A stretch of 64,000 bases of DNA from Synechococcus sp. (GTDB taxonomy: Bacteria; Cyanobacteriota; Cyanobacteriia; PCC-6307; Cyanobiaceae), in NCBI GenBank assembly GCA_047285535.1, contig JBJBDC010000001.1:1088136-1152135 (forward strand). Reading direction: 5' to 3'. The position numbers and the translations under genes are program-made. Position 1 is the stretch's first letter, and every line of letters begins with the position of its first letter. The notes beneath the pieces were generated by a model. It was not told the origin of the DNA. It was given only the letters and a program-made list of their open reading frames with translations, and searched no databases. This document shows, piece by piece, positions 1-64,000 of the stretch.

Positions 1-1
1 C

Positions 2-2011
2 AGCACACTGGAAAGCAACCTGGAGCAACGTCTCTTAGAAGCAGAAGCAACTCCGCTCAGCTGGGATGAGGTCATGACACCACTCCATCTGATGGGAGAA
101 CGATTGCGCTGGAGTTGGGGGGTAGTTGGCCATCTCAACGCCGTTTGCAACAGCACTGAGCTGAGAGAAGCTTATGCCTCTCAGCAACCCGACGTAGTTC
201 GCTTCAGCAATCGCGCAGGCCAGAGCCGAGTCATCCATGCGGCACTGGAACACCTTCAAAGGCACCCAAGTGAACCTCTTGATGCAACTCAGAGCAGGAT
301 TCTCGAAGCCGAGTTGTTGTCAATGCGAAATCGGGGAGTGGGCTTAATTGATTCTGAACAAGCCACTTTTAACAAAGCAAGCGAACAACTGGCCTCACTT
401 TCCACACAATTCAGCAACCATGTTCTCGACGCCACTCAGAGTTGGAGCCTTGTGGTCCGTGATGGTGAACAATTAAATGGCATTCCTGATCGAGCCTTAG
501 AGGCCTTGGCGACTGCCGCGAAGGAGGCAGGAGATCAAGGGGCTGATGGGAGGGAAGCAACTGCATCGGATGGACCCTGGCGTCTCGGTCTTGATATGCC
601 GCGATACTTACCTGTTCTGACCTACGCAGATAATCGCAGCCTGCGAGAAACTGTTTACAGAGCCCAGGTCAGTCGGGCCAGTGAAGGAGAACTCGACAAC
701 GCACCACTCATCGAGGAAATCCTTGACCTGCGAGGTCGTCAAGCTGCAGTGCTGGGTTATGCGTGCTGGGCTGATCTAAGCCTGGCTTCAAAAATGGCTG
801 AGAGCGTTTCTGCCGTTGAACAACTTCTGGAAGAGCTTCGCGCAGCAGCCCTACCCGTTGCTGAACGAGAGATTGATGAATTAAGAGACTGTGCTCGTAG
901 CCACAACGCAGCAGAAGCTGATGATTTCGCACCATGGGATGTGAGCTATTGGGCCGAAAAACTTCGGCAGCAGCGGTTCAACCTCAACCAGGAGGCTTTG
1001 CGTCCATGGTTTCCACTCCCTCAAGTACTGGACGGACTTTTCCATCTCTGCGAACGTCTTTTCTCAATCCAGATTCAGGCTGCTGATGGCGAAGCCCCGA
1101 TCTGGCATCAAGATGTGCGCTTTTTCCGTGTCAGCGATCAAACGGGACAACCACTCGCGGCGTTTTATCTCGATCCCTTCAGTCGACCCGCTAGCAAGAG
1201 AGGTGGAGCCTGGATGGATGAATGTCTTAATCGCTCTCGAAATTCAGAGGGAGAAGTCATCAATCCAGTGGCGTATCTGATTTGCAATCAGAGCCCGCCA
1301 GCTGGGGAGACTCCAAGTCTGATGAGTTTTGAGGAGGTAGAAACCCTGTTCCATGAATTTGGCCATGGCCTTCAACACATGCTGACAACGGTGGAACTCC
1401 CTCAAGCATCCGGAATCAACAATGTGGAATGGGATGCAGTGGAACTCCCTAGTCAGTTCATGGAGAACTGGTGCCTGGATCGGAAAACCCTGATGGGAAT
1501 GGCTCGCCACTGGAAGACAGGAGAACCGTTACCAGAAGAGGACTACAACAAACTGCGAAACAGCCGCACTTTCATGCAGGGATGCGCAACGCTCCGCCAA
1601 GTTCACTTCGCGTTGACCGATATTCGCCTTCACAGTTCTTGGACTCCAGAGCTTGGTGAAACTCCAGATGATTTCAGACGGAAGATCGCAGCCAACACAA
1701 CCGTGTTGCCACCCATCCCAGAGGATCGATTTCTTTGTGCTTTCGGCCATATTTTTGCTGGTGGCTACTCCGCTGGTTATTACTCCTACAAATGGGCCGA
1801 GGTGTTAAGTGCTGATGCTTTTGCTGCTTTCGAGGAAGTAGGACTTGATCAGGAAGAGAAGGTCCAAGCCACCGGTGAACGCTTTCGCAAGACGGTGCTG
1901 AGTCTGGGCGGAAGTCAGAGTCCAGCCGATGTGTACAAATCTTTTAGAGGACGAAATGCCAGCACAGAAGCGTTGATTCGCCATTCCGGATTGACGGCAG
2001 CCAGTCATTGA
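2..2011 (+). CDS. prlC: Oligopeptidase A (M3 family Zn peptidase), 5'-truncated by the window edge
   Basis: TLFHEFGHGLQH (HExxH), EWDAVELPSQFMENW and GYSAGYYSYKWAE motifs; the frame is open back to position 2. Confidence 0.93.
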   Translation, partial: STLESNLEQRLLEAEATPLSWDEVMTPLHLMGERLRWSWGVVGHLNAVCNSTELREAYASQQPDVVRFSNRAGQSRVIHAALEHLQRHPSEPLDATQSRILEAELLSMRNRGVGLIDSEQATFNKASEQLASLSTQFSNHVLDATQSWSLVVRDGEQLNGIPDRALEALATAAKEAGDQGADGREATASDGPWRLGLDMPRYLPVLTYADNRSLRETVYRAQVSRASEGELDNAPLIEEILDLRGRQAAVLGYACWADLSLASKMAESVSAVEQLLEELRAAALPVAEREIDELRDCARSHNAAEADDFAPWDVSYWAEKLRQQRFNLNQEALRPWFPLPQVLDGLFHLCERLFSIQIQAADGEAPIWHQDVRFFRVSDQTGQPLAAFYLDPFSRPASKRGGAWMDECLNRSRNSEGEVINPVAYLICNQSPPAGETPSLMSFEEVETLFHEFGHGLQHMLTTVELPQASGINNVEWDAVELPSQFMENWCLDRKTLMGMARHWKTGEPLPEEDYNKLRNSRTFMQGCATLRQVHFALTDIRLHSSWTPELGETPDDFRRKIAANTTVLPPIPEDRFLCAFGHIFAGGYSAGYYSYKWAEVLSADAFAAFEEVGLDQEEKVQATGERFRKTVLSLGGSQSPADVYKSFRGRNASTEALIRHSGLTAASH

Positions 2012-2021
2012 CCTTTCGGAC

Positions 2022-3488
2022 ATGGAGCATGATCTACTCGCTCTGAGTTCCAGCTGGGACAATTCCGAATCGCTGAGCACAATGTCGTTGCCTCTTCTCT
2101 CCCTGGCAGAGGCTCTTGAAAACAGCAGCCTGAAGAGAGGAATCAGCCGTAGAGACTTTCTTGCGGAACTCCTTAAAGACGTTCACCATCAACGGCTGCT
2201 TCCGCTTCTTGCCATGCTTCCTCGAGGCTGGCGTCAGTCTCCTGCTGCTCTACCAGAACAAGTACGAGGTCTTGGGAGCTTGCTTGAAAAGGGTCTGATG
2301 AGTCCCCTACTTTTAGCGGCATTCGCCGATGACTTGCAGCACTTACTCCCGCCTAGAAAAAACTTCTCCCCTTCAGCATTGAATCGCTGGTGCCAGCGCT
2401 ACATCCAAGACTCCAGCAACAAGCAATGGCCACTCCCTGATGACATGGAGAAGTTGCAATCCCAGGCATCTGAATCCCTTCTGCAACAACACGACACCAA
2501 TGAAAACCGTGTTCAATCAGGACTAGCTCAGCTGACATCGTTGGGTGGGCAGATCACCTGGAGCAATCGTGGGCTGTCCTACCTGCAGTCTGCAGAGGCG
2601 CGACAAAGGAATCAAACAATGGCGCAGGTATTGAACGCCTTAGGGAGCAATCTTCTCACTGGACAGAGGAACAACTTTGAGCCCTATCGATTCGAGGACC
2701 AGACCAATGGCAAAGATCTGATCAACTGGCTCAAAGCGCGAGGATGGGATTGTCAAGCCAGGGTGCGTGCCAGTGTGGCCAGCTTCGGACTAGGAGCCAG
2801 CACGCCCGCTGACGATCACAATCATTGGCGTCAAATACCTCTGGCGGTTCCCTATAGAACTGGCTTGCAAAACAAAAACGCAACAGAAATTGCAGCCTTA
2901 CTCCCTCACGCTTGCCTGGAGATGGAATTACAACCACCTGAGGGAGAAAGCGTGTTGCTGCAGTACTACCAAGGCACAGAGGGTTTGAATGGTTGGGCCG
3001 CAATGAATGACCTGAATCGTCCTTGGCAGAACGGACGAACCAACGGCACAGTTCAATACCCCCAAACACCATTTCGCGATCAACAGCTCGCGAATGCTCT
3101 CGATCTCTGCGAGCTCATGGGCGCTGTTCACAACAGCGAAGCCAGCATGGAAAATCTCCAACTTGGTGGATATGGAGCTATCGGTTTCTGCATTGACTCC
3201 ACGGCACTTCTTGAACAGGCCGTAACAGGCAGCACCAGCCTGTTTCCACTCACAATTGGAGGATTTTGGCGCGAACGACTGCGTTCACAATTGCATCGAT
3301 TACTCGAGCAAAAGATGCGTCCAAATAGTGAAGCTGTTGATCGCTACAAGCAGGCACTTGAGACTCTGCCTCAGGATCTCTATCACAATTCAGACAGCCG
3401 GCACGACGCGATGAGACGACTACTAGCCAGTCAACCCACAAACAGCCCTTTTCTCCTCATTCAACATCTTCATCAGGGAAGGAACTAA
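2022..3488 (+). CDS. Hypothetical protein (488 aa)
   Basis: Long ORF 10 bp downstream of prlC; no recognised motif. Confidence 0.8.
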   Translation: MEHDLLALSSSWDNSESLSTMSLPLLSLAEALENSSLKRGISRRDFLAELLKDVHHQRLLPLLAMLPRGWRQSPAALPEQVRGLGSLLEKGLMSPLLLAAFADDLQHLLPPRKNFSPSALNRWCQRYIQDSSNKQWPLPDDMEKLQSQASESLLQQHDTNENRVQSGLAQLTSLGGQITWSNRGLSYLQSAEARQRNQTMAQVLNALGSNLLTGQRNNFEPYRFEDQTNGKDLINWLKARGWDCQARVRASVASFGLGASTPADDHNHWRQIPLAVPYRTGLQNKNATEIAALLPHACLEMELQPPEGESVLLQYYQGTEGLNGWAAMNDLNRPWQNGRTNGTVQYPQTPFRDQQLANALDLCELMGAVHNSEASMENLQLGGYGAIGFCIDSTALLEQAVTGSTSLFPLTIGGFWRERLRSQLHRLLEQKMRPNSEAVDRYKQALETLPQDLYHNSDSRHDAMRRLLASQPTNSPFLLIQHLHQGRN

Positions 3489-4572
3489 TCACACTACGTT
3501 CCAGTTCACGACAAATTGCCGCAACTACTTTCTGACGGAAGGCCTGACTAAAGGGACCCGATGAACCGTTATGACTCATGCACTCGATTGGGTAACGATG
3601 CAAAGAATGAGTACGCTGCCAACGATTCCAATTCGTCAGAGGCAACAAGCTCAAGCGCCCTGGGTAAGCAAGACGTCCGAAAGCTGCAACCGGGTCCTTG
3701 CTTCCAATCACCATCGCTACATCGTTGATACTTTCAAGTGCACCATTACCACTAAAAACCCCACAAACCGTGATCACCTGAACAGGAATGCTGCAGAGTT
3801 TCTGCAACATTTCAGCGGTGCCAATAGCCATTTCAGCTCCTCCACTATAACCAACCAGAACAACACGAGATGCATGGGCAGGGTGAAAATGCAATTGCTC
3901 CAATCGCCTTGCAATTTTCAAAGCCAACTCGTAATTCATCACGGGTCCATAACGTCTATCGGAAGAAATACCCACCTTAATCACATTATTTGCCTGAACG
4001 CAAAACGCACAAAGGAAACGAACAAAACCATTTGGATGATGCTCTTGAAGAGCAAACAACCACTGCCAGAACCATCGGGAGTATGAGGCAGATCGAAGCC
4101 CTACATCAGTAATAGTGTAGGCTTCAATCCCCTTCACCAACAAGGAGTCTTTATCAATTTCAGACTCCAAACAATTCAAAAATTCTTGAACCCTAGGCGG
4201 ATGACTCTCTTCACTTTGATGGATACCATCTAAATAGACCAAAAAATGGCGATGTGTTGACTGTTTTTGCTCATTCTCAACGAACAAACCGCTTGCATCA
4301 GGAAAGCTTTGCATCCACCCTTCCCAGAAGACGAAATCAACCATGACCGAATAGACACCAACCAGAGCAAGCACAACAACCAGCACAGCTCCTGACCAGC
4401 TGAGAAGCTCTAAAAGCGAACCAGATTGCATCAGCGAAGCAGCATCTCGTCGAACCACACCGGCACCAATCAACATCAGAATGCCCACGACAATCAAGGC
4501 CCCAATCAAGACCCTTGCGCCTAGGCGAATGCCGTGCCTATGACTCCGAATAACAGCATTACTTTTGGTCAT
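3457..4572 (-). CDS. Membrane-anchored alpha/beta-hydrolase-like protein
   Basis: Two N-terminal hydrophobic helices, VYLDGI, GYSGG nucleophile elbow, SKDPV and SHNG candidate Asp/His. Confidence 0.7.
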   Translation of the reverse strand: MTKSNAVIRSHRHGIRLGARVLIGALIVVGILMLIGAGVVRRDAASLMQSGSLLELLSWSGAVLVVVLALVGVYSVMVDFVFWEGWMQSFPDASGLFVENEQKQSTHRHFLVYLDGIHQSEESHPPRVQEFLNCLESEIDKDSLLVKGIEAYTITDVGLRSASYSRWFWQWLFALQEHHPNGFVRFLCAFCVQANNVIKVGISSDRRYGPVMNYELALKIARRLEQLHFHPAHASRVVLVGYSGGAEMAIGTAEMLQKLCSIPVQVITVCGVFSGNGALESINDVAMVIGSKDPVAAFGRLAYPGRLSLLPLTNWNRWQRTHSLHRYPIECMSHNGSSGPFSQAFRQKVVAAICRELERSVISSFPDEDVE

Positions 4573-5120
4573 CGTTGTATTTGAAGAGCAACTTCTTTAG
4601 CCAAAGTGTCATAACTCGAACGCCAACGCTGAGCGAATAATGCACCCACAAGTAGCAGAGCAATCACGTATCCAGGAAGACAAATTACAAAAGCATGCAG
4701 CAAAGGTATTCCATACATCGCATTCACCAAAAGCATCATATTGAGGTGAATAGAAGCTAAAAGAGCAACGGCAATGAGATCACTGACATAAGGGGCCGCA
4801 ACCAGCACATAAAAAAGGCCAGGCCATAGTGCTATAGCCATACGATTTCCAAAACTAATTGGGTGCAACGGAATTCCTTCCAACACAGCCAGCATCAGGC
4901 AATGACAAATAAGGCAAAGCAAAAGAGCCAAACTGAGCACCAAAGCATCCACCATCATGTGAAAGAAGATTTGCCTTGGAGTAAGTCGATTTGCAAGGAG
5001 AGAAAACAAATGAGAAGCAGACATGGACAAGCCGACTGCAACAAGCAGTCCTACGCCCGTATCAAGGGCCAAAAGGACCTGGCCCATTGAAACAAGCGAC
5101 TCAGTGAGTTGCTGAAGCAT
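4569..5120 (-). CDS. Hypothetical integral membrane protein
   Basis: About 5 hydrophobic segments; ATGA overlap with the downstream hydrolase gene. Confidence 0.75.
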   Translation of the reverse strand: MLQQLTESLVSMGQVLLALDTGVGLLVAVGLSMSASHLFSLLANRLTPRQIFFHMMVDALVLSLALLLCLICHCLMLAVLEGIPLHPISFGNRMAIALWPGLFYVLVAAPYVSDLIAVALLASIHLNMMLLVNAMYGIPLLHAFVICLPGYVIALLLVGALFAQRWRSSYDTLAKEVALQIQR

Positions 5121-5124
5121 CAGC

Positions 5125-5820
5125 TCAAGAGCCCTGAAGCTGAGGACGATTAACTATCCACAAAACCATGATCGAAAGAATGGCACAGTAAAAGCACCAA
5201 ACAGAATTAAATGTGGCGCTATAGGTCAACCAAGTAAGAAAGATCGAGGCAAAAATCAACACCCCAAACAACTTAACAGCCCGATCGCTAATAGCAACCA
5301 AGGGCAAAACAATAAATCCCCAGTAAACAAGCTCGCCAACAGGCTCAGTGTTCACAAAGTTATGAAAAATACTATTCAGGTTAGAGACGTCATACATCAA
5401 CCGTCCATTGCTAAATACAGAAGGCTGAAGTGCTGGTGGGTTCAATAAAAGAGGTGTGTAGAAAAAGATACCTAAGACCGTAGCGACAATCGCCACCCAT
5501 TTTAAACGCCGTTGAAGCCCTATTGAATCCGTTGTTCTACTAATGGACCAGGCGCTCCACGGAATCCAAATCATCCAAAAACAATAGGCAAAAAATAGAA
5601 ATCCGAGCCCAGCAATCGATGTCAAAGGTTCAATCTTTCCACTGACGATTCCAGTCCATTCCAACCCTTCAATAAACTGCTGAAGACCAAAAAAGAAAGG
5701 AACCAGTGCTAACGGTTGATAGCCAGGCCGTTCAGCCTTGGCAGCGAGATGATGGGAATACAGCCCTAAGGGCATAAGGACCGCGGATGCAGTGAAACTC
5801 GCAGATGCCGAGAAGCACAT
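5125..5820 (-). CDS. DUF6629-like multi-pass membrane protein
   Basis: N-terminal MCFSASASF, FFGLQQFIEG and C-terminal SVWCFYCA pattern. Confidence 0.7.
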   Translation of the reverse strand: MCFSASASFTASAVLMPLGLYSHHLAAKAERPGYQPLALVPFFFGLQQFIEGLEWTGIVSGKIEPLTSIAGLGFLFFAYCFWMIWIPWSAWSISRTTDSIGLQRRLKWVAIVATVLGIFFYTPLLLNPPALQPSVFSNGRLMYDVSNLNSIFHNFVNTEPVGELVYWGFIVLPLVAISDRAVKLFGVLIFASIFLTWLTYSATFNSVWCFYCAILSIMVLWIVNRPQLQGS

Positions 5821-5878
5821 GAGCTCAGATCAAAATTAACTAACAATCAAGCTTGACCACTCAAGCCATTATTGTCAG

Positions 5879-6484
5879 TCAATCAATACGAAGCGATTCA
5901 ATCAAGAGATCGAGCGATCTTGGGTGTGACATCAATTGCTGATGAGTGATTACTGGCACCTCCATTGCCTTCCCAATTGGAAGCACAGCTTGCCATCCAG
6001 GAAACACCATTAGATCCCACCGGCAGAAGAAGCTGATGCAATCCACACTCTCCAAAGCAGCACAATCCAGATTTAAGGAGCGCAGCAATGAACTACCGCG
6101 CTTCATATCTGCCAAACCAGCAAATAAACAACCAGGAATGCATTGTGCTGTCAATGTTCCCCGCTGAGGACTCCCGACACTGATAAAGCGTTGTGTTCGT
6201 TTGGCTCCACCGAACTCTTGGAGCCAAATCCGAGCAATAACCCCACCCATCGAAAAACCAAGCAAGTCGATTGGCCTCTCCACTCCCCACTGTTCTTGAA
6301 TCTGCTGATCAAGCTGTTTAGCGAGCGTGCGCAGGGGCGTCGCTCCGAAGCGGTGGGGCAGATGAGGTGACAACAAGGGGCGAGGCTGCACTTCAAGGCG
6401 ACGCTCCAGGCGTGAAAACAATCGAGGGGTATCGAGAAGGCCATGAACCAAAACGAGTGGTCGTAAGGCATCTTGAGATTTCAT
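5879..6484 (-). CDS. Lipase/esterase, alpha/beta fold
   Basis: LVHGL, GFSMGG, GSPQRGT; ATG at 6484 overlaps the folB stop (TGATG). Confidence 0.88.
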   Translation of the reverse strand: MKSQDALRPLVLVHGLLDTPRLFSRLERRLEVQPRPLLSPHLPHRFGATPLRTLAKQLDQQIQEQWGVERPIDLLGFSMGGVIARIWLQEFGGAKRTQRFISVGSPQRGTLTAQCIPGCLFAGLADMKRGSSLLRSLNLDCAALESVDCISFFCRWDLMVFPGWQAVLPIGKAMEVPVITHQQLMSHPRSLDLLIESLRID

Positions 6485-6858
6485 CAAGAGCTTGACTGAG
6501 GTGGCCAATGGCGCCAGCGTTCAATCGCAACCGCACCGGTAAAGCCAGGGATGGGTGGATTGCACTTCTGCAAGATGAGATGAATCGGCAACGGACCGTA
6601 TAGACGATCTAGCTCCTCAAAGACCTCCTCGCTGAAACGCTCAATGGTGGAGCAACGCAGTCCTCTCACCATCTGCTGAAGCGCCCTGACTGCCTGGCTG
6701 TAATCAGCAGTAGCCCTGAGATTGTCAGCCTTGGCTGCTTCACTGAGATCCAAGCCCAGTTTGATGTCTAGTCGAAACCATTGGCCATCTCTTCGTTCAT
6801 GGTCGAGAACACCAACATGAGCCCAGAGGCGCAGATCTTGAATGTGAATCCAATCCAA
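6484..6858 (-). CDS. folB: Dihydroneopterin aldolase
   Basis: HVGVLDHERRDGQWF, ADYS, TIE, K-x-NPP motifs; 124 aa. Confidence 0.9.
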   Translation of the reverse strand: MDWIHIQDLRLWAHVGVLDHERRDGQWFRLDIKLGLDLSEAAKADNLRATADYSQAVRALQQMVRGLRCSTIERFSEEVFEELDRLYGPLPIHLILQKCNPPIPGFTGAVAIERWRHWPPQSSS

Positions 6859-6863
6859 AGGAG

Positions 6864-8186
6864 TCAGTTCAGTCCCAAAGGAAGGTCGCGATGGCTGAAC
6901 TGCTCTCGCCCCTCAGCAAAATCAGCAGCGATATGCCCCTCACCGCGCAATCGATAGCGATAGGTCACCAAGCCCTCCAGCCCCACAGGTCCACGTGGCG
7001 GCAAGGTCTGGGTACTAATCCCAACTTCTGCGCCAAAGCCATAACGGAAACCATCAGCAAAACGCGTTGAGCAGTTGTGATAGACACCGGCGCTATCTAC
7101 TGCTCTCAAGAATCGTTCAGCGGTTCCCAGATTGGTAGTGGCAATCGCCTCGGTATGACGAGAGCCATAGCGCCTGATGTGTTCGAGTGCTTCGTCGAGA
7201 TCCTTGACCACTCGCACAGAAAGCACCAAATTTAAGTACTCCTGGCTCCAATCCGCAGCAGTGGCTGCCGCTTGAACACCCAAGGCTCTACTCGCTTCAT
7301 CGCCGCGCAAAAGCACACCAGCATCTTTAAACGCAGGAATGGCCTCCTGAAGAAATCTCTGCGCAACCTCCCGATGAACCAATAGCGTCTCGATCGCATT
7401 GCAAGCTGCGGGATACTGAGTCTTGCTGTCGATGGCGATGCGCAAAGCCTGCCCAAAGTCGACCTCTGCATCCACATACAGATGGCACACACCATCGGCA
7501 TGCCCGAGAACAGGTATCCGGGTGTTGTCCTGGATGAAACGCACAAGCTCATTGCTCCCGCGAGGAATAATCAGATCTACAAGACCATCAAGACGAAGAA
7601 GAGCCAAGCTGTCCTGACGGGTAGTCAGCAAGTCCAACGCATCGTCTGAGACAGTCGTGCGAGCCAAACCCTCTTTCAAGGACTGCATCACTGCGTGATT
7701 GGTGTGTTTGGCTTCGCTGCCACCCTTCAGGATGGCGCCATTACCAGAGCGAATCGCCAGCGCAGCGATTTGAATCACAGCATCAGGCCTGGCCTCGAAG
7801 ATCACACCCAAAACTCCAAGAGGAACGGTGACCCGCTCCAACACCAACCCATCGGCAAGCTCACGATGCAATTGTCTTGCCCCAAGAGGGTCATCCAGTT
7901 CAGACAACTGACGGACCCCATCAATGGCTCCGGTGAGTTTGCTCAAATCCAATTTCAGACGAGCAACCAATGCTGGGGACAAACCATCGGCAGAGGCCTG
8001 AGCGAGATCTTCCAAATTCGCTGCAACGATACGATCCGCATGAGACTCAAGAGCCGATGCCATCTCCGACAGCGCCTGTTGTCGCCTTGGATTGGAACTC
8101 TGTCCCAACTCACCAGCAGCATGTCGCACTGCCGTAGCCAGACGCAAAAGATCAGCTGATGGTTCAGGCACACCCTCACTGGTCAT
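6864..8186 (-). CDS. proA: Gamma-glutamyl phosphate reductase
   Basis: [43 protein letters not shown]; start placed at the MTSEG ATG. Confidence 0.95.
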
Positions 8187-8226
8187 TGTTGTGTCCTTGT
8201 TCTTTGGTTCATCATCACGGTTCACG

Positions 8227-9117
8227 TCACAGCAATCGATCAATTGCTAAGCGCGCAGCCCCCAGTCGGCCTGCTCCATTGCCAAGCGCACAGGCTTCAA
8301 TCCTTAAGCCTTCACGACTTACAGCCTGGACTCGACGCTCAACTTCTTGGCGCACAGATGGAAGGAAATGGAATGCAGCTCCCGCAATTCCACCTCCCAG
8401 TAAAACCAATTCTGGCGTGAACAAATACACCAGAGAGCTGATGCCTACACCAAGAGTGGACCCGTAATGGGACCACACTTCTTGGGCTGTCAAATCCCCA
8501 TTGGAAGCCAATGTTGCCAACTCGGCTGGATCTCCGTCCCAAAGTCTCCTCAAGGCTGAAATACTCGTGAATTGCTCGAGGCTGCCTCGATTGCCGCTAT
8601 TGCAAGCAGGCCCGTTGGGATCGAAGCCAATGAGCCCAGGTTCTGCCGCGGCCCCGTTGTGTCCCGTGAAGAGAGCACCATCAAGCATCACTCCACCACC
8701 AACGCCTGTTCCAAGGGTGAGCAACACCACATCACGACAACCCTGTGCGGCTCCTTTCCATGCTTCTCCCACCAGAGCGCAATTCCCATCATTGGCCAGG
8801 GTCACTCGACGCTGAAGACGAGACTCGAGCCAATCAGCAAGGGGCACCTCCTCCCAGCCGGGAAGGTTGATGCAAACCCTGGCCACACGAGCTTGCAAAT
8901 CCATCGGGCCAGGAAGGCCAATCCCAACAACTGACGCGCGACGATCTGGATCTAGCACTTCAATGGCCTCAACCAATGCAATACAGACAGCGCCTGGCAT
9001 GGCCGGCTGAGGAGTCGCTATCTCCTGTTTAGACAGAAGACTGCCATCCAATGCAAACCGACCAATTTTGATCGCAGTTCCACCTAAATCAACTCCAATC
9101 ACCTCAGTGGAACTCAT
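8227..9117 (-). CDS. ROK family sugar kinase (glucokinase-like)
   Basis: [33 protein letters not shown]. Confidence 0.9.
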
Positions 9118-9120
9118 GGC

Positions 9121-12100
9121 TTAGAACCGGAAGAAAACCTGCAGCTGACTTTGCCAAGTGCCCTGAGAATCAACAGATCCTGAGATACTCAGATTTGGAT
9201 CTATTTGATAAGTAAGGCTTCCCTGAGGAGGAATATCATCTCGACTAGGTGCAGCCAAAACAGAGAAATTAATCCGATCCGAAATGTCCACGCCGAGATC
9301 AGTAACGATTGCCAGTTGTGGTGGAACACGACCAGATACTCGCTCACCTTCATTACTCACACCAGGTGTCACGTAAGTGGGATAAAGTGCAAACTGAAGA
9401 CGTTGACTGAGGGCATCGGTAAACGTTCCGAGGATCGGAGACAGTAAGGATTGACCGACCACTGCTGCAAGTGCCGTGCCAGCACCTGCTCCTGTTAACC
9501 CAGACAAAGAGTTACCTCCGATCAAACCAAGAAGCTGGGCCTGTGACATAGGAGGCGAACTGCGCAGCAAAATATTGTCAGCGAGACGATTAGCAGGTCC
9601 CTCGGCCTGAAGCATCACTTTCACCAGACGCAATTGCCCTCCAGCTCCAAGGGTGCCTGTGCCATTGGTGTCAAAAACTGAAGTTGAAGAAGTATTGCTC
9701 CCGATTCCAATATTGACGCTGTCAGAAACCCTGGTCTCCATTGCGACATCAACATATGGGATCAAACCGAGCGAAGGCGTAAAGACTGCAACATTCGGAG
9801 CTCTTCGATCCAAATTAAAGGTAGTGGTAAACATCGACACACGACCTGTGAGCAACTGAATCACACCCCTTAATCGAATATTTTTGTCCAGAGGTCCATT
9901 CACAGTGATTAATCCGGCCGTAGTGAAATTGGCTACAGGTTGCACTTGAACTTTTAAGTCAGGTCCAAACTGCAGACGCAAGTTGTTAAATCCAATAAAA
10001 GGTAAATCAGGGAGAGAGGCCTTAAGCGACCGGCTTGGATCGCCTTCTATCTCTGGACCAAGCAAAACCAGAGGTTTTTGAAAATCCCAATTCTCCTCAA
10101 GCAAAGCATTGGTAGTGACCGCTGTGTTGGGAGCTATGGCTTTCACAGTCGAAACGCTTTTCTCGTCATCGTTCACTGCTTTTGAAAGCATGATCTTTCT
10201 AGGTGTAATTGTCCCTTCACTCAGCTGAAGACCCCCCTGAATATCAGGACGGACAAGTGCTCCACTCACACGAAGATCAGCAGCCAGAGCCACATCAGCG
10301 ATAGGTAATTTGATCCGTGACTTCTCAATGGTGATCGTCAATGGAGATTTTTCAGTGGCAGGATTGAACAGCGACAGAGCACCGCTGGCGTTGAGTGTTC
10401 CAGACGAACCAATTTGCCCCTTGAGTTCCTGCACCTCAAGATGATCAAAATCAAAGAAGACAGAACTATTAACATTGCGAATATTCTGTTGCTGAACAAC
10501 AAATTCTCCTTCGTTGATCTTGAAGAAGCCATGGGCTTCAGGTGCTAAGAGGCTGCCTCCAATCAAAAGAATTAGATCAGTACTCCCTTTGCTCCACTGA
10601 ATTGCATCTCCAGAAAATCCTGCCAAAAAGCGCAGTCCATCGCCCTGACTCTCAACCCTTACATCCATTGAGCGATCAGGGGTGATTGGGACCTGTCCAA
10701 TCAAAGTCAGAGGCTCTTCAGCCCCTTCAGCCCGCAAGGCCAAATCAAGCTGCAAGTTGTTATTAACAAACCGCACCTGACCGCGATCAAGAACAATCGG
10801 CTCCTGGCCAACACGTGCCTCCTCCAATACAAGCTCAGTAGTTAGCTGCGGAGCGCCCTTATCAAACTGATAGCTGCCCTTCAGACCGAGAGCCCCTTGC
10901 AAGGCGGAGGGAACTGGTGCAACCAGAGCCAAGAGACTGAAAGGTAAATGGGCGAGAGAAAAATGTCCTTCACCGCCCTGAAGAGGGCCCTTGAGCTCAG
11001 CGATGAACGGTTTCACCTGCAGAGCGATGTCTTCATCCTGACCATCAATCCACAGATGTCCACGTGCTTTCAGATCAACATCCAGGCGGGTCAAATTTGG
11101 CCCCTGAAGATCAATGACAGCATCCACTTGTCCACGCAGATCTTCAGGATGAAACGCTTCCTTCTCTCTCCTGTCTCGGCGTGCCTCATTGATCGCCAAT
11201 TGAGCGTCTCTTAAAGCCCGGAGCTGCCCATCCAAAGAGCCCCCAAACGTGTTCACCAGCAAGGTGCCTAAATCAGTTGCATCACCTTTAGAGGCAGGAA
11301 GCTGCTCAGCCAGCTGAGGAAGACTAAGGGCACTATTGGTAAGCCACCGTGCGCTGAGCCCGCGGGCCTGAAGCTCAGCATCAACCTCAGCGTTAAGTCG
11401 CCCATCCGCTTGAAACGTGATCTGTCCAGTGTCAGGCGGCAACATTTCACCGCTGATTCCATAGCGATCGTTCTTGTACTGGGCAGTCATCAAAACCTGC
11501 CGCAGCTGAATCCCCATCAATCCAGGTTGAGAGAGCGCAAGATCGGCCTTCATGCTCCAGGGCTGCAAACTCAAAGAACCAGAACCACTCAGACGGCCAT
11601 AAACACCCTCCCATCGCTGTTTCGGTGGTAACTCCAACTCCAAACCATCCACGCTCAGATCGTTCGCAGTCCAGCGGTAGAGAGCAGGAGTCCCACTGAT
11701 CTGAAGCTGTCCATTTCTGCGCTGCAGGCGCAAGGTTTGCGGTAACCAATTAGCTCCGAGCAGGGCATCAAACGAGCCTGGGATCACCGCACCAACAGAT
11801 GCCATCCGCAGCTGACCACCACCACCAGGTCGCCCCTCAAAACGACCCTTCCAGTTTTCAACCAGGCGAATGGCACCCGCCCGGGGGCTATTGACCTCGA
11901 TCTGCAGATCAGGCTGGAGCGATTGAAGAGGGCCACTGATCTTTCCTTTGGCAGCGATCGAGCCGTCCATCACCGTTCCCAAAAGGGAACCAACCCTGCT
12001 GAGTGGATACCCCTCCAGTCGCAGATTGGATTTCAACTCCCCTACCCGAATCCCACCCTTGCCAACTTGAAGAGGCAAGGCAGCCTCTGCATTGAGCTGC

Positions 12101-13545
12101 GGACTTCTGAATCGTTTCAGACGTAATAAACCCTGTTTCGCAGACCAATCAACCTGAAGCGACCAATCCTCCAGCAAAGGATTGTTGATTTGATTCAAGG
12201 CCAACTGCAGTCGAGGCGCGCGAGTCGGGCCAGACACTCTCAAGCCCCCTTTCAGAGGGTCCTTTGTCCCCAACAATGCAGGAACTAAAGGCAACCCCTT
12301 CCATGCTTGACCACTCAATAGAAGCTGCTGTGTCTTGACATCCAGCTGAGGAAACAATGGTCCCTTTGCCTTGACGACTAAGCCTGGGGCTCGAAGAGAA
12401 AGGCGATCGAGAGTGGCTTTCCAATGCTTGCGACGACGTCCATCGCCACGCACCTGCAGATCAATCCCAATCGGTTGGTCAAGGAGATTCGACGAGGGAA
12501 GCCGCCATGCCCCCGCCAGTCTGAGTCGAGGCTGTGACCATTCCCCATTCAGTGTGAGAGCTAACTGGCTGTCCTTATTGATCTCCTTCAGAATCGCTCG
12601 GAGATCAAGGTTCTTATTCAGCTGAAGTTGACCGCCAAGACTGGCCCGATAAGGACCATAACTCCACTGAGTACGCGGAATAGACAGACGATCATCCTTG
12701 CAACTGAGACGCAACTGGCGAGATTCAAGTGAGTGTTGAAGCGGTTCTCCACTCACCTTCACACCCACAACAGATAGTGCACCTCCACAGCTGGCTTGAC
12801 CTTGATTCCATCCAACCGTCAGATTGCCACCCACTTGGCCTTGCATCTGAAAAGGCTTCTCCATGGGAAGCAGACCATTCAATCGATCCAGACGAATTCG
12901 CTCAAGCCGCGTACTGATCTGTAATTCAGGATGGTCCCAACGCGCACGACCTTTCAAGTTCAGCGTGCCGCGATCCGGCAGACGCACCTTAAAAGCTCCA
13001 TCTGCCCACTTTTCATTAAGACGCAATCGGGTTGCTCCCGCCAGCGACAGCTGAAGCTGTCCGGGTTGAACGCGAATTTTTGCCGGATCAACAAGACGAA
13101 CGCGAAGATCCACTCGTTGATGAAACTCACCATGCTTCCTGGGGCCTGGCACCCAAAACTGTCCATTTTGATTGCGGCGGAGGTTCACATTGACCCCCTT
13201 CAACCTGGCCACTAACACCAGCCGGAATTGGCGAATGCTGGATAGAGGATCGATCCCCAGGGTCAGTTTCTGCAACCGAAGAGTCGAGGCATCGTTGGTT
13301 CCTGGGGGAATACTGATCGGTCCAATACCGATTCCATGAAGGCCAAGTCCGCGGTAGGAGCCGATCTGAATTGGATGCCCCAGAGGACTAGCCAACTGTC
13401 GTTCCAGGGATGGACGCAGCCGATCCACAGCACCCGCGATCAATCGGTCAACACTGATCCAAACGGCAGCAGCAGCCAAAACAGTGAAACCAAGTCCAGA
13501 GATCACCACTCTTGGAGCCATCGCGCCTCTGCTTCTGCTCCGCAT
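9121..13545 (-). CDS. tamB: Translocation/assembly module TamB (DUF490) protein
   Basis: 1474 aa, N-terminal membrane anchor, Gly/Leu-rich beta repeats, C-terminal LRSSPPMS and terminal FRF. Confidence 0.8.
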   Translation of the reverse strand: MRSRSRGAMAPRVVISGLGFTVLAAAAVWISVDRLIAGAVDRLRPSLERQLASPLGHPIQIGSYRGLGLHGIGIGPISIPPGTNDASTLRLQKLTLGIDPLSSIRQFRLVLVARLKGVNVNLRRNQNGQFWVPGPRKHGEFHQRVDLRVRLVDPAKIRVQPGQLQLSLAGATRLRLNEKWADGAFKVRLPDRGTLNLKGRARWDHPELQISTRLERIRLDRLNGLLPMEKPFQMQGQVGGNLTVGWNQGQASCGGALSVVGVKVSGEPLQHSLESRQLRLSCKDDRLSIPRTQWSYGPYRASLGGQLQLNKNLDLRAILKEINKDSQLALTLNGEWSQPRLRLAGAWRLPSSNLLDQPIGIDLQVRGDGRRRKHWKATLDRLSLRAPGLVVKAKGPLFPQLDVKTQQLLLSGQAWKGLPLVPALLGTKDPLKGGLRVSGPTRAPRLQLALNQINNPLLEDWSLQVDWSAKQGLLRLKRFRSPQLNAEAALPLQVGKGGIRVGELKSNLRLEGYPLSRVGSLLGTVMDGSIAAKGKISGPLQSLQPDLQIEVNSPRAGAIRLVENWKGRFEGRPGGGGQLRMASVGAVIPGSFDALLGANWLPQTLRLQRRNGQLQISGTPALYRWTANDLSVDGLELELPPKQRWEGVYGRLSGSGSLSLQPWSMKADLALSQPGLMGIQLRQVLMTAQYKNDRYGISGEMLPPDTGQITFQADGRLNAEVDAELQARGLSARWLTNSALSLPQLAEQLPASKGDATDLGTLLVNTFGGSLDGQLRALRDAQLAINEARRDRREKEAFHPEDLRGQVDAVIDLQGPNLTRLDVDLKARGHLWIDGQDEDIALQVKPFIAELKGPLQGGEGHFSLAHLPFSLLALVAPVPSALQGALGLKGSYQFDKGAPQLTTELVLEEARVGQEPIVLDRGQVRFVNNNLQLDLALRAEGAEEPLTLIGQVPITPDRSMDVRVESQGDGLRFLAGFSGDAIQWSKGSTDLILLIGGSLLAPEAHGFFKINEGEFVVQQQNIRNVNSSVFFDFDHLEVQELKGQIGSSGTLNASGALSLFNPATEKSPLTITIEKSRIKLPIADVALAADLRVSGALVRPDIQGGLQLSEGTITPRKIMLSKAVNDDEKSVSTVKAIAPNTAVTTNALLEENWDFQKPLVLLGPEIEGDPSRSLKASLPDLPFIGFNNLRLQFGPDLKVQVQPVANFTTAGLITVNGPLDKNIRLRGVIQLLTGRVSMFTTTFNLDRRAPNVAVFTPSLGLIPYVDVAMETRVSDSVNIGIGSNTSSTSVFDTNGTGTLGAGGQLRLVKVMLQAEGPANRLADNILLRSSPPMSQAQLLGLIGGNSLSGLTGAGAGTALAAVVGQSLLSPILGTFTDALSQRLQFALYPTYVTPGVSNEGERVSGRVPPQLAIVTDLGVDISDRINFSVLAAPSRDDIPPQGSLTYQIDPNLSISGSVDSQGTWQSQLQVFFRF

Positions 13546-13609
13546 TGATGAACGTCATCCCGTCCAAGGTCGACGCAATATAGGGAGGAGATTTGTCCCT
13601 AACCAGCCC

Positions 13610-14050
13610 ATGCCTCTTATTCAATTGCTGGAAATGTCCAGCAAATGGCTGGCCTGGAGTGGCCTAGGCCTCTCACTCATCACATTGATTGCATTCTTGA
13701 TGCGATGGGGACTGCGTTTTCGCCTTGTTGGCGTCAGTAGTTTTACGTTCCTGTTGGCAGTCAGCTGCTGGGCTTTTTCAATCAGTTATGCCCCCCCGAT
13801 TCGTATAGAGGGGGCACAGCAAGTACCAATTGTGTTTGACAACGGCATCAATCTTGTCGTAGCGCAGGCTGCAAATGGATTCCCACAAGAAGCCATCACA
13901 CCCACGCTGCAGCAAGTAGCAGCAAATCTCCGCCCCGGAGGACGCAATGTTGAAGTGCGTGTTCGTCTCCGGCAGCTTCAGTCCGTTGATGAAGGAACCT
14001 CTAGACCGGTCGTGCTGGGAGAAACCATTCGAGACTTCAGGCAGAGATGA
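13610..14050 (+). CDS. ycf51: Ycf51 (DUF2518) family protein
   Basis: WGLRFRLVGVSSFT and VFDNG motifs; start at ATG 13610 avoids overlap with tamB. Confidence 0.8.
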   Translation: MPLIQLLEMSSKWLAWSGLGLSLITLIAFLMRWGLRFRLVGVSSFTFLLAVSCWAFSISYAPPIRIEGAQQVPIVFDNGINLVVAQAANGFPQEAITPTLQQVAANLRPGGRNVEVRVRLRQLQSVDEGTSRPVVLGETIRDFRQR

Positions 14051-14451
14051 ACGCAGACAACCCTCTCAATGAGTTGCCTCAAGGTTTTAGGGATGAGCAC
14101 CGAGATCTTCAGAAGGCTGGAATTACCACATGGGGACAACTACGCGTCCTCAATGATCAAAACCTGAGTCGTCTAGTAAGAACAGGCCGCTCGACAGCAA
14201 GCCATCTCAAACGCCTTCGCGGCATGGCCGAACTCGTTTGCTTGTTAGAGATTGCTCCAGCGGATGCAGCCTTGCTGATGCACTCAGGATTTGGAACCGT
14301 CGCTTCCGTCGCGACCTCGTCTCCGCAAGAGATTATGAACCGCACCGGCCGCCTTGAACGCCAGCTGGGAAGTGGGAGACCTCCATTGGTGAATCTTGCA
14401 GTTGCCCGACATTGGATCCTTAGAGCAAAAGCCAGGCAAAACATGAACTGA
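14047..14451 (+). CDS. DUF4332 domain protein
   Basis: LQKAGITTW, AALLMHSG helix-hairpin-like pattern; ATGA overlap with ycf51. Confidence 0.75.
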   Translation: MNADNPLNELPQGFRDEHRDLQKAGITTWGQLRVLNDQNLSRLVRTGRSTASHLKRLRGMAELVCLLEIAPADAALLMHSGFGTVASVATSSPQEIMNRTGRLERQLGSGRPPLVNLAVARHWILRAKARQNMN

Positions 14452-14516
14452 CCGCCCGCAGCGGCAACCGTCGTCTCATGCGTTTCAAATAGAACTTAGT
14501 TCATTAAGGAGGAACC

Positions 14517-14828
14517 ATGCGTCCCCTCCATCAGGCTCATAACAAGGATTTCTTTTTGAGACATCTGGCGATCAAAGTCCTACCAATCGCCTTACTGATG
14601 ACAGCGTCAGCTGGTTTTTCTCAGTCAAGCCTTTTAGAAACCGTCAAACGAAATCCCGGGGAAGCCAAAGCACTCTGCCAGCAGTTCAAATCATTGAACA
14701 GCGAGGGGAAATCGGCCTTGTCCTCTCAAGCCATCAAGCAACTTGCATCTCAACGCAACCTGAGCACCAACGACGCAGAAATTCTTGCGACCTACGTGAT
14801 CGGATTGCACTGTTCGGATGTTCGCTGA
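14517..14828 (+). CDS. Conserved hypothetical secreted protein with two Cys
   Basis: AAGGAGG ribosome-binding site just upstream, signal-like segment, C-terminal YVIGLHC. Confidence 0.75.
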   Translation: MRPLHQAHNKDFFLRHLAIKVLPIALLMTASAGFSQSSLLETVKRNPGEAKALCQQFKSLNSEGKSALSSQAIKQLASQRNLSTNDAEILATYVIGLHCSDVR

Positions 14829-16410
14829 CGCGACATTGCTGACTCCAGATCGCGTGTCCCTGGTGACACGCATCTGGACTCCTGAAGAAGGTGGACCATG
14901 GCCAACCCTGCTCATGCGACAACCCTATGGAAGGGCTATTGCATCCACCGTGACGATCCCTCATCCCCAATGGTGGACAGACCAGGGATTCGCCGTTTTT
15001 GTTCAAGACGTACGCGGGCAGGGCGACTCAGAAGGAGTGTTTGAAGGTTTCAGCCAAGAAGCTGCAGACACTGCATCAACCATGGCTTGGCTTCGAGAAC
15101 GACCCGAGTGCAATGGGCGAATTGGCCTTTTTGGATTCTCTTATCAAGGTCTGACCCAGCTGCTTGCACCAAAGGACTGCCCAGCGCCTGATTGCCTCGC
15201 TCCAGCCATGTGCGGTTTGTCTGAGCGAGAGCATTGGAGTTGTGATGGCGGTGCTCACTGGTGGCACCTCGGTCTTGGCTGGGGCTTGCAGCTTGCCGCT
15301 CTGCAAGCCAAGCGACGCAATGATCAAAAGGCTTGGGATGAACTTCACAATGCTCTTGTGGATGGTCGCTACTTGCACGAAGGAGTGGCTCTTTTAGAGC
15401 GTCATGATCCCAATGGAATGGCGCTCCGCTGGTTGCAACAAAACCCAGACCAGCCCGCCGACTGGATTATCCATAGTCCATCGGAATCCTGGATATGCCA
15501 GCCAATGTTGCTGATCGGTGGCTGGTGGGACCCTCATCTTCGTGGCCTCCTTGACCTTCTCGCAAAGGCCAGAACAAGTGGCGGCAACCCAGAGGTTCAC
15601 ATCGGACCAGCCAGCCATCTGCAGTGGTGGCCGGAAACCTCCAAACTGCTGCTTGATTTTTTCAATCATCATCTCAAAGGCAATCCCACTAGTACCCAAC
15701 AGCAAACAGCAACGATCAGGCTCTGGGACCAAGGAGATGCCACATGGTCGAACAAAAGCGAAAACGAATGCTCTGCTCATTCCTGGCAGCTGAGCAGCAA
15801 AGGTCTTGCTTGCCTTGATGTCCACGATGGTCAATTGCTCGACTCAGCCACTCCTGGATCAGGAGAGTGCGCAATCGTGCATGATCCTTGGCGTCCTGCA
15901 CCTTCCGTCGGTGGGCATTTGAGCCCAACCGCTGGTCCATTCAATCGGAACGCCATTGATCAACGGTCTGACGTGGCCGTATTCAACTCCGCACCTCTTC
16001 AAACATCACTTCAACTTTTTGGCCGCCCAAGGTTGCGAGTTGAGGTAACCGCGGATCAGCCGGCTTTTGATCTCTGCGCTTCGCTTTCAAGAGTGCCTGC
16101 TGATCAAGAAGCTGATCCAGATCAGGTGCAGCAACTCTCCACAGGTGTGTTGCGAGTTCACCGGATCAACGATTTGGCATCCTCCGAGATCACGGTGGAA
16201 CTTCAGCCGCTCCTCGCTAGCTTCAAGCCAGGTGATCGTCTGCGGCTTTCACTCGCTGGAGCTGCTTGGCCAGCGATTGGCATCAATCCAGGAGATGGCG
16301 AGCGATGCTGTGGCCCGCCCAACAGCGATTGCCGAGTCATCACCATTTATTTGCAGCTGGAGAAAGCGACACTGCAAATGGCGCCACTAGTTCTGACCCA
16401 AGCAGGATGA
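14818..16410 (+). CDS. CocE/NonD family hydrolase
   Basis: RQPYGR, QDVRGQGDSEG, GFSYQG, GGWWD. Confidence 0.9.
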   Translation: MFADATLLTPDRVSLVTRIWTPEEGGPWPTLLMRQPYGRAIASTVTIPHPQWWTDQGFAVFVQDVRGQGDSEGVFEGFSQEAADTASTMAWLRERPECNGRIGLFGFSYQGLTQLLAPKDCPAPDCLAPAMCGLSEREHWSCDGGAHWWHLGLGWGLQLAALQAKRRNDQKAWDELHNALVDGRYLHEGVALLERHDPNGMALRWLQQNPDQPADWIIHSPSESWICQPMLLIGGWWDPHLRGLLDLLAKARTSGGNPEVHIGPASHLQWWPETSKLLLDFFNHHLKGNPTSTQQQTATIRLWDQGDATWSNKSENECSAHSWQLSSKGLACLDVHDGQLLDSATPGSGECAIVHDPWRPAPSVGGHLSPTAGPFNRNAIDQRSDVAVFNSAPLQTSLQLFGRPRLRVEVTADQPAFDLCASLSRVPADQEADPDQVQQLSTGVLRVHRINDLASSEITVELQPLLASFKPGDRLRLSLAGAAWPAIGINPGDGERCCGPPNSDCRVITIYLQLEKATLQMAPLVLTQAG

Positions 16411-16446
16411 ACTCCGGCAAACTGACCCCATTACTGAACCACATTC

Positions 16447-17187
16447 ATGAAGCTCTCCTCCTGCCTTCTGGTCTGCGCTCTGGCGGCACCGGTGCTGCAG
16501 GTGTTCCCTGTGCCAGCGGCCCGAGGAGAACAGCTAGTAGCCCAGGGGATATCGGCCCCCCGCACCCCACTGAGCGCCAGCCAAGCCACGCAGGCAGCAG
16601 ATGCACTTTTGACTGCTCTCCAAACCCGTAATGCGCAGGGGTTGTTCGATCTCTTATCGACTCCTCTTCAAAACGCAACAACTGTTGAACAGGTACAAAG
16701 TCGCTTGAAGAAGGCCCATCGCATCAAATCCACTCGTGTGGTGGCGATTTATCCAGGCATGGATGACACCACTGTGGATGTGATTGCTCAAACCGAGGAT
16801 GGGAACAAAGAGCTGCTTCTCGTCCTCGACGATGACGGAAAGCTCGTGGCTTGGAAATGGCTGGGCGAAACTCTGCCGATCGAGACAACTGCTCTGAAAT
16901 TTGTCCGTGATCTAGAAGAGCAACGTTGGATTGCAGCTCGCTACTACTTGTCTCTTGATTTCCAGAAGGAGATCTCTCCTGAAGATCTTCAACGCAAGTG
17001 GAGCAAGTTAAGCCGAGTGCTTGGCGGGGTTAAACGGATCAAAAACGCAGTTGTGGCAAGCCAAGGAGGCGAGCAACAACTCGTGTTAGTCACCATTGAA
17101 TTCGGAACGGTGACGGACAACCTATTTGTCATTTTCGATCCTCAGGGCAGGATCATCAACGTGGACTTCTCCGAGGATCTGGTTTGA
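16447..17187 (+). CDS. DUF3887-type secreted protein
   Basis: Signal peptide and two tandem similar alpha/beta domains. Confidence 0.7.
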   Translation: MKLSSCLLVCALAAPVLQVFPVPAARGEQLVAQGISAPRTPLSASQATQAADALLTALQTRNAQGLFDLLSTPLQNATTVEQVQSRLKKAHRIKSTRVVAIYPGMDDTTVDVIAQTEDGNKELLLVLDDDGKLVAWKWLGETLPIETTALKFVRDLEEQRWIAARYYLSLDFQKEISPEDLQRKWSKLSRVLGGVKRIKNAVVASQGGEQQLVLVTIEFGTVTDNLFVIFDPQGRIINVDFSEDLV

Positions 17188-17266
17188 TCTCAAAACCCTA
17201 AGAGAATCCATGTAAACAAGGCGGGGTTTCCGCCTAAGCTCCCGGCCAACGAAGATCATTCCCTGC

Positions 17267-19564
17267 ATGACCAGCGCTGTTCTCAACTGGATTGTTCAGG
17301 ACAGCCAGAGGCTGGCCGAATGCCGGCATGACCACCCTTTTTCGCTACTTGGCCCCCATCAGCTGGAGACAGGACAGTGGGTCGTCAGAGCTTGGGTTCC
17401 CGAAGCTGACACTGTTGAACTGCTGCTGGACGGGCAGCACCTTGGGATGGAGACCCCACATCACCCTTGGCTTTTCGAAGCAGAATGTTCACGGGATCCT
17501 GGTCTCAACTACAGATTGCATATCAGCCGAGGAGGGATCGAGCACGAACAATTCGATCCTTGGGCCTTTCGTCACGAGTGGATGGGCGAGATGGATCGCC
17601 ATCTCTTCGCAGAAGGCAATCACCATCACATATGGCGTCGGATGGGAGCACACCGCTGCCAACAAGGAGGCATACAGGGTGTGATGTTCTGCCTGTGGGC
17701 ACCGAATGCACTGAGTGTCAGCGTGATCGGAAATCTCAATTCATGGGATGGCCGCTATCACCCGATGCAGCAAAGGCTTGGCGGGATCTGGGAACTCTTC
17801 ATTCCCGAGCTTGAGGAAGGACACCTCTACAAATACGAAATTCGCACACAAAACGGGCACTGTTATCAAAAAGCCGATCCCTATGGCTTTCAGCATGAAG
17901 TCAGACCGGATACCAGCTCAATCGTCAGCCATCTAGATGGATTTCAGTGGAGTGACGACAGCTGGATCAACAGCCGCGATAACCGCAACCCCCTCGATCA
18001 ACCGATCTCTGTCTATGAGATGCACTTGGGCAGTTGGATTCACGCCTCTGCTGACGATCCTTTCATCGAAGCCGATGGCACCCCACGACGCCCCGTACCT
18101 GCGGCCGATCTCAAGCCAGGGGCTCGCCTGCTCACCTACCAAGAGCTTGCAGATCGCCTGATTCCTTATGTGAAAGATCAAGGATTCACTCACATCGAAC
18201 TGATGCCGATCACCGAGCATCCCTTTGATGGATCTTGGGGATATCAAGTCACAGGCTGGTATGCACCCACAAGCCGCTACGGCACGCCTGACGAGTTTCG
18301 AGCCTTTGTCGATCGCTGTCATGCCGAGGGGATCGGAATCATCATCGACTGGGTGCCTGGGCACTTCCCCAAGGACAGTCATGGTCTTGCCTTTTTTGAT
18401 GGCTGCCATCTCTATGAACACGCCGATCCACGGATTGGCGAGCACAAGGAATGGGGCACTCTGATCTTCAACTACAGCCGCAATGAGGTCAGAAACTTCC
18501 TGGTTGCCAATCTGGTGTTCTGGTTTGATCAATTCCACATCGACGGTATCCGGGTGGATGCAGTGGCATCCATGCTTTACCGCGACTACTTGCGACCAGA
18601 TGGAGAGTGGTTAGCTAATGAGAATGGCGGTAGAGAAAATACCGAAGCAGTTCGCTTTCTCCAGCAAGCCAATCACGTTCTTTTCGAGCACTTTCCAGGA
18701 GCTCTCTCGATCGCAGAAGAATCCACCACTTGGCCGATGGTGACTCAGCCCACAGAACACGGCGGACTTGGGTTCAACCTGAAATGGAACATGGGTTGGA
18801 TGCACGACATGCTCGATTACTTTGAGCTGGACCCATGGTTCCGACAGTTTCACCAAAACAACATCACGTTTTCGATCTGGTATACGTACACCGAAAACTT
18901 TATGCTTGCCCTCAGTCACGACGAAGTCGTACACGGCAAGAGTCATCTGCTTCACAAGATGCCAGGAGATGACTGGCAGAAGTACGCCAACACGCGTGCC
19001 TTGCTTGCCTACATGTGGACCCATCCCGGCAAGAAAACGATCTTCATGGGCATGGAGTTCGGCCAACGTGCTGAATGGAATGTTTGGGGAGACCTGCAGT
19101 GGGATTTGCTGAATTACGAGCCGCACGTTGGCCTTCAACGGATGGTGAAGGAGCTGAATGCGCTCTACAAAAATGAACCTGCACTTTGGCAGGACGATTT
19201 CGATCAATACGGTTTCCAGTGGATTGACTGCAATGACAACCGTCACTCCGTCATCAGCTTCATGCGTAGAGAGAGCACACGCGGCTCCTGGTTAGTGGTC
19301 GTGGCCAACTTCACGCCCCAAAGCCACTCCAACTACAAAGTGGGAGTTCCAATGTCTGGCTTCTACGAAGAAATCTTCAATACAGACGCTGCCAAATACG
19401 GCGGCAGCAACCTTGGCAATCTTGGTGGCAAGCACACCGAGGAATGGGGAATCCACGGCTACGACAACTCATTGGATCTCTGTTTACCACCTCTCAGCCT
19501 CATGGTTTTTAAGCATGACCCCAAAAAAAGTTTGGATGAAGCCAGCAGCAGAGAAAGTCTTTAG
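17267..19564 (+). CDS. glgB: 1,4-alpha-glucan branching enzyme
   Basis: [43 protein letters not shown]. Confidence 0.98.
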
Positions 19565-19660
19565 ATTCAGGTGATGTGACAAAACTGGCCGGATCGCCCA
19601 AAAACACAGCGATTTGGTCAGTTCCCTCAGGTAGGTTGCCGCCTTGATCTTCATGCATCC

Positions 19661-20719
19661 ATGAGCGACACCCTGCCCCTATTGCTCCGTGCTGCCCGCG
19701 GAGAAGCGGTAGAGCGTCCTCCTGTTTGGATGATGCGTCAAGCCGGTCGCTACATGAAGGTGTATCGCGACCTTCGCGATCGTCACCCCAGTTTCCGCGA
19801 ACGATCTGAAAACCCTGATCTCTCCTATGAGATTTCCATGCAGCCCTTCAAGGCTTTCCAGCCTGATGGGGTGATTTTGTTCTCGGATATCCTCACTCCA
19901 CTTCCCGGCATGGGAATCGACTTCGACATTGTTGAAAGCAAAGGGCCTCAAATTGGTGATCCAATCAGAAGCCTCAGGCAGGTCGAGGCTCTCAAGCCTC
20001 TCCAACCTGAAGAGAGCATGTCCTTTGTGGGAGAAGTGCTTGGAAGACTGCGCGGGAGCGTTGGTAATCAGGCAGCAGTACTCGGATTTGTAGGCGCCCC
20101 CTGGACCCTTGCCGCTTATGTCGTTGAAGGGAAAAGCAGCAAAAATTATGCGGTCATCAAAAAGATGGCCTTTCAGGAGCCTCAACTCCTTCACAAACTG
20201 CTGGATCACTTCGCACATTCAATTGCCACTTACCTGCGCTATCAAATCGATTCAGGCGCACAAGTCGTCCAGATGTTTGACTCCTGGGCCGGGCAGCTCA
20301 GCCCTGCTGATTACGACACCTTTGCAGCTCCTTATCAGAAAAAAGTTGTAGATCTGGTCAAACAGACCCATCCAGATACCCCCTTGATCCTTTACATCTC
20401 CGGAAGCGCAGGGGTCTTAGAGCGAATGGGTCGAACAGGTGTTGACTTCATTTCCCTTGATTGGACGGTCGATATGGCAGAGGGGCTCGCACGTTTGCCA
20501 GATCACGTAGGAGTTCAGGGAAATGTCGATCCGGGATTGCTGTTTGGCACCACTGATGCCATTCGAGATCGAATCGATGATTGTGTGCGTAAGGCGCGTG
20601 GTCGTCGCCATATCCTCAACCTGGGGCATGGAATCCTGCCTGGCACGCCCGAGGAGAACGGCCGCGCTTTCTTTGAAGCTGGCAAGACAGTCATGGACCG
20701 AATCGGGGTTACTGCTTGA
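19661..20719 (+). CDS. hemE: Uroporphyrinogen decarboxylase
   Basis: [27 protein letters not shown]. Confidence 0.98.
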
Positions 20720-21717
20720 GCACAGCACAATCCCGAATCTTGATTACCGGCGCAAGTGGTTGCGTTGGTCAGTACATCGCCTCTTGGCTGTTGGAACATT
20801 CGGATGCCGATTTGCTGCTTTGGCTCCGCGACCCCTCAAAACTCACTGCGATATCAGCGAATCAATCGCGGGTGAGGCTATTAGTAGGGGATCTACGCCA
20901 AACAGACAGATTCGCAAGCGAATTATCAACCGTGACTCGGGTGATACACACCGCGACTGCATGGGGAGATCCAGAGCGAGCCCATCAGGTCAATGTCGTT
21001 GCAGTGAAGAGATTGCTCGCTCTGCTGAATCCAATCGTGATTGAGCAAATCATTTATTTCTCTACAGCGAGCATTCTTGATCGATCATTACAACCGCTGC
21101 AAGAAGCTCTGGCTTACGGAACTGAATACATCCAGACCAAAGCACAATGCCTAAGAGAACTAGAAAATCACCCCTTAGCTGAAAAAATCGTCGCTGTGTT
21201 TCCGACATTGGTGTTCGGCGGAAGGGTTGATGGAACAAGCTCCTTCCCGACCAGTTATTTGACAAAAGGATTAGTCGACGCCAGCAAGTGGTTATGGCTT
21301 GCTCGTTGGTTGAGAGCCGATGCAAGCTTCCATTTCATCCACGCTGCCGACATTGCTGCAATCTGCGGAATTCTCTCTACAACTCCACATCAATCCAACC
21401 CAGAAAGCGGTCAGGGCCCAGTACGCAGACTCGTGATGGGACAACCCTCGATCAGTGTGAATGAAGCAGTTTCCACGCTTTGTCGCTGGAGAGGTATCGC
21501 AAGAACCCCTGGGATACCGCTGTGGAGCTGGCTGATCGAAGGTTTGATCAAAATCCTGCCGATCGAAATCAACGCTTGGGATCGCTTTTCGATCCATCAA
21601 CGCCACTTCATTCATGATCCCATCACGCAACCAGAACGATTCGGCGGTCAAAGCCATGCTCCAGATCTCGAAACAGTTCTCATCGATTCAGGGCTTCCTC
21701 ATCGTGGAAGCATCTGA
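20716..21717 (+). CDS. NAD-dependent epimerase/dehydratase
   Basis: ITGASGCVG Rossmann motif and YIQTK (YxxxK). Confidence 0.88.
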
Positions 21718-21750
21718 AGAGAGTTAAACTATGGGAAATTTTATGAGCTC

Positions 21751-22110
21751 ATGATCAGCCGTTTGCGTTCTCTCTTGTCAGCCGCGCTTTGTTTCGCACT
21801 CTTGCTGAGCCTTGGTGTTGGCACAGCCAATGCTGCAACTGTTGAAGTCAAGCTAGGAACAGATGCTGGGATGTTGGCTTTCGAGCCCAGCTCGATCAAC
21901 ATTAAAACCGGAGATACAGTCAAATTCGTTAACAACAAACTTGCTCCTCACAATGCAGTCTTTGACGGTCATGACGAACTCAGCCATAGCGATCTAGCTT
22001 TCGCTCCCGGTGAATCCTGGGAAGAGACTTTTACTGAGGCTGGAACCTTTGATTTCTATTGTGAACCACACCGTGGCGCTGGCATGGTTGGCAAAGTCAT
22101 CGTTGAGTGA
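21751..22110 (+). CDS. petE: Plastocyanin
   Basis: Signal peptide, [13 protein letters not shown] copper ligands. Confidence 0.97.
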
Positions 22111-22136
22111 TTTCCTTAAATCAGCACTTGAACACA

Positions 22137-22181
22137 AGTCCGGTGAGCGTTTTAACAGATGCTCACCGGACTCTTTTTTTT
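22137..22181 (+). terminator. Rho-independent terminator after petE
   Basis: Stem AGTCCGGTGAGCGT / ATGCTCACCGGACT followed by a T8 run. Confidence 0.9.
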
Positions 22182-22223
22182 GGCTCGAAGTGGATAGGGT
22201 TTAAGCAAACAAAGCTGATAGCG

Positions 22224-22592
22224 ATGCCCAATCCCGTTTCCCTAATCGCATTGGTCCTCACCATCAGTTTAAATCTCGTGGGCATCTCGCCTGCATTGGC
22301 TACCGACAGTCCCATCCCTGATCTGGACCACGGGAGCCAGCTGTTTTCAGCAAATTGCGCGGCTTGTCACATGGGCGGTGGCAATGTGATCAGTGCATCG
22401 AGAACATTGAGCAAAAGCGATCTACAAGCTCATCTCAATGAATATCGTGATGACCACCTTGAGGCTATAGAGCACCAAATCGAAAACGGAAAAAATGCAA
22501 TGCCATCATTCGTCGACAAGTTAAGCGAGCAAGACATCATTGATGTAGCTGGTTTTGTGGAGCTCAAAGCTGAGAAGGGATGGCAGCGATGA
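22224..22592 (+). CDS. petJ: Cytochrome c6 family protein
   Basis: Signal peptide, CAACH haem motif, GKNAMP axial Met; start moved to ATG 22224, downstream of the terminator. Confidence 0.88.
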   Translation: MPNPVSLIALVLTISLNLVGISPALATDSPIPDLDHGSQLFSANCAACHMGGGNVISASRTLSKSDLQAHLNEYRDDHLEAIEHQIENGKNAMPSFVDKLSEQDIIDVAGFVELKAEKGWQR

Positions 22593-22792
22593 CGAGGCAG
22601 GGATGGAAAGACTTCTTGCACTCCTTAGAACGAAGTCCAGCTCTACAACGTGAACTGAACGCCTGCAAAGATATCAACGATGTTCTTGACCTTGGTATGC
22701 GATGTGGATTTGCAATTTGCCTAAAAGATCTCAAGCACGATGCTCAAGCCGAATCCATCGCACAATGGTTCAAGATGAGCACGATACAATAA
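22589..22792 (+). CDS. Nif11-like domain small protein
   Basis: FLHSLERSPALQREL...LGMRCGFAICLKDL pattern; ATGA overlap with the cytochrome gene. Confidence 0.65.
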   Translation: MTRQGWKDFLHSLERSPALQRELNACKDINDVLDLGMRCGFAICLKDLKHDAQAESIAQWFKMSTIQ

Positions 22793-22868
22793 AGACGCTC
22801 CTTAATTGCACATCTGTGAGTGGATTTTACAGATTCGGATCTCTTTAGTCACTCACAGATTGATCAAA

Positions 22869-23126
22869 GTGAATGAAACAAACAGCGCAGAGTTTGATCG
22901 AATCTTTGAAATATCTTGGGAAGACTGTACACCCATTGAAAGGATCGAGTGTCAATCTGATCTTATTTATAAAGAAGCGATCATTCTGATACGCCAGAAG
23001 CTTGATTCACGCTCTTTCCGAAACTGGTACTAGAGAGCCACGAATCGCAAAACCAAACATGGCACACAGCGGAAATCAGAAAGGTTTCGAGCAGGATGTC
23101 ATCTCCAGTCAAACGTCACAAGTTAG
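22869..23126 (+). pseudogene. Degenerate TIGR03643/DUF2805 family gene
   Basis: DRIFEISWEDCTPIERIE...SFRNWY*RATNRKTKH; TAG at 23031-23033 lies inside the conserved WR-x-R...RKTKH block. Confidence 0.7.
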
Positions 23127-23332
23127 TCCTCTGACTTGTGATTGGATCGTGATGCAATCCTGGCATCAGCCCAACGGGAGAAGAAGTAAACAGCAATAAA
23201 CATCGGCAAATAAGCGAACCACATGTTCTCAAGGACAAGACCACTATTATTGATAAGGACCAAGCCCCCATATCCGACAACAAAATAGATTCCAGCTCTA
23301 CGAAGGGCCCCAGCTTGCTTAGGATTCATCAC
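23123..23332 (-). CDS. Small two-helix membrane protein
   Basis: 69-aa ORF with two hydrophobic helices. Confidence 0.7.
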   Translation of the reverse strand: MMNPKQAGALRRAGIYFVVGYGGLVLINNSGLVLENMWFAYLPMFIAVYFFSRWADARIASRSNHKSED

Positions 23333-23765
23333 GAAAGAATCGACTCTTCACAAGCTAAAAGAAAAGCGCATCATGCAAAGAACTGTGTTTATCCTTTAAC
23401 ACAATAAAAACAAAACAATACAGATCACACTATGGGTAGCTAATGGAAAGTCCCCTATGAATCCAGCCTCACCAACATAAGCCGATCCTACTTTTCATAG
23501 TCCATCAACTCATTCAAGCCAAGAGAGCAATCCTACGCAACAATTATTAGCAGAACAGCTAAACATTAAATCGAAGGAATAGCCAGCTTCAGCCGCCCAC
23601 TCATCTCGATCATGCAAAGCAGTGACGATCAACAAAAAACATTCGATTTCTCGAGCAATTTACGTGAATTATTACAATCATAGACAATTTTATAGGCAGA
23701 AATCAGCAAATAAAAAACGATGTATCCCTAGGGAAGCAAAATCAGGAGCAAGCCAAAAACAACTT

Positions 23766-24632
23766 CTAATGGCTAACAGTGAAACCCCTACGCCAACAAA
23801 CGAATGGAATAATTGTAAGCATCATCAAGACACTATAAACGGCGGAAGGAAGACTAAATCGACTCAATTCACCCTGAACCAGTTCTTCACTGATCAGAGA
23901 ACCCACAACAATACCAATCGTTCCATTTTGAAAACCAGCTTCTACCGCGAGAGCAGTATTCTGAGACGGTTTCAAAGCAAGCACACTTCCGAGCCCTAAT
24001 CCGATAGCAAGCATTAAAAGGTTGAGAAGTAAAAGAACTGGGCCAAGGATTGAGAGATTAATAATAAACACATCCCATTGACTCATCAATGCTCCCAGAA
24101 GAACCAACACAAACAAACCATTTGCTATGCGACCACTTGGAAGTACCAATCGAGCTGTTAGCTGTGGAGCAACTTGATTGAGCCAAACCCCAAGAAGAAC
24201 AGGAAAAGTGGCCAGAAAAAAGACTTTTAAGCTCAAAGACAGTATGGACAAACTAATATCTTGTTGAGGCACCAGAAGTGGAGCCGTCAGACTTAGGACA
24301 ATAGGCAGAGTTCCTGCGGTTACAAGGCTGGCAAGTGCGGTATACGAGATCGAGAGCGCAACATCACCGCGAGACAGTTTTGTGATTACATTCGATGTAA
24401 TTCCACCAGGACAACAGCTCAATATCATCACACCCAAAGCAAGATCTCCATCCAATTCGAATAATTGGAGCAGGATAAAAGCCAGCATCGGAAGAATAAC
24501 AAGCTGGGCAAGTGCACCTGCAAACAAAGCTTTTGGCTGCTGAAATGCAATACTAAAATCACATGGATTAAGGGACAATCCAAGCGAAAACATTATGAAA
24601 GCAAGGCTTCCAGCCAACACGACTTCCATCAA
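23766..24632 (-). CDS. Bile acid:sodium symporter (BASS) family transporter
   Basis: MFSLGLSL, CCPGGITSN, GDVALS, EAGFQNG. Confidence 0.92.
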   Translation of the reverse strand: MMEVVLAGSLAFIMFSLGLSLNPCDFSIAFQQPKALFAGALAQLVILPMLAFILLQLFELDGDLALGVMILSCCPGGITSNVITKLSRGDVALSISYTALASLVTAGTLPIVLSLTAPLLVPQQDISLSILSLSLKVFFLATFPVLLGVWLNQVAPQLTARLVLPSGRIANGLFVLVLLGALMSQWDVFIINLSILGPVLLLLNLLMLAIGLGLGSVLALKPSQNTALAVEAGFQNGTIGIVVGSLISEELVQGELSRFSLPSAVYSVLMMLTIIPFVCWRRGFTVSH

Positions 24633-24761
24633 GATCCTTTAGCCTCTAGATCAATTTTTACTGAGTGTACACATCCCCTAATCATGACAAAACCCATCAA
24701 AGAGTCCTCTCATGATTTTCTAAGGAAAACCAAACAGACCCCTTGAACAAAAAAAATGCTA

Positions 24762-24831
24762 TCCCTGATAACAAATCAGGCGAACGAAATAAACATCCTG
24801 AAACAGAAATTAAGATTGAAGTTATCAGGGA
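24762..24831. repeat. Perfect 11-bp inverted repeat with a nested inner stem
   Basis: TCCCTGATAAC (24762-24772) / GTTATCAGGGA (24821-24831); inner TCAGG...CCTGA. Confidence 0.7.
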
Positions 24832-25026
24832 ACGGCGACAGATTCATTCTTTGCCTTAAAAGCACAACAAGGAGGCACATATTTACCTGGAATGGGCTGC
24901 TTGCGTGCTCCCCTAAGGCAGGCTGCAAAACCAACGCAAACCTTGTAATCCAACATAAAATAGATTGCAAAAACAGATGCAACCGCACACTCACTTTCAT
25001 ATGTCTATCGATGTTCCATCATGTCC

Positions 25027-25305
25027 TCAAACCCCTTGCAGCTCATCACGAATTGTTTGCAACACAGCAAGGTACAAAGCCTCATCGATCTCACGAATGT
25101 CATATTCTGTTGGCATCGCTCCATGGTGATGTTCATGGACAACGGTCCAGCACTTACGCTCCACATCAAGAGGATTGTCCCCATAGAGCGCGTGCACTCG
25201 CTTCACCAGTGCATTGATTAAGGCAGGATCATTCCCCATGCTGATTTCCATTCGTCTAAAGAGATCGGCTGACCCTACACATACAGGTCGGTAAACCGTA
25301 GACAC
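25027..25305 (-). CDS. Conserved hypothetical protein
   Basis: [23 protein letters not shown] motif; true start may be internal. Confidence 0.7.
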
Positions 25306-25395
25306 CGCAGAGACCGAACACTATCGAACGGTTCTCCGCTCTACAAAGAGAAGAGATCCTCATACGGTGCCAAACAACAAGACGTAGCAAGGGAC

Positions 25396-27987
25396 ATGCA
25401 ACCCACAGCAGAACAATTCACTGAAAAGGCCTGGACCGCAATCGTGTCTGCCCAGCAGCTGGCTCAGAACAGACGTCATCAGCAACTCGAAAGCGAGCAT
25501 TTGTTAGCGGCTTTACTGGAGCAAGAAAGCTTGGCCGGTCGAATCCTCGATAAAGCAGGTGTCTCGCCATCAATGCTTCAAACAGCGATCGAAAGCTATC
25601 TCAATCAGCAGCCAACTCTTACCGCTGCTCCTGAATCCGTGTTCTTAGGCAAAGGCATTAATGCCGTGCTCGATCGGGCTGAAACGCTGAAGCAAAGCTA
25701 CGGCGATAGTTTTATTTCGATTGAGCATCTTCTACTAGCCCTTGCCGAAGACGGTCGTTGCGGCCGTCAACTTCTTAGTCAAGCCGGTACAGATGTTTCC
25801 CGATTAAAAACCGCCATTAATGCCGTGCGTGGAAGCCAAAAAGTGACCGACCAAAATCCCGAGGGAACCTATGAGTCACTCGAAAAATATGGTCGAGATC
25901 TCACAAGCGCTGCCCGAGACGGCAAGCTTGATCCCGTCATTGGCCGTGATGAAGAAATACGGCGAACGATTCAAATCCTCAGTCGGCGCACTAAAAACAA
26001 TCCTGTTTTGATAGGTGAACCAGGGGTCGGAAAAACAGCGATCGTGGAAGGACTCGCTCAAAGGATTGTGAATGGCGACGTACCTCAGGCGCTCCAAAAT
26101 CGTCAATTGATTGCGCTGGATATGGGCGCCTTAATTGCAGGCGCAAAATATCGCGGTGAATTCGAAGAACGACTCAAGGCCGTGCTCAAAGAAGTCACCA
26201 ACTCAGATGGACAAATCGTGTTATTCATCGATGAAATCCACACCGTGGTCGGAGCGGGTGCCACCGGTGGAGCAATGGATGCAAGTAACCTTCTCAAACC
26301 CATGCTGGCCCGAGGAGAACTGCGCTGCATCGGAGCCACAACCCTTGATGAGCACAAACAACATATTGAAAAGGATCCTGCTCTCGAACGTCGTTTTCAG
26401 CAAGTCCTGGTGGACCAACCAACGGTGGAAGACACCATTTCGATCTTGCGGGGACTCAAAGAGCGGTATGAGGTGCACCATGGTGTCCGCATTGCAGACA
26501 ACGCACTGATCGCGGCAGCCGTTCTCAGTAGTCGCTACATCGCCGATCGCTTTCTTCCCGACAAAGCCATTGACCTTGTCGATGAATCAGCCGCCAGGCT
26601 CAAAATGGAGATCACCTCCAAACCAGAGGAGATCGACGAGATCGACCGCAAGATCCTGCAACTAGAGATGGAAAAGCTCTCAATCGGACGCGAATCCGAT
26701 GCCGCTAGCCAGGAGAGACTCCAACGCTTGGAACGCGAACTCGCAGAACTGTCAGAGCAACAGAGCACCCTCAATTCAAAATGGCAGCAGGAAAAAGGTG
26801 CCATCGATGAGCTCTCCGCACTGAAGGAAGAAATCGAACGCGTGCAGCTTCAGGTGGAACAAGCCAAGCGAAGTTATGACCTCAACAAGGCCGCAGAGTT
26901 GGAATATGGCACCCTCGCAGACCTTCAAAAACAGCTGCTTGCACAAGAGCAAGCATTAGCGGAAAACGATGACAACGCCGAAAAATCTCTGCTGAGAGAA
27001 GAAGTCAGCGAAGACGACATCGCGGAGGTCATCGCAAAGTGGACCGGGATTCCCGTCGCAAAGCTGGTTCAATCCGAAATGGAAAAACTGCTAGAGCTCG
27101 AGGATCAACTTCACGAACGAGTCGTCGGCCAAGACCAAGCTGTGACAGCAGTAGCCGATGCCATCCAGCGATCACGAGCGGGGCTCAGCGATCCAAATCA
27201 ACCCATCGCCAGTTTTCTTTTTCTCGGACCGACAGGAGTGGGCAAAACAGAGCTTTCGAAAGCCTTGGCTGCCCAAATATTTGACAGCGAAGACGCGATG
27301 ATTCGCATCGATATGTCTGAATACATGGAAAAACACACCGTGAGCCGTTTAATTGGGGCACCTCCCGGTTACGTGGGCTATGAAGCTGGGGGGCAGCTCA
27401 CCGAAGCAGTAAGACGTAGACCTTACGCGGTGATTCTGTTCGACGAAGTGGAAAAAGCCCACCCGGATGTGTTCAATGTGATGCTCCAGATCCTCGATGA
27501 CGGTCGTGTCACTGACGGGCAGGGACGAACCGTAGACTTCACCAATTCTGTGCTCATTCTCACGAGCAACATTGGCAGCCAATCTATTCTCGATTTAGGA
27601 GGTGATGACAACCGACATCAGGAGATGGAGAGTCGGGTGAATGAAGCTTTGCGCAATCACTTCCGTCCAGAATTTCTCAATCGAATTGATGACACAATCA
27701 TCTTCCACAGTCTGCGTCGAGATGAATTGCGCCAGATTGTCAGCCTGCAAGTTGAGAGATTGAGACAACGGCTCAGTGAGCGCAAGCTAGCACTCAAGAT
27801 CAGCGAAGCAGCTACCGACTGGTTGGCCAATGCTGGTTATGACCCTATTTACGGGGCGAGGCCGCTGAAGCGAGCCATTCAGCGCGAATTGGAGACGCCC
27901 ATTGCGAAAGCAATTCTGGCCGGTCTTTACACAGAAGGATCGACTGCTCATATCAATGTAAACGAAGGAAAACTGATCTTGAGCTAG
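25396..27987 (+). CDS. clpB: Chaperone ClpB
   Basis: Two AAA+ modules ([16 protein letters not shown]), coiled-coil middle domain, GARPLKR. Confidence 0.98.
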
Positions 27988-28533
27988 AGCTTTCTTACTA
28001 CAGCTCTAAAAAGTTTCAAAGATAAGAGGCGCAGATCTCCTCCTGAAAAGTGGAGTTAACTCAGTGGCTTTCAGGCTGGTTCTCTTTAGCTTCATTGTGA
28101 TCGGGGCCATGGGTATTTCATTCCATGAGGATGCCAGGGGGCTGCTTGGTGACTCCATACAAGAGCCTCTGGTCCATTAATGCTTATCTAATACCCTTCA
28201 GTGGTGGTTTGACGCCTACGACAAGAAATATCAGGCCCATCGCAAACGCCAGACGCCCTAGAAGGAAAGCTACCATCAACTTAGATCTGCACTCCGGCAA
28301 ATGATTACCAGGAAAAGTAATCAATAGAAGGGTTAGAAGCGCTGCCTACTATTTGCTTCTCACTCCACAGAAGACAACCGCCAATGGGCTCACAGCGCCT
28401 CAATATTTTTCTGTGTGAATCGAATGCGAGCAGGAATGCCAGTATCCCCCTTATGGAGAATCAACATCCACGAGCAAGATCAAGACAATTCCAACAATTA
28501 GAAACATCAACTTGCAGTCTGAATCAGCACGTC

Positions 28534-29010
28534 CTAATTTGCAGGATCAAACCAATTCGGAACAGAGAAATATGTTGCCTCATTACTTACATTTTCTCTA
28601 GCTTCAACTTGCCAGCAGCAGGTTCTTCCCTTATCACGTTTTCTTAAAAGTTGATTGGCCCAGTTCCAAAGCAATTGGGCAGTACTCTCCATTCCCACAT
28701 TTTGCATCACTCGCAGATCAAGCGCCCCTTGATCATGAAGAGATCGCCACTGCTCTAAAAGCGGATCATCTTGGTTGACCAGAAATGTGTGATCAAACTG
28801 ATCGCTTAACTGTTGCTCAAGAGGGCGCAAGCTTGAGAAATCAACCACAAAACCACAAGCATCTAGCTTATTGGCAGCAAACCAGAACCTAAAGCTACGG
28901 CTGTAGCCATGCACAAAGTGGCAATGGGCATCATGCTGCCACTGGCGATGACAACAGGGATACCCCTCGAAATGTTTACTGCATGTAAAACCGGTGGGAG
29001 GCAAAAACAT
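28534..29010 (-). CDS. queD: 6-carboxytetrahydropterin synthase / PTPS family
   Basis: HRQW, CHFVHGYS, VVDFS, FDHTFLVN, EVARE-like C-terminus. Confidence 0.85.
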   Translation of the reverse strand: MFLPPTGFTCSKHFEGYPCCHRQWQHDAHCHFVHGYSRSFRFWFAANKLDACGFVVDFSSLRPLEQQLSDQFDHTFLVNQDDPLLEQWRSLHDQGALDLRVMQNVGMESTAQLLWNWANQLLRKRDKGRTCCWQVEARENVSNEATYFSVPNWFDPAN

Positions 29011-29075
29011 CAGCTCATCAAAAAGCACACAGAGGGAGAATTGCCCTTCTCTACATCTACATGCACCGAGGCCAG

Positions 29076-29596
29076 ATGCCAGACTCAGATCCCGCCTTCA
29101 TTGACGAACCCCTCTCCAAGGCAAAGCGGCTGATTGGTGGAGTTACTCAAGACTGGCTCCATGGAGCCCCTAGTCATGCAAGCGTCGATGAATCGTGAAG
29201 CCCTTGAACTCACAAGAAGCACTGGCTAAGGGCATAACTGAAGTTGATCGAGACACGAGATTTGGCCTCTGTGGGCAAGAATTGGTCATAACCAACTTCC
29301 AAAACATTTTCGCTACACGGAATGGATGCGCAGAATCGAAGAGCGCCGCAACTGGTCTGAGGGAAACAGCTACTCCAACCGCATGCTTGCAGGCGATGAC
29401 AATCGCATTTTTAAAAAATTGGCGTGTCAAGAGCCGAATTTGTGAGGGCTTGCAAAGACAATGATTACGCTGGAATCGCAAGCGAAGCAGCCGAGTGAAT
29501 GTTGCACTGCCCTTCGCCCTGGCTCCCGACTACGTCAGTTGGCTCAACCTGCTGGCTGTTCTGGGAAACCGGCGCGGACACCCCAGGCCTGATTAA
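29076..29596 (+). pseudogene. hisIE: Eroded bifunctional PR-AMP cyclohydrolase / PR-ATP pyrophosphatase
   Basis: Manual translation across frameshifts: PAFIDE..QDWLHGA/VMQASMNREALELT.STG*GHN*S*SRHEIW...GHNQ..FRY [deletion] ..RIEERR..SYSNRMLAGDDNRIFKK/AEFVRACKD..IASEAAE*MLH/ALA..VSW..VLGNRRG. Confidence 0.9.
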
Positions 29597-30243
29597 GGAA
29601 TGGGAGACAGTGGTTGGCCGAATTGGCTTGGCTGTTGACGCAACCACTCCAAGGTGAGGTGATCACGTGGGGAAAGCTCCAACACCGGAGAAGCTCCCTG
29701 CACAGGTGCCATCGCATCACTGGGGACAGAACTATGAGCCCACAATCCAAACGCATGACCTAACTCGTGAAGTGCTGTGGCCTGCTGAGCCTCCGACCTC
29801 AACTCAGGTGAAACCAGGACGGTGACACTTGGCTCTAAACGCCAAACCCCCTTGCGTTTAACCTCCAGAAGTTGAAGCAAGCTTCGGCCATTGCTGGCTC
29901 GCCAACCTTCAGCCAGAAGCCGCCGAGGCGGTCTACGACGTTCTACGCGAATGTGAGCTCGCTCAGGATCATCAACCCTGATGATCGGAAGCACTCCAGA
30001 CCATTCAGCGAGAGCCCCATTGACAGCTCCTAACCAGCGGCGCTCCCAGCGATTGGGTTCTGAAGTCTCCGCTGGCTCAACCCATACACACCAACTGGGA
30101 AGAGTGGGGTAACCAACCGCGCTACTGGGCAATCTTGCGCCATAACCTGGCGCATTCACCACATCAGTCGGAAGCAAAGCCTCCTTCCTAATCTGCTGAG
30201 CCTGAACTGGGGGGCACGGATCAACTTGCATGATTTCAATCAA
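29593..30243 (-). CDS. Matrixin-like Zn metalloprotease
   Basis: HELGHAFGLWAH (HExxHxxGxxH-type) and downstream Met-turn (DAMAP). Confidence 0.85.
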   Translation of the reverse strand: MIEIMQVDPCPPVQAQQIRKEALLPTDVVNAPGYGARLPSSAVGYPTLPSWCVWVEPAETSEPNRWERRWLGAVNGALAEWSGVLPIIRVDDPERAHIRVERRRPPRRLLAEGWRASNGRSLLQLLEVKRKGVWRLEPSVTVLVSPELRSEAQQATALHELGHAFGLWAHSSVPSDAMAPVQGASPVLELSPRDHLTLEWLRQQPSQFGQPLSPIP

Positions 30244-30731
30244 GCTGATGGAAGTCCGACGCCGCGGGCCATCAGGGTTGCGAGCAAGGGGACGAAAGCA
30301 AATCCAGCCAACTCAATGTTGACAATCAATCCCAGTCGCTTTGCCAATGCATCAGACACCTTGGGGAGTTCACCTTTACGCAAGGGAACCGCCCAGAGGA
30401 TATAAGTGACAGTTGGGTATAAAGACAGGGCACCAACCGATAAATACAAGCCGACCTTCCACCAGAACAAGGGGTTAGTCGTATAAAAATCACTGCCTTG
30501 CCCGAAATACAAGACGCGCAGGATTCCACTCAACAGCAGTGCAAGCGCAGCAATTCCGTAAATGATGTCGGTAATCACCATGGCCGTAGCCGTGCGTCGA
30601 TCCGGATTGGGACCTAACAAGCGACGCTCAACGACCAGAGCTGCAAAGCAGAGCATGAAACTTAAGTAGTGCACATAAGCCACACCGGCGCTTTTGGCAA
30701 CCTCAGGAGTCAACACTGTGGCCAGCGACAT
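30240..30731 (-). CDS. DUF2214 family membrane protein
   Basis: AYVHYLS, DIIYG, NPLFWWK, LMARGVG. Confidence 0.85.
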   Translation of the reverse strand: MSLATVLTPEVAKSAGVAYVHYLSFMLCFAALVVERRLLGPNPDRRTATAMVITDIIYGIAALALLLSGILRVLYFGQGSDFYTTNPLFWWKVGLYLSVGALSLYPTVTYILWAVPLRKGELPKVSDALAKRLGLIVNIELAGFAFVPLLATLMARGVGLPSA

Positions 30732-30957
30732 AACAAGTGATGCGTTTGATGGACCGTAGCGGCTGGCCCGGACTAGTCGCGGCCATCCACAGCCGCCTCA
30801 CACATGGACGTCGTAACGTTACAAAAGGAAATCATGGAGCAATAGTGAATAACGAAAAAAACATTAATTAAGACATAATTATAAATTCCGAACTCTTTAT
30901 TACGCAAACTGAATGGAAAGACTTTGGCCCTAGGTTCAAGAGAATCACGAGAAGCAG

Positions 30958-31884
30958 ATGGTGAGTTCTCTTAGCGCCTTCCTCGGCGAAATAGGTCGGC
31001 ATCAGTTGTTGACACCAGAGCAGGAATTAACACTGGGTCGAAAAGTTCAGGCGATGGCTTCACTCATCGAGCGCTGCACTCTTGCCGGTGGCGAAGGTGA
31101 AGCATGCATTTATACCAATGAAGAAAAGCGCACAATCAAACGAGGGGAAAAAGCTAAAAATCAAATGATTACGGCCAATCTGAGGTTGGTTGTGAATCTT
31201 GCGAAGCGATATCAAGGCAAAGGGCTAGATCTTCTTGACCTCATCCAAGAAGGCACTCTCGGACTTACAAGAGCCGTTGAGAAATACGACCCCACCCGGG
31301 GCCATCGATTTTCGACTTATGCCTACTGGTGGATACGTCAAGGACTGAACCGAGCCCTTTCCACTCAAAGCAGAACCATTCGCATTCCTGTGAATGTGAA
31401 CGAAAAGCTGACGAAGTTACGAGCCGCAAAGGCTCGTCTCATGCAAAGCAATGGTCTTACGCCTTCAGCAGAGCAATTGGCCGAGACCATGAAGTTGCCG
31501 ATCTGTGAAGTTGAGGATTTGTTGGGCTGCGAACTACGCAGTGTCACGGTGAGCCTTCAAGGCGTTGTCAAATCGAAATCCGATCCCTCCGAGCTAGTGG
31601 ATGTCCTTCCAAGCGACGAAATTCCACCAATGGAGCGCGCTGAAATCGCCGAACGCACAGACTCAGCCTGGAAGCTGCTCGACAATTCTAATCTGACACC
31701 AAAAGAGAGAACCATCGTTATGCTTCGATTCGGTCTTGATGGAAGCCACGAATGGCGCACCCTCGCCGAAGTCGCCCGACAGATGAATTGCAGTCGGGAA
31801 TATTGTCGACAAGTGGTTCAAAGAGCCTTACGTAAATTACGCAAGACCAGTATTCAACATGGATTAGTGGAACCCGCCCTCTGA
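30958..31884 (+). CDS. Group 2 sigma-70 factor
   Basis: ANLRLVV, DLIQEG, RFSTYAYWWIRQ, region 4 HTH; no region 1.1. Confidence 0.95.
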   Translation: MVSSLSAFLGEIGRHQLLTPEQELTLGRKVQAMASLIERCTLAGGEGEACIYTNEEKRTIKRGEKAKNQMITANLRLVVNLAKRYQGKGLDLLDLIQEGTLGLTRAVEKYDPTRGHRFSTYAYWWIRQGLNRALSTQSRTIRIPVNVNEKLTKLRAAKARLMQSNGLTPSAEQLAETMKLPICEVEDLLGCELRSVTVSLQGVVKSKSDPSELVDVLPSDEIPPMERAEIAERTDSAWKLLDNSNLTPKERTIVMLRFGLDGSHEWRTLAEVARQMNCSREYCRQVVQRALRKLRKTSIQHGLVEPAL

Positions 31885-31943
31885 TCATCCAGCTAGTTCA
31901 GTGATAGTGGGATAGATCCGCTTGTACAAACCTGAATCGTCCC

Positions 31944-32318
31944 ATGGCTGATGCTTCATCTTTTTCTGACTCCGTCTTTGATGCCGAGGTCATCGACAGC
32001 TCAGTCATCGATGAAGGCATTTTCCGTCGCCTGTTAAGACGTGCAGGACGAACGATTGCTTGTCCGGCCTTAGAAGCCTTTGAAATGATGCTGGATCAGG
32101 CCACGCCACCCCAAGTGAGGCTCACGATGATGGCAGCTCTGACCTACCTACTTCTACCAACCGATCTGATCCCCGATTTTCTTCCTGTCGCAGGATTCAG
32201 CGATGACCTTGTCGCTTTAACAGCTGTCATCGGTTTATACGGCAAACACATCACACCAGACATTCGACAGCGGGCACAACGCAGACTGAATCGATGGTTT
32301 CCCCTCGGTAATTCATGA
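31944..32318 (+). CDS. YkvA/DUF1232 family protein
   Basis: ALTYLLLPTDLIPDFLPVAGFSDD. Confidence 0.9.
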   Translation: MADASSFSDSVFDAEVIDSSVIDEGIFRRLLRRAGRTIACPALEAFEMMLDQATPPQVRLTMMAALTYLLLPTDLIPDFLPVAGFSDDLVALTAVIGLYGKHITPDIRQRAQRRLNRWFPLGNS

Positions 32319-32644
32319 ATCATTGGTCTCCCGAAGTCGAGGCAGAGCTGACCGCGGTGCTGAAGGATTGGCTGAAACAGCAAGGCCGAACCCAGGCTGA
32401 TCTCCGTCGAAGTCTTCGAGCCACATCAACACGCATGCCCGCTCTTTTAGAAGCCCTTGAACATGAGTATCGCCTTGGTGGTCTGCATAGGCTGGCCGCC
32501 AAACTCTGCTCGATAGAAACCGATTGGATTAATAATGCCCCCCCTCATGCAAGCTCTTCAACAGGAGACTTGACGACAGAAACCGATCCATTTGGTCAGT
32601 TGGACCTGCTTCTGCGCGAAATCCGCGACGATCGCGGCAACTGA
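32315..32644 (+). CDS. Conserved hypothetical protein, possibly HTH-like
   Basis: ATGA overlap with ykvA; WLKQQGRTQADL and DPFGQLDLLL. Confidence 0.75.
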   Translation: MNHWSPEVEAELTAVLKDWLKQQGRTQADLRRSLRATSTRMPALLEALEHEYRLGGLHRLAAKLCSIETDWINNAPPHASSSTGDLTTETDPFGQLDLLLREIRDDRGN

Positions 32645-32942
32645 GCAAGATCCAAGGCAAAGTGTGGAAAGATGCCCACCTTCCTTGCGTTTATCCGCTT
32701 CCCTCGTCTTCAGCATCGGACTCATAGCTGGCGCTGGTCTTTGTGGTTTGGCTCCCGGCATGGTGAGCGCTCAGACAGAAACATGGCTGTATGGTCGAAA
32801 CAGCCGCAGCGGGCCAGGAAGCATCGTGGTTCCTACCGATTGCCTAGAAGGTTCAGACGGCTCGATCACTTGTGATACCAAAATAGAAAATCAACCTGGC
32901 ACGACTCCTGCAAGGCCTTTTTACAACCCATTCAACAACTGA
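32592..32942 (+). CDS. Hypothetical secreted protein (start uncertain, probably internal)
   Basis: Signal-like segment, then C-x5-DGSITCDT. Confidence 0.6.
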   Translation: MVSWTCFCAKSATIAATEQDPRQSVERCPPSLRLSASLVFSIGLIAGAGLCGLAPGMVSAQTETWLYGRNSRSGPGSIVVPTDCLEGSDGSITCDTKIENQPGTTPARPFYNPFNN

Positions 32943-32948
32943 TCAGCA

Positions 32949-33521
32949 GTGCCTCAGGCCCGTCGCAAGCGTCGATCATTCCTCATCCTCGTCGACTCAG
33001 CAGAACAACAGGTAGCCAAGTTGCTCACCATCATCACAGCAGTGGTAATTGTGGCGGCTTTAGTCCAGCTCAGCATTCGAGTCAGCCTTGCTCTGATTTA
33101 TACCGATCAAAATTCCTACTGGCTCGGTGATGGGCTGATCAGAATTCTTGGAGATTTGCTCACAGTACTGATTGCACTGGAAGTTCTTCAAAACGTAACC
33201 AGTTATTTAAGGAAGCATGTCATCCAAATTGAACTTGTTCTGGTTACAGCCTTAACTGCAGTTGCAAGAAAAGTCATTGTTCTCCCTGCAGGGTCTGAAA
33301 ACAAACCACAATTGCTCATTGGACTAGGGACTGCTTCTATTGCACTGGCAGGTTCCTATTGGCTCATCAAACGCTCCAATCCTAAGGATTCAAACTCGAA
33401 ACTTGATGGATGGAATCCTCCTGCCAATACAGAGCAATCCATACAGTCCCTGGATAGGGATCGGTCCTCTCCACACGATGACGACGATGGGCCGGTATCA
33501 ACAACTGATCACCCACGCTGA
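32949..33521 (+). CDS. PsiE-like membrane protein
   Basis: LIALEVLQN, TALTAVARKVI. Confidence 0.85.
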   Translation: MPQARRKRRSFLILVDSAEQQVAKLLTIITAVVIVAALVQLSIRVSLALIYTDQNSYWLGDGLIRILGDLLTVLIALEVLQNVTSYLRKHVIQIELVLVTALTAVARKVIVLPAGSENKPQLLIGLGTASIALAGSYWLIKRSNPKDSNSKLDGWNPPANTEQSIQSLDRDRSSPHDDDDGPVSTTDHPR

Positions 33522-33939
33522 GATCAAAACACTCATTTGGATCCTGAAGGTTCAACCTTGCACTACCACGCATCAGGGTTAGCCACTCATGTTCACTCTG
33601 GTCATACCAAAACTCTTTTGGACTGGAGGCAGCGCATGATTCGATTCGCAGCAACCGCCATCCCAGCCCCTGGCAAAGGACAATCTCTTGCTCCTCTCCA
33701 GGATCCAGTGATGGTCCAGACAACAGGTTGTTGGTTTGCATGCTCTTAGGACTATCCTCTCGGTCCCCCCAACGACGGGAAATCTCAAATCCCCAACAGC
33801 GGGCTAAGCTCACCACCGAATTGTGATCGTCACAAGAAGCCAGCTGCTGACGACGCGCAGGATGCCGATCTAGCGACTGGACCAAAGCATTCAATTGCTT
33901 CACCTTGTACAGGAACCGCTGAAGATCCTTTTCTGCCAA
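33382..33939 (-). CDS. Nif11-like domain plus cupin fusion protein
   Basis: N-terminal DLQRFL...VVSLARCWGFEI; C-terminal WYDQSEHEW...IPAHRRHRVERT cupin. Confidence 0.8.
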   Translation of the reverse strand: MAEKDLQRFLYKVKQLNALVQSLDRHPARRQQLASCDDHNSVVSLARCWGFEISRRWGDREDSPKSMQTNNLLSGPSLDPGEEQEIVLCQGLGWRLLRIESCAASSPKEFWYDQSEHEWLTLMRGSARLNLQDPNECFDLSVGDQLLIPAHRRHRVERTDPYPGTVWIALYWQEDSIHQVSSLNP

Positions 33940-34052
33940 ACTGAACTGCCATCATTCTCTGCTCATCCTGACAACAAACGAGTCGAGCATCACCACACCG
34001 CCGATGGAAGCGGCAAACTACAGCCAGCGAATGATCTCAGGGTGTAGTTGGC

Positions 34053-34379
34053 ATGATTCGACTCCTCTCAACCATCCTGATCTCGCTGACTCTTTTTTGG
34101 CCAGCAACCACCTATGCGCTTGATTCTGGTGCTTCGCTGTTTCAGAACAATTGCGCCGGCTGTCACCCCAATGGGGGGAACATCATTCGAAGAGGACGAA
34201 CACTCAAGCTGAAAGCACTCAACCAGCGAGGACTCGATAACAGCGCAGCAATCGCTCAAGTAGCCCGTGAAGGAATCGGACAGATGAGCGGTTATGCCGA
34301 AGTCTTAGGACCCGGTGGTGATTTGATTGTTGCCAAATGGGTTTGGCAACAGGCTCAAAACGCCTGGACCCAGGGATAA
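34053..34379 (+). CDS. Cytochrome c6-like paralogue
   Basis: Signal peptide, CAGCH, GIGQMSGY axial Met. Confidence 0.88.
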   Translation: MIRLLSTILISLTLFWPATTYALDSGASLFQNNCAGCHPNGGNIIRRGRTLKLKALNQRGLDNSAAIAQVAREGIGQMSGYAEVLGPGGDLIVAKWVWQQAQNAWTQG

Positions 34380-34627
34380 ACGTCAAGCTGAGTCCAAATC
34401 CCTTCGCGCCAGTAAACGTCTTTTTCAAGCAAATCACAAACGCTGGCTTTGCAATCTGATTCAAAGATTGCAAACACATGTGTGCTCCCCTCCGTTGGTC
34501 CCAGGGTGATCAATATCCCCTGTTCTTTGAGCTCGCGTAAGCGAGACAAATGCTCGTCCCGGTATGGCGTTCGCTTCTGAAGAGCATCTTCACAATATGT
34601 TCCCCAAAGAACAAAACGTGCCATCAC
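34355..34627 (-). CDS. YciI family protein
   Basis: RTPYRDEHL, GPT, DVYWREGIW. Confidence 0.88.
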   Translation of the reverse strand: MMARFVLWGTYCEDALQKRTPYRDEHLSRLRELKEQGILITLGPTEGSTHVFAIFESDCKASVCDLLEKDVYWREGIWTQLDVYPWVQAF

Positions 34628-34711
34628 TGACTTCCTCTTTGAAACACTTTGAGGATCCTAGAGGGTCAAGCATTTTGATGAAGAAAGAGATTCAGTTGGA
34701 AGATTATCTTT

Positions 34712-34751
34712 AAAAATTGAGATATTTATAAGCCTCTTGAATAATATCTCA
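34712..34751 (-). terminator. Probable terminator downstream of trpA
   Basis: Minus strand TGAGATATTAT / ATAAATATCTCA hairpin followed by ATTTTT; AT-rich, so weak. Confidence 0.5.
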
Positions 34752-34780
34752 GCAGTAGCGTCCATCAGCAGAGCAGATTT

Positions 34781-35587
34781 TTATCCGGCTGCTTTCCTTA
34801 GTTCCCTGCAAAATTCTCCAGCTTCCGCCGCGGCCATACCAGGTGATGCTGCGGCAATTCGTTTCACAAGAGCACTACCGACAATCGCACCATCAGCACC
34901 CCAATGTTTCACCTGAAGAACTTGATCAGGACCGGAAATCCCAAACCCAACAGCAACAGGCCTGCTATTGCAGGACTTCAAATCACGAACCAAGGTCGCC
35001 ACTCGATCTTGGAGCTTGACTCGCTCACCGGTCACACCAGTGACACTCACCAGATAAGTAAATCCACGGCTAGATTCAGCAATTCTATTCATGCGATCTT
35101 TTGGTGTTGTTGGTGCAACCAACAACACCAAGTCCAGCCCATGTTGTGTCAACAAAGGCGACAATCTTTCGGCCTCCTCTAAAGGGAGATCAGGGACAAC
35201 CAAGCCTGCGACGCCTGCAGCGGCGGCTTCCGCAAAAAAACGCTCAGGCCCTCGATTTAAGAGCGGATTGGTATACGTAAACAGAATCACAGGCATCGTG
35301 AGCTGGTCTTTCAACTCAGATAACATTTCGATCACCTTCATTGGTGTGGTCTGTTGCTTGAGGGCCCGGAACGCTGCAGCCTGAATAACAGGACCATCAG
35401 CCAATGGATCGCTGTAGGGAATCCCAAGCTCAACAATGTCAGCGCCATTGGATTGAAGGCTTAAAAGAATCTCAGCGGTCGCGCTCAGATCAGGATCACC
35501 TGCCATCAGGAATGGCATCAATGCCAGTCGATTCCCCTGCGCCAATTGGGAGAAAACCTTTTCAATCTTGGAAAGTTGATCCGTCAC
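34781..35587 (-). CDS. trpA: Tryptophan synthase alpha chain
   Basis: [32 protein letters not shown]. Confidence 0.98.
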
Positions 35588-35615
35588 AGAAAGCAGAGGG
35601 TCTGATCAACGGAGC

Positions 35616-35963
35616 CTAAGGTTCTATGGTCTGTTCGGATTCAGACTGGTCAAGATTGAGGGAGGCAAGCAAGGCTTGCTGCTCATCAGCACTCAACGCA
35701 TCAAAGCGTGACTGAAGCTGGTCGGTCGTGAGTTGGTCGTACTCCTTCCTGTATCGGCGGCGCTGCTGTATGTAGGTCATCTGACCCGTCACAACCCTGA
35801 AGAGGTAGGAACCAGTCCATCCCAGGACCACCACCACCAAAACGGCCTCAGCAGCAATCCCTGCGGAAAAGCCCTCTAACCCCGCTGATTGAAACAGCCA
35901 ATACCCAGCTCCACCAACAACGAAGAGAGCCAGGCCGAGCTTGAGCACACCAGCACGCGTCAA
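35616..35963 (-). CDS. DUF3007 family protein
   Basis: SYLFRVVTGQMTY; lies between ndhL and trpA. Confidence 0.85.
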   Translation of the reverse strand: MTRAGVLKLGLALFVVGGAGYWLFQSAGLEGFSAGIAAEAVLVVVVLGWTGSYLFRVVTGQMTYIQQRRRYRKEYDQLTTDQLQSRFDALSADEQQALLASLNLDQSESEQTIEP

Positions 35964-35967
35964 AGTC

Positions 35968-36228
35968 TTAAACCTCCCCTTGACCCCTAAGGCGGAGATT
36001 AAGAAATGGAGCGAACAAGATCATTCCCGGAAAAAAGAAAAACACCATCCCATACACGGCAAATCGCTCGATCTTTCCCATGATGTGCCAACGACGATTC
36101 ATCCAAAAAAAGAGCAAAAGCGGTATGACAACTAGGTAAAGCCCACCCAAAGCTCCATAGCCACCGAGCAGAAGCAGGGTGTCTATGGAGACCGAAGACA
36201 AGAGATTGTCGATAGCCACAAAAAACAA
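35968..36228 (-). CDS. ndhL: NDH-1 subunit L
   Basis: YLVVIP, RWH-x-MGKIER, FFFFPG, APFLNLR. Confidence 0.92.
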
Positions 36229-36276
36229 CCTGATTGGGCTGAATCTAAGATGTCGAAGCGGGCCTGCATGGCGCGC

Positions 36277-36362
36277 GGGGGCGTGGCGGAATCGGTAGAC
36301 GCACGCGACTTAAAATCGTTTGGGCTGAAAAGCCTGTGGGGGTTCAAGTCCCCCCGCCCCCA
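36277..36362 (+). tRNA. trnL: tRNA-Leu (anticodon UAA), intron-less, CCA not encoded
   Basis: Acceptor GGGGGCG/CGCCCCC-A, D-arm, anticodon loop CTTAAAA, long variable arm, T-arm GGGGG-TTCAAGT-CCCCC. Confidence 0.95.
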
Positions 36363-36424
36363 TCAGTTCAGAAATGGCCAATCCCGAACACACTCCCTAA
36401 GTTGGGAACTCGAACATCGGTCGA

Positions 36425-39136
36425 GTGATGGCCAGTTCCATCGAAGCAATCTCGGATCTGCCCCAGAAAGAGTTACCAAACGAAATCCGCCGCTGTGAGC
36501 AGCGTGACTCCGGGAAGGTTCCATGGGACTTATGGGGGACTTACCTCAGCGACCGGCAGTGGGGGACCGTCCGGGAGGATTACTCCGCGGATGGCAATGC
36601 CTGGAAGTCCTTCCCATTCGATCAAAGCCATCTTCGGACTTACCGCTGGGGGGAGGATGGCCTGCTCGGGTTGTGCGACATGCAGGGAATGCTCTGTTTT
36701 GCCCCGGCACTTTGGAACGGTCGGGATTCAATCCTCAAAGAACGCTTGTTCGGCCTTGGGAATCCCGAAGGCAACCATGGTGAAGACATCAAAGACACCA
36801 TGTATCACTTGGCCGGAACCCCTACCGGCAGTTATTCCAAAGCCCTATACCGCTACCCCCAAAGCGCGTTTCCCTATCAACGTCTACGCGAAGAGAACCA
36901 ACGTCGTTCAAGGGCAGAATCCGAATTTGAGCTTGTTGACACTGGGATTTTTTCCAACAACAGCTTTTTCGACATTGAAATTGAATACGCCAAGGCCGAT
37001 GCAGAGGACATTTTTATTCGACTCTCCATCACCAATCAGGGTGCTGAGCCTGCTGAGCTTCATCTCCTGCCGAGTCTCTGGTACCGCAACACCTGGTCCT
37101 GGGGAGACAACAACAACCGACCAAGCCTTCATCTCTCAGGAGAAACACTGGTTTCCGAGGCGATCAACGGGCTTGGTTCCTACGAGCTGAGTTGCAGCGA
37201 GACAGGAACTTGGCTGTTCACCGAAAACGAAACCAACAGCGAAGCCTTATGGGCTCAACCTCTACCTCAGCCCTACGTCAAAGATGCCTTTCACCGATAC
37301 CTAATTCACGGACAAAGAGATGCGGTCAATCAGGGACAGCGAGGCAGCAAAGCCGCTCTACATCTTCATCACAACCTCAAAGCAGGAGAATGCTGGGTCA
37401 TCGACCTCCGTCTCCGCCGTCATCAAAACACGACAGGAAACGCATCTTTTGAGGCCTCAACCTCCACAAGCTTGATCAAACAGCGCCGTCAAGAGTGGAA
37501 GGAGCATCTGGAGTGGATCGCCCCAGGACTCAATGAAGAAGATCGAGCAATTCATGCCGCCGCCGGAGCTGGTTTGTTCTGGTGCAGAAAGTTTTACAAC
37601 TGGTACGTCGCACGCTGGCTAAGAGGAGACAGCACCGCAATCAGTCCGCCGAAACAGCGTTGGCTAACCGAAACAGCGTATTGGAAAACATTGCGCGCAC
37701 AAAACATCATCTCCATGCCTGACTGTTGGGAATACCCCTACTTCTGCCAATGGGATCTGATGTTTCACGCTGTGGCATTTGCTGAGTTCGATCCTGGCGA
37801 AGCAAAGCGACAGTCCCGCATGCTTAGGAAGGCGAGTTACACCGCCACTAGCGGACAATCGCCTGCCTATGAGTGGGCTCTGTCGGATGCCAATCCGCCG
37901 ATTGGGGCTTGGGCTGCTCTACGCATTTTTCAAATCAGTCGCCGCAACAACTGTGAAGGTGACTATTCCTTCTTACGTGCAAGTCTTCGAGAATTCCTAC
38001 TGGAATACGGATGGTGGGCCAACCGTACTGATCGCAATGGAGACAATCTATTTGAGGGAGGATTTTTAGGACTCGACAACATAGCTATTTTTGATCGACG
38101 CTATCCACTCAGAGACGGAAGCCGCATTGAGCAGTCCGATGGCACAGCCTGGATGGGATTATTTAGTCTAAATCTACTCCAAATAAGCGTTATTTTAGCC
38201 GAAGAAGACCGAAAAGAATATCTCGAAATATGCGAACGATTCATCAAAGATTTCAGCCGGATAACATTCTCTCTAAACAGCTCAAGCGGTCGTGGTTACG
38301 TAAACTGGGACGAGCAAGATGGATTTTATTATGATGTATTAAAAAGACCCGACAACTCCACTGACTACTTGAGAAATAGATCCATTAGTGGACTGATCCC
38401 TCTACTGGCTGTAGCAAGTTTTGATGCCAGTACAGTACAGGATATTCCATCGCTGGATATCAATAAAAGCCTCAAACAACTTGGGAAAGAACGGGGAGCT
38501 TCCTTTGACGCCATAGGCCATCTCGGCGCTTGGCATCGCAATCGCGTTCTATTCTCGATCGTCCCTCCTGCGAGGCTCAAACGAATTCTCAAGAGAGTAT
38601 TTGATGAAGACGAGTTTCTCTCTCCCTATGGGATCAGAAGTCTTTCTAAAATCTACGAATCAGAACCTTATTCCTATCAGCAGGGTGATGAATATGCCAC
38701 AATTACCTACACCCCTGGTGACAGCCCTGTTGCCATGTTTGGAGGAAATTCAAACTGGCGCGGGCCAGTTTGGATGCCAATTAATTTTCTTCTTATCGAA
38801 GCACTTCAGAAATATGGGCACTTTTTTGGCGAAGATTTCAAGATGGAATTCCCGACAGGATCAGGGGAAGAAATGACTCTCTGGGAAATTTCCCTCGAAC
38901 TGGAGAAACGATTAATCGGAATCTTTAGGCGCGATCAAAACCAGCGAAGAGCTTTTAATGGAGGAGTTGAGCTCTTCCAGAAGGACCCACTTTGGCGTGA
39001 TTTATTCCTTTTCAATGAATATTTTCATGGGTGTAATGGGTCAGGAGTAGGAGCAAGTCATCAAACAGGATGGACGGCAATCGTCGCCAAAATGATCACT
39101 CAACTTCAGCGACACCAGCCTATTAACCAGCCATGA
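36425..39136 (+). CDS. MGH1-like glycoside hydrolase (GH63 family)
   Basis: WGTYLSDRQWGTVREDYS, SMPDCWEYP, GGFLGLDNI, NSNWRGPVW, EYFHG, GASHQTGWT. Confidence 0.9.
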   Translation: MMASSIEAISDLPQKELPNEIRRCEQRDSGKVPWDLWGTYLSDRQWGTVREDYSADGNAWKSFPFDQSHLRTYRWGEDGLLGLCDMQGMLCFAPALWNGRDSILKERLFGLGNPEGNHGEDIKDTMYHLAGTPTGSYSKALYRYPQSAFPYQRLREENQRRSRAESEFELVDTGIFSNNSFFDIEIEYAKADAEDIFIRLSITNQGAEPAELHLLPSLWYRNTWSWGDNNNRPSLHLSGETLVSEAINGLGSYELSCSETGTWLFTENETNSEALWAQPLPQPYVKDAFHRYLIHGQRDAVNQGQRGSKAALHLHHNLKAGECWVIDLRLRRHQNTTGNASFEASTSTSLIKQRRQEWKEHLEWIAPGLNEEDRAIHAAAGAGLFWCRKFYNWYVARWLRGDSTAISPPKQRWLTETAYWKTLRAQNIISMPDCWEYPYFCQWDLMFHAVAFAEFDPGEAKRQSRMLRKASYTATSGQSPAYEWALSDANPPIGAWAALRIFQISRRNNCEGDYSFLRASLREFLLEYGWWANRTDRNGDNLFEGGFLGLDNIAIFDRRYPLRDGSRIEQSDGTAWMGLFSLNLLQISVILAEEDRKEYLEICERFIKDFSRITFSLNSSSGRGYVNWDEQDGFYYDVLKRPDNSTDYLRNRSISGLIPLLAVASFDASTVQDIPSLDINKSLKQLGKERGASFDAIGHLGAWHRNRVLFSIVPPARLKRILKRVFDEDEFLSPYGIRSLSKIYESEPYSYQQGDEYATITYTPGDSPVAMFGGNSNWRGPVWMPINFLLIEALQKYGHFFGEDFKMEFPTGSGEEMTLWEISLELEKRLIGIFRRDQNQRRAFNGGVELFQKDPLWRDLFLFNEYFHGCNGSGVGASHQTGWTAIVAKMITQLQRHQPINQP

Positions 39137-39189
39137 GACAGCTTGGTGCTACGCCGATAAAGTTGAATTATGGTTTTCTCTAAAACCTA

Positions 39190-39352
39190 ATGACCCTCTC
39201 CACCCAACAAGCGCATGATCGATGAAAGATTGCATTCAACATGAGGTGTTTGATGTCATCATCGACGAGTAGTTGAGCTGTGAATGCAGCCCTGATAAAT
39301 ACACTGGGCTGATGGCGAGCACGCAACTGTGGCCTCTGTCTCCTCGAAAGAT
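39190..39352 (+). pseudogene. Probable relic of a GMC oxidoreductase N-terminus
   Basis: EVFDVII..S*AVNAAL..L/ADGEH...LER aligns with EEFDVVIIGSGAGGGTLARALADSGH...LER of the next gene. Confidence 0.45.
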
Positions 39353-39590
39353 TTGAGGCACCCTTTCGAGCCATCTGAACAATGAGGGGGAGCCTGCAAT
39401 TGAAATGAATGAATGCATGAATCCATGACCTCGAATCCAGAAAGTTGGACACGGCTGAGTGAATACGTCAATCTGCTTCCGTAGAGACCGACAGGAGAGC
39501 TCCTGAAAGCGAACCTGAAATGACGGCCGGCCCGTCTTTCGAGATGAATCAAGCAGCAATAGACCGAGCAGATCCCTTTTGGAGACACCC

Positions 39591-41237
39591 ATGACAACAC
39601 CCCCCGTTCAAGCCCAAGAGCATGCTTGGAACACCCTTGCTAAAGAGCAAATCCGGTCGTCTGCTCGCTTAACAACGATCGAACCCCAGGGTGAAGAGTT
39701 TGATGTTGTCATTATTGGCAGTGGAGCTGGAGGTGGAACTCTGGCCAGGGCTCTTGCTGATTCTGGTCATTCGATCCTGATCCTCGAGCGCGGTGGCTGG
39801 CTTCCGAGAGAACCTCAGAATTGGGATCCGGTCGAAGTGTTCCAAAACGACCGTTACGTCTCCAAAGATCTATGGGAAGACAAAAACGGGGCAACCTTCC
39901 AACCAGGAAGTCATTACTTCGTTGGCGGTGCTTCCAAAATGTATGGCGCTGCCCATTTCAGGCTTCGCGAACGGGATTTCGAATCGGTGATGCACGTTGA
40001 CGGGGTATCCCCGGAATGGCCTCTTAAATACGACGTCTTTGAGCCCTATTACCGCAAAGCGGAAGAGTGGTATCACGTTCATGGGCTACGGGGTGAAGAT
40101 CCCTATGAACCACCTGCATCCTCTCCCTATCCCTATGAACCCATCAGCCATGAGCCACGGATGCAAAAGCTGGTTGATGATCTTCGTTCAGCGGGGTTAA
40201 GACCCTTTCACCAACCCACTGGCGTTGCTCTCAACGAATCTGCTCCAGCATTTAGTGACTGCGTACGCTGCAACCGGTGCGATGGTTTCCCTTGTCTTGT
40301 GCATGCCAAAGGGGATGCAGAAGTGATGGGTGTTAGGCCTGCATTAACGCATGACAACGTCAACCTTTTGACCAATGCCGAGGTTGTTCGACTCAATACC
40401 GACCCTACTGGTCATGAAGTAAGCAACGTTGTTGTAAATCACGAAGGGAAAGAACTTCATTTCAAAGGGAAGATTGTTGTGATCTCTGCAGGTGCTGCTA
40501 ATTCTGCGCGGCTTCTTCTAATGTCAGCGAATGAAGCACATCCTAACGGCCTAGCCAACAGCTCAGATCAAGTCGGAAGAAACTATATGTATCACAACTG
40601 TAAAGCTGTTGTGGCTCTAGCTCATGAACCCAATCACACCGTCTTTCAAAAAACGGTTGCCATTAATGATTGGTACTTCGGAGACAAAGACTTCGACTTC
40701 CCCATGGGGCATGTACAAATGACAGGCAAAACAAATGGAGCCATGATGAAAGGTTATAAGCCTCGACTTACAGCTCTAGCGCCAACATGGAGCATGGACA
40801 AAGTCGCAGAACATTCACTTGACTTCTGGATGCAAACAGAAGATTTGCCTAGGGCTGAGAATCGGATCAGCGTAAATCGTCAAGGAAAGATTCGTCTCAA
40901 CTACACCCCTACAAACAATCAAGCCTCTAAAGAATTGATGGGAAGACTAGAAGGTTTGCTGGATAAGCTGTATTTGAAAAATCATTTAGCGGAAAGGCAG
41001 ATTTATTTCGCATCAGCGATGGAGATTGCTGCTGTAGGTCATCAGTGCGGCACCTGTCGATTTGGCGAGGACCCAGCAACATCAGTTCTGAATCTGAACT
41101 GCAGGACCCACGACCTGGACAATCTTTACGTGGTTGACACCAGCTTCTTCCCCAGCAGCGCAGCTGTGAATCCTTCCTTAACAGCTGTGGCCAATGCCAT
41201 CCGCGTTGCAGACCACCTCAAAGAAAGACTGGGTTGA
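39591..41237 (+). CDS. GMC family FAD oxidoreductase with Cys cluster (GMC-1)
   Basis: GSGAGG, CVRCNRCDGFPC, catalytic-position His (GHQCGT) and Asn (NPSLT). Confidence 0.92.
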   Translation: MTTPPVQAQEHAWNTLAKEQIRSSARLTTIEPQGEEFDVVIIGSGAGGGTLARALADSGHSILILERGGWLPREPQNWDPVEVFQNDRYVSKDLWEDKNGATFQPGSHYFVGGASKMYGAAHFRLRERDFESVMHVDGVSPEWPLKYDVFEPYYRKAEEWYHVHGLRGEDPYEPPASSPYPYEPISHEPRMQKLVDDLRSAGLRPFHQPTGVALNESAPAFSDCVRCNRCDGFPCLVHAKGDAEVMGVRPALTHDNVNLLTNAEVVRLNTDPTGHEVSNVVVNHEGKELHFKGKIVVISAGAANSARLLLMSANEAHPNGLANSSDQVGRNYMYHNCKAVVALAHEPNHTVFQKTVAINDWYFGDKDFDFPMGHVQMTGKTNGAMMKGYKPRLTALAPTWSMDKVAEHSLDFWMQTEDLPRAENRISVNRQGKIRLNYTPTNNQASKELMGRLEGLLDKLYLKNHLAERQIYFASAMEIAAVGHQCGTCRFGEDPATSVLNLNCRTHDLDNLYVVDTSFFPSSAAVNPSLTAVANAIRVADHLKERLG

Positions 41238-41729
41238 TCAGCCCAAAAGGGCTTGAAGCTTAGGGGCCACAAATAAAAGATCAAAGCTGAAAGGACCACC
41301 TCCACTCGTCATCAGGACAAGACACATCACCACATAGACAGCAGCTTTCTCCCAGCTTGGCGGCTCCCCGACTCCCATGGGGCCGGCGTAGTCGCCCTCA
41401 GGGATCTGAAAGGGATCAGGGGCAATGAATGGAGAACCTAGGCTGATCTCCAGAACCATTGCATAAACCATTGACACAGCGATTGCCGCTGCGGCCAAGG
41501 GAGTCAACACTCCAGCAATCAGAGCGATTCCTCCCGCCCACATTGAAAAAGCCGAGAGAAAACAAAGCCATGCAGGCGTCTTCATCGCCGCGGCCCAAGT
41601 GTTCAGATTGATCATTTTGGGCCAGCCGTGACGAATGAAGACCAGGCCTGTGAACAACCTCAAAACAAGCAAGCCTCCACTGGCCGGACCATTCGGTACT
41701 GGAGGCACTATCAGGGAAACAAAGTCCAC
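41238..41729 (-). CDS. DoxX family membrane protein
   Basis: LRLFTGLVFIRHGWPK, GGGPFSFD. Confidence 0.88.
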   Translation of the reverse strand: MDFVSLIVPPVPNGPASGGLLVLRLFTGLVFIRHGWPKMINLNTWAAAMKTPAWLCFLSAFSMWAGGIALIAGVLTPLAAAAIAVSMVYAMVLEISLGSPFIAPDPFQIPEGDYAGPMGVGEPPSWEKAAVYVVMCLVLMTSGGGPFSFDLLFVAPKLQALLG

Positions 41730-41790
41730 CGATCAACAAGCATTTTCCAAACAGTAGAAACACTTAAGAGCGTCAACATTAAGGATTCGT

Positions 41791-42630
41791 TTAAGACTGA
41801 ATCCAGAGTCGATGGCCATCCGGATCGCTTCGAAGTCGTCCTTCACCAGCACCTGGTGCATGCACGAGAATCTGAGCGTAGAGCGCATTCTGCGGCAGCA
41901 GAGAGGCTGCCGAGGGTTGTAGTGGCTTCGGCTGGAGATAACGCAGAAACTCCACGCCACAGGGAGATGAACCACGCAATCCATGAATCGCCACCTGCGC
42001 GTTCGTCAGAGCATCGAGACGCTCCTGCTCAACACCTTTGTTGAGTGTGGCGTAGCGCAGTTGCAAGCCGAGCTCCACGCCATAGAACTGCAAACTGGAA
42101 TCACTGTCGCTAACAGCGATTGCAGTGTGGTCAATGCCCTGGAATAGAGGTGCATCAGGCTGCTGCCAGCGGGAATCGCCTTGATCGGCAGGAAACCATA
42201 GAAGTTCCATGGCATGACCAGCAGCATTGCGAAACTTCCATGCAGCCACACCGTTAGGTAACCACTGCGGAGATTCGGAGATCGCTGAGACAAGGGGGAT
42301 TAACTGCTCTACCGCGCGATGCATGTCGCTGACAACAATCGCCACGTGCTGGAACCAGAGGGTATTGGACGGACCAGGGTCAGTATCGATACGCGAATCG
42401 GCGCCCTCAAAGGTCACATAGTCGAGACGTTCCTTGCCCAACCGGTGATGTCGAACCACAGCTCTGCCCTCACTGAGCCCAAAACGTCGGTGGAGGGCTT
42501 CTCCCTGAACGACTGACTGCCCTTCATCAACAACGCCAAGAACTTCCAACAATGGATCAACACTTCCGGGCCTTGGCAAACTGAATGCCACCCCTTCAAC
42601 AGATAGGTCCTGGTAATACCTATCAACCAT
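41791..42630 (-). CDS. VOC/glyoxalase superfamily protein
   Basis: QHVAIVVSD, GHAMEL, IDHTAIAVSD, DPDGH. Confidence 0.85.
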   Translation of the reverse strand: MVDRYYQDLSVEGVAFSLPRPGSVDPLLEVLGVVDEGQSVVQGEALHRRFGLSEGRAVVRHHRLGKERLDYVTFEGADSRIDTDPGPSNTLWFQHVAIVVSDMHRAVEQLIPLVSAISESPQWLPNGVAAWKFRNAAGHAMELLWFPADQGDSRWQQPDAPLFQGIDHTAIAVSDSDSSLQFYGVELGLQLRYATLNKGVEQERLDALTNAQVAIHGLRGSSPCGVEFLRYLQPKPLQPSAASLLPQNALYAQILVHAPGAGEGRLRSDPDGHRLWIQS

Positions 42631-42733
42631 GGTGATGTGACCAGAACTGACTTTGTCTTAGCGCCGTTTACGCACGAAGCACTGCCGTGTTCAGTAAAAC
42701 TCGCTATTGAATGTCTGTTCTGTCCAGACTCCC

Positions 42734-43534
42734 ATGACCACTCAGGTTCCCAAGGCAATGAACTCTCTTTGTCTTCGAGATAAAGTAGTCATTGTGACCG
42801 GCGGCAATTCCGGTATTGGTAAAGCAATCGTAGAAGCTGTAGGCGCTCTAGGAGCAAAAGTGGTTATCGACTACCGCTCCCATCCCGATCGTACAGAGGC
42901 ACTGCTCGAGGAGATCGGTGAGCTAGGAGGCCAGGCCATCGGAGTCCAAGCTGATGTTTCCAAACTCGAGGACCTTCAGTACCTCATTGAAACCGCAGTG
43001 AAGACCTTCGGCAGGGTAGACGTCATGGTGAACAACGCCGGTATCGAAACCCGCACCTCCATCCTCAACACCACCCCTGAGGATTTCGACCAGGTGATGA
43101 ACGTCAATCTGCGCGGTGTTTTCTTCGCCACCCAGTACGCTGCGAAACAGATGATCGCCCAAGGAAGCGGTGGACGGATCATCAACATTTCCTCGGTTCA
43201 CGAGGATTGGCCGATGCCCGACAACACGCCTTACTGCGTAGCCAAGGGCGGTGTGCGCATGCTTACCCGCACCGCCGGCGTTGAATTGGCCAGCAAAGGC
43301 GTATCCATTGTGAACCTGGGCCCAGGCGCAGTGGCTACGCCGATCAACGACTCCACGATGAACAACCCTGAGCTGCTTGCCAAGCTGAATGCCGCCATTC
43401 CCATGGGGCGAATGGCTGATCCGAAGGAAATCGCCTCTGTGGTGGCGTTCCTCGCCAGCGACGGTTCCAGTTACATGACAGCCACCAGCGTGTTCGCTGA
43501 CGGCGGCATCATGATGAGCAGTCCCGGACTCTGA
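42734..43534 (+). CDS. SDR, glucose 1-dehydrogenase-like
   Basis: TGGNSGIG, NNAG, NISSVHE, YCVAK, PGAVATPIN. Confidence 0.88.
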   Translation: MTTQVPKAMNSLCLRDKVVIVTGGNSGIGKAIVEAVGALGAKVVIDYRSHPDRTEALLEEIGELGGQAIGVQADVSKLEDLQYLIETAVKTFGRVDVMVNNAGIETRTSILNTTPEDFDQVMNVNLRGVFFATQYAAKQMIAQGSGGRIINISSVHEDWPMPDNTPYCVAKGGVRMLTRTAGVELASKGVSIVNLGPGAVATPINDSTMNNPELLAKLNAAIPMGRMADPKEIASVVAFLASDGSSYMTATSVFADGGIMMSSPGL

Positions 43535-43949
43535 GCTCAAAAGCCTCGAATCCTGCACGGGCGATCGCGAGATCTTGATCAGGCGTCATCCCTGACACGC
43601 CGATCGCCCCCATTACCTCTCCCTGGAAGCGAAATACCAGTCCACCTGCCATCAAGGCACAGGGCTGATGAAGAACACCCTGAAGAGACAGTAAAGCGGT
43701 GCGACCAGCTGCAATCGACTGTTCAACGAAGACGCTATCCGATCCAGTCAGGGCCGCTGTGCGTGCCTTTGCCGCTGAAGCCTCCACACTCGCAACTGAA
43801 GCACCATCAAGCCGGCGAAACGTGATCAATATCCCAGCGGCATCCACTAGAGCGATCGACACGCGTGCTGACATCTGCTGAGCCATGACCATGGCCGCAT
43901 CAACAATGAGATCCGCATCGGCAAGATCCAAGCAGCGAATCATATGCAT
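43509..43949 (-). CDS. GlcG/HbpS family haem-binding protein
   Basis: IALVDAAG, RLDGA, AKARTA, GAIGVSG...QD. Confidence 0.85.
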   Translation of the reverse strand: MHMIRCLDLADADLIVDAAMVMAQQMSARVSIALVDAAGILITFRRLDGASVASVEASAAKARTAALTGSDSVFVEQSIAAGRTALLSLQGVLHQPCALMAGGLVFRFQGEVMGAIGVSGMTPDQDLAIARAGFEAFELRVRDCSS

Positions 43950-43953
43950 TGAT

Positions 43954-44214
43954 TCAGGTCCACTGAATGGCCATTTTCCATAGGTGTCCATCCAGCTCTA
44001 CCCCAGCGGCTAGGGCTTCCATTGCCTCAAGCGGAAGCCGAAGGGTCGCTGATGCCTGGTGAATCATGATGTCAACGCCTGTGAACTGAAATCCCATTTC
44101 AGCCCCCATGGTGGCGATTTCATTCAGACAGCTGGCAGTGTGTAAACGCTTCAGAAGTGCTGAATCATTCTTCACCAGGCGGAGGAATGCTTCCAGTTGG
44201 GGATTGCTGCTCAT
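43954..44214 (-). CDS. Nif11-like leader peptide family protein (86 aa)
   Basis: MSSNPQLEAFL...AEMGFQFT...LPLEAMEALAAG followed by VELDGHLWKMAIQWT; ATG at 44214. Confidence 0.78.
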   Translation of the reverse strand: MSSNPQLEAFLRLVKNDSALLKRLHTASCLNEIATMGAEMGFQFTGVDIMIHQASATLRLPLEAMEALAAGVELDGHLWKMAIQWT

Positions 44215-44239
44215 GGATTCAAATGTTGATGTTGGTTGA

Positions 44240-45187
44240 TCAAGGCAGGGAAGCGTGTTGCAGGCCCCGAGTATTGACATGAATGGAATACAAGGTGTCC
44301 CAACTGCACAAAAACAGCCGATTACCGTGCACCCCACCAAAACAGAGATTGCCGACCAGACGCGGTGTGACAATCCGTCCAAGCAAGGTGCCATCCGGAG
44401 CAATGCAATGGACTCCATTTCCGGCACTGCTCCAGACATTGCCGACCTCATCTACACGAATTCCATCAGCGTTTCCAATGTTGACTCGGTAAAAATCACG
44501 GCGACCAGTGAGCCGAGCCCCGCCGTCCTCAACGTCGAACAGATGAATCAGACGATCCGCTTTCGGATCATCGGGGGCTCCTGTATCGACGACATAAAGC
44601 ATCGACTCATCAGGGGAGAAAGCAAGCCCATTGGGGCCCTTCACCACATCTGGGGAAGTCATCGCATGGAGAGAGCCATCCGCCGGATCAAAGCGGTAAA
44701 TCACTGCCGACTGGAAGGAATGTCGACGGCCACCTTCGAAATCATTGACCAGTCCATATAGAGGATCACTGAACCAAATAGTGCCGTCACTCTTGACTAC
44801 AACATCATTGGGGGTATTCAACGGCTGACCCAGATGTGAGTCCACCAAAGAGACAACCAAGCCATTATGTTCAGTGCGCAGCAGTGCACGGTGACCATGA
44901 CTACAAGTCAGTAGGCGACCGTGACGGTCTCTAGTTTGCCCATTTGGGAAACCTGCAGAATGTCGAAAGACACTTAGGCCATGACTCTCATCCCAGGACA
45001 GAATTCGGTCATTGGGAATATCAGATACCAACAGTCGCTGCTGATCGCCGAACCAAACCGGTCCCTCCAGCCAACGGCAACCGTCGAAGAGTCTCTCCAA
45101 CTGTGCGTTAAAAAGCAGCAGTGAGTGGAAACGGGAATCGACAACCTCAATTTTAGTGTCGACAAATTCACTACGGAAAGCCTGCAT
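44240..45187 (-). CDS. SMP-30/gluconolactonase family protein
   Basis: EGPVW, SDIPND, PNDVV, PNGLAFSPD, ADG. Confidence 0.92.
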   Translation of the reverse strand: MQAFRSEFVDTKIEVVDSRFHSLLLFNAQLERLFDGCRWLEGPVWFGDQQRLLVSDIPNDRILSWDESHGLSVFRHSAGFPNGQTRDRHGRLLTCSHGHRALLRTEHNGLVVSLVDSHLGQPLNTPNDVVVKSDGTIWFSDPLYGLVNDFEGGRRHSFQSAVIYRFDPADGSLHAMTSPDVVKGPNGLAFSPDESMLYVVDTGAPDDPKADRLIHLFDVEDGGARLTGRRDFYRVNIGNADGIRVDEVGNVWSSAGNGVHCIAPDGTLLGRIVTPRLVGNLCFGGVHGNRLFLCSWDTLYSIHVNTRGLQHASLP

Positions 45188-45198
45188 CTTTCGTCGTC

Positions 45199-45654
45199 TC
45201 AGCTGAACGAGCCAGGAGGCAGATTCCTCCAGGCATCATCATTCCGCTGAATAATTAGTTGCATGCAAGGTTCATCACCAACCTGTTCCGAAAGATGACC
45301 AATGCGACCATCAGTCGTCATGATGCAGCCCTGATCGCCCCCATAGGAATATTCACCAGCTTTCATGACCACCCGCTCACCGTCCATGCTGGTTACAGCC
45401 CAGGCGCCACGCAGAATATAAATCCATTTGGGCTCTGGGTTCTCATGCCAATCAGCAGTCCAACCCACAGGAAGATAAGTCACGAAGGCATTGCCGTTTT
45501 TGATCAGATCGCGAGAAAACTGAGGTGAATTCCTCGGTCCGAGACGCCCAATTGTGAACTCACTGATCGTGCAGAGCTGATGACGACTTATTCCATCGGA
45601 ATCCGTCCACAGATGCCAATAGTTCTCAGCTGCTGGGGCCTGAGGTTCACTCAT
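45199..45654 (-). CDS. Cupin domain protein
   Basis: HLWTDSDGIS, WHENP, GHLS. Confidence 0.82.
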   Translation of the reverse strand: MSEPQAPAAENYWHLWTDSDGISRHQLCTISEFTIGRLGPRNSPQFSRDLIKNGNAFVTYLPVGWTADWHENPEPKWIYILRGAWAVTSMDGERVVMKAGEYSYGGDQGCIMTTDGRIGHLSEQVGDEPCMQLIIQRNDDAWRNLPPGSFS

Positions 45655-45683
45655 TGTGTAGGAATCGCCACTCTGAACCCTAT

Positions 45684-46796
45684 TCAGTCCCCGGCGGACT
45701 GCCCAGTCAATTCAACACACCATGCCAGTGTTTCGCCTGCATGGAAGAGCACAGGCCACTCGCTATCAGAAAGCGCATCATGCCCTGTCCGTGCTGATGG
45801 AGGTGGCACCAAGCGTGAAGGCACTAGCTGATCACGACGAACCAGTGTGATGGTGTCAGTATTGAGAGGTAATCCGTAAAAGCGAGGGCCGTGCTCACTT
45901 GCAAAGGCTTCGAGATGATCTAGAGCTCCCTCCTGTTCAAATACAACTGCATAACTCTCCAGCGCGTGGAGGGCGTTGAAGATACCGGCACACCCACAGG
46001 CTGACTCCTTGCCAGACCGCGGATGAGGCGCGGAATCAGTACCTAGGAAGAAGCAGGACAGGCCACTGGTGGCAGCCTTGACCAAGGCCCTTCGATGGCA
46101 TTCCCGCTTCACAACAGGAAGACAATAGAAATCACTACGCAGGCCGCCGGCAAACATTGCATTGCGATTGAGGTGGAGATGGTGAGGAGTAATCGTGGCG
46201 GCAAGACGAGCATCCCCAGCCTGATGAGCCTCACGGATGTAGGTCGCCGCTTCCTCCGTAGTGATGTGCTCAAGCACGATGCGTAACCGAGGGAAACGCT
46301 GGCGCAGAGGTTTCAACTGCCTTTCAATGAAAAGGGCTTCCCGATCGAAAACATCAACGTCAGGGTCTGTGACTTCACCATGGATCAACAGGGGCATATC
46401 AATAGCCTCCATCCGGGTCAGCACAGCCGAGATCTTGGAAAGATCGCTGACACCAGCAGCTGAATTGGTGGTCGCATTAGCGGGATAAAGCTTCGCTGCT
46501 ACAAAAACACCCTCAACAAAACCTCGTTCCAGTTCGTCTGGATCAAAGTCATCCGTCAAGTAGGCAGTCATCAAAGGTGTAAATCCAATGCCTTCAGGAA
46601 GCAGGGCCTTAATCCGCCGGCGATAGCCAAGAGCAGCTTCAATAGTGGTGATGGGGGGTCGGAGATTAGGCATCACCACAGCCCTTGAAAAAACCCTGGC
46701 CGTTGAAGACAGAACCGCCTCCAACATCGCCCCATCACGCAGATGGACATGCCAGTCATCCGGTCGACGCAAGACAAGCCGATTTAAAGGTTTCAT
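45684..46796 (-). CDS. pyrC: Dihydroorotase
   Basis: DDWHVHLRDG, KLYP, HGE, EHITT, GTDSAPH. Confidence 0.97.
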   Translation of the reverse strand: MKPLNRLVLRRPDDWHVHLRDGAMLEAVLSSTARVFSRAVVMPNLRPPITTIEAALGYRRRIKALLPEGIGFTPLMTAYLTDDFDPDELERGFVEGVFVAAKLYPANATTNSAAGVSDLSKISAVLTRMEAIDMPLLIHGEVTDPDVDVFDREALFIERQLKPLRQRFPRLRIVLEHITTEEAATYIREAHQAGDARLAATITPHHLHLNRNAMFAGGLRSDFYCLPVVKRECHRRALVKAATSGLSCFFLGTDSAPHPRSGKESACGCAGIFNALHALESYAVVFEQEGALDHLEAFASEHGPRFYGLPLNTDTITLVRRDQLVPSRLVPPPSARTGHDALSDSEWPVLFHAGETLAWCVELTGQSAGD

Positions 46797-48473
46797 CTAG
46801 ACAGAGCTCTTGTGAATCTGAGGCAAGTGATTCACAGCCTGCAAAAGCACCTCATAGCGTTTCTCGCTGACATGAGTCTTTGGAAGAAGATCAAGCAACT
46901 TGAGTTTCTCCAAGCGCTTGCGAGTGGCTCCTGGGAGAACCACCAAATAAACAGAACGACCCACTTCAATTGCTTCCTTAATTGCATTTTCAAGAGCAAG
47001 TGATGCCGTAACGCCGAGGTGAGAAACCTCACTGAGATCAAACAACACAGCCTCACATTCTTCGATAGCGTTATGCTCTCGATTGATAGTTTTGGCCACA
47101 CCAAAAATCATTGGCCCAGTGAGCTGAAAGAGCAACAGCCGACCTGAAGCCCTATCCATTAATTCTTGCTCGTCTGGAGGAAGAGTTACATCATCATCAG
47201 TTGTGCTTATGGTTTTTACCCCCTTTGACTGAAGAGACGTCATCCGTTCAATCGTCAGCACGTTTGCGACAAAGACCCCAATAAATACAGCCCAAATCAG
47301 ATCAACAAGAACGGTAAGACCAATCACTCCATAAGTAATACATGCCGCCTTAATCGACAGATGATGCGCCCGACTTAGGAAACTCCAGTCAATGATGTCA
47401 AAGCCAACCTTAAGTGCAATCCCGGCAAGTACGGCCAGAGGAATTAGTGAAGCCAAAGGGGCTGCCACCAAAATAACAAGCATCAGAATCAATGCTCTAA
47501 TAATTCCGGAGAGTGCGGAACGGCCACCCGCCTGAATATTGACAACCGTTCCCATCGTCGCTCCAGCTCCAGGCAATCCACCGAACAAACCGGAGACCAA
47601 ATTACCAAGTCCCTGACCAATTAATTCTTTATTCGAATTATGTTCCGTGCGCGTTAGACTATCAGCCACCACAGAAGTAAGAAGGGCATCAATACAACCA
47701 AGCATGCCCAATACGGCTCCATTTACAACCATTAACCGCAACAAATCTGGGGTTATCCCTGCAAATGAAGGAGGCTGAAAATTGGGAAAGTCCGCTGAGA
47801 ATTCAGGAATACGGCTTAATTCAATATTCGAAAACAGGGTCAGGGAAAGACCTGTCCCAACAACCAGAGCGAGCAACTGAGGGGGGCAAAAACGCTTCCA
47901 GGCTTCAGGTGTGAACCAAAGAATCAACAACGTGATGAGCGAAAGCAAGAGCTCGAGCGGCCTTACATCTTCAATCAACTGGGGAAGACTGGAAAGAGTG
48001 CCAATCACTCCACCAGGGGGACTGCTCTGCCCCAAAAAAGGAGCCAGCTGAAGGATCACCAAAATCACACCAATTCCAGACATAAAGCCTGAAATCACGG
48101 TGTAAGGCATCATCGTGATGTATCGGCCCAAGCGACAAAGACCAAACAGAATCTGAAAAAGACCGGCAAGCATCACAACCATGAAGGCCAGAGCCAAAGC
48201 CGTACCTCGATCTGGGATTTGGCTGGTGAAGTTGAGGATGACTGCAGTGAACACAACAGTCATAGGACCAGTGGGTTCAGAGATGAGCGTGGACGTGCCG
48301 CCAAATAGAGCCGCCACCATCCCAATGATCACAGCGCCCCATAGGCCAGCAGCAGCACCTGCACCAGAAGCCACTCCAAAAGCCAACGCCATCGGAAGGG
48401 CAACCACAGCGGCTGTAAGCCCACCAAAAGCATCACCTCGGAGGTTGCGGGTGCTGATGTAATTCAGAAACAC
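46797..48473 (-). CDS. bicA: SulP/SLC26 anion transporter, BicA-like
   Basis: ALPMALAFG, ISEPTGPM, GAGATMGT, C-terminal STAS domain. Confidence 0.82.
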   Translation of the reverse strand: MFLNYISTRNLRGDAFGGLTAAVVALPMALAFGVASGAGAAAGLWGAVIIGMVAALFGGTSTLISEPTGPMTVVFTAVILNFTSQIPDRGTALALAFMVVMLAGLFQILFGLCRLGRYITMMPYTVISGFMSGIGVILVILQLAPFLGQSSPPGGVIGTLSSLPQLIEDVRPLELLLSLITLLILWFTPEAWKRFCPPQLLALVVGTGLSLTLFSNIELSRIPEFSADFPNFQPPSFAGITPDLLRLMVVNGAVLGMLGCIDALLTSVVADSLTRTEHNSNKELIGQGLGNLVSGLFGGLPGAGATMGTVVNIQAGGRSALSGIIRALILMLVILVAAPLASLIPLAVLAGIALKVGFDIIDWSFLSRAHHLSIKAACITYGVIGLTVLVDLIWAVFIGVFVANVLTIERMTSLQSKGVKTISTTDDDVTLPPDEQELMDRASGRLLLFQLTGPMIFGVAKTINREHNAIEECEAVLFDLSEVSHLGVTASLALENAIKEAIEVGRSVYLVVLPGATRKRLEKLKLLDLLPKTHVSEKRYEVLLQAVNHLPQIHKSSV

Positions 48474-48570
48474 CAGAGTCTCGTCTTTGAATTTGGGTGA
48501 TGCTAAGACCCTTCCGCTTTGCGTTCGTTGAGACCGACAAGGAAAATAGGTCTAAACAAGTAAGCAGTCG

Positions 48571-49674
48571 ATGCCTGACTTTCTGATCTCTGCCCTCGAA
48601 CTGCTGGTCGGAATCGGACTCCTATTCGGCGGCGGTGAATTATTTGTTCAGGGTGCGGTCATCCTCGCCGTCATCCTCGGAGTGCCGCAGCTGGTCATTG
48701 GCCTAACGGTGGTTTCACTTGGTACCAGTGCTCCTGAATTCTTCGTCAGCATCGGTTCGGTCCTTCATGGGGCAGATGCTCTGGCTGTCAGCAACGTGGT
48801 TGGCAGCAACATTTTCAATGTTTTGGTCGTCCTTGGTTGCAGCGCCCTCGTCCTGCCACTGCGGGTGGAAAGCCGTTTGGTGAGAAGGGATGTTCCCCTT
48901 CTCCTAGCCGTGTCTGCGGCTGCATGGGGCATGGCATCAGCGGGACGAGTCACCTGGCAATCAGGGGTCGCTCTTTTGCTGGGTCTTGTTATCAACACTG
49001 TCTGGGAAATCCGGACCGCAAGGGAAGAACCAGAGGAAATGGAGCCTGCAGAGCCAGAGATTGACTTAGGCAGCGCACAACAAGGCTGGCTTAAAGCAAT
49101 GGGCCGCCTTTTGCTCGGCATTGTTGTCCTTGGTTTCGGAGCTCACCTTCTTGTGAAGGGAGCAACCGCCGTTGCCCTGAGTCTCGGAGTCAGTGAGGCC
49201 GTCATCGGGCTCACCATTGTTTCGGCTGGAACCTCCATGCCTGAACTGATTACCTCTTTGGTCGCGGCCTTGCGAGGGAGAACGGATCTCGCCATTGGCA
49301 ATGTTGTAGGCAGTTGTCTTCTGAATCTGCTTCTCGTACTTGCAGGAGGTGCGTTGGCATCAGGAGCACAGGGGCTTCATGTCACGACCGATTTAATCAA
49401 TGACGACATGCCTGTGATGATTTTGACCAGCCTTGCTTGCCTTCCAATCTTCTGGACAAAAGGACGAATTTCTAGACTTGAAGGTGGCTTACTCGTTGGT
49501 TTGTACATTCTGTACATCACTGACAACGTTCTACCCCGCACCGGACTCTCTTCTTGGTCGGATGAATTTCGCCTCATCATGCTTTGTGTTGTCTTACCAG
49601 CCGTTGTCGTGCTGATCGTGGTACAAGCCGCTCGCTATTGGAGACAACTAAAACGCCAAGGTCCTCAAACCTAA
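48571..49674 (+). CDS. Ca2+/Na+ antiporter (CaCA family)
   Basis: Two alpha repeats, GTSAPE/GTSMPE and NVVGS. Confidence 0.93.
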   Translation: MPDFLISALELLVGIGLLFGGGELFVQGAVILAVILGVPQLVIGLTVVSLGTSAPEFFVSIGSVLHGADALAVSNVVGSNIFNVLVVLGCSALVLPLRVESRLVRRDVPLLLAVSAAAWGMASAGRVTWQSGVALLLGLVINTVWEIRTAREEPEEMEPAEPEIDLGSAQQGWLKAMGRLLLGIVVLGFGAHLLVKGATAVALSLGVSEAVIGLTIVSAGTSMPELITSLVAALRGRTDLAIGNVVGSCLLNLLLVLAGGALASGAQGLHVTTDLINDDMPVMILTSLACLPIFWTKGRISRLEGGLLVGLYILYITDNVLPRTGLSSWSDEFRLIMLCVVLPAVVVLIVVQAARYWRQLKRQGPQT

Positions 49675-49761
49675 ACAATGACTTCAGCTTGTATTCCGTG
49701 ATGAAGGGATGACTGCTGAGCAAAAGCTGTTCATCCTGGAAAGGCCTAGATCGGCTTGGCG

Positions 49762-50262
49762 ATGCTTGAGCTGCTTCCCCCGCTCAACGACAAAAATCTT
49801 CCATGGATCGACGTTATCCATCCAATCGTGGTGCATTTCGTGATCGCTATGGCTCTGATCACGGTGGTGTTTGACCTGATTGGAGTTCTCACTCGGAGAC
49901 ACAACCTCTTTGAGGTGAGCTTCTGGAATTTGGTAGTGGCGACCGTTGCCATCTTCGTAGCCATCATCTTCGGACAGATTGAGGCAGGGTTGGCAACTCC
50001 TTATGGAGCATCAAGAGACATTTTGAATTACCACAGCACCCTTGGCTGGTCGCTGGCTGGAGTACTCGGCCTCCTTACAGGTTGGAGATACGTCGTCAGG
50101 CAAAAAGATCCAACTGTTTTGCCATCAGGATTTCTTGTCATTGATTCAATCCTGGCGGTTTTGGTGTTCTGTCAGGTCTATTTAGGAGACAAACTTGTTT
50201 GGGTTTATGGACTCCACACGGTGCCCGTGGTTGAAGCCGTGCGTAGCGGAGCTCTGTCATGA
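49762..50262 (+). CDS. DUF2231 membrane protein 1
   Basis: IHPIVVHFVIA, YHSTLG, LVWVYGLH. Confidence 0.85.
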   Translation: MLELLPPLNDKNLPWIDVIHPIVVHFVIAMALITVVFDLIGVLTRRHNLFEVSFWNLVVATVAIFVAIIFGQIEAGLATPYGASRDILNYHSTLGWSLAGVLGLLTGWRYVVRQKDPTVLPSGFLVIDSILAVLVFCQVYLGDKLVWVYGLHTVPVVEAVRSGALS

Positions 50263-50879
50263 TTTTTGGGGTCACCATTCCATCACCGGTGAATGAAATA
50301 GCCGACAAATTAGGAGCAAATGATCTCCCCTACGCAATTCCGATACATCCTAATTTAGTGCATTTAACTATTGGCCTATTTGCTATCGGAATAGCCTTTG
50401 ATTTTGCCGGCGCGTTTTATCCCTTAGAGAAAAGGGTCTTCCGCTTCTTAGCACTTCCAGCAACCCGAAGCGGTTTTCATGATGTCGGCTGGTACAACGT
50501 TCTTGCGTGTAGCGTGATCACCTTTTTCACCGTTGCCGCTGGCTTTTACGAAATGCTCCTTGCAGTTCCATTGCAAGGGATTCGCAGCATCATTGGCCAA
50601 AATGCAATCGACACAATGCTGTGGCATGCGATCGGAGGGGTCGCACTGCTCCTCATCATTGTGGGGATGGCGATCTGGCGAGGATTTCAGCGATTTTTGT
50701 GGCGTAAAGACTACGGGCGTCAGGTGAGTTGGCTTTATCTCGGATGCGGAGCTGTAGTGCTTGTCGCCATGGGCGTACATGGAAGTCTTGGGGCATGGCT
50801 TGCCAGTGAATTTGGCGTTCATATCACTGCAGATCAACTTCTTGCAGCCGGTGCCGATCTCAATGAGGTGTTGCCATGA
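50259..50879 (+). CDS. DUF2231 membrane protein 2
   Basis: IHPNLVHLTIG, WHAIGG, EFGVH; ATGA overlaps on both sides. Confidence 0.85.
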   Translation: MIFGVTIPSPVNEIADKLGANDLPYAIPIHPNLVHLTIGLFAIGIAFDFAGAFYPLEKRVFRFLALPATRSGFHDVGWYNVLACSVITFFTVAAGFYEMLLAVPLQGIRSIIGQNAIDTMLWHAIGGVALLLIIVGMAIWRGFQRFLWRKDYGRQVSWLYLGCGAVVLVAMGVHGSLGAWLASEFGVHITADQLLAAGADLNEVLP

Positions 50880-51811
50880 GTACCGCTACTCCAAAGAAGG
50901 GACCAAGCATCGGTGCGATTGTGATCATCACAATGGCCATTGCGATCAATTTGGCCATTTCCAAACTGATGGCGAACTGGTCTCTTAGTTGGTTTCCACC
51001 CCAAGCCTCGAGTGCAGCTCCTTACGTCGACAACCTATTCGCACTGGAGACGGGGATCGGCTCATTCATTTTTTTTGGTTGCACCGGCTTTATGGGCTGG
51101 GTGTTGTTGTTCAACAGGGCTGGCAAGTATGACGAAAGCGATGGGGCCCCGATCGAGGGAAATACCAAATTAGAAATCACCTGGACGATCATTCCCCTGG
51201 TGACAGTCTTTCTGATCGCCACGTATTCGATGAACGTCAATATGAAGCTTCAAACTCTCGGACCGAAGCACAAATACGCCATCGGATCTGATCCGACAGT
51301 CCTAATGGAGGCAGACCCCATTGCTGATGTAGGCCCAATTAATGTTATTGCCCGCCAGTGGAGCTGGGAATTCATCTATCCCAACGGAGTTCGGAGCTCA
51401 GAGCTACATCTCCCGATTGATCAACGTGCGAATTTCCACATGATCTCGGAGGACGTTCTGCATAGTTTCTTTGTGCCGGCCTTCCGGCTCAAACAAGACA
51501 TCATCCCTGGGAGCATCATTTCTTACAGCCTCACTCCCACGAAGGAAGGACGATTTCGACTTCGGGACGCCATGTTCAGCGGCGCTTATTTCTCACAGAA
51601 CCAGACCGACGTGATTGTCGAAACCGAGCAGGCTTTCGCCGAATGGTTAAAGACAACAGCACAACAGCCACTGCAACAGGGTCTTGATCCAAGTCGTGCT
51701 CTCTATGACCGCCGCATCGCACGCGGTGACAAGGGCTGGGCCACGGTACCGCCAGCTCCCGCACCGATGGTGAACGACCCCGGTGATCCCTCCATTCCTC
51801 ACGACGCCTGA
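50876..51811 (+). CDS. ctaCII: Haem-copper oxidase subunit II lacking the CuA motif (ARTO type)
   Basis: LEITWTIIP, QWSWEF, DVLHSF; CxExCGxxHxxM replaced by DAMFSGAYFSQN. Confidence 0.9.
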   Translation: MSTATPKKGPSIGAIVIITMAIAINLAISKLMANWSLSWFPPQASSAAPYVDNLFALETGIGSFIFFGCTGFMGWVLLFNRAGKYDESDGAPIEGNTKLEITWTIIPLVTVFLIATYSMNVNMKLQTLGPKHKYAIGSDPTVLMEADPIADVGPINVIARQWSWEFIYPNGVRSSELHLPIDQRANFHMISEDVLHSFFVPAFRLKQDIIPGSIISYSLTPTKEGRFRLRDAMFSGAYFSQNQTDVIVETEQAFAEWLKTTAQQPLQQGLDPSRALYDRRIARGDKGWATVPPAPAPMVNDPGDPSIPHDA

Positions 51812-51819
51812 GACGTGCC

Positions 51820-53508
51820 ATGACAAGCAACACCTACGACCTCCGCATTCTCAAGGCACCCCATCCAGTTCCTGGAGCACCGGACAACTGGAAACGCTTC
51901 TTCAGTTTCAACACCGACGCAAAGGTGATTGGAATCCAATACATCGCTACAGCACTGTTCTTCCTTCTCGTGGGCGGACTCCTGGCCATGATCGTGAGGG
52001 GCGAATTGATCACGCCTCCCGCTGATCTTGTCGACCCAAGCGTCTACAACGGCCTCTACACCATGCACGGAACAGTGATGTTGTTCCTTTTTCTATTCCC
52101 AATCCTTAACGGCTTTAACAACCTATTGATTCCGACGATGATCGGGGCACCGGACATGGCATTTCCAAAGCTGAATGCCGCCGCGTTCTGGCTCGTGCCG
52201 GTGTTTTCAATCGTCTTAATGGGGAGCTTTTTCGCCCCCGGTGGACCCGCTTCATCGGGATGGTGGTCGTACCCACCAATGAGTCTGCAAAATCCACTCG
52301 GCCATTTCATCAATGGGGAGTTTCTATGGATCCTTGCAATAGCACTCTCCGGCATCTCCTCGATCATGGGTGCCATCAATTTCGTGACGACCATCATCCG
52401 GATGAGAGCTCCAGGGATGGGTTTCTTCCGAATGCCGATTTTCGTCTGGACTGCATGGGCAGCCCAGACCATCCAGTTGATAGGTCTACCCGCGCTCACT
52501 GGCGGAGCGGTCATGCTGTTGTTTGACCTCAGCTTCGGTACCAGCTTTTTCCGGCCGGAGGGTGGCGGTGATCCAGTTTTATTCCAGCATTTTTTCTGGT
52601 TCTATTCCCACCCTGCCGTTTACGTGCTGGTGCTTCCTGTGTTTGGCATTTTCTCAGAGCTCTTTCCCGTGTATTCGCGTAAGCCCCTTTTTGGCTATCG
52701 CTTTGTGGCAATCGCCTCCTTTGGAATCACCTTTCTCAGCCTGATTGTTTGGGCTCACCACATGTTTTACACAGGCACACCGAACTGGATGCGTCACATC
52801 TTCATGTTCACCACGATGCTCATTGCCATACCCACTGGAGTGAAGGTTTTCGCCTGGCTGGGAACACTCTGGGCAGGCAATTTGCGCTTGAGCACACCGA
52901 TGCTGTTCTGCATCGGAGGTCTGATCAACTTTATTTTTGCAGGCATTACTGGAGTGATGCTTGCCACAGTTCCAATTGATATTCATGTAGGCAACACCTA
53001 CTTTGTGGTAGCTCACTTCCACTATGTGATCTTCAACACCATTGTTTTTGGGGTTTTCGCTGGTATTTACCACTGGTTTCCAAAGTTCACTGGAAAGATG
53101 TATTACGAAGGTCTTGGGAAAGTCCATTTCGCACTCACATTCATCGGTGCCACACTCAACTGGCTTCCACTCCACTGGGCTGGGTTGCTGGGCATGCCCC
53201 GACGTGTTGCCTCCTATGACCCGGAATTCGCCATTTGGAACGTGATTGCAAGCATCGGCGCTTTCATGCTTGGCGTTGCCTCGATCCCCTTCATCCTGAA
53301 CATGGTGAGTTCCTGGGCTCGCGGACCCAAGGCTCCTCCCAACCCCTGGCGAGCAATCGGCCTGGAGTGGCTCCTTCCATCCCCACCTCCTGCCGAAAAC
53401 TTTGAAGACGATATTCCAACTGTGATTAGTGAGCCCTACGGCTACGGATTGGGGAAACCCTTAGTTGAGGACCAGGAATTCTATGTCCGCCGTTCCATGG
53501 AGGCCTAA
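51820..53508 (+). CDS. ctaDII: Haem-copper oxidase subunit I (ARTO type)
   Basis: TMHG, FYSHPAVY, WAHHM, AHFHY, GMPRR. Confidence 0.95.
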   Translation: MTSNTYDLRILKAPHPVPGAPDNWKRFFSFNTDAKVIGIQYIATALFFLLVGGLLAMIVRGELITPPADLVDPSVYNGLYTMHGTVMLFLFLFPILNGFNNLLIPTMIGAPDMAFPKLNAAAFWLVPVFSIVLMGSFFAPGGPASSGWWSYPPMSLQNPLGHFINGEFLWILAIALSGISSIMGAINFVTTIIRMRAPGMGFFRMPIFVWTAWAAQTIQLIGLPALTGGAVMLLFDLSFGTSFFRPEGGGDPVLFQHFFWFYSHPAVYVLVLPVFGIFSELFPVYSRKPLFGYRFVAIASFGITFLSLIVWAHHMFYTGTPNWMRHIFMFTTMLIAIPTGVKVFAWLGTLWAGNLRLSTPMLFCIGGLINFIFAGITGVMLATVPIDIHVGNTYFVVAHFHYVIFNTIVFGVFAGIYHWFPKFTGKMYYEGLGKVHFALTFIGATLNWLPLHWAGLLGMPRRVASYDPEFAIWNVIASIGAFMLGVASIPFILNMVSSWARGPKAPPNPWRAIGLEWLLPSPPPAENFEDDIPTVISEPYGYGLGKPLVEDQEFYVRRSMEA

Positions 53509-53512
53509 TTCA

Positions 53513-54118
53513 ATGACAGCAACCAACAACGAATTCCCGATCAATCATCAACCCGGTCATATCCAACATGAAGGCCATAACCTCACAGGTTTTATCATTT
53601 TCCTGTGTTCAGAAAGCATCATTTTTCTTGCATTTTTTACAGGGTTTGCGCTCCTGAAAATCACAGCACCCGAATGGCTCCCCGAAGGAGTTGATGGGCT
53701 CGAAACACGCATGCCTTTGATCAACACGATTATTTTGGTGAGTTCAAGCTTTGTAGCCTATTTCGCAGAGCGTTATTTGCATCGAGAGAACCTATGGGGG
53801 TTTAGAGCTTTTTGGCTTCTCACGATGGCAATGGGCACGTACTTCGTTTACGGCCAATATGTCGAATGGTCTGAGCTTCAATTCAGTTTGAGCAGTGGAG
53901 TTTTTGGAGGAACGTTTTATCTCCTAACTGGGTTCCATGGATTACATGTCATCACAGGAATCTTGCTGATGGCGTTGATGTTGTTTCGCTCCTTCAAGCC
54001 AAACAATTATGCAAAAGGTGAAATGGGCGTGACGTCTGTAAGTCTTTTTTGGCATTTTGTAGACGTTATTTGGATCATCCTTTACCTGTTGATCTATGTC
54101 TGGCAACGTACCAGCTGA
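53513..54118 (+). CDS. ctaEII: Haem-copper oxidase subunit III
   Basis: FLCSE, NTIILVSSS, TGFHGLHV, WHFVD. Confidence 0.93.
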   Translation: MTATNNEFPINHQPGHIQHEGHNLTGFIIFLCSESIIFLAFFTGFALLKITAPEWLPEGVDGLETRMPLINTIILVSSSFVAYFAERYLHRENLWGFRAFWLLTMAMGTYFVYGQYVEWSELQFSLSSGVFGGTFYLLTGFHGLHVITGILLMALMLFRSFKPNNYAKGEMGVTSVSLFWHFVDVIWIILYLLIYVWQRTS

Positions 54119-54157
54119 TCAATCTGAATTTTTAGATCTGCTGTCATTCCTCCAATC

Positions 54158-55675
54158 ATGATCATCGACGACCGCAACTACGACGTCATCATTATCGGCA
54201 GCGGTGCCGGTGGGGGCACCCTTGCAGGTGCCCTGAGTCGGAAAGGTCATTCCGTTCTCATGCTTGAGCGAGGAGGGGCCATGGCCCTCGAAGATCAAAA
54301 TGTTGCAGATGTGGACTTATTTCGCAAAGATCGTTATCACCCAAAGAATGAACGCTGGTTTGGGCCTGACGGGGATCCGTTTGCTCCACAAACCAATTAC
54401 TCCCTTGGTGGCAACACCAAAATCTGGGGCGCAGTGTTGGAGCGCATGCGCGAAGAGGATTTCAATGAATTACCTCTTCAAGAAGGCGTTTCCCCTGCTT
54501 GGCCGATTCTTTACGACCAGCTAGCTCCTTATTACACCGCAGCTGAAAAGCTATACAGAGTTCACGGTTGTTCGGGTATCGACCCCACCGAACCAGCCCG
54601 GTCTACTCCTTTTGAGTATGAACCAAAACCGCTGGTTTCTTTTCTTGAGCCACTGCGTGAAGCACTCAAACGTCAAGGATGTCAGCCGTATGACTTGCCT
54701 TTGAGCTGGTCCAACAGCACAGAAGACCCAAGTGGTGATTCACAGCTGTACGGCATCGACAATGCCGATCACTCCAAACTCACAATCAAAACTCAATCAA
54801 AAGTCACGCGATTACATGTCAATCCACTCGGACGCTCTGTAAAAGGTGTTGAAGCTGATGTTGCTGGAGAAACTTGGCTGTTCACTGCAGACTTGATCGT
54901 GCTTGCCGCCGGCGCCATTAATACTCCTGCCATTCTGTTGAGGTCCATCTCGAACCATCATCCCCGCGGCCTAGGCAATAAATCTGATCAGGTTGGTCGC
55001 AACTTGATGAATCTCCAACTCACCTCAATTCTGCAGCGGGCGACCGAACGAAACGACGGTAGCTATGCACGATCGCTTGGAATTAATGACTACTACTGGG
55101 GAGATAAAAACGTCTCTTTCCCTCTTGGCCACATTCAAACCGCAGGAGGAGTTTTACAGGATGCCCTATTTGCAGAATCGCCACCAGTCCTTTCCCTTGT
55201 CACCAAAATGATTCCAGATGTTGGGCTGGAGCGACTGGCATCTCGATCGGTAGCTTGGTGGGCCATGACCGAAGTCTTACCAGACCCACAGAACAAGGTT
55301 TGGCTGAACAACGATCAAATCCGAATCAACTACATCCACAACAACCGCGAAGCCCATGATCGACTGGTTTACCGCTGGATTGACACGCTCAAGGCCATCG
55401 AAGCAGACCCTCTCACTCGGGTCGTGAGCACGGCACCCACCCACCCTCGGGGGGAAGCTCCCTTAAGTGCGGTTGGGTATGCGTGCGGCACATGCTGTAT
55501 GGGAACCGATCCAGCAGCTTCTGTAGTCGACCTCTCCGGGAAATGTCATGAGCTCGACAACCTATATGTCGCCGATACCAGCGTATTCCCGAGTTGTCCA
55601 AGCGTTGGGCCAGGTCTGACAACCATCGCCTTATCGCTCCGGCTAGCTGAAACCCTCAGTGAACGCATCACCTGA
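54158..55675 (+). CDS. GMC family flavoprotein with atypical active site (GMC-2)
   Basis: GSGAGG and overall GMC motifs; GYACGT and GPGLT at the His/Asn positions; no Cys cluster. Confidence 0.9.
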   Translation: MIIDDRNYDVIIIGSGAGGGTLAGALSRKGHSVLMLERGGAMALEDQNVADVDLFRKDRYHPKNERWFGPDGDPFAPQTNYSLGGNTKIWGAVLERMREEDFNELPLQEGVSPAWPILYDQLAPYYTAAEKLYRVHGCSGIDPTEPARSTPFEYEPKPLVSFLEPLREALKRQGCQPYDLPLSWSNSTEDPSGDSQLYGIDNADHSKLTIKTQSKVTRLHVNPLGRSVKGVEADVAGETWLFTADLIVLAAGAINTPAILLRSISNHHPRGLGNKSDQVGRNLMNLQLTSILQRATERNDGSYARSLGINDYYWGDKNVSFPLGHIQTAGGVLQDALFAESPPVLSLVTKMIPDVGLERLASRSVAWWAMTEVLPDPQNKVWLNNDQIRINYIHNNREAHDRLVYRWIDTLKAIEADPLTRVVSTAPTHPRGEAPLSAVGYACGTCCMGTDPAASVVDLSGKCHELDNLYVADTSVFPSCPSVGPGLTTIALSLRLAETLSERIT

Positions 55676-55693
55676 CCCAACCCTTTTCAACGA

Positions 55694-57064
55694 TCAAATC
55701 ATCGTCACAAATTCTTCTGAAATTGTTGGATGCAAAGCCATCGTGCGATCGAAATCAGCCTTGGTCGCGCCCATGCCTACGGCAATAGCAGCCATCTGGA
55801 TAATTTCGGCCGCATGCTCTCCAACCATGTGACAACCGAGAACTTTCTCACTACTGGACTCCAACACCAGCTTCAACAAACAGCGAGGTCCACGCTTAGG
55901 TAAAGCCTGAGACAAAGACCTAAAACGCGCACGACGGATCACAACTTGATCCGCTCCAAACTTGGCGGTGGCGTCTTCCTCTGATAAGCCAACAGTAGCT
56001 AGCTCTGGCTGACTAAACACAGCACTGGCCACCAAGGAATAGTCGACCTGCCGCGGCATACCTCCAAACACACTATCGGCGAAAGCACGCCCTTCATCCA
56101 CAGCAACAGGAGTCAAGCAAATGCGTTGAGTTACATCTCCAACAGCAAAAACATGCGGAATATTAGTGGTTTGATCGGCATCAACTGGTATACGACGACC
56201 ATCAACCAATACTCCAGCAGCATCAAGACCAAGGCCGGAAAGAAATGGTTGCCGACCAGTTGCCAGCAGAACCCCTCCACAGGGAAACCGGTCACCGCTC
56301 TGGGTGACCACCGTCAAATCGTGAGGTTGTCCCTCAATTGCGGCGAGGCTTTGTCCAAAGCGAAGATCGACACCCTTCTCTCTCATCCCTTCCTGCACCA
56401 CTCCTGAGAGTTCGGTATCAAAGCCCCGTAAAAGCCCTTCCCGTCGGACCAACTGCGTTACCCCCACACCAAGCCCTCGCAAAATGCCAGCAAACTCACA
56501 CGCAATGAATCCGGCTCCTACTACGACTACCTCGTCCGGAAAACGCTCTTGTAAAAACATGTTGTCACTGACCCAAGCAAGTTCAGAGCCTGGGAGCTCC
56601 GGCTGAACAGGTCGACCACCCACCGCAATCAAGACCCGTTTTGCATGCAGCACCTCGTTAATCTCGCCGTCGCGCGCCTTCGACACACCAATGCGATGAG
56701 AGTCGAGAAAACGCCCCCACCCTGCGATGAGTTCTACGCCCGCTTTTGCCAACAACTCGATGTGCAGTGCATTCAGACGATCAACCTCATGCCGAACGTT
56801 ACGCAAGAGCACCGAAGTATCAAACCTTGCCCCCTCAATGCTCACTCCATAGCTTGATGCCCCCTCCAGCTGCTCGGAGAGAAGAGAGCCGTAGACCAGC
56901 AGCTTCTTTGGAACGCAACCACGGATGACACAAGTACCTCCAACTCGATCCCCTTCAACAATCGCAACCTTGGCTCCGTAACTAGCAGCACGTTTGGCAG
57001 CAGCCAGGCCTCCAGAACCAGCACCGAGAACAACAAGATCAAAGCTTCGTTCCATGGAGACCAC
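55694..57064 (-). CDS. gor: Glutathione reductase
   Basis: GAGSGG, GGTCVIRGCVPKK, HPTISEE; start may be ATG 57055. Confidence 0.96.
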   Translation of the reverse strand: MVSMERSFDLVVLGAGSGGLAAAKRAASYGAKVAIVEGDRVGGTCVIRGCVPKKLLVYGSLLSEQLEGASSYGVSIEGARFDTSVLLRNVRHEVDRLNALHIELLAKAGVELIAGWGRFLDSHRIGVSKARDGEINEVLHAKRVLIAVGGRPVQPELPGSELAWVSDNMFLQERFPDEVVVVGAGFIACEFAGILRGLGVGVTQLVRREGLLRGFDTELSGVVQEGMREKGVDLRFGQSLAAIEGQPHDLTVVTQSGDRFPCGGVLLATGRQPFLSGLGLDAAGVLVDGRRIPVDADQTTNIPHVFAVGDVTQRICLTPVAVDEGRAFADSVFGGMPRQVDYSLVASAVFSQPELATVGLSEEDATAKFGADQVVIRRARFRSLSQALPKRGPRCLLKLVLESSSEKVLGCHMVGEHAAEIIQMAAIAVGMGATKADFDRTMALHPTISEEFVTMI

Positions 57065-57392
57065 TGTTTCCTCACATCATGCCCACAGCTTTCGGTCGCA
57101 GTCATGGGTTGATAGGCCGAACAAGCTTTACTCAAATGTTTTTGACCATTGGATCTCTGCACAGCCCTCGTGCTAACTGGTCGTGAGAGGAAAAATCAAC
57201 AACCAAATCCAAAACAGCTCAATCTCTTTTCTGCTCATCCGTCGAGCGAATCCAGATAAAAAGATGTTTGCCGAGTCAATTCACAACAAAGCCTCGGCAT
57301 AGTGGAACGTATGCAGCGTTGAGAACTGTCCTCTGCATCTCCCCGAATACGCCCCTATCCCTGATCACACCAAAGGTTTCAAACTTTTTGAG

Positions 57393-57986
57393 GTGAACGT
57401 TGCCGAGCTTCAACCCACACAGATGTGTGTCGGAATGGCTGAAGTCAGAAATCGGCAACGCGATTTCCGTTTGGAAAGCCCAGAGGAACAACGGCGTTAT
57501 CTAAAACGCAAACCAGTTCCTTTGGTTCGCAATCGTATTGGAAAACTTTGGATGGTAGATCGACATCACCGCCTTCGAGCATTGCTCGAGATCGATTCAG
57601 TGGTCACCACGTATGGCTACGTGATCCAGGATCTAAGTAGCAAGACCAGGGAGGAAGCACTCCATGCCCTGCAAAAGCGAGGCTGGTTGTACCTTCACGA
57701 CGGAAGAGGCAATGGCCCGTGGCCAGCCCGAGATCTTCCCCTCACATTGCTTGATCTTCATGATGATCCTTACCGCAGTCTGGTTTGGAAACTGAAACAG
57801 GAGGGAGTGATCACCCCACAGCCCTTGATTCCGTATCACGAATTTCGCTGGGGACTCTGGTTGAGAACTCGACCGATGCCTCCATTCAGCTCAAAGCATC
57901 TGGAGCCAGCCTTGCCAGCTGCTCGCAGACTGGCTCGTTCATCAGCGGCATCCCACCTAGCAGGCTGGAAAGGGAGCGATCACTAA
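57393..57986 (+). CDS. ParB-like nuclease-fold protein (ParBc_2 type)
   Basis: [28 protein letters not shown]; the frame stays open upstream to 57303, so the start is uncertain. Confidence 0.8.
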
Positions 57987-59377
57987 CGGCGACGGCGAGA
58001 ATCAATCTGCAAGAGATCCTTGACCCTCTGTACCTGGCTAGCTAGTTGAGGATCGGTCGCCAGCTTCTTCTCAACCTGTTCAATGGCATACATCACTGTG
58101 GTGTGATCCTTACCTCCGAAGGTGTCCCCAATTCTCGGTAAGCTCAGATCAGTGCCTTGCCGCATCAGAAACATCCCCACCTGACGAGCCTGGCTCACCG
58201 CCCGGCGACGGCTACTACTCAACATGTCATCGGCCGTTACATCGAACACCTCTGAAACCTTGTCAATGACTTGCTGAGGCGTGACAGCAACCCCCTGACC
58301 ACTTGGATCCAGCATCGGCGCCACCGACTCGACGGTCATAGGCATTCCTGTGATCGAAGAAAACGCAACAGCACGAGTGAGCGCTCCCTCAAGCTCCCGA
58401 ATATTGGATGTAAAGCGGCCAGAGATGTATTGGATCAAGTCACGGGGAAGTGCCACTCGCTCCTGCTCGGCTTTTTTTTGGAGAATTGCCATACGAGTTT
58501 CCAGATCAGGTGCCTGGATATCTGCAATTAATCCCATCGAGAATCGAGAAATCAATCGCTCTTGCAGACGAGGTATCTGGCTAGGAGGCCTGTCGCTAGC
58601 AATCACAATTTGCCGACCTGCTTCATGCAAAGAGTTGAACGTATGAAAAAACTCCTCCTGGGTGTATTCCTTACCTTCAATGAACTGAATGTCATCAACC
58701 AAAATAACATCTGCATCCCGATATCGATCTCTGAAGGCCTGCATTCCGTCCTTCCGAATTGCATTAATCAAATCATTAGTAAACGTTTCAGTCGATACAT
58801 AAAAGACACGAGCGTCTGGATCAATCTCCAGGCGGTAGTGACCGATCGCCTGCATGAGGTGAGTCTTACCAAGTCCCACCCCACCACAGATGAACAAAGG
58901 ATTGAATTCACGCCCTGGAGCTTCGGCCACTGCTAGAGCGGCCGCATGGGCCATTCTGCTGTTGGGTCCAACGACAAAACGGTTGAACACATAGCGCATG
59001 TTCAGACCAGGAAGACGTCGAGGAGTCATGTTGGGTGCCGCAGTTGATGCAGCAGAAACAGTGGGTACCTCCGGCTGACCGGAAGATGACACACGCGCAT
59101 CGAGAGCGGAAACAGAACCCACTTCTTCATCGTCCTTAGCAAGAACGATCACATCAATCGCATGACCGGTAATTTCCTCAGCAACATCAGCAATGGTGCT
59201 GACGTAATTCTTGCGCAGCCAGTTGCTGGCGAAACTGTTTGGAGCCTGCAATGTGAGAGTCCGATCCTGGAAGGAACTACAGCAGGCAGGGCGAATCCAC
59301 GTTTCAAACGTTGGTTTACTGAGGTTGCTCTGAAGGGCTTGCTGCACCTTTTCCCACAGCTCACTGCCCTTCAGCAC
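57983..59377 (-). CDS. dnaA: Chromosomal replication initiator DnaA
   Basis: [37 protein letters not shown]. Confidence 0.98.
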
Positions 59378-59466
59378 CAGAATCCTCCTCTTGCGAATGC
59401 CGAATCTACGCGCCTTATGGCGCCCCTTCGGTCTTTAATGAAACCTGTTCAAACAAGTTTCGGTTC

Positions 59467-60624
59467 ATGTCAGCTGCTGTTTCCCATGTCCTGGCACGAT
59501 CCCTGCCGTGGATCGGGATCGGCTTAGTCAGCTTGACCATGGGAGGGTGTGGGTCTTCCCTGCGGGAGCGCCTTGGATTGAAGCCTGAAGCAAAGGCGCC
59601 ATCCACCCTTCCCGAAGTGAGTGATGGACCGCTCTCAGCCCCTCTACAACCCGGTCGCAACGTCATCGTCCAAGCCGTAGAAAGGGTTGGACCCTCTGTC
59701 GTACGCATCGACACGGTGAAGAGAGTGACCAATCCACTTGGAAATCTGTTTGGAGGTGGGCCCTCGACCCAAAAGCAGCAAGGTCAAGGGTCAGGTTTTA
59801 TCACACGCTCTGACGGACTGATTTTCACGAATGCGCACGTCGTGGAAGGAGCTGACGAAGTGGACGTGGCCTTGCCTGACGGGCGCAGCTTCAGCGGGCG
59901 TGTTCTTGGCGGAGACCCCTTAACGGATGTTGCCGTGGTTCGCGTGGTGGCTGAAAAGTTGCCTATTGCTCCCCTTGGAAACTCAAACGACCTCAAACCA
60001 GGCGAATGGGCCATTGCAATCGGCAATCCCCTCGGTCTTAACAACACGGTTACCGCTGGCATCATCAGTGCCGTGGATCGAACCAATGCTGTAGGGGGAG
60101 GTCAACGGGTTCCGTACATTCAAACCGATGCTGCTGTCAATCCTGGCAACAGCGGTGGTCCCCTCATCAATGCAGCCGGACAAGTCATCGGCATCAATAC
60201 GGCGATTCGGCAAGCCCCTGGAGCCGGGCTGAGTTTTGCCATCCCCATCAACTTGGCCAAACGCATTGCCCAACAGATCATCAGCACAGGTCAGGCCTCC
60301 CACCCTTTCATTGGTGTACGCCTTCAGAGCCTGACGCCTCAATTGGCACGTGAAATCAACGCCACCAGCAACCTTTGCACTGTTCCAGAGCTCAATGGCG
60401 TTCTGGTCATTGAGGTCGTTGACAACAGCCCCGCGGACAAAGCAGGAATCAAACCTTGTGATTTGATCCGAGTCGTCAATGGCTCCATGGTCAAAGACCC
60501 CTCGCAAGTGCAACTTGCCGTTGACCGAGGGCAGGTCGGTCAAGCCATGCCCGTGGTGGTGGAACGAGACGGAGAACAACAGACACTAGAGGTGGTTCCT
60601 GAAGAGCTGCCCCGCCAAGGATGA
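59467..60624 (+). CDS. HtrA/Deg family serine protease with PDZ domain
   Basis: TNAHVV, DVAV, GNSGGPL, C-terminal PDZ. Confidence 0.95.
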   Translation: MSAAVSHVLARSLPWIGIGLVSLTMGGCGSSLRERLGLKPEAKAPSTLPEVSDGPLSAPLQPGRNVIVQAVERVGPSVVRIDTVKRVTNPLGNLFGGGPSTQKQQGQGSGFITRSDGLIFTNAHVVEGADEVDVALPDGRSFSGRVLGGDPLTDVAVVRVVAEKLPIAPLGNSNDLKPGEWAIAIGNPLGLNNTVTAGIISAVDRTNAVGGGQRVPYIQTDAAVNPGNSGGPLINAAGQVIGINTAIRQAPGAGLSFAIPINLAKRIAQQIISTGQASHPFIGVRLQSLTPQLAREINATSNLCTVPELNGVLVIEVVDNSPADKAGIKPCDLIRVVNGSMVKDPSQVQLAVDRGQVGQAMPVVVERDGEQQTLEVVPEELPRQG

Positions 60625-61259
60625 GGCATTCGCCCATCCCCACGCTGGTGGTAATGGCTCGCTGGCCCGCCAGCGGGCGTTGCAAGCGTCGCCTCGCTGC
60701 CGACATCGGGAATGAAGAAGCAGCCAACATCCAGCAACGCCTAGCCGCCCATACCTTTGCCGTAGCTGGAGCACTCACCAATCAGGGTGAAGTGGACTTA
60801 CAAGTAGCCATTAGTGGAGTCAGCCTCCAGTCAACTCGTCGTTGGCTGGATTACTTACCCCCATGCACCCTCGTAGATCAAGGGAAGGGGACCCTCGGTG
60901 CACGCATGCATCGCCAAATTCAGCGTGCACGCTTTAACCAACACAACAAACCCGTCATTTTGATTGGGACAGATCTTGCAGACCTAAGCGAAAGAGATCT
61001 GCGACTGGCCATCCATGCCATGCAACACCAACCTTTGGTGATCGGTCCATCAGAGGATGGCGGTTTCTGGTTGCTAGGGCTTGGCCATGCATTGAAGAAC
61101 CAACAGCTCGATGATCTTTTTCATGCCGTGCCATGGGGAAGCAACAAGGTTTTTGATCTGACATGCGATCGTGCCCAGGGGCTTGGACTCATGCTTGATC
61201 GACTCAGCATGAAAAACGACATCGATGTTCTGTCTGATCTCAATCCATGGCAGAGATGA
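60621..61259 (+). CDS. TIGR04282/DUF2064 family glycosyltransferase-like protein
   Basis: KRRLA, QGKGTLGARM, IGTD, GPSEDGGFWL, DIDVLSDL. Confidence 0.85.
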   Translation: MRHSPIPTLVVMARWPASGRCKRRLAADIGNEEAANIQQRLAAHTFAVAGALTNQGEVDLQVAISGVSLQSTRRWLDYLPPCTLVDQGKGTLGARMHRQIQRARFNQHNKPVILIGTDLADLSERDLRLAIHAMQHQPLVIGPSEDGGFWLLGLGHALKNQQLDDLFHAVPWGSNKVFDLTCDRAQGLGLMLDRLSMKNDIDVLSDLNPWQR

Positions 61260-62035
61260 GCGTTACCCCCCTAGATCTCAGTGTGGTCATTCCATGCCTC
61301 AATGAGGCAGCCCATCTTCCTCTTCTTCTAGCCGATCTCCAACGCTGGCCAACATCAATGGACATTACGGTTGTCGATGGCGGGAGCAGCGATCAAAGTC
61401 AGCTCATAACAGCTCTAGCTGGTGCCCGGTTAATCATCGAAGATTCACCTGGAAGAGGAAGGCAACTTGCCGCAGGGGCCAGACAAGCCACTGGTGATTG
61501 GCTTCTCTTTCTGCATGCTGACAGCCGTCTAGCCATTCAATGGGGGAACAGGGTGCTAAGTCGGATCACCAGTCCCGATGCAAAACGCTTCGCTTGGTTT
61601 TTTGACCTGCGCATTGCCCCAAGCACTCCGGCCCGATCCCTGCTCCAAAGAGGGATCGCTCTTCGCAGCCGTTGGTGCCAAAGTCCTTACGGCGATCAGG
61701 GACTTCTCCTGCATCGAACGCTCTATGAGAGAAGCGGCGGCTACGCATGCCTGCCATTAATGGAAGACCTAGACCTTGTGCAGCGCATCGGTCAACTAAC
61801 AAGATTGCAACCTCTTGAGCTGCCTCTTACGACCGATGGTCGTCGCTGGGACCACAAGGGTGTTGTGCGCTGTAGCTTTGAAAATGCAAAATTGCGACAG
61901 CGCTGGAGACGAGGCGAATCCCCAGCACAACTAGCAGCGGATTACTACCAGAGCCATCTCGAGTCCAATCAGTTGGAATACCAAAAACCACACCGATGGC
62001 CTTGGGGCTCTAAGTCCCAACCAAGTCGGTCATAG
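61247..62035 (+). CDS. TIGR04283 family GT2 glycosyltransferase
   Basis: VIPCLNEA, VDGGSSD, LFLHAD, YGDQGL, LMEDL. Confidence 0.88.
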   Translation: MAEMSVTPLDLSVVIPCLNEAAHLPLLLADLQRWPTSMDITVVDGGSSDQSQLITALAGARLIIEDSPGRGRQLAAGARQATGDWLLFLHADSRLAIQWGNRVLSRITSPDAKRFAWFFDLRIAPSTPARSLLQRGIALRSRWCQSPYGDQGLLLHRTLYERSGGYACLPLMEDLDLVQRIGQLTRLQPLELPLTTDGRRWDHKGVVRCSFENAKLRQRWRRGESPAQLAADYYQSHLESNQLEYQKPHRWPWGSKSQPSRS

Positions 62036-62472
62036 AAAGGCAAGACACCAGGATCTGCAAACAGCGTGGCACGCTCAGTTCCCATGTCTCGGAGAGCATC
62101 GAGGATGTAATCCATCAACTGCCGACCGAGTCCAGCGCCTTGATAGAGAGGGTGAACGGCTACATCCCAAATTGTGGCTTCAAGAACCCCGTCCCCCGTG
62201 CAGCGTGCGAAACCCACCAACCGCGGGATGCGTGGATCATGTCTCCAAAGTCCGACCCTCAGCAAGCTGTTGTCTAAAGCTTTTCGCACGCGACGGACGG
62301 GTCTACGAGTCCACCCCACAGCCTCTAACAGCTGTTCTAGTTCCACAAGATCCATGGGACGAGACTGACTAAAAACGAGGCTGAACTGCGTATTAGACGC
62401 TTCACAGATGCGAGCCTCATTCCCATAGGAATGAATCAAAAGCTCTTGGGTGAGAGAGGAGCTGCTGGTCAC
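61969..62472 (-). CDS. GNAT acetyltransferase (Ycf52-like)
   Basis: GFARCTGDG, WDVAVHPLYQGAGLG, FYDRLGW. Confidence 0.9.
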   Translation of the reverse strand: MTSSSSLTQELLIHSYGNEARICEASNTQFSLVFSQSRPMDLVELEQLLEAVGWTRRPVRRVRKALDNSLLRVGLWRHDPRIPRLVGFARCTGDGVLEATIWDVAVHPLYQGAGLGRQLMDYILDALRDMGTERATLFADPGVLPFYDRLGWDLEPQGHRCGFWYSN

Positions 62473-62508
62473 CCTGGCCTGCGACGATGCCGTAATCCTG
62501 ACGCACCG

Positions 62509-62880
62509 ATGACGTCTGATGTGCGGCTAATCGCAATACATGGGTGGATACTCAACCCTTAAGCATGCGAACTGTTTCAACAGCGCTAGGCACGTCTTGA
62601 CACCAAAAACTCTCTGCATCTCTGAGCTTCCTGACTTTGGACTGGGGTCTCACCACACGAACTCCATTCCAAGTCGACATGTTACGGGCCATACATAAAT
62701 AGTTACACCCTTGCTGAATCAAGGTGCACTCATTGGTGGTAAGGGGCAATCGCTGGGTGCCATTTTGGCCTCAGACATTGGAGCCTGTCTGGTCCGATCA
62801 GCAAACTGGGGGCCATTCCATGATGAACAGCGTGCGGCGTTGGAGATTCCTTGGGACGTTGTTGAACAGCATTAACCGCA
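62509..62880 (+). pseudogene. Eroded alpha/beta hydrolase gene (3' end uncertain, may run to about 63100)
   Basis: RLIAIHGW (HGW at 62539-62547), stops at 62560 and 62587, frameshift, ELPDFG (62624-62641), GQSLG (62744-62758). Confidence 0.75.
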
Positions 62881-63102
62881 AAGTGTGAACACATGCCACT
62901 CTTGATCTCAGGCAAAAACAAAAAACCTATGACTCATAGCCATAACCAATGACAAGCGAAGAATAAAAACTCGATATATCCAACACTTTTCTAACGACGG
63001 AGACAAACATTGCCTTAGAAGAGGTAAACACAGAGGAAATTTCGGAATGCAGAATTGTTGTCATGATTTTCTTGCGCAAACCATTGATCATTTTCAGATA
63101 GA

Positions 63103-64000
63103 TCAAAGCCTGGCAAGTCCTCGTTCCTGAAGATCTGCGAGCTCGGCATACAACCCCCCGCTAGCTCTCAACTGAAGATGGGTGCCCTGTTCGATGAGGG
63201 AGCCGCGACGAAGAACCAGTATGCGATCAGCAGCCTCAACGGTAGCCAGACGGTGTGCGATCACCACTGCAGTTCGGCGTTTAAGGAGGCGATCTAAATC
63301 CCGCTGCAAAGTAGCCTCCGTTGAAGGATCCATAAAGGCTGTGGCTTCATCCATGACTAGAACCGTTGGGTTGCGAATCGCCACCCTGGCCACGGCAAGA
63401 AGTTGTCTTTCACCTGAGCTGAGATTTCCGCCGCGTTCCCTCAGTTCGGTTGCCAAGCCTTCCGGCAAACGGGTTAGCAGAGGATCGAGGCCGATGTCAC
63501 GACACACCTCCTTTAGTTGCTGATCGTCCAGTGGCTGATCCAAACGCAAATTATCAGCAACAGTGCCACTAAACAGGAACGTGTCCTGAAGGACGACTCC
63601 CAGCTGACGACGCAATACCGGCAGAGGCAAGCTACGAATGTCCTGGCCATCGAGCAAAATTCGCCCTCTCTGAGGCTCGTACAAACGACAAAGCAAACGA
63701 ATCACTGTGGTCTTGCCAGAACCAGTCGGCCCCACGAGCGCAACATGCTCACCCGGTGCGATGCGAAAACTGAGATCACGAAGAATTGGCTCATCCTGAC
63801 GATATGAAAAATCAACACCATCAAAAATCACCTCACCAAGGGTTGGTGAGGAGGCAGCGCTTGGTAGAGGTGTGGAGCCAATCAAGGAGCCTGGATCATG
63901 ATCAACGATCTCCAAAGGCTCCTCGAGTAGCTCACCGATCCGCTCCACAGCCGTCAGCCCTCCTTGGATCTGAGTGAACCTCTCAGCCATTTGACGCAGA
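63103..64000 (-). CDS. ABC transporter ATP-binding/permease, C-terminal part (truncated by the window edge)
   Basis: GPTGSGKT, LSSGERQ, MDEAT, IAHRL. Confidence 0.93.
   Translation of the reverse strand, partial: LRQMAERFTQIQGGLTAVERIGELLEEPLEIVDHDPGSLIGSTPLPSAASSPTLGEVIFDGVDFSYRQDEPILRDLSFRIAPGEHVALVGPTGSGKTTVIRLLCRLYEPQRGRILLDGQDIRSLPLPVLRRQLGVVLQDTFLFSGTVADNLRLDQPLDDQQLKEVCRDIGLDPLLTRLPEGLATELRERGGNLSSGERQLLAVARVAIRNPTVLVMDEATAFMDPSTEATLQRDLDRLLKRRTAVVIAHRLATVEAADRILVLRRGSLIEQGTHLQLRASGGLYAELADLQERGLARL

Follow-up and report, generated by a model that had tools for sequence, protein, structure and literature searches.

A putative sugar-splitting and sugar-oxidising islet separated by three genes from an alternative oxidase operon in Synechococcus sp.

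In Synechocystis, the type-1 alternative oxidase (ARTO) is encoded by ctaCII-DII-EII. The cox3/Qox operon of Anabaena PCC 7120 is described as five genes, alr2729-alr2730-coxB3-coxA3-coxC3, and no flavoprotein is named in that description (PMC6616624). Among flavoproteins of the GMC fold, the gamma-alpha-beta FAD-glucose dehydrogenase of B. cepacia (6A2U) and the fructose dehydrogenase of Gluconobacter (7W2J) carry a His/Asn catalytic pair and, at the site of the 3Fe-4S cluster, a loop rich in Cys, the Fe-S loop passing electrons to a membrane partner (PMC6719666); the mycobacterial GMC flavoprotein MftG connects the cytoplasmic redox pool to respiration (PMC11778925). As to the release and oxidation of glucose, GgH of Mycobacterium hassiacum belongs to a GH63 group of glucosylglycerate/mannosylglycerate hydrolases (PMC5381378) and GghA of Synechocystis is an intracellular hydrolase freeing glucose from a compatible solute (PMC6753628), marine Synechococcus being reported in this set of papers as lacking gghA (PMC5381378/PMC6753628); a glucose dehydrogenase/gluconate kinase bypass has been described in some cyanobacteria (Lyngbya), whose 1GCO homologues are active glucose dehydrogenases (bioRxiv 10.64898/2026.04.01.715859), and a gluconate shunt in methanotrophs (PMC8062543).

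The stretch of Synechococcus sp. DNA analysed here (the window, 64,000 nucleotides) holds a putative sugar-splitting and -oxidising islet separated by three genes, over 4.1 kb, from an ARTO operon. The islet is bordered by a tRNA-Leu which, in 14/14 other loci of the genus, either flanks the islet or directly adjoins pyrC; the spacer genes, found in all 14 of those loci, are pyrC (TIGR00856, 440 bits), a BicA-type transporter gene (849.7 bits with the BicA model, under its cut-off of 880) and a Ca/Na antiporter gene (TIGR00367, 233 bits). All the genes named in a preliminary description of this DNA were recovered with Pfam; the two-domain VOC protein, the cupin and the small Nif11-like ORF had gone unmentioned there. 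The features are the following.

36277..36362, plus strand: tRNA-Leu(UAA), left border of the variable islet (ARAGORN, Rfam)
36425..39136, plus: GH63-like (alpha/alpha)6 glycoside hydrolase, 903 aa (Pfam MGH1-like_GH 67.1 bits, Glyco_hydro_63 45.1 bits)
39579..41237, plus: GMC1, Fe-S-motif GMC flavoprotein dehydrogenase (Pfam GMC_oxred_N/C)
41238..41729, minus: DoxX-family membrane protein (Pfam DoxX, 45.7 bits)
41791..42630, minus: two-domain VOC (glyoxalase/dioxygenase superfamily) protein (weak Pfam Glyoxalase match)
42707..43534, plus: SDR, glucose 1-dehydrogenase-like (NCBIfam PRK07231 'glucose 1-dehydrogenase', 220.8 bits, cut-off 215)
43509..43991, minus: HbpS/GlcG-like protein (Pfam HbpS-like, 93.4 bits)
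43954..44217, minus: small Nif11-like ORF (Pfam Nif11; TIGR03798 50.2 bits, cut-off 32.3)
44240..45187, minus: SMP-30/gluconolactonase-type lactonase, SGL (Pfam SGL, 145 bits)
45199..45654, minus: small cupin protein (Pfam Cupin_2, 31.9 bits)
45684..49674: spacer of three core genes outside the system, pyrC (minus), bicA-type (minus), Ca/Na antiporter (plus)
49756..50262, plus: DUF2231a membrane protein (Pfam DUF2231, 124 bits)
50259..50879, plus: DUF2231b membrane protein (Pfam DUF2231, 131 bits)
50876..51811, plus: ctaCII, ARTO subunit II lacking CuA (Pfam COX2, COX2_TM)
51820..53508, plus: ctaDII, haem-copper oxidase subunit I (Pfam COX1, 512 bits)
53465..54118, plus: ctaEII, subunit III, start uncertain (Pfam COX3, 121.8 bits)
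54158..55675, plus: GMC2, ARTO-operon flavoprotein devoid of both Fe-S loop and His/Asn pair (Pfam GMC_oxred_N/C)

The oxidase half resembles the type-1 ARTO of Synechocystis and Anabaena in its CuA-less subunit II, its haem-copper subunit I, its subunit III and the two small membrane-protein genes preceding the cta genes. The lack of CuA, proposed beforehand, is borne out: the motif is absent from ctaCII and from 23/23 orthologues and present in the positive control, the other CtaC of the genome (L138). DUF2231-DUF2231-ctaCII-DII-EII-GMC2 is a conserved six-gene operon, its order being kept in 7/7 distant families examined, in all of which GMC2 follows ctaEII, and in 13 of 14 other loci of the genus; in a sample of 151 cyanobacterial genomes DUF2231b was detected in 65, and of the 70 GMC matches counted at E<=1e-90, 50 are at a distance of 3.8-5.9 kb from it. 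In contrast to Anabaena cox3, the window and the majority of the cyanobacteria sampled have a GMC gene after ctaEII, and several lineages add a sugar module to the operon. In alignments of 15 orthologues, H22, H27, H93 and H154 of DUF2231a and H30, H35, H123 and H188 of DUF2231b are invariant. Cytochrome bd was not found in this genome.

The two GMC proteins are paralogues (36% identity over 497 residues, E 6e-107) and both translations contain the four shared blocks previously noticed, SDQVGRNYM/SDQVGRNLM, INDWYFGDK/INDYYWGDK, FPMGHVQ/FPLGHIQ and LDNLYVVDTS/LDNLYVADTS (GMC1/GMC2); neither has a twin-arginine motif or a hydrophobic leader, in keeping with the claim that a Tat signal is missing. 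GMC1, whose likely start is the ATG at 39591, has as its top solved relative the alpha subunit of the B. cepacia FAD-glucose dehydrogenase (E 8e-41, 143 bits), followed by the large subunit of fructose dehydrogenase (101 bits). The suspected Fe-S motif is indeed that of the Fe-S FAD-glucose/fructose dehydrogenases: a conserved Cys loop (CVRCNRCDGFPC; C228/C231/C234/C239) aligns with Cys212/218/222 of the Burkholderia enzyme, and the conserved H488/N531 with its His476/Asn519 (PMC6719666), loop and His/Asn pair being invariant in 14/14 GMC1-type proteins; a 3Fe-4S loop of this type is predicted. GMC1 differs from 6A2U and 7W2J in that no gene for a Tat hitch-hiker subunit or for a multihaem cytochrome c subunit lies close by, the partner genes being those of a terminal oxidase, DoxX and DUF2231, in that the FAD-linking His105 is replaced by Tyr at the aligned residue, and in that it lacks a signal peptide, and is therefore read as a cytoplasmic enzyme.

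In GMC2, whose FAD GxGxxG motif begins at residue 14, a deletion of 20 residues takes the place of the Cys loop. In an alignment of the window's GMC2 with 13 orthologues, the loop is missing from all 14 sequences, the His site is Y, F, S or N (His in one of the 14) and the Asn site G or S, so that a second sugar dehydrogenase of the conventional kind is unlikely; L131-L133 have ARTO-position GMC proteins with a complete Cys loop. We read GMC2 as an accessory ARTO flavoprotein; its dN/dS is about 0.05-0.06. For both GMC proteins the best NCBIfam match is MftG, but the scores (71 and 82.5 bits) are far under the cut-off of 387 and mycofactocin genes are absent here.

The islet contains two candidate glucose dehydrogenases, GMC1 and the SDR. 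The latter, already called glucose-1-dehydrogenase-like, passes the PRK07231 cut-off and has Bacillus glucose 1-dehydrogenases (1RWB/1GEE/1GCO, E 4e-63) as closest solved relatives; gluconolactonases (3E5Z, E 1e-54; 3DR2, E 1e-47) occupy the same position for the SGL protein, as its proposed lactonase identity would have it. The resemblance to the Lyngbya bypass and the methanotroph shunt thus lies in an SDR homologous to Bacillus 1GCO and in the path from free glucose to gluconolactone/gluconate; the differences are that gluconokinase was not found in this genome (no match to TIGR01313; 105 bits with TIGR01314, cut-off 648) and that the window adds a flavin/Fe-S dehydrogenase, a GH63 hydrolase and the oxidase linkage. 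DoxX recurs by GMC1-type genes in L023/L047, L128, L130, L134, L135, L050 and L053, and the VOC gene close to them in L028 and L030-L033; the VOC assignment, made by the Atlas for the window's protein, is matched by 77.6 bits for the orthologue in L047. Cupin homologues come after ctaE in L023/L047 and L130. The Nif11-like ORF, probably the real gene within a 165-aa frame (43954-44451), sits between GlcG and SGL in L049, L050, L052 and L055.

The hydrolase had been likened to the glycerate-glycoside hydrolases of GH63; the domains agree with this, MGH1-like_GH being common to these enzymes and to the window's protein, but at about 900 aa it is distant in sequence from GgH and GghA and has no close kin among solved or characterised enzymes, its sole solved relatives being weakly matching eukaryotic glucosidase I entries. 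The gene is retained in 11 of 15 genomes of the genus (dN/dS ~0.04). A GgpS match (783 bits, cut-off 569) indicates that this genome makes glucosylglycerol.

Within the family, sister genera have the two halves side by side, where ARTO-GMC2-GH63-GMC1-... is read in L050, L053, L055, L134 and L135, and partly in L051 and L054, which are limited by contig ends. At least three other cyanobacterial families show independent rearrangements of the pairing, CuA-less cta operons adjoining the GMC1/SGL/DoxX/VOC/cupin/SDR/GH set as GH15-SGL-hydrolase-GMC1-DUF2231a-b-ctaCDE-DoxX (L128), GH63...MIP-GMC1-UbiA-NDH2-like-DUF2231a-b-ctaCDE (L129) or ctaCDE-cupin-SGL-VOC-DoxX-SDR-GH-GMC1 (L130, L023/L047). Among 72 non-Cyanobiaceae loci beyond these, mostly of Actinomycetota, 26 have GH15, with a median interval of 50 bp to the GMC gene, 27 have cytochrome bd subunits, 32 an NDH-2-like gene, 16 G6PD and only 11 the SDR. 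The ndh-zwf-GH15-GMC-cydAB strings of Actinomycetota share with the window an Fe-S GMC protein of the same family, 55-62% identical to GMC1 and encoded next to a hydrolase that liberates glucose and a terminal oxidase of the quinol type, although GH15 and cytochrome bd are non-homologous to GH63 and ARTO, and DUF2231, DoxX and GMC2 are missing. Our literature search found no paper on these strings, nor one describing the linkage of the sugar module to ARTO. The contiguity in sister genera and the pairings in other cyanobacterial families speak against a fortuitous proximity of the two blocks.

The preliminary description had coupled the two blocks, naming phylogenetic profiling as a check and independent distribution as counter-evidence. 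Adjacency in several layouts partly supports the linkage; strict coupling is not upheld, the distributions being partly separate: among the 151 sampled genomes, DUF2231b is missing from 20 of the 53 that carry a GMC1-type gene, and a GMC1-type gene from 32 of the 65 that carry DUF2231b (odds ratio of co-occurrence 3.4, uncorrected for phylogeny), and ARTO also occurs without the islet. Since kin are not independent, such locus and genome counts overstate.

The reading that we prefer, and to which we give about an even chance, is that the region represents two halves of one recurrent cyanobacterial neighbourhood, separated in this genus by three core genes: the type-1 ARTO operon DUF2231a-DUF2231b-ctaCII-ctaDII-ctaEII-GMC2, and a putative cytoplasmic module for the release and oxidation of sugar (GH63-like glucosidase, GMC1, SDR, gluconolactonase, DoxX, VOC, GlcG-like, cupin). 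The GH63-like enzyme would act on an alpha-glucoside inside the cell, a compatible solute (for instance glucosylglycerol or glucosylglycerate) or else a glucan fragment, and set glucose free; GMC1, possibly docked on DoxX, would oxidise glucose at C1 and pass electrons from FAD through the Fe-S cluster to plastoquinone at the cytoplasmic membrane face, an oxidation which the SDR may also carry out with NAD(P)+ as acceptor; the lactonase would convert the lactone to gluconate, and ARTO would re-oxidise the plastoquinol. Electron-transfer roles for DoxX and DUF2231 are pure inference. The production of glucosylglycerol and the lack of cytochrome bd in this genome favour the scheme. The retention of GgpS in 4/4 tested genomes of the genus without GH63 counts against it, as do the partly separate distributions, the altered catalytic sites of GMC2, the failure to find gluconokinase, the presence of two candidate glucose dehydrogenases and the remoteness of the GH63-like protein from characterised enzymes.

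It is possible, if rather unlikely, that the modules are neighbours only through shared regulation or inherited synteny, with no dedicated electron path between them; ARTO would then drain the plastoquinone pool whatever the reductant, GMC1 would use another acceptor, and the sugar module would serve ordinary cytoplasmic catabolism of osmolyte- or glycogen-derived glucose, the SDR yielding NAD(P)H. The stepwise decay of the islet within the genus, during which the ARTO operon persists, favours such independence: the operon is kept beside an empty islet in G009, G016 and G002, and GH63 alone in G014 and G017. The same may be said of the GMC1-type genomes lacking DUF2231b, of the possibility that the SDR alone oxidises glucose, and of the osmotic-stress genes (MscS, MIP, Na+/H+ exchangers) flanking the module in L023, L129 and L123, which fit osmolyte turnover rather than respiration. 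On the other hand, adjacency to an oxidase in several layouts is not easily ascribed to chance or mere co-regulation, the oxidases concerned are non-homologous (ARTO in cyanobacteria, cytochrome bd in other phyla), and the Fe-S loop of the characterised relatives serves precisely the hand-over of electrons to a membrane partner (PMC6719666).

Alternatively, GMC1 may act on another substrate, at C3 of a glycoside (like a glucoside 3-dehydrogenase) or at C2 of gluconate (like a gluconate 2-dehydrogenase), rather than as a glucose 1-dehydrogenase; keto-sugar or quinone-type products would then be handled by the VOC, cupin, GlcG-like and DoxX proteins. Ahead of a possible gluconate step, an NAD(P)-type glucose dehydrogenase and a lactonase are already present in the module, gluconokinase was not found in the genome, the Fe-S GMC family has several sugar specificities, fructose dehydrogenase being the second-best solved match, and the pairing of DoxX with a VOC dioxygenase resembles quinone-detoxification gene pairs of Bacillus. 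We regard this as improbable, as the closeness of GMC to GH15 and the rarity of the SDR in the 72 loci point to the hydrolase product as the GMC substrate, and the top solved relative is a glucose enzyme, by 143 bits against 101. That the islet has lost its function in this lineage and is decaying towards the empty state of its relatives is very improbable: losses between tRNA-Leu and pyrC are nested across 15 genomes of the genus (GH63 and a cupin remnant in G019, GH63 and SDR in G008), but all nine frames are intact in the window, four genomes keep the full set, and the retained genes have dN/dS of 0.03-0.10, similar to pyrC and bicA, dS being saturated.

What the window contributes is the split layout together with a natural deletion series; the adjacency of ARTO to sugar genes offers a testable lead to what feeds this poorly understood oxidase.

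Pfam and NCBIfam recovered in the window every gene that the preliminary description had assigned to the two blocks, namely the variable islet between tRNA-Leu(UAA) and pyrC and the operon of the cyanobacterial alternative respiratory terminal oxidase (ARTO).

Gene order from tRNA-Leu(UAA) to the end of the ARTO operon
36277-36362, tRNA-Leu(UAA), start of the islet gene order
First gene after tRNA-Leu, GH63-like hydrolase, 903 aa (Pfam, NCBIfam)
39579-41237, second islet gene, GMC flavoprotein GMC1, 552 aa (Pfam, NCBIfam)
Third islet gene, minus strand, DoxX
Fourth islet gene, minus strand, two-domain VOC protein
Fifth islet gene, plus strand, glucose 1-dehydrogenase-like SDR
Sixth islet gene, minus strand, HbpS/GlcG-like protein
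43954-44451, seventh islet gene, minus strand, Nif11-like small frame (TIGR03798, 50.2 bits, cut-off 32.3)
Eighth islet gene, minus strand, SMP-30/gluconolactonase protein (SGL)
Ninth islet gene, minus strand, cupin
45684-49674, three core spacer genes: pyrC, BicA-type transporter, Ca/Na antiporter
49756-55675, plus strand, DUF2231-DUF2231-ctaCII-ctaDII-ctaEII-GMC2, neighbours overlapping by 4 bases or 8-39 bases apart

The Rfam scan of the window matched the tRNA alone, and neither promoter-like sites (6, against a shuffled mean of 14.8) nor terminator-like sites (19, against 19.9) exceeded expectation. The genes bicA, pyrC, cupin, SGL, Nif11 and GlcG (43509-48473, minus strand) all point the same way and stand 0-29 bases apart; a 97-base spacer (48474-48570) separates this run from the divergently oriented Ca/Na antiporter gene and ARTO operon (48571-55675, plus strand). 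Given this divergence, a bidirectional control region could be shared by the islet-side and ARTO blocks. The consensus promoter scan of the spacer returned no site. The Nif11-like frame (minus strand) and the lactonase gene overlap at the 3' end of the latter; the real Nif11-like gene is likely the 87-aa part that starts at an internal Met (43954-44217). In four compared loci (L049, L050, L052, L055) homologues lie between GlcG and SGL, so that this frame accompanies the module. A ParB-like nuclease gene and dnaA (57393-59377, Pfam), just past gor, place the region near dnaA.

The ARTO half consists of six genes that form a conserved operon. The two DUF2231 genes lie upstream of the oxidase genes with 4-base overlaps, an order identical in 7/7 distant families, and ctaDII (COX1, 512 bits) and ctaEII (COX3, 121.8 bits) directly follow the gene for subunit II, their frames abutting or overlapping (Pfam). 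The CuA ligands (CxExCxxxHxxM) are missing from the CtaCII of the window and from 23/23 orthologues examined, while the motif is present in the second CtaC of the same genome (L138: CAELCGPYHGGM), which bears out the earlier claim of a CuA-less subunit II. In the part of PMC6616624 considered here, the Anabaena ARTO operon is alr2729-alr2730-coxB3-coxA3-coxC3 and ARTO counts, mainly by analogy, as a quinol oxidase lacking CuA; the Anabaena oxidase genes come after two genes for small membrane proteins, the position that the two DUF2231 genes occupy in the window. By its CuA-less subunit II, its subunit order and the two preceding membrane-protein genes, the oxidase of the window fits a type-1 ARTO. 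That same account of the Anabaena operon names no flavoprotein, whereas the window operon ends in a second GMC gene, GMC2 (54158-55675).

In a set of 41 genomes, including 24 from the same genus and 16 from other families, a full-length GMC2 orthologue (at least 70% identity) was found in 20/24 same-genus genomes, the other four being three incomplete ones (63-82% complete) and G015; among the other families 7/16 genomes carry an orthologue (49-52% identity), with the order DUF2231a-DUF2231b-ctaC-ctaD-ctaE-GMC in 7/7 loci. Across 151 cyanobacterial genomes, each at least 90% complete and spread evenly over the class, DUF2231b occurs in 65, and 50 of the 70 GMC matches at E<=1e-90 sit 3.8-5.9 kb from it on the same contig; the remaining matches are mostly GMC1-type genes or lie on small contigs. 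Within the genus, CtaCII identity to the window copy (ctaCII, 50876-51811) ranges from 60-65% up to 91-95% (L034-L048), and over the same loci the flanking DUF2231b and CtaDII are 84-96% and 86-99% identical, a pattern that suggests recombination or at least two allelic forms in the CuA-less subunit II.

The DUF2231 proteins gave little purchase: the AlphaFold model of DUF2231b, built from 15 sequences, reached a pLDDT of just 62, and among 1.84 billion representatives a profile search returned only 108 clusters, mostly fragments. Three of these relatives (P0005, P0009, P0019) are about 300 aa long and end in a conserved extension, some 110 residues at the C-terminus, that matched no Pfam family and has no obvious cofactor motif. 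The complex prediction for DUF2231a, DUF2231b and GMC2 (score 0.01, mark 0.32) says nothing for or against binding. A literature search lying mostly outside the subscription journals found nothing on DUF2231 bearing on ARTO, nor any link of ARTO or ctaCII to a GMC or similar oxidoreductase in cyanobacteria.

The two flavoproteins are related (36% identical, E 6e-107); the four sequence blocks quoted earlier as common to them are present in both translations, and inspection of these confirmed that neither carries a signal peptide. The closest solved relatives of both are the alpha subunit of the Burkholderia cepacia FAD-glucose dehydrogenase (BcGDH) and the large subunit of the Gluconobacter fructose dehydrogenase (FDH). 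In GMC1 the Cys loop CVRCNRCDGFPC aligns to the CCGNNNCMPICP region of the BcGDH complex (6A2U), that is with the 3Fe-4S loop Cys212/218/222, at least three Cys being kept in 14/14 GMC1-type proteins aligned; H488 and N531, invariant in 14/14, align with His476 and Asn519, which are named as catalytic in the portion of PMC6719666 consulted. BcGDH/FDH-type complexes comprise a Tat hitch-hiker small subunit and a multihaem cytochrome c, whereas the GMC1 locus lacks both: no such domain was detected by Pfam in the 21 frames of the locus (36.4-59.4 kb).

That GMC2 could be a second sugar dehydrogenase was rejected, since a 20-residue deletion replaces the Cys loop in 14/14 orthologues and the His/Asn pair is substituted: the His site is Y, F, S or N, with H in 1/14 orthologues (Y/F in this genus, S/Y in Cyanobium-type genomes, H/Y/N in distant families), with G or S at the Asn site. 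GMC2 is thus, judged from its residues, not a normal GMC dehydrogenase; the retained FAD motif, the many other invariant positions and a dN/dS of about 0.05-0.06 point to a protein maintained for other chemistry. In three further lineages (L131-L133) the GMC at the ARTO position has a full Cys loop but N/S at the catalytic pair, and these proteins fall outside the GMC2 clade (14 rows, SH-aLRT 100) in a quick 49-sequence tree.

The islet half reads as a conserved sugar module. The GH63-like protein passes the family models for the catalytic (alpha/alpha)6 domain (PF22422, 67.1 bits, cut-off 27; PF03200, 45.1 bits, cut-off 22.4). Solved structures, searched with the sequence by itself and with a profile, gave no entries other than glucosidase I (E 9e-6 and 4e-9), so that the protein is remote from all solved enzymes but eukaryotic glucosidase I, itself a weak match. 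Close kinship with the characterised glucosylglycerate/mannosylglycerate hydrolases was not borne out by these searches. Against curated glucose 1-dehydrogenase models the SDR scores 220.8 bits with PRK07231 (cut-off 215) and 257.5 bits with PRK08936 (cut-off 420); its best solved relatives are the Bacillus glucose 1-dehydrogenases 1RWB/1GEE/1GCO (E 4e-63), with FabG 14 orders of magnitude behind, and two cyanobacterial homologues of the Bacillus enzyme are described as active NAD(P)-glucose dehydrogenases in the part of the 2026 preprint 10.64898/2026.04.01.715859 drawn on here. The lactonase belongs to the six-bladed propeller family SMP-30/gluconolactonase (PF08450, 145 bits) and, with the gluconolactonase relatives 3E5Z (E 1e-54) and 3DR2 (E 1e-47), is a putative gluconolactonase; the HbpS/GlcG-like protein matches PF03928 (93.4 bits), and searches of solved structures and of the Atlas placed the VOC protein at superfamily level only. 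In distant cyanobacteria, GMC1-type genes repeatedly adjoin SDR, GH63 and VOC homologues (L026-L033).

The linkage of the two blocks is frequent, not obligatory. The ARTO operon of sister genera within the family leads without a break into GH63-GMC1 and the remaining islet genes (L050, L053, L055, L134 and L135, and, seen in part, L051 and L054). In other families the string is GH15-SGL-hydrolase-GMC1-DUF2231a-b-ctaCDE...DoxX on one strand (L128), GH63-DUF1003-MscS-MIP-GMC1-UbiA-NDH2-like-DUF308-DUF2231a-b-ctaCDE (L129), or ctaCDE-(CDF)-cupin followed by SGL/VOC/DoxX and then SDR-GH-GMC1 (L130, L023/L047), the CtaC of L047 being likewise CuA-less. A GMC1-type gene lies within 25 kb of DUF2231b in 9/151 sampled genomes, from four families. 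The profiling of co-occurrence proposed in the preliminary description cuts both ways: adjacency recurs, but of the 151 genomes 33 have both genes, 20 the GMC1-type gene only, 32 DUF2231b only and 66 neither (odds ratio 3.4, a raw value that ignores phylogeny). Within the genus, 15 genomes were compared from tRNA-Leu to pyrC.

Islet content in the genus
This genome, G005, G007, G013: full islet
G018: islet without GlcG
G024: islet without SGL and GlcG
G001: GH63, GMC1, DoxX, VOC and SDR kept
G008: GH63 and SDR kept
G019: GH63 and a cupin fragment kept
G014, G017: GH63 only
G009, G016, G002: empty islet, ARTO operon kept
G015: empty islet, ARTO operon lost, GMC2 remnant

This stepwise loss, together with the cross-tabulation, indicates that the two modules can work apart. 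In G015 (L046 5403-5534) only the last 44 or so GMC2 codons are left between gor and the Ca/Na antiporter, and in G008 (L040 4233-6230) about 2 kb of DNA separates tRNA-Leu from GH63, a distance of at most about 100 bases in the other genomes. Where retained, the islet genes evolve under constraint, with dN/dS of 0.03-0.10 against 0.04-0.07 for pyrC/bicA, values that are rough, dS being saturated and undefined for many pairs.

A foreign tRNA islet as the main explanation was rejected, divergence from sister genera being alike in the two blocks (GMC1 75/66%, GMC2 73/71%); the counterpoint comes at a deeper level, where the quick tree groups Cyanobiaceae GMC1 with rows from non-cyanobacterial phyla (SH-aLRT 99). 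Cyanobiaceae GMC1 is nearer to Actinomycetota and other phyla (55-62%) than to other cyanobacteria (about 50-55%), as is the SDR (64-70% against 36-45%), and an old horizontal transfer is likely.

A pattern scan over 185,579 species genomes gave 79 loci, with an SDR nearby in 23 and GH63 in 17. Outside Cyanobiaceae there are 72, mostly in Actinomycetota, also in Chloroflexota, Planctomycetota, Acidobacteriota and others, with GMCs 53-62% identical to GMC1. Neighbour counts in these 72 interrelated loci are lower bounds, obtained by crude calling of frames up to 6 kb from the GMC gene: some glycoside hydrolase of any type in at least 32, trehalase-like GH15 in at least 26 (median 50 bp from the GMC), an NDH-2-like flavoprotein in at least 32, cytochrome bd subunit I or II in at least 27, a CydDC-type ABC transporter in at least 14, G6PD in at least 16 and aldose 1-epimerase in at least 10. 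In favour of a link between the blocks, the actinobacterial strings repeat the theme of the window with a hydrolase and an oxidase that are not homologous to GH63 and ARTO; the same literature search found nothing on a cluster of GMC, cytochrome bd and trehalase or glucose dehydrogenase.

As to the substrate, the genome encodes GgpS (783 bits) and hence makes glucosylglycerol. In the parts of PMC6753628 and PMC9948718 available to us, gghA is reported absent from marine Synechococcus, the former leaving room for an "alternative, so far unknown" degradation route of glucosylglycerol-type solutes; this reported absence (PMC6753628) makes GH63 a candidate gene for such a route in marine Synechococcus, although GgpS is still present in four genus genomes that lack GH63. 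Several other genomes have mechanosensitive channels, a MIP-type channel and Na+/H+ exchangers next to the module, which would fit osmolyte turnover. No gluconokinase above cut-off was found in the genome, nor was cytochrome bd, which leaves ARTO as the only haem-copper/bd-type quinol oxidase candidate found in it.

The coupling proposed in the preliminary description therefore stands in part: both blocks belong to one recurrent neighbourhood, but GMC2 is no second sugar dehydrogenase, the roles proposed for DoxX and DUF2231 are hypothetical and the blocks are separable. This neighbourhood plausibly carries sugar electrons to oxygen. A bolder version, which we regard as improbable, makes ARTO the end of a private wire from sugar to oxygen: the His-rich DUF2231a/b pair, with four invariant His each, would form an entry module in the membrane that bears metal or haem; GMC2, its hydride-abstraction chemistry lost, would be an electron relay docked on this pair and would receive electrons by direct protein contact from the Fe-S dehydrogenase GMC1. 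Were this true, sugar electrons would reach oxygen unmixed with the photosynthetic quinone pool, ARTO would be no free plastoquinol oxidase, and the actinobacterial GH15-GMC-NDH2-cydAB strings would be the quinone-pool version.

The cytochrome bd parallel across phyla suggests that bacteria have a general, undescribed means of burning glucose from stores or osmoprotectants directly in a respiratory branch. Among the cyanobacterial terminal oxidases ARTO is the least understood, and in the literature searched no statement was found on what specifically feeds it; the flavoprotein of the operon, the two His-rich membrane proteins and the adjoining sugar-oxidation module provide named genes with which to study it, and for physiology the genus offers a natural deletion series, in which the full set, GH63 alone and the empty site are all represented, together with one genome from which ARTO is deleted.
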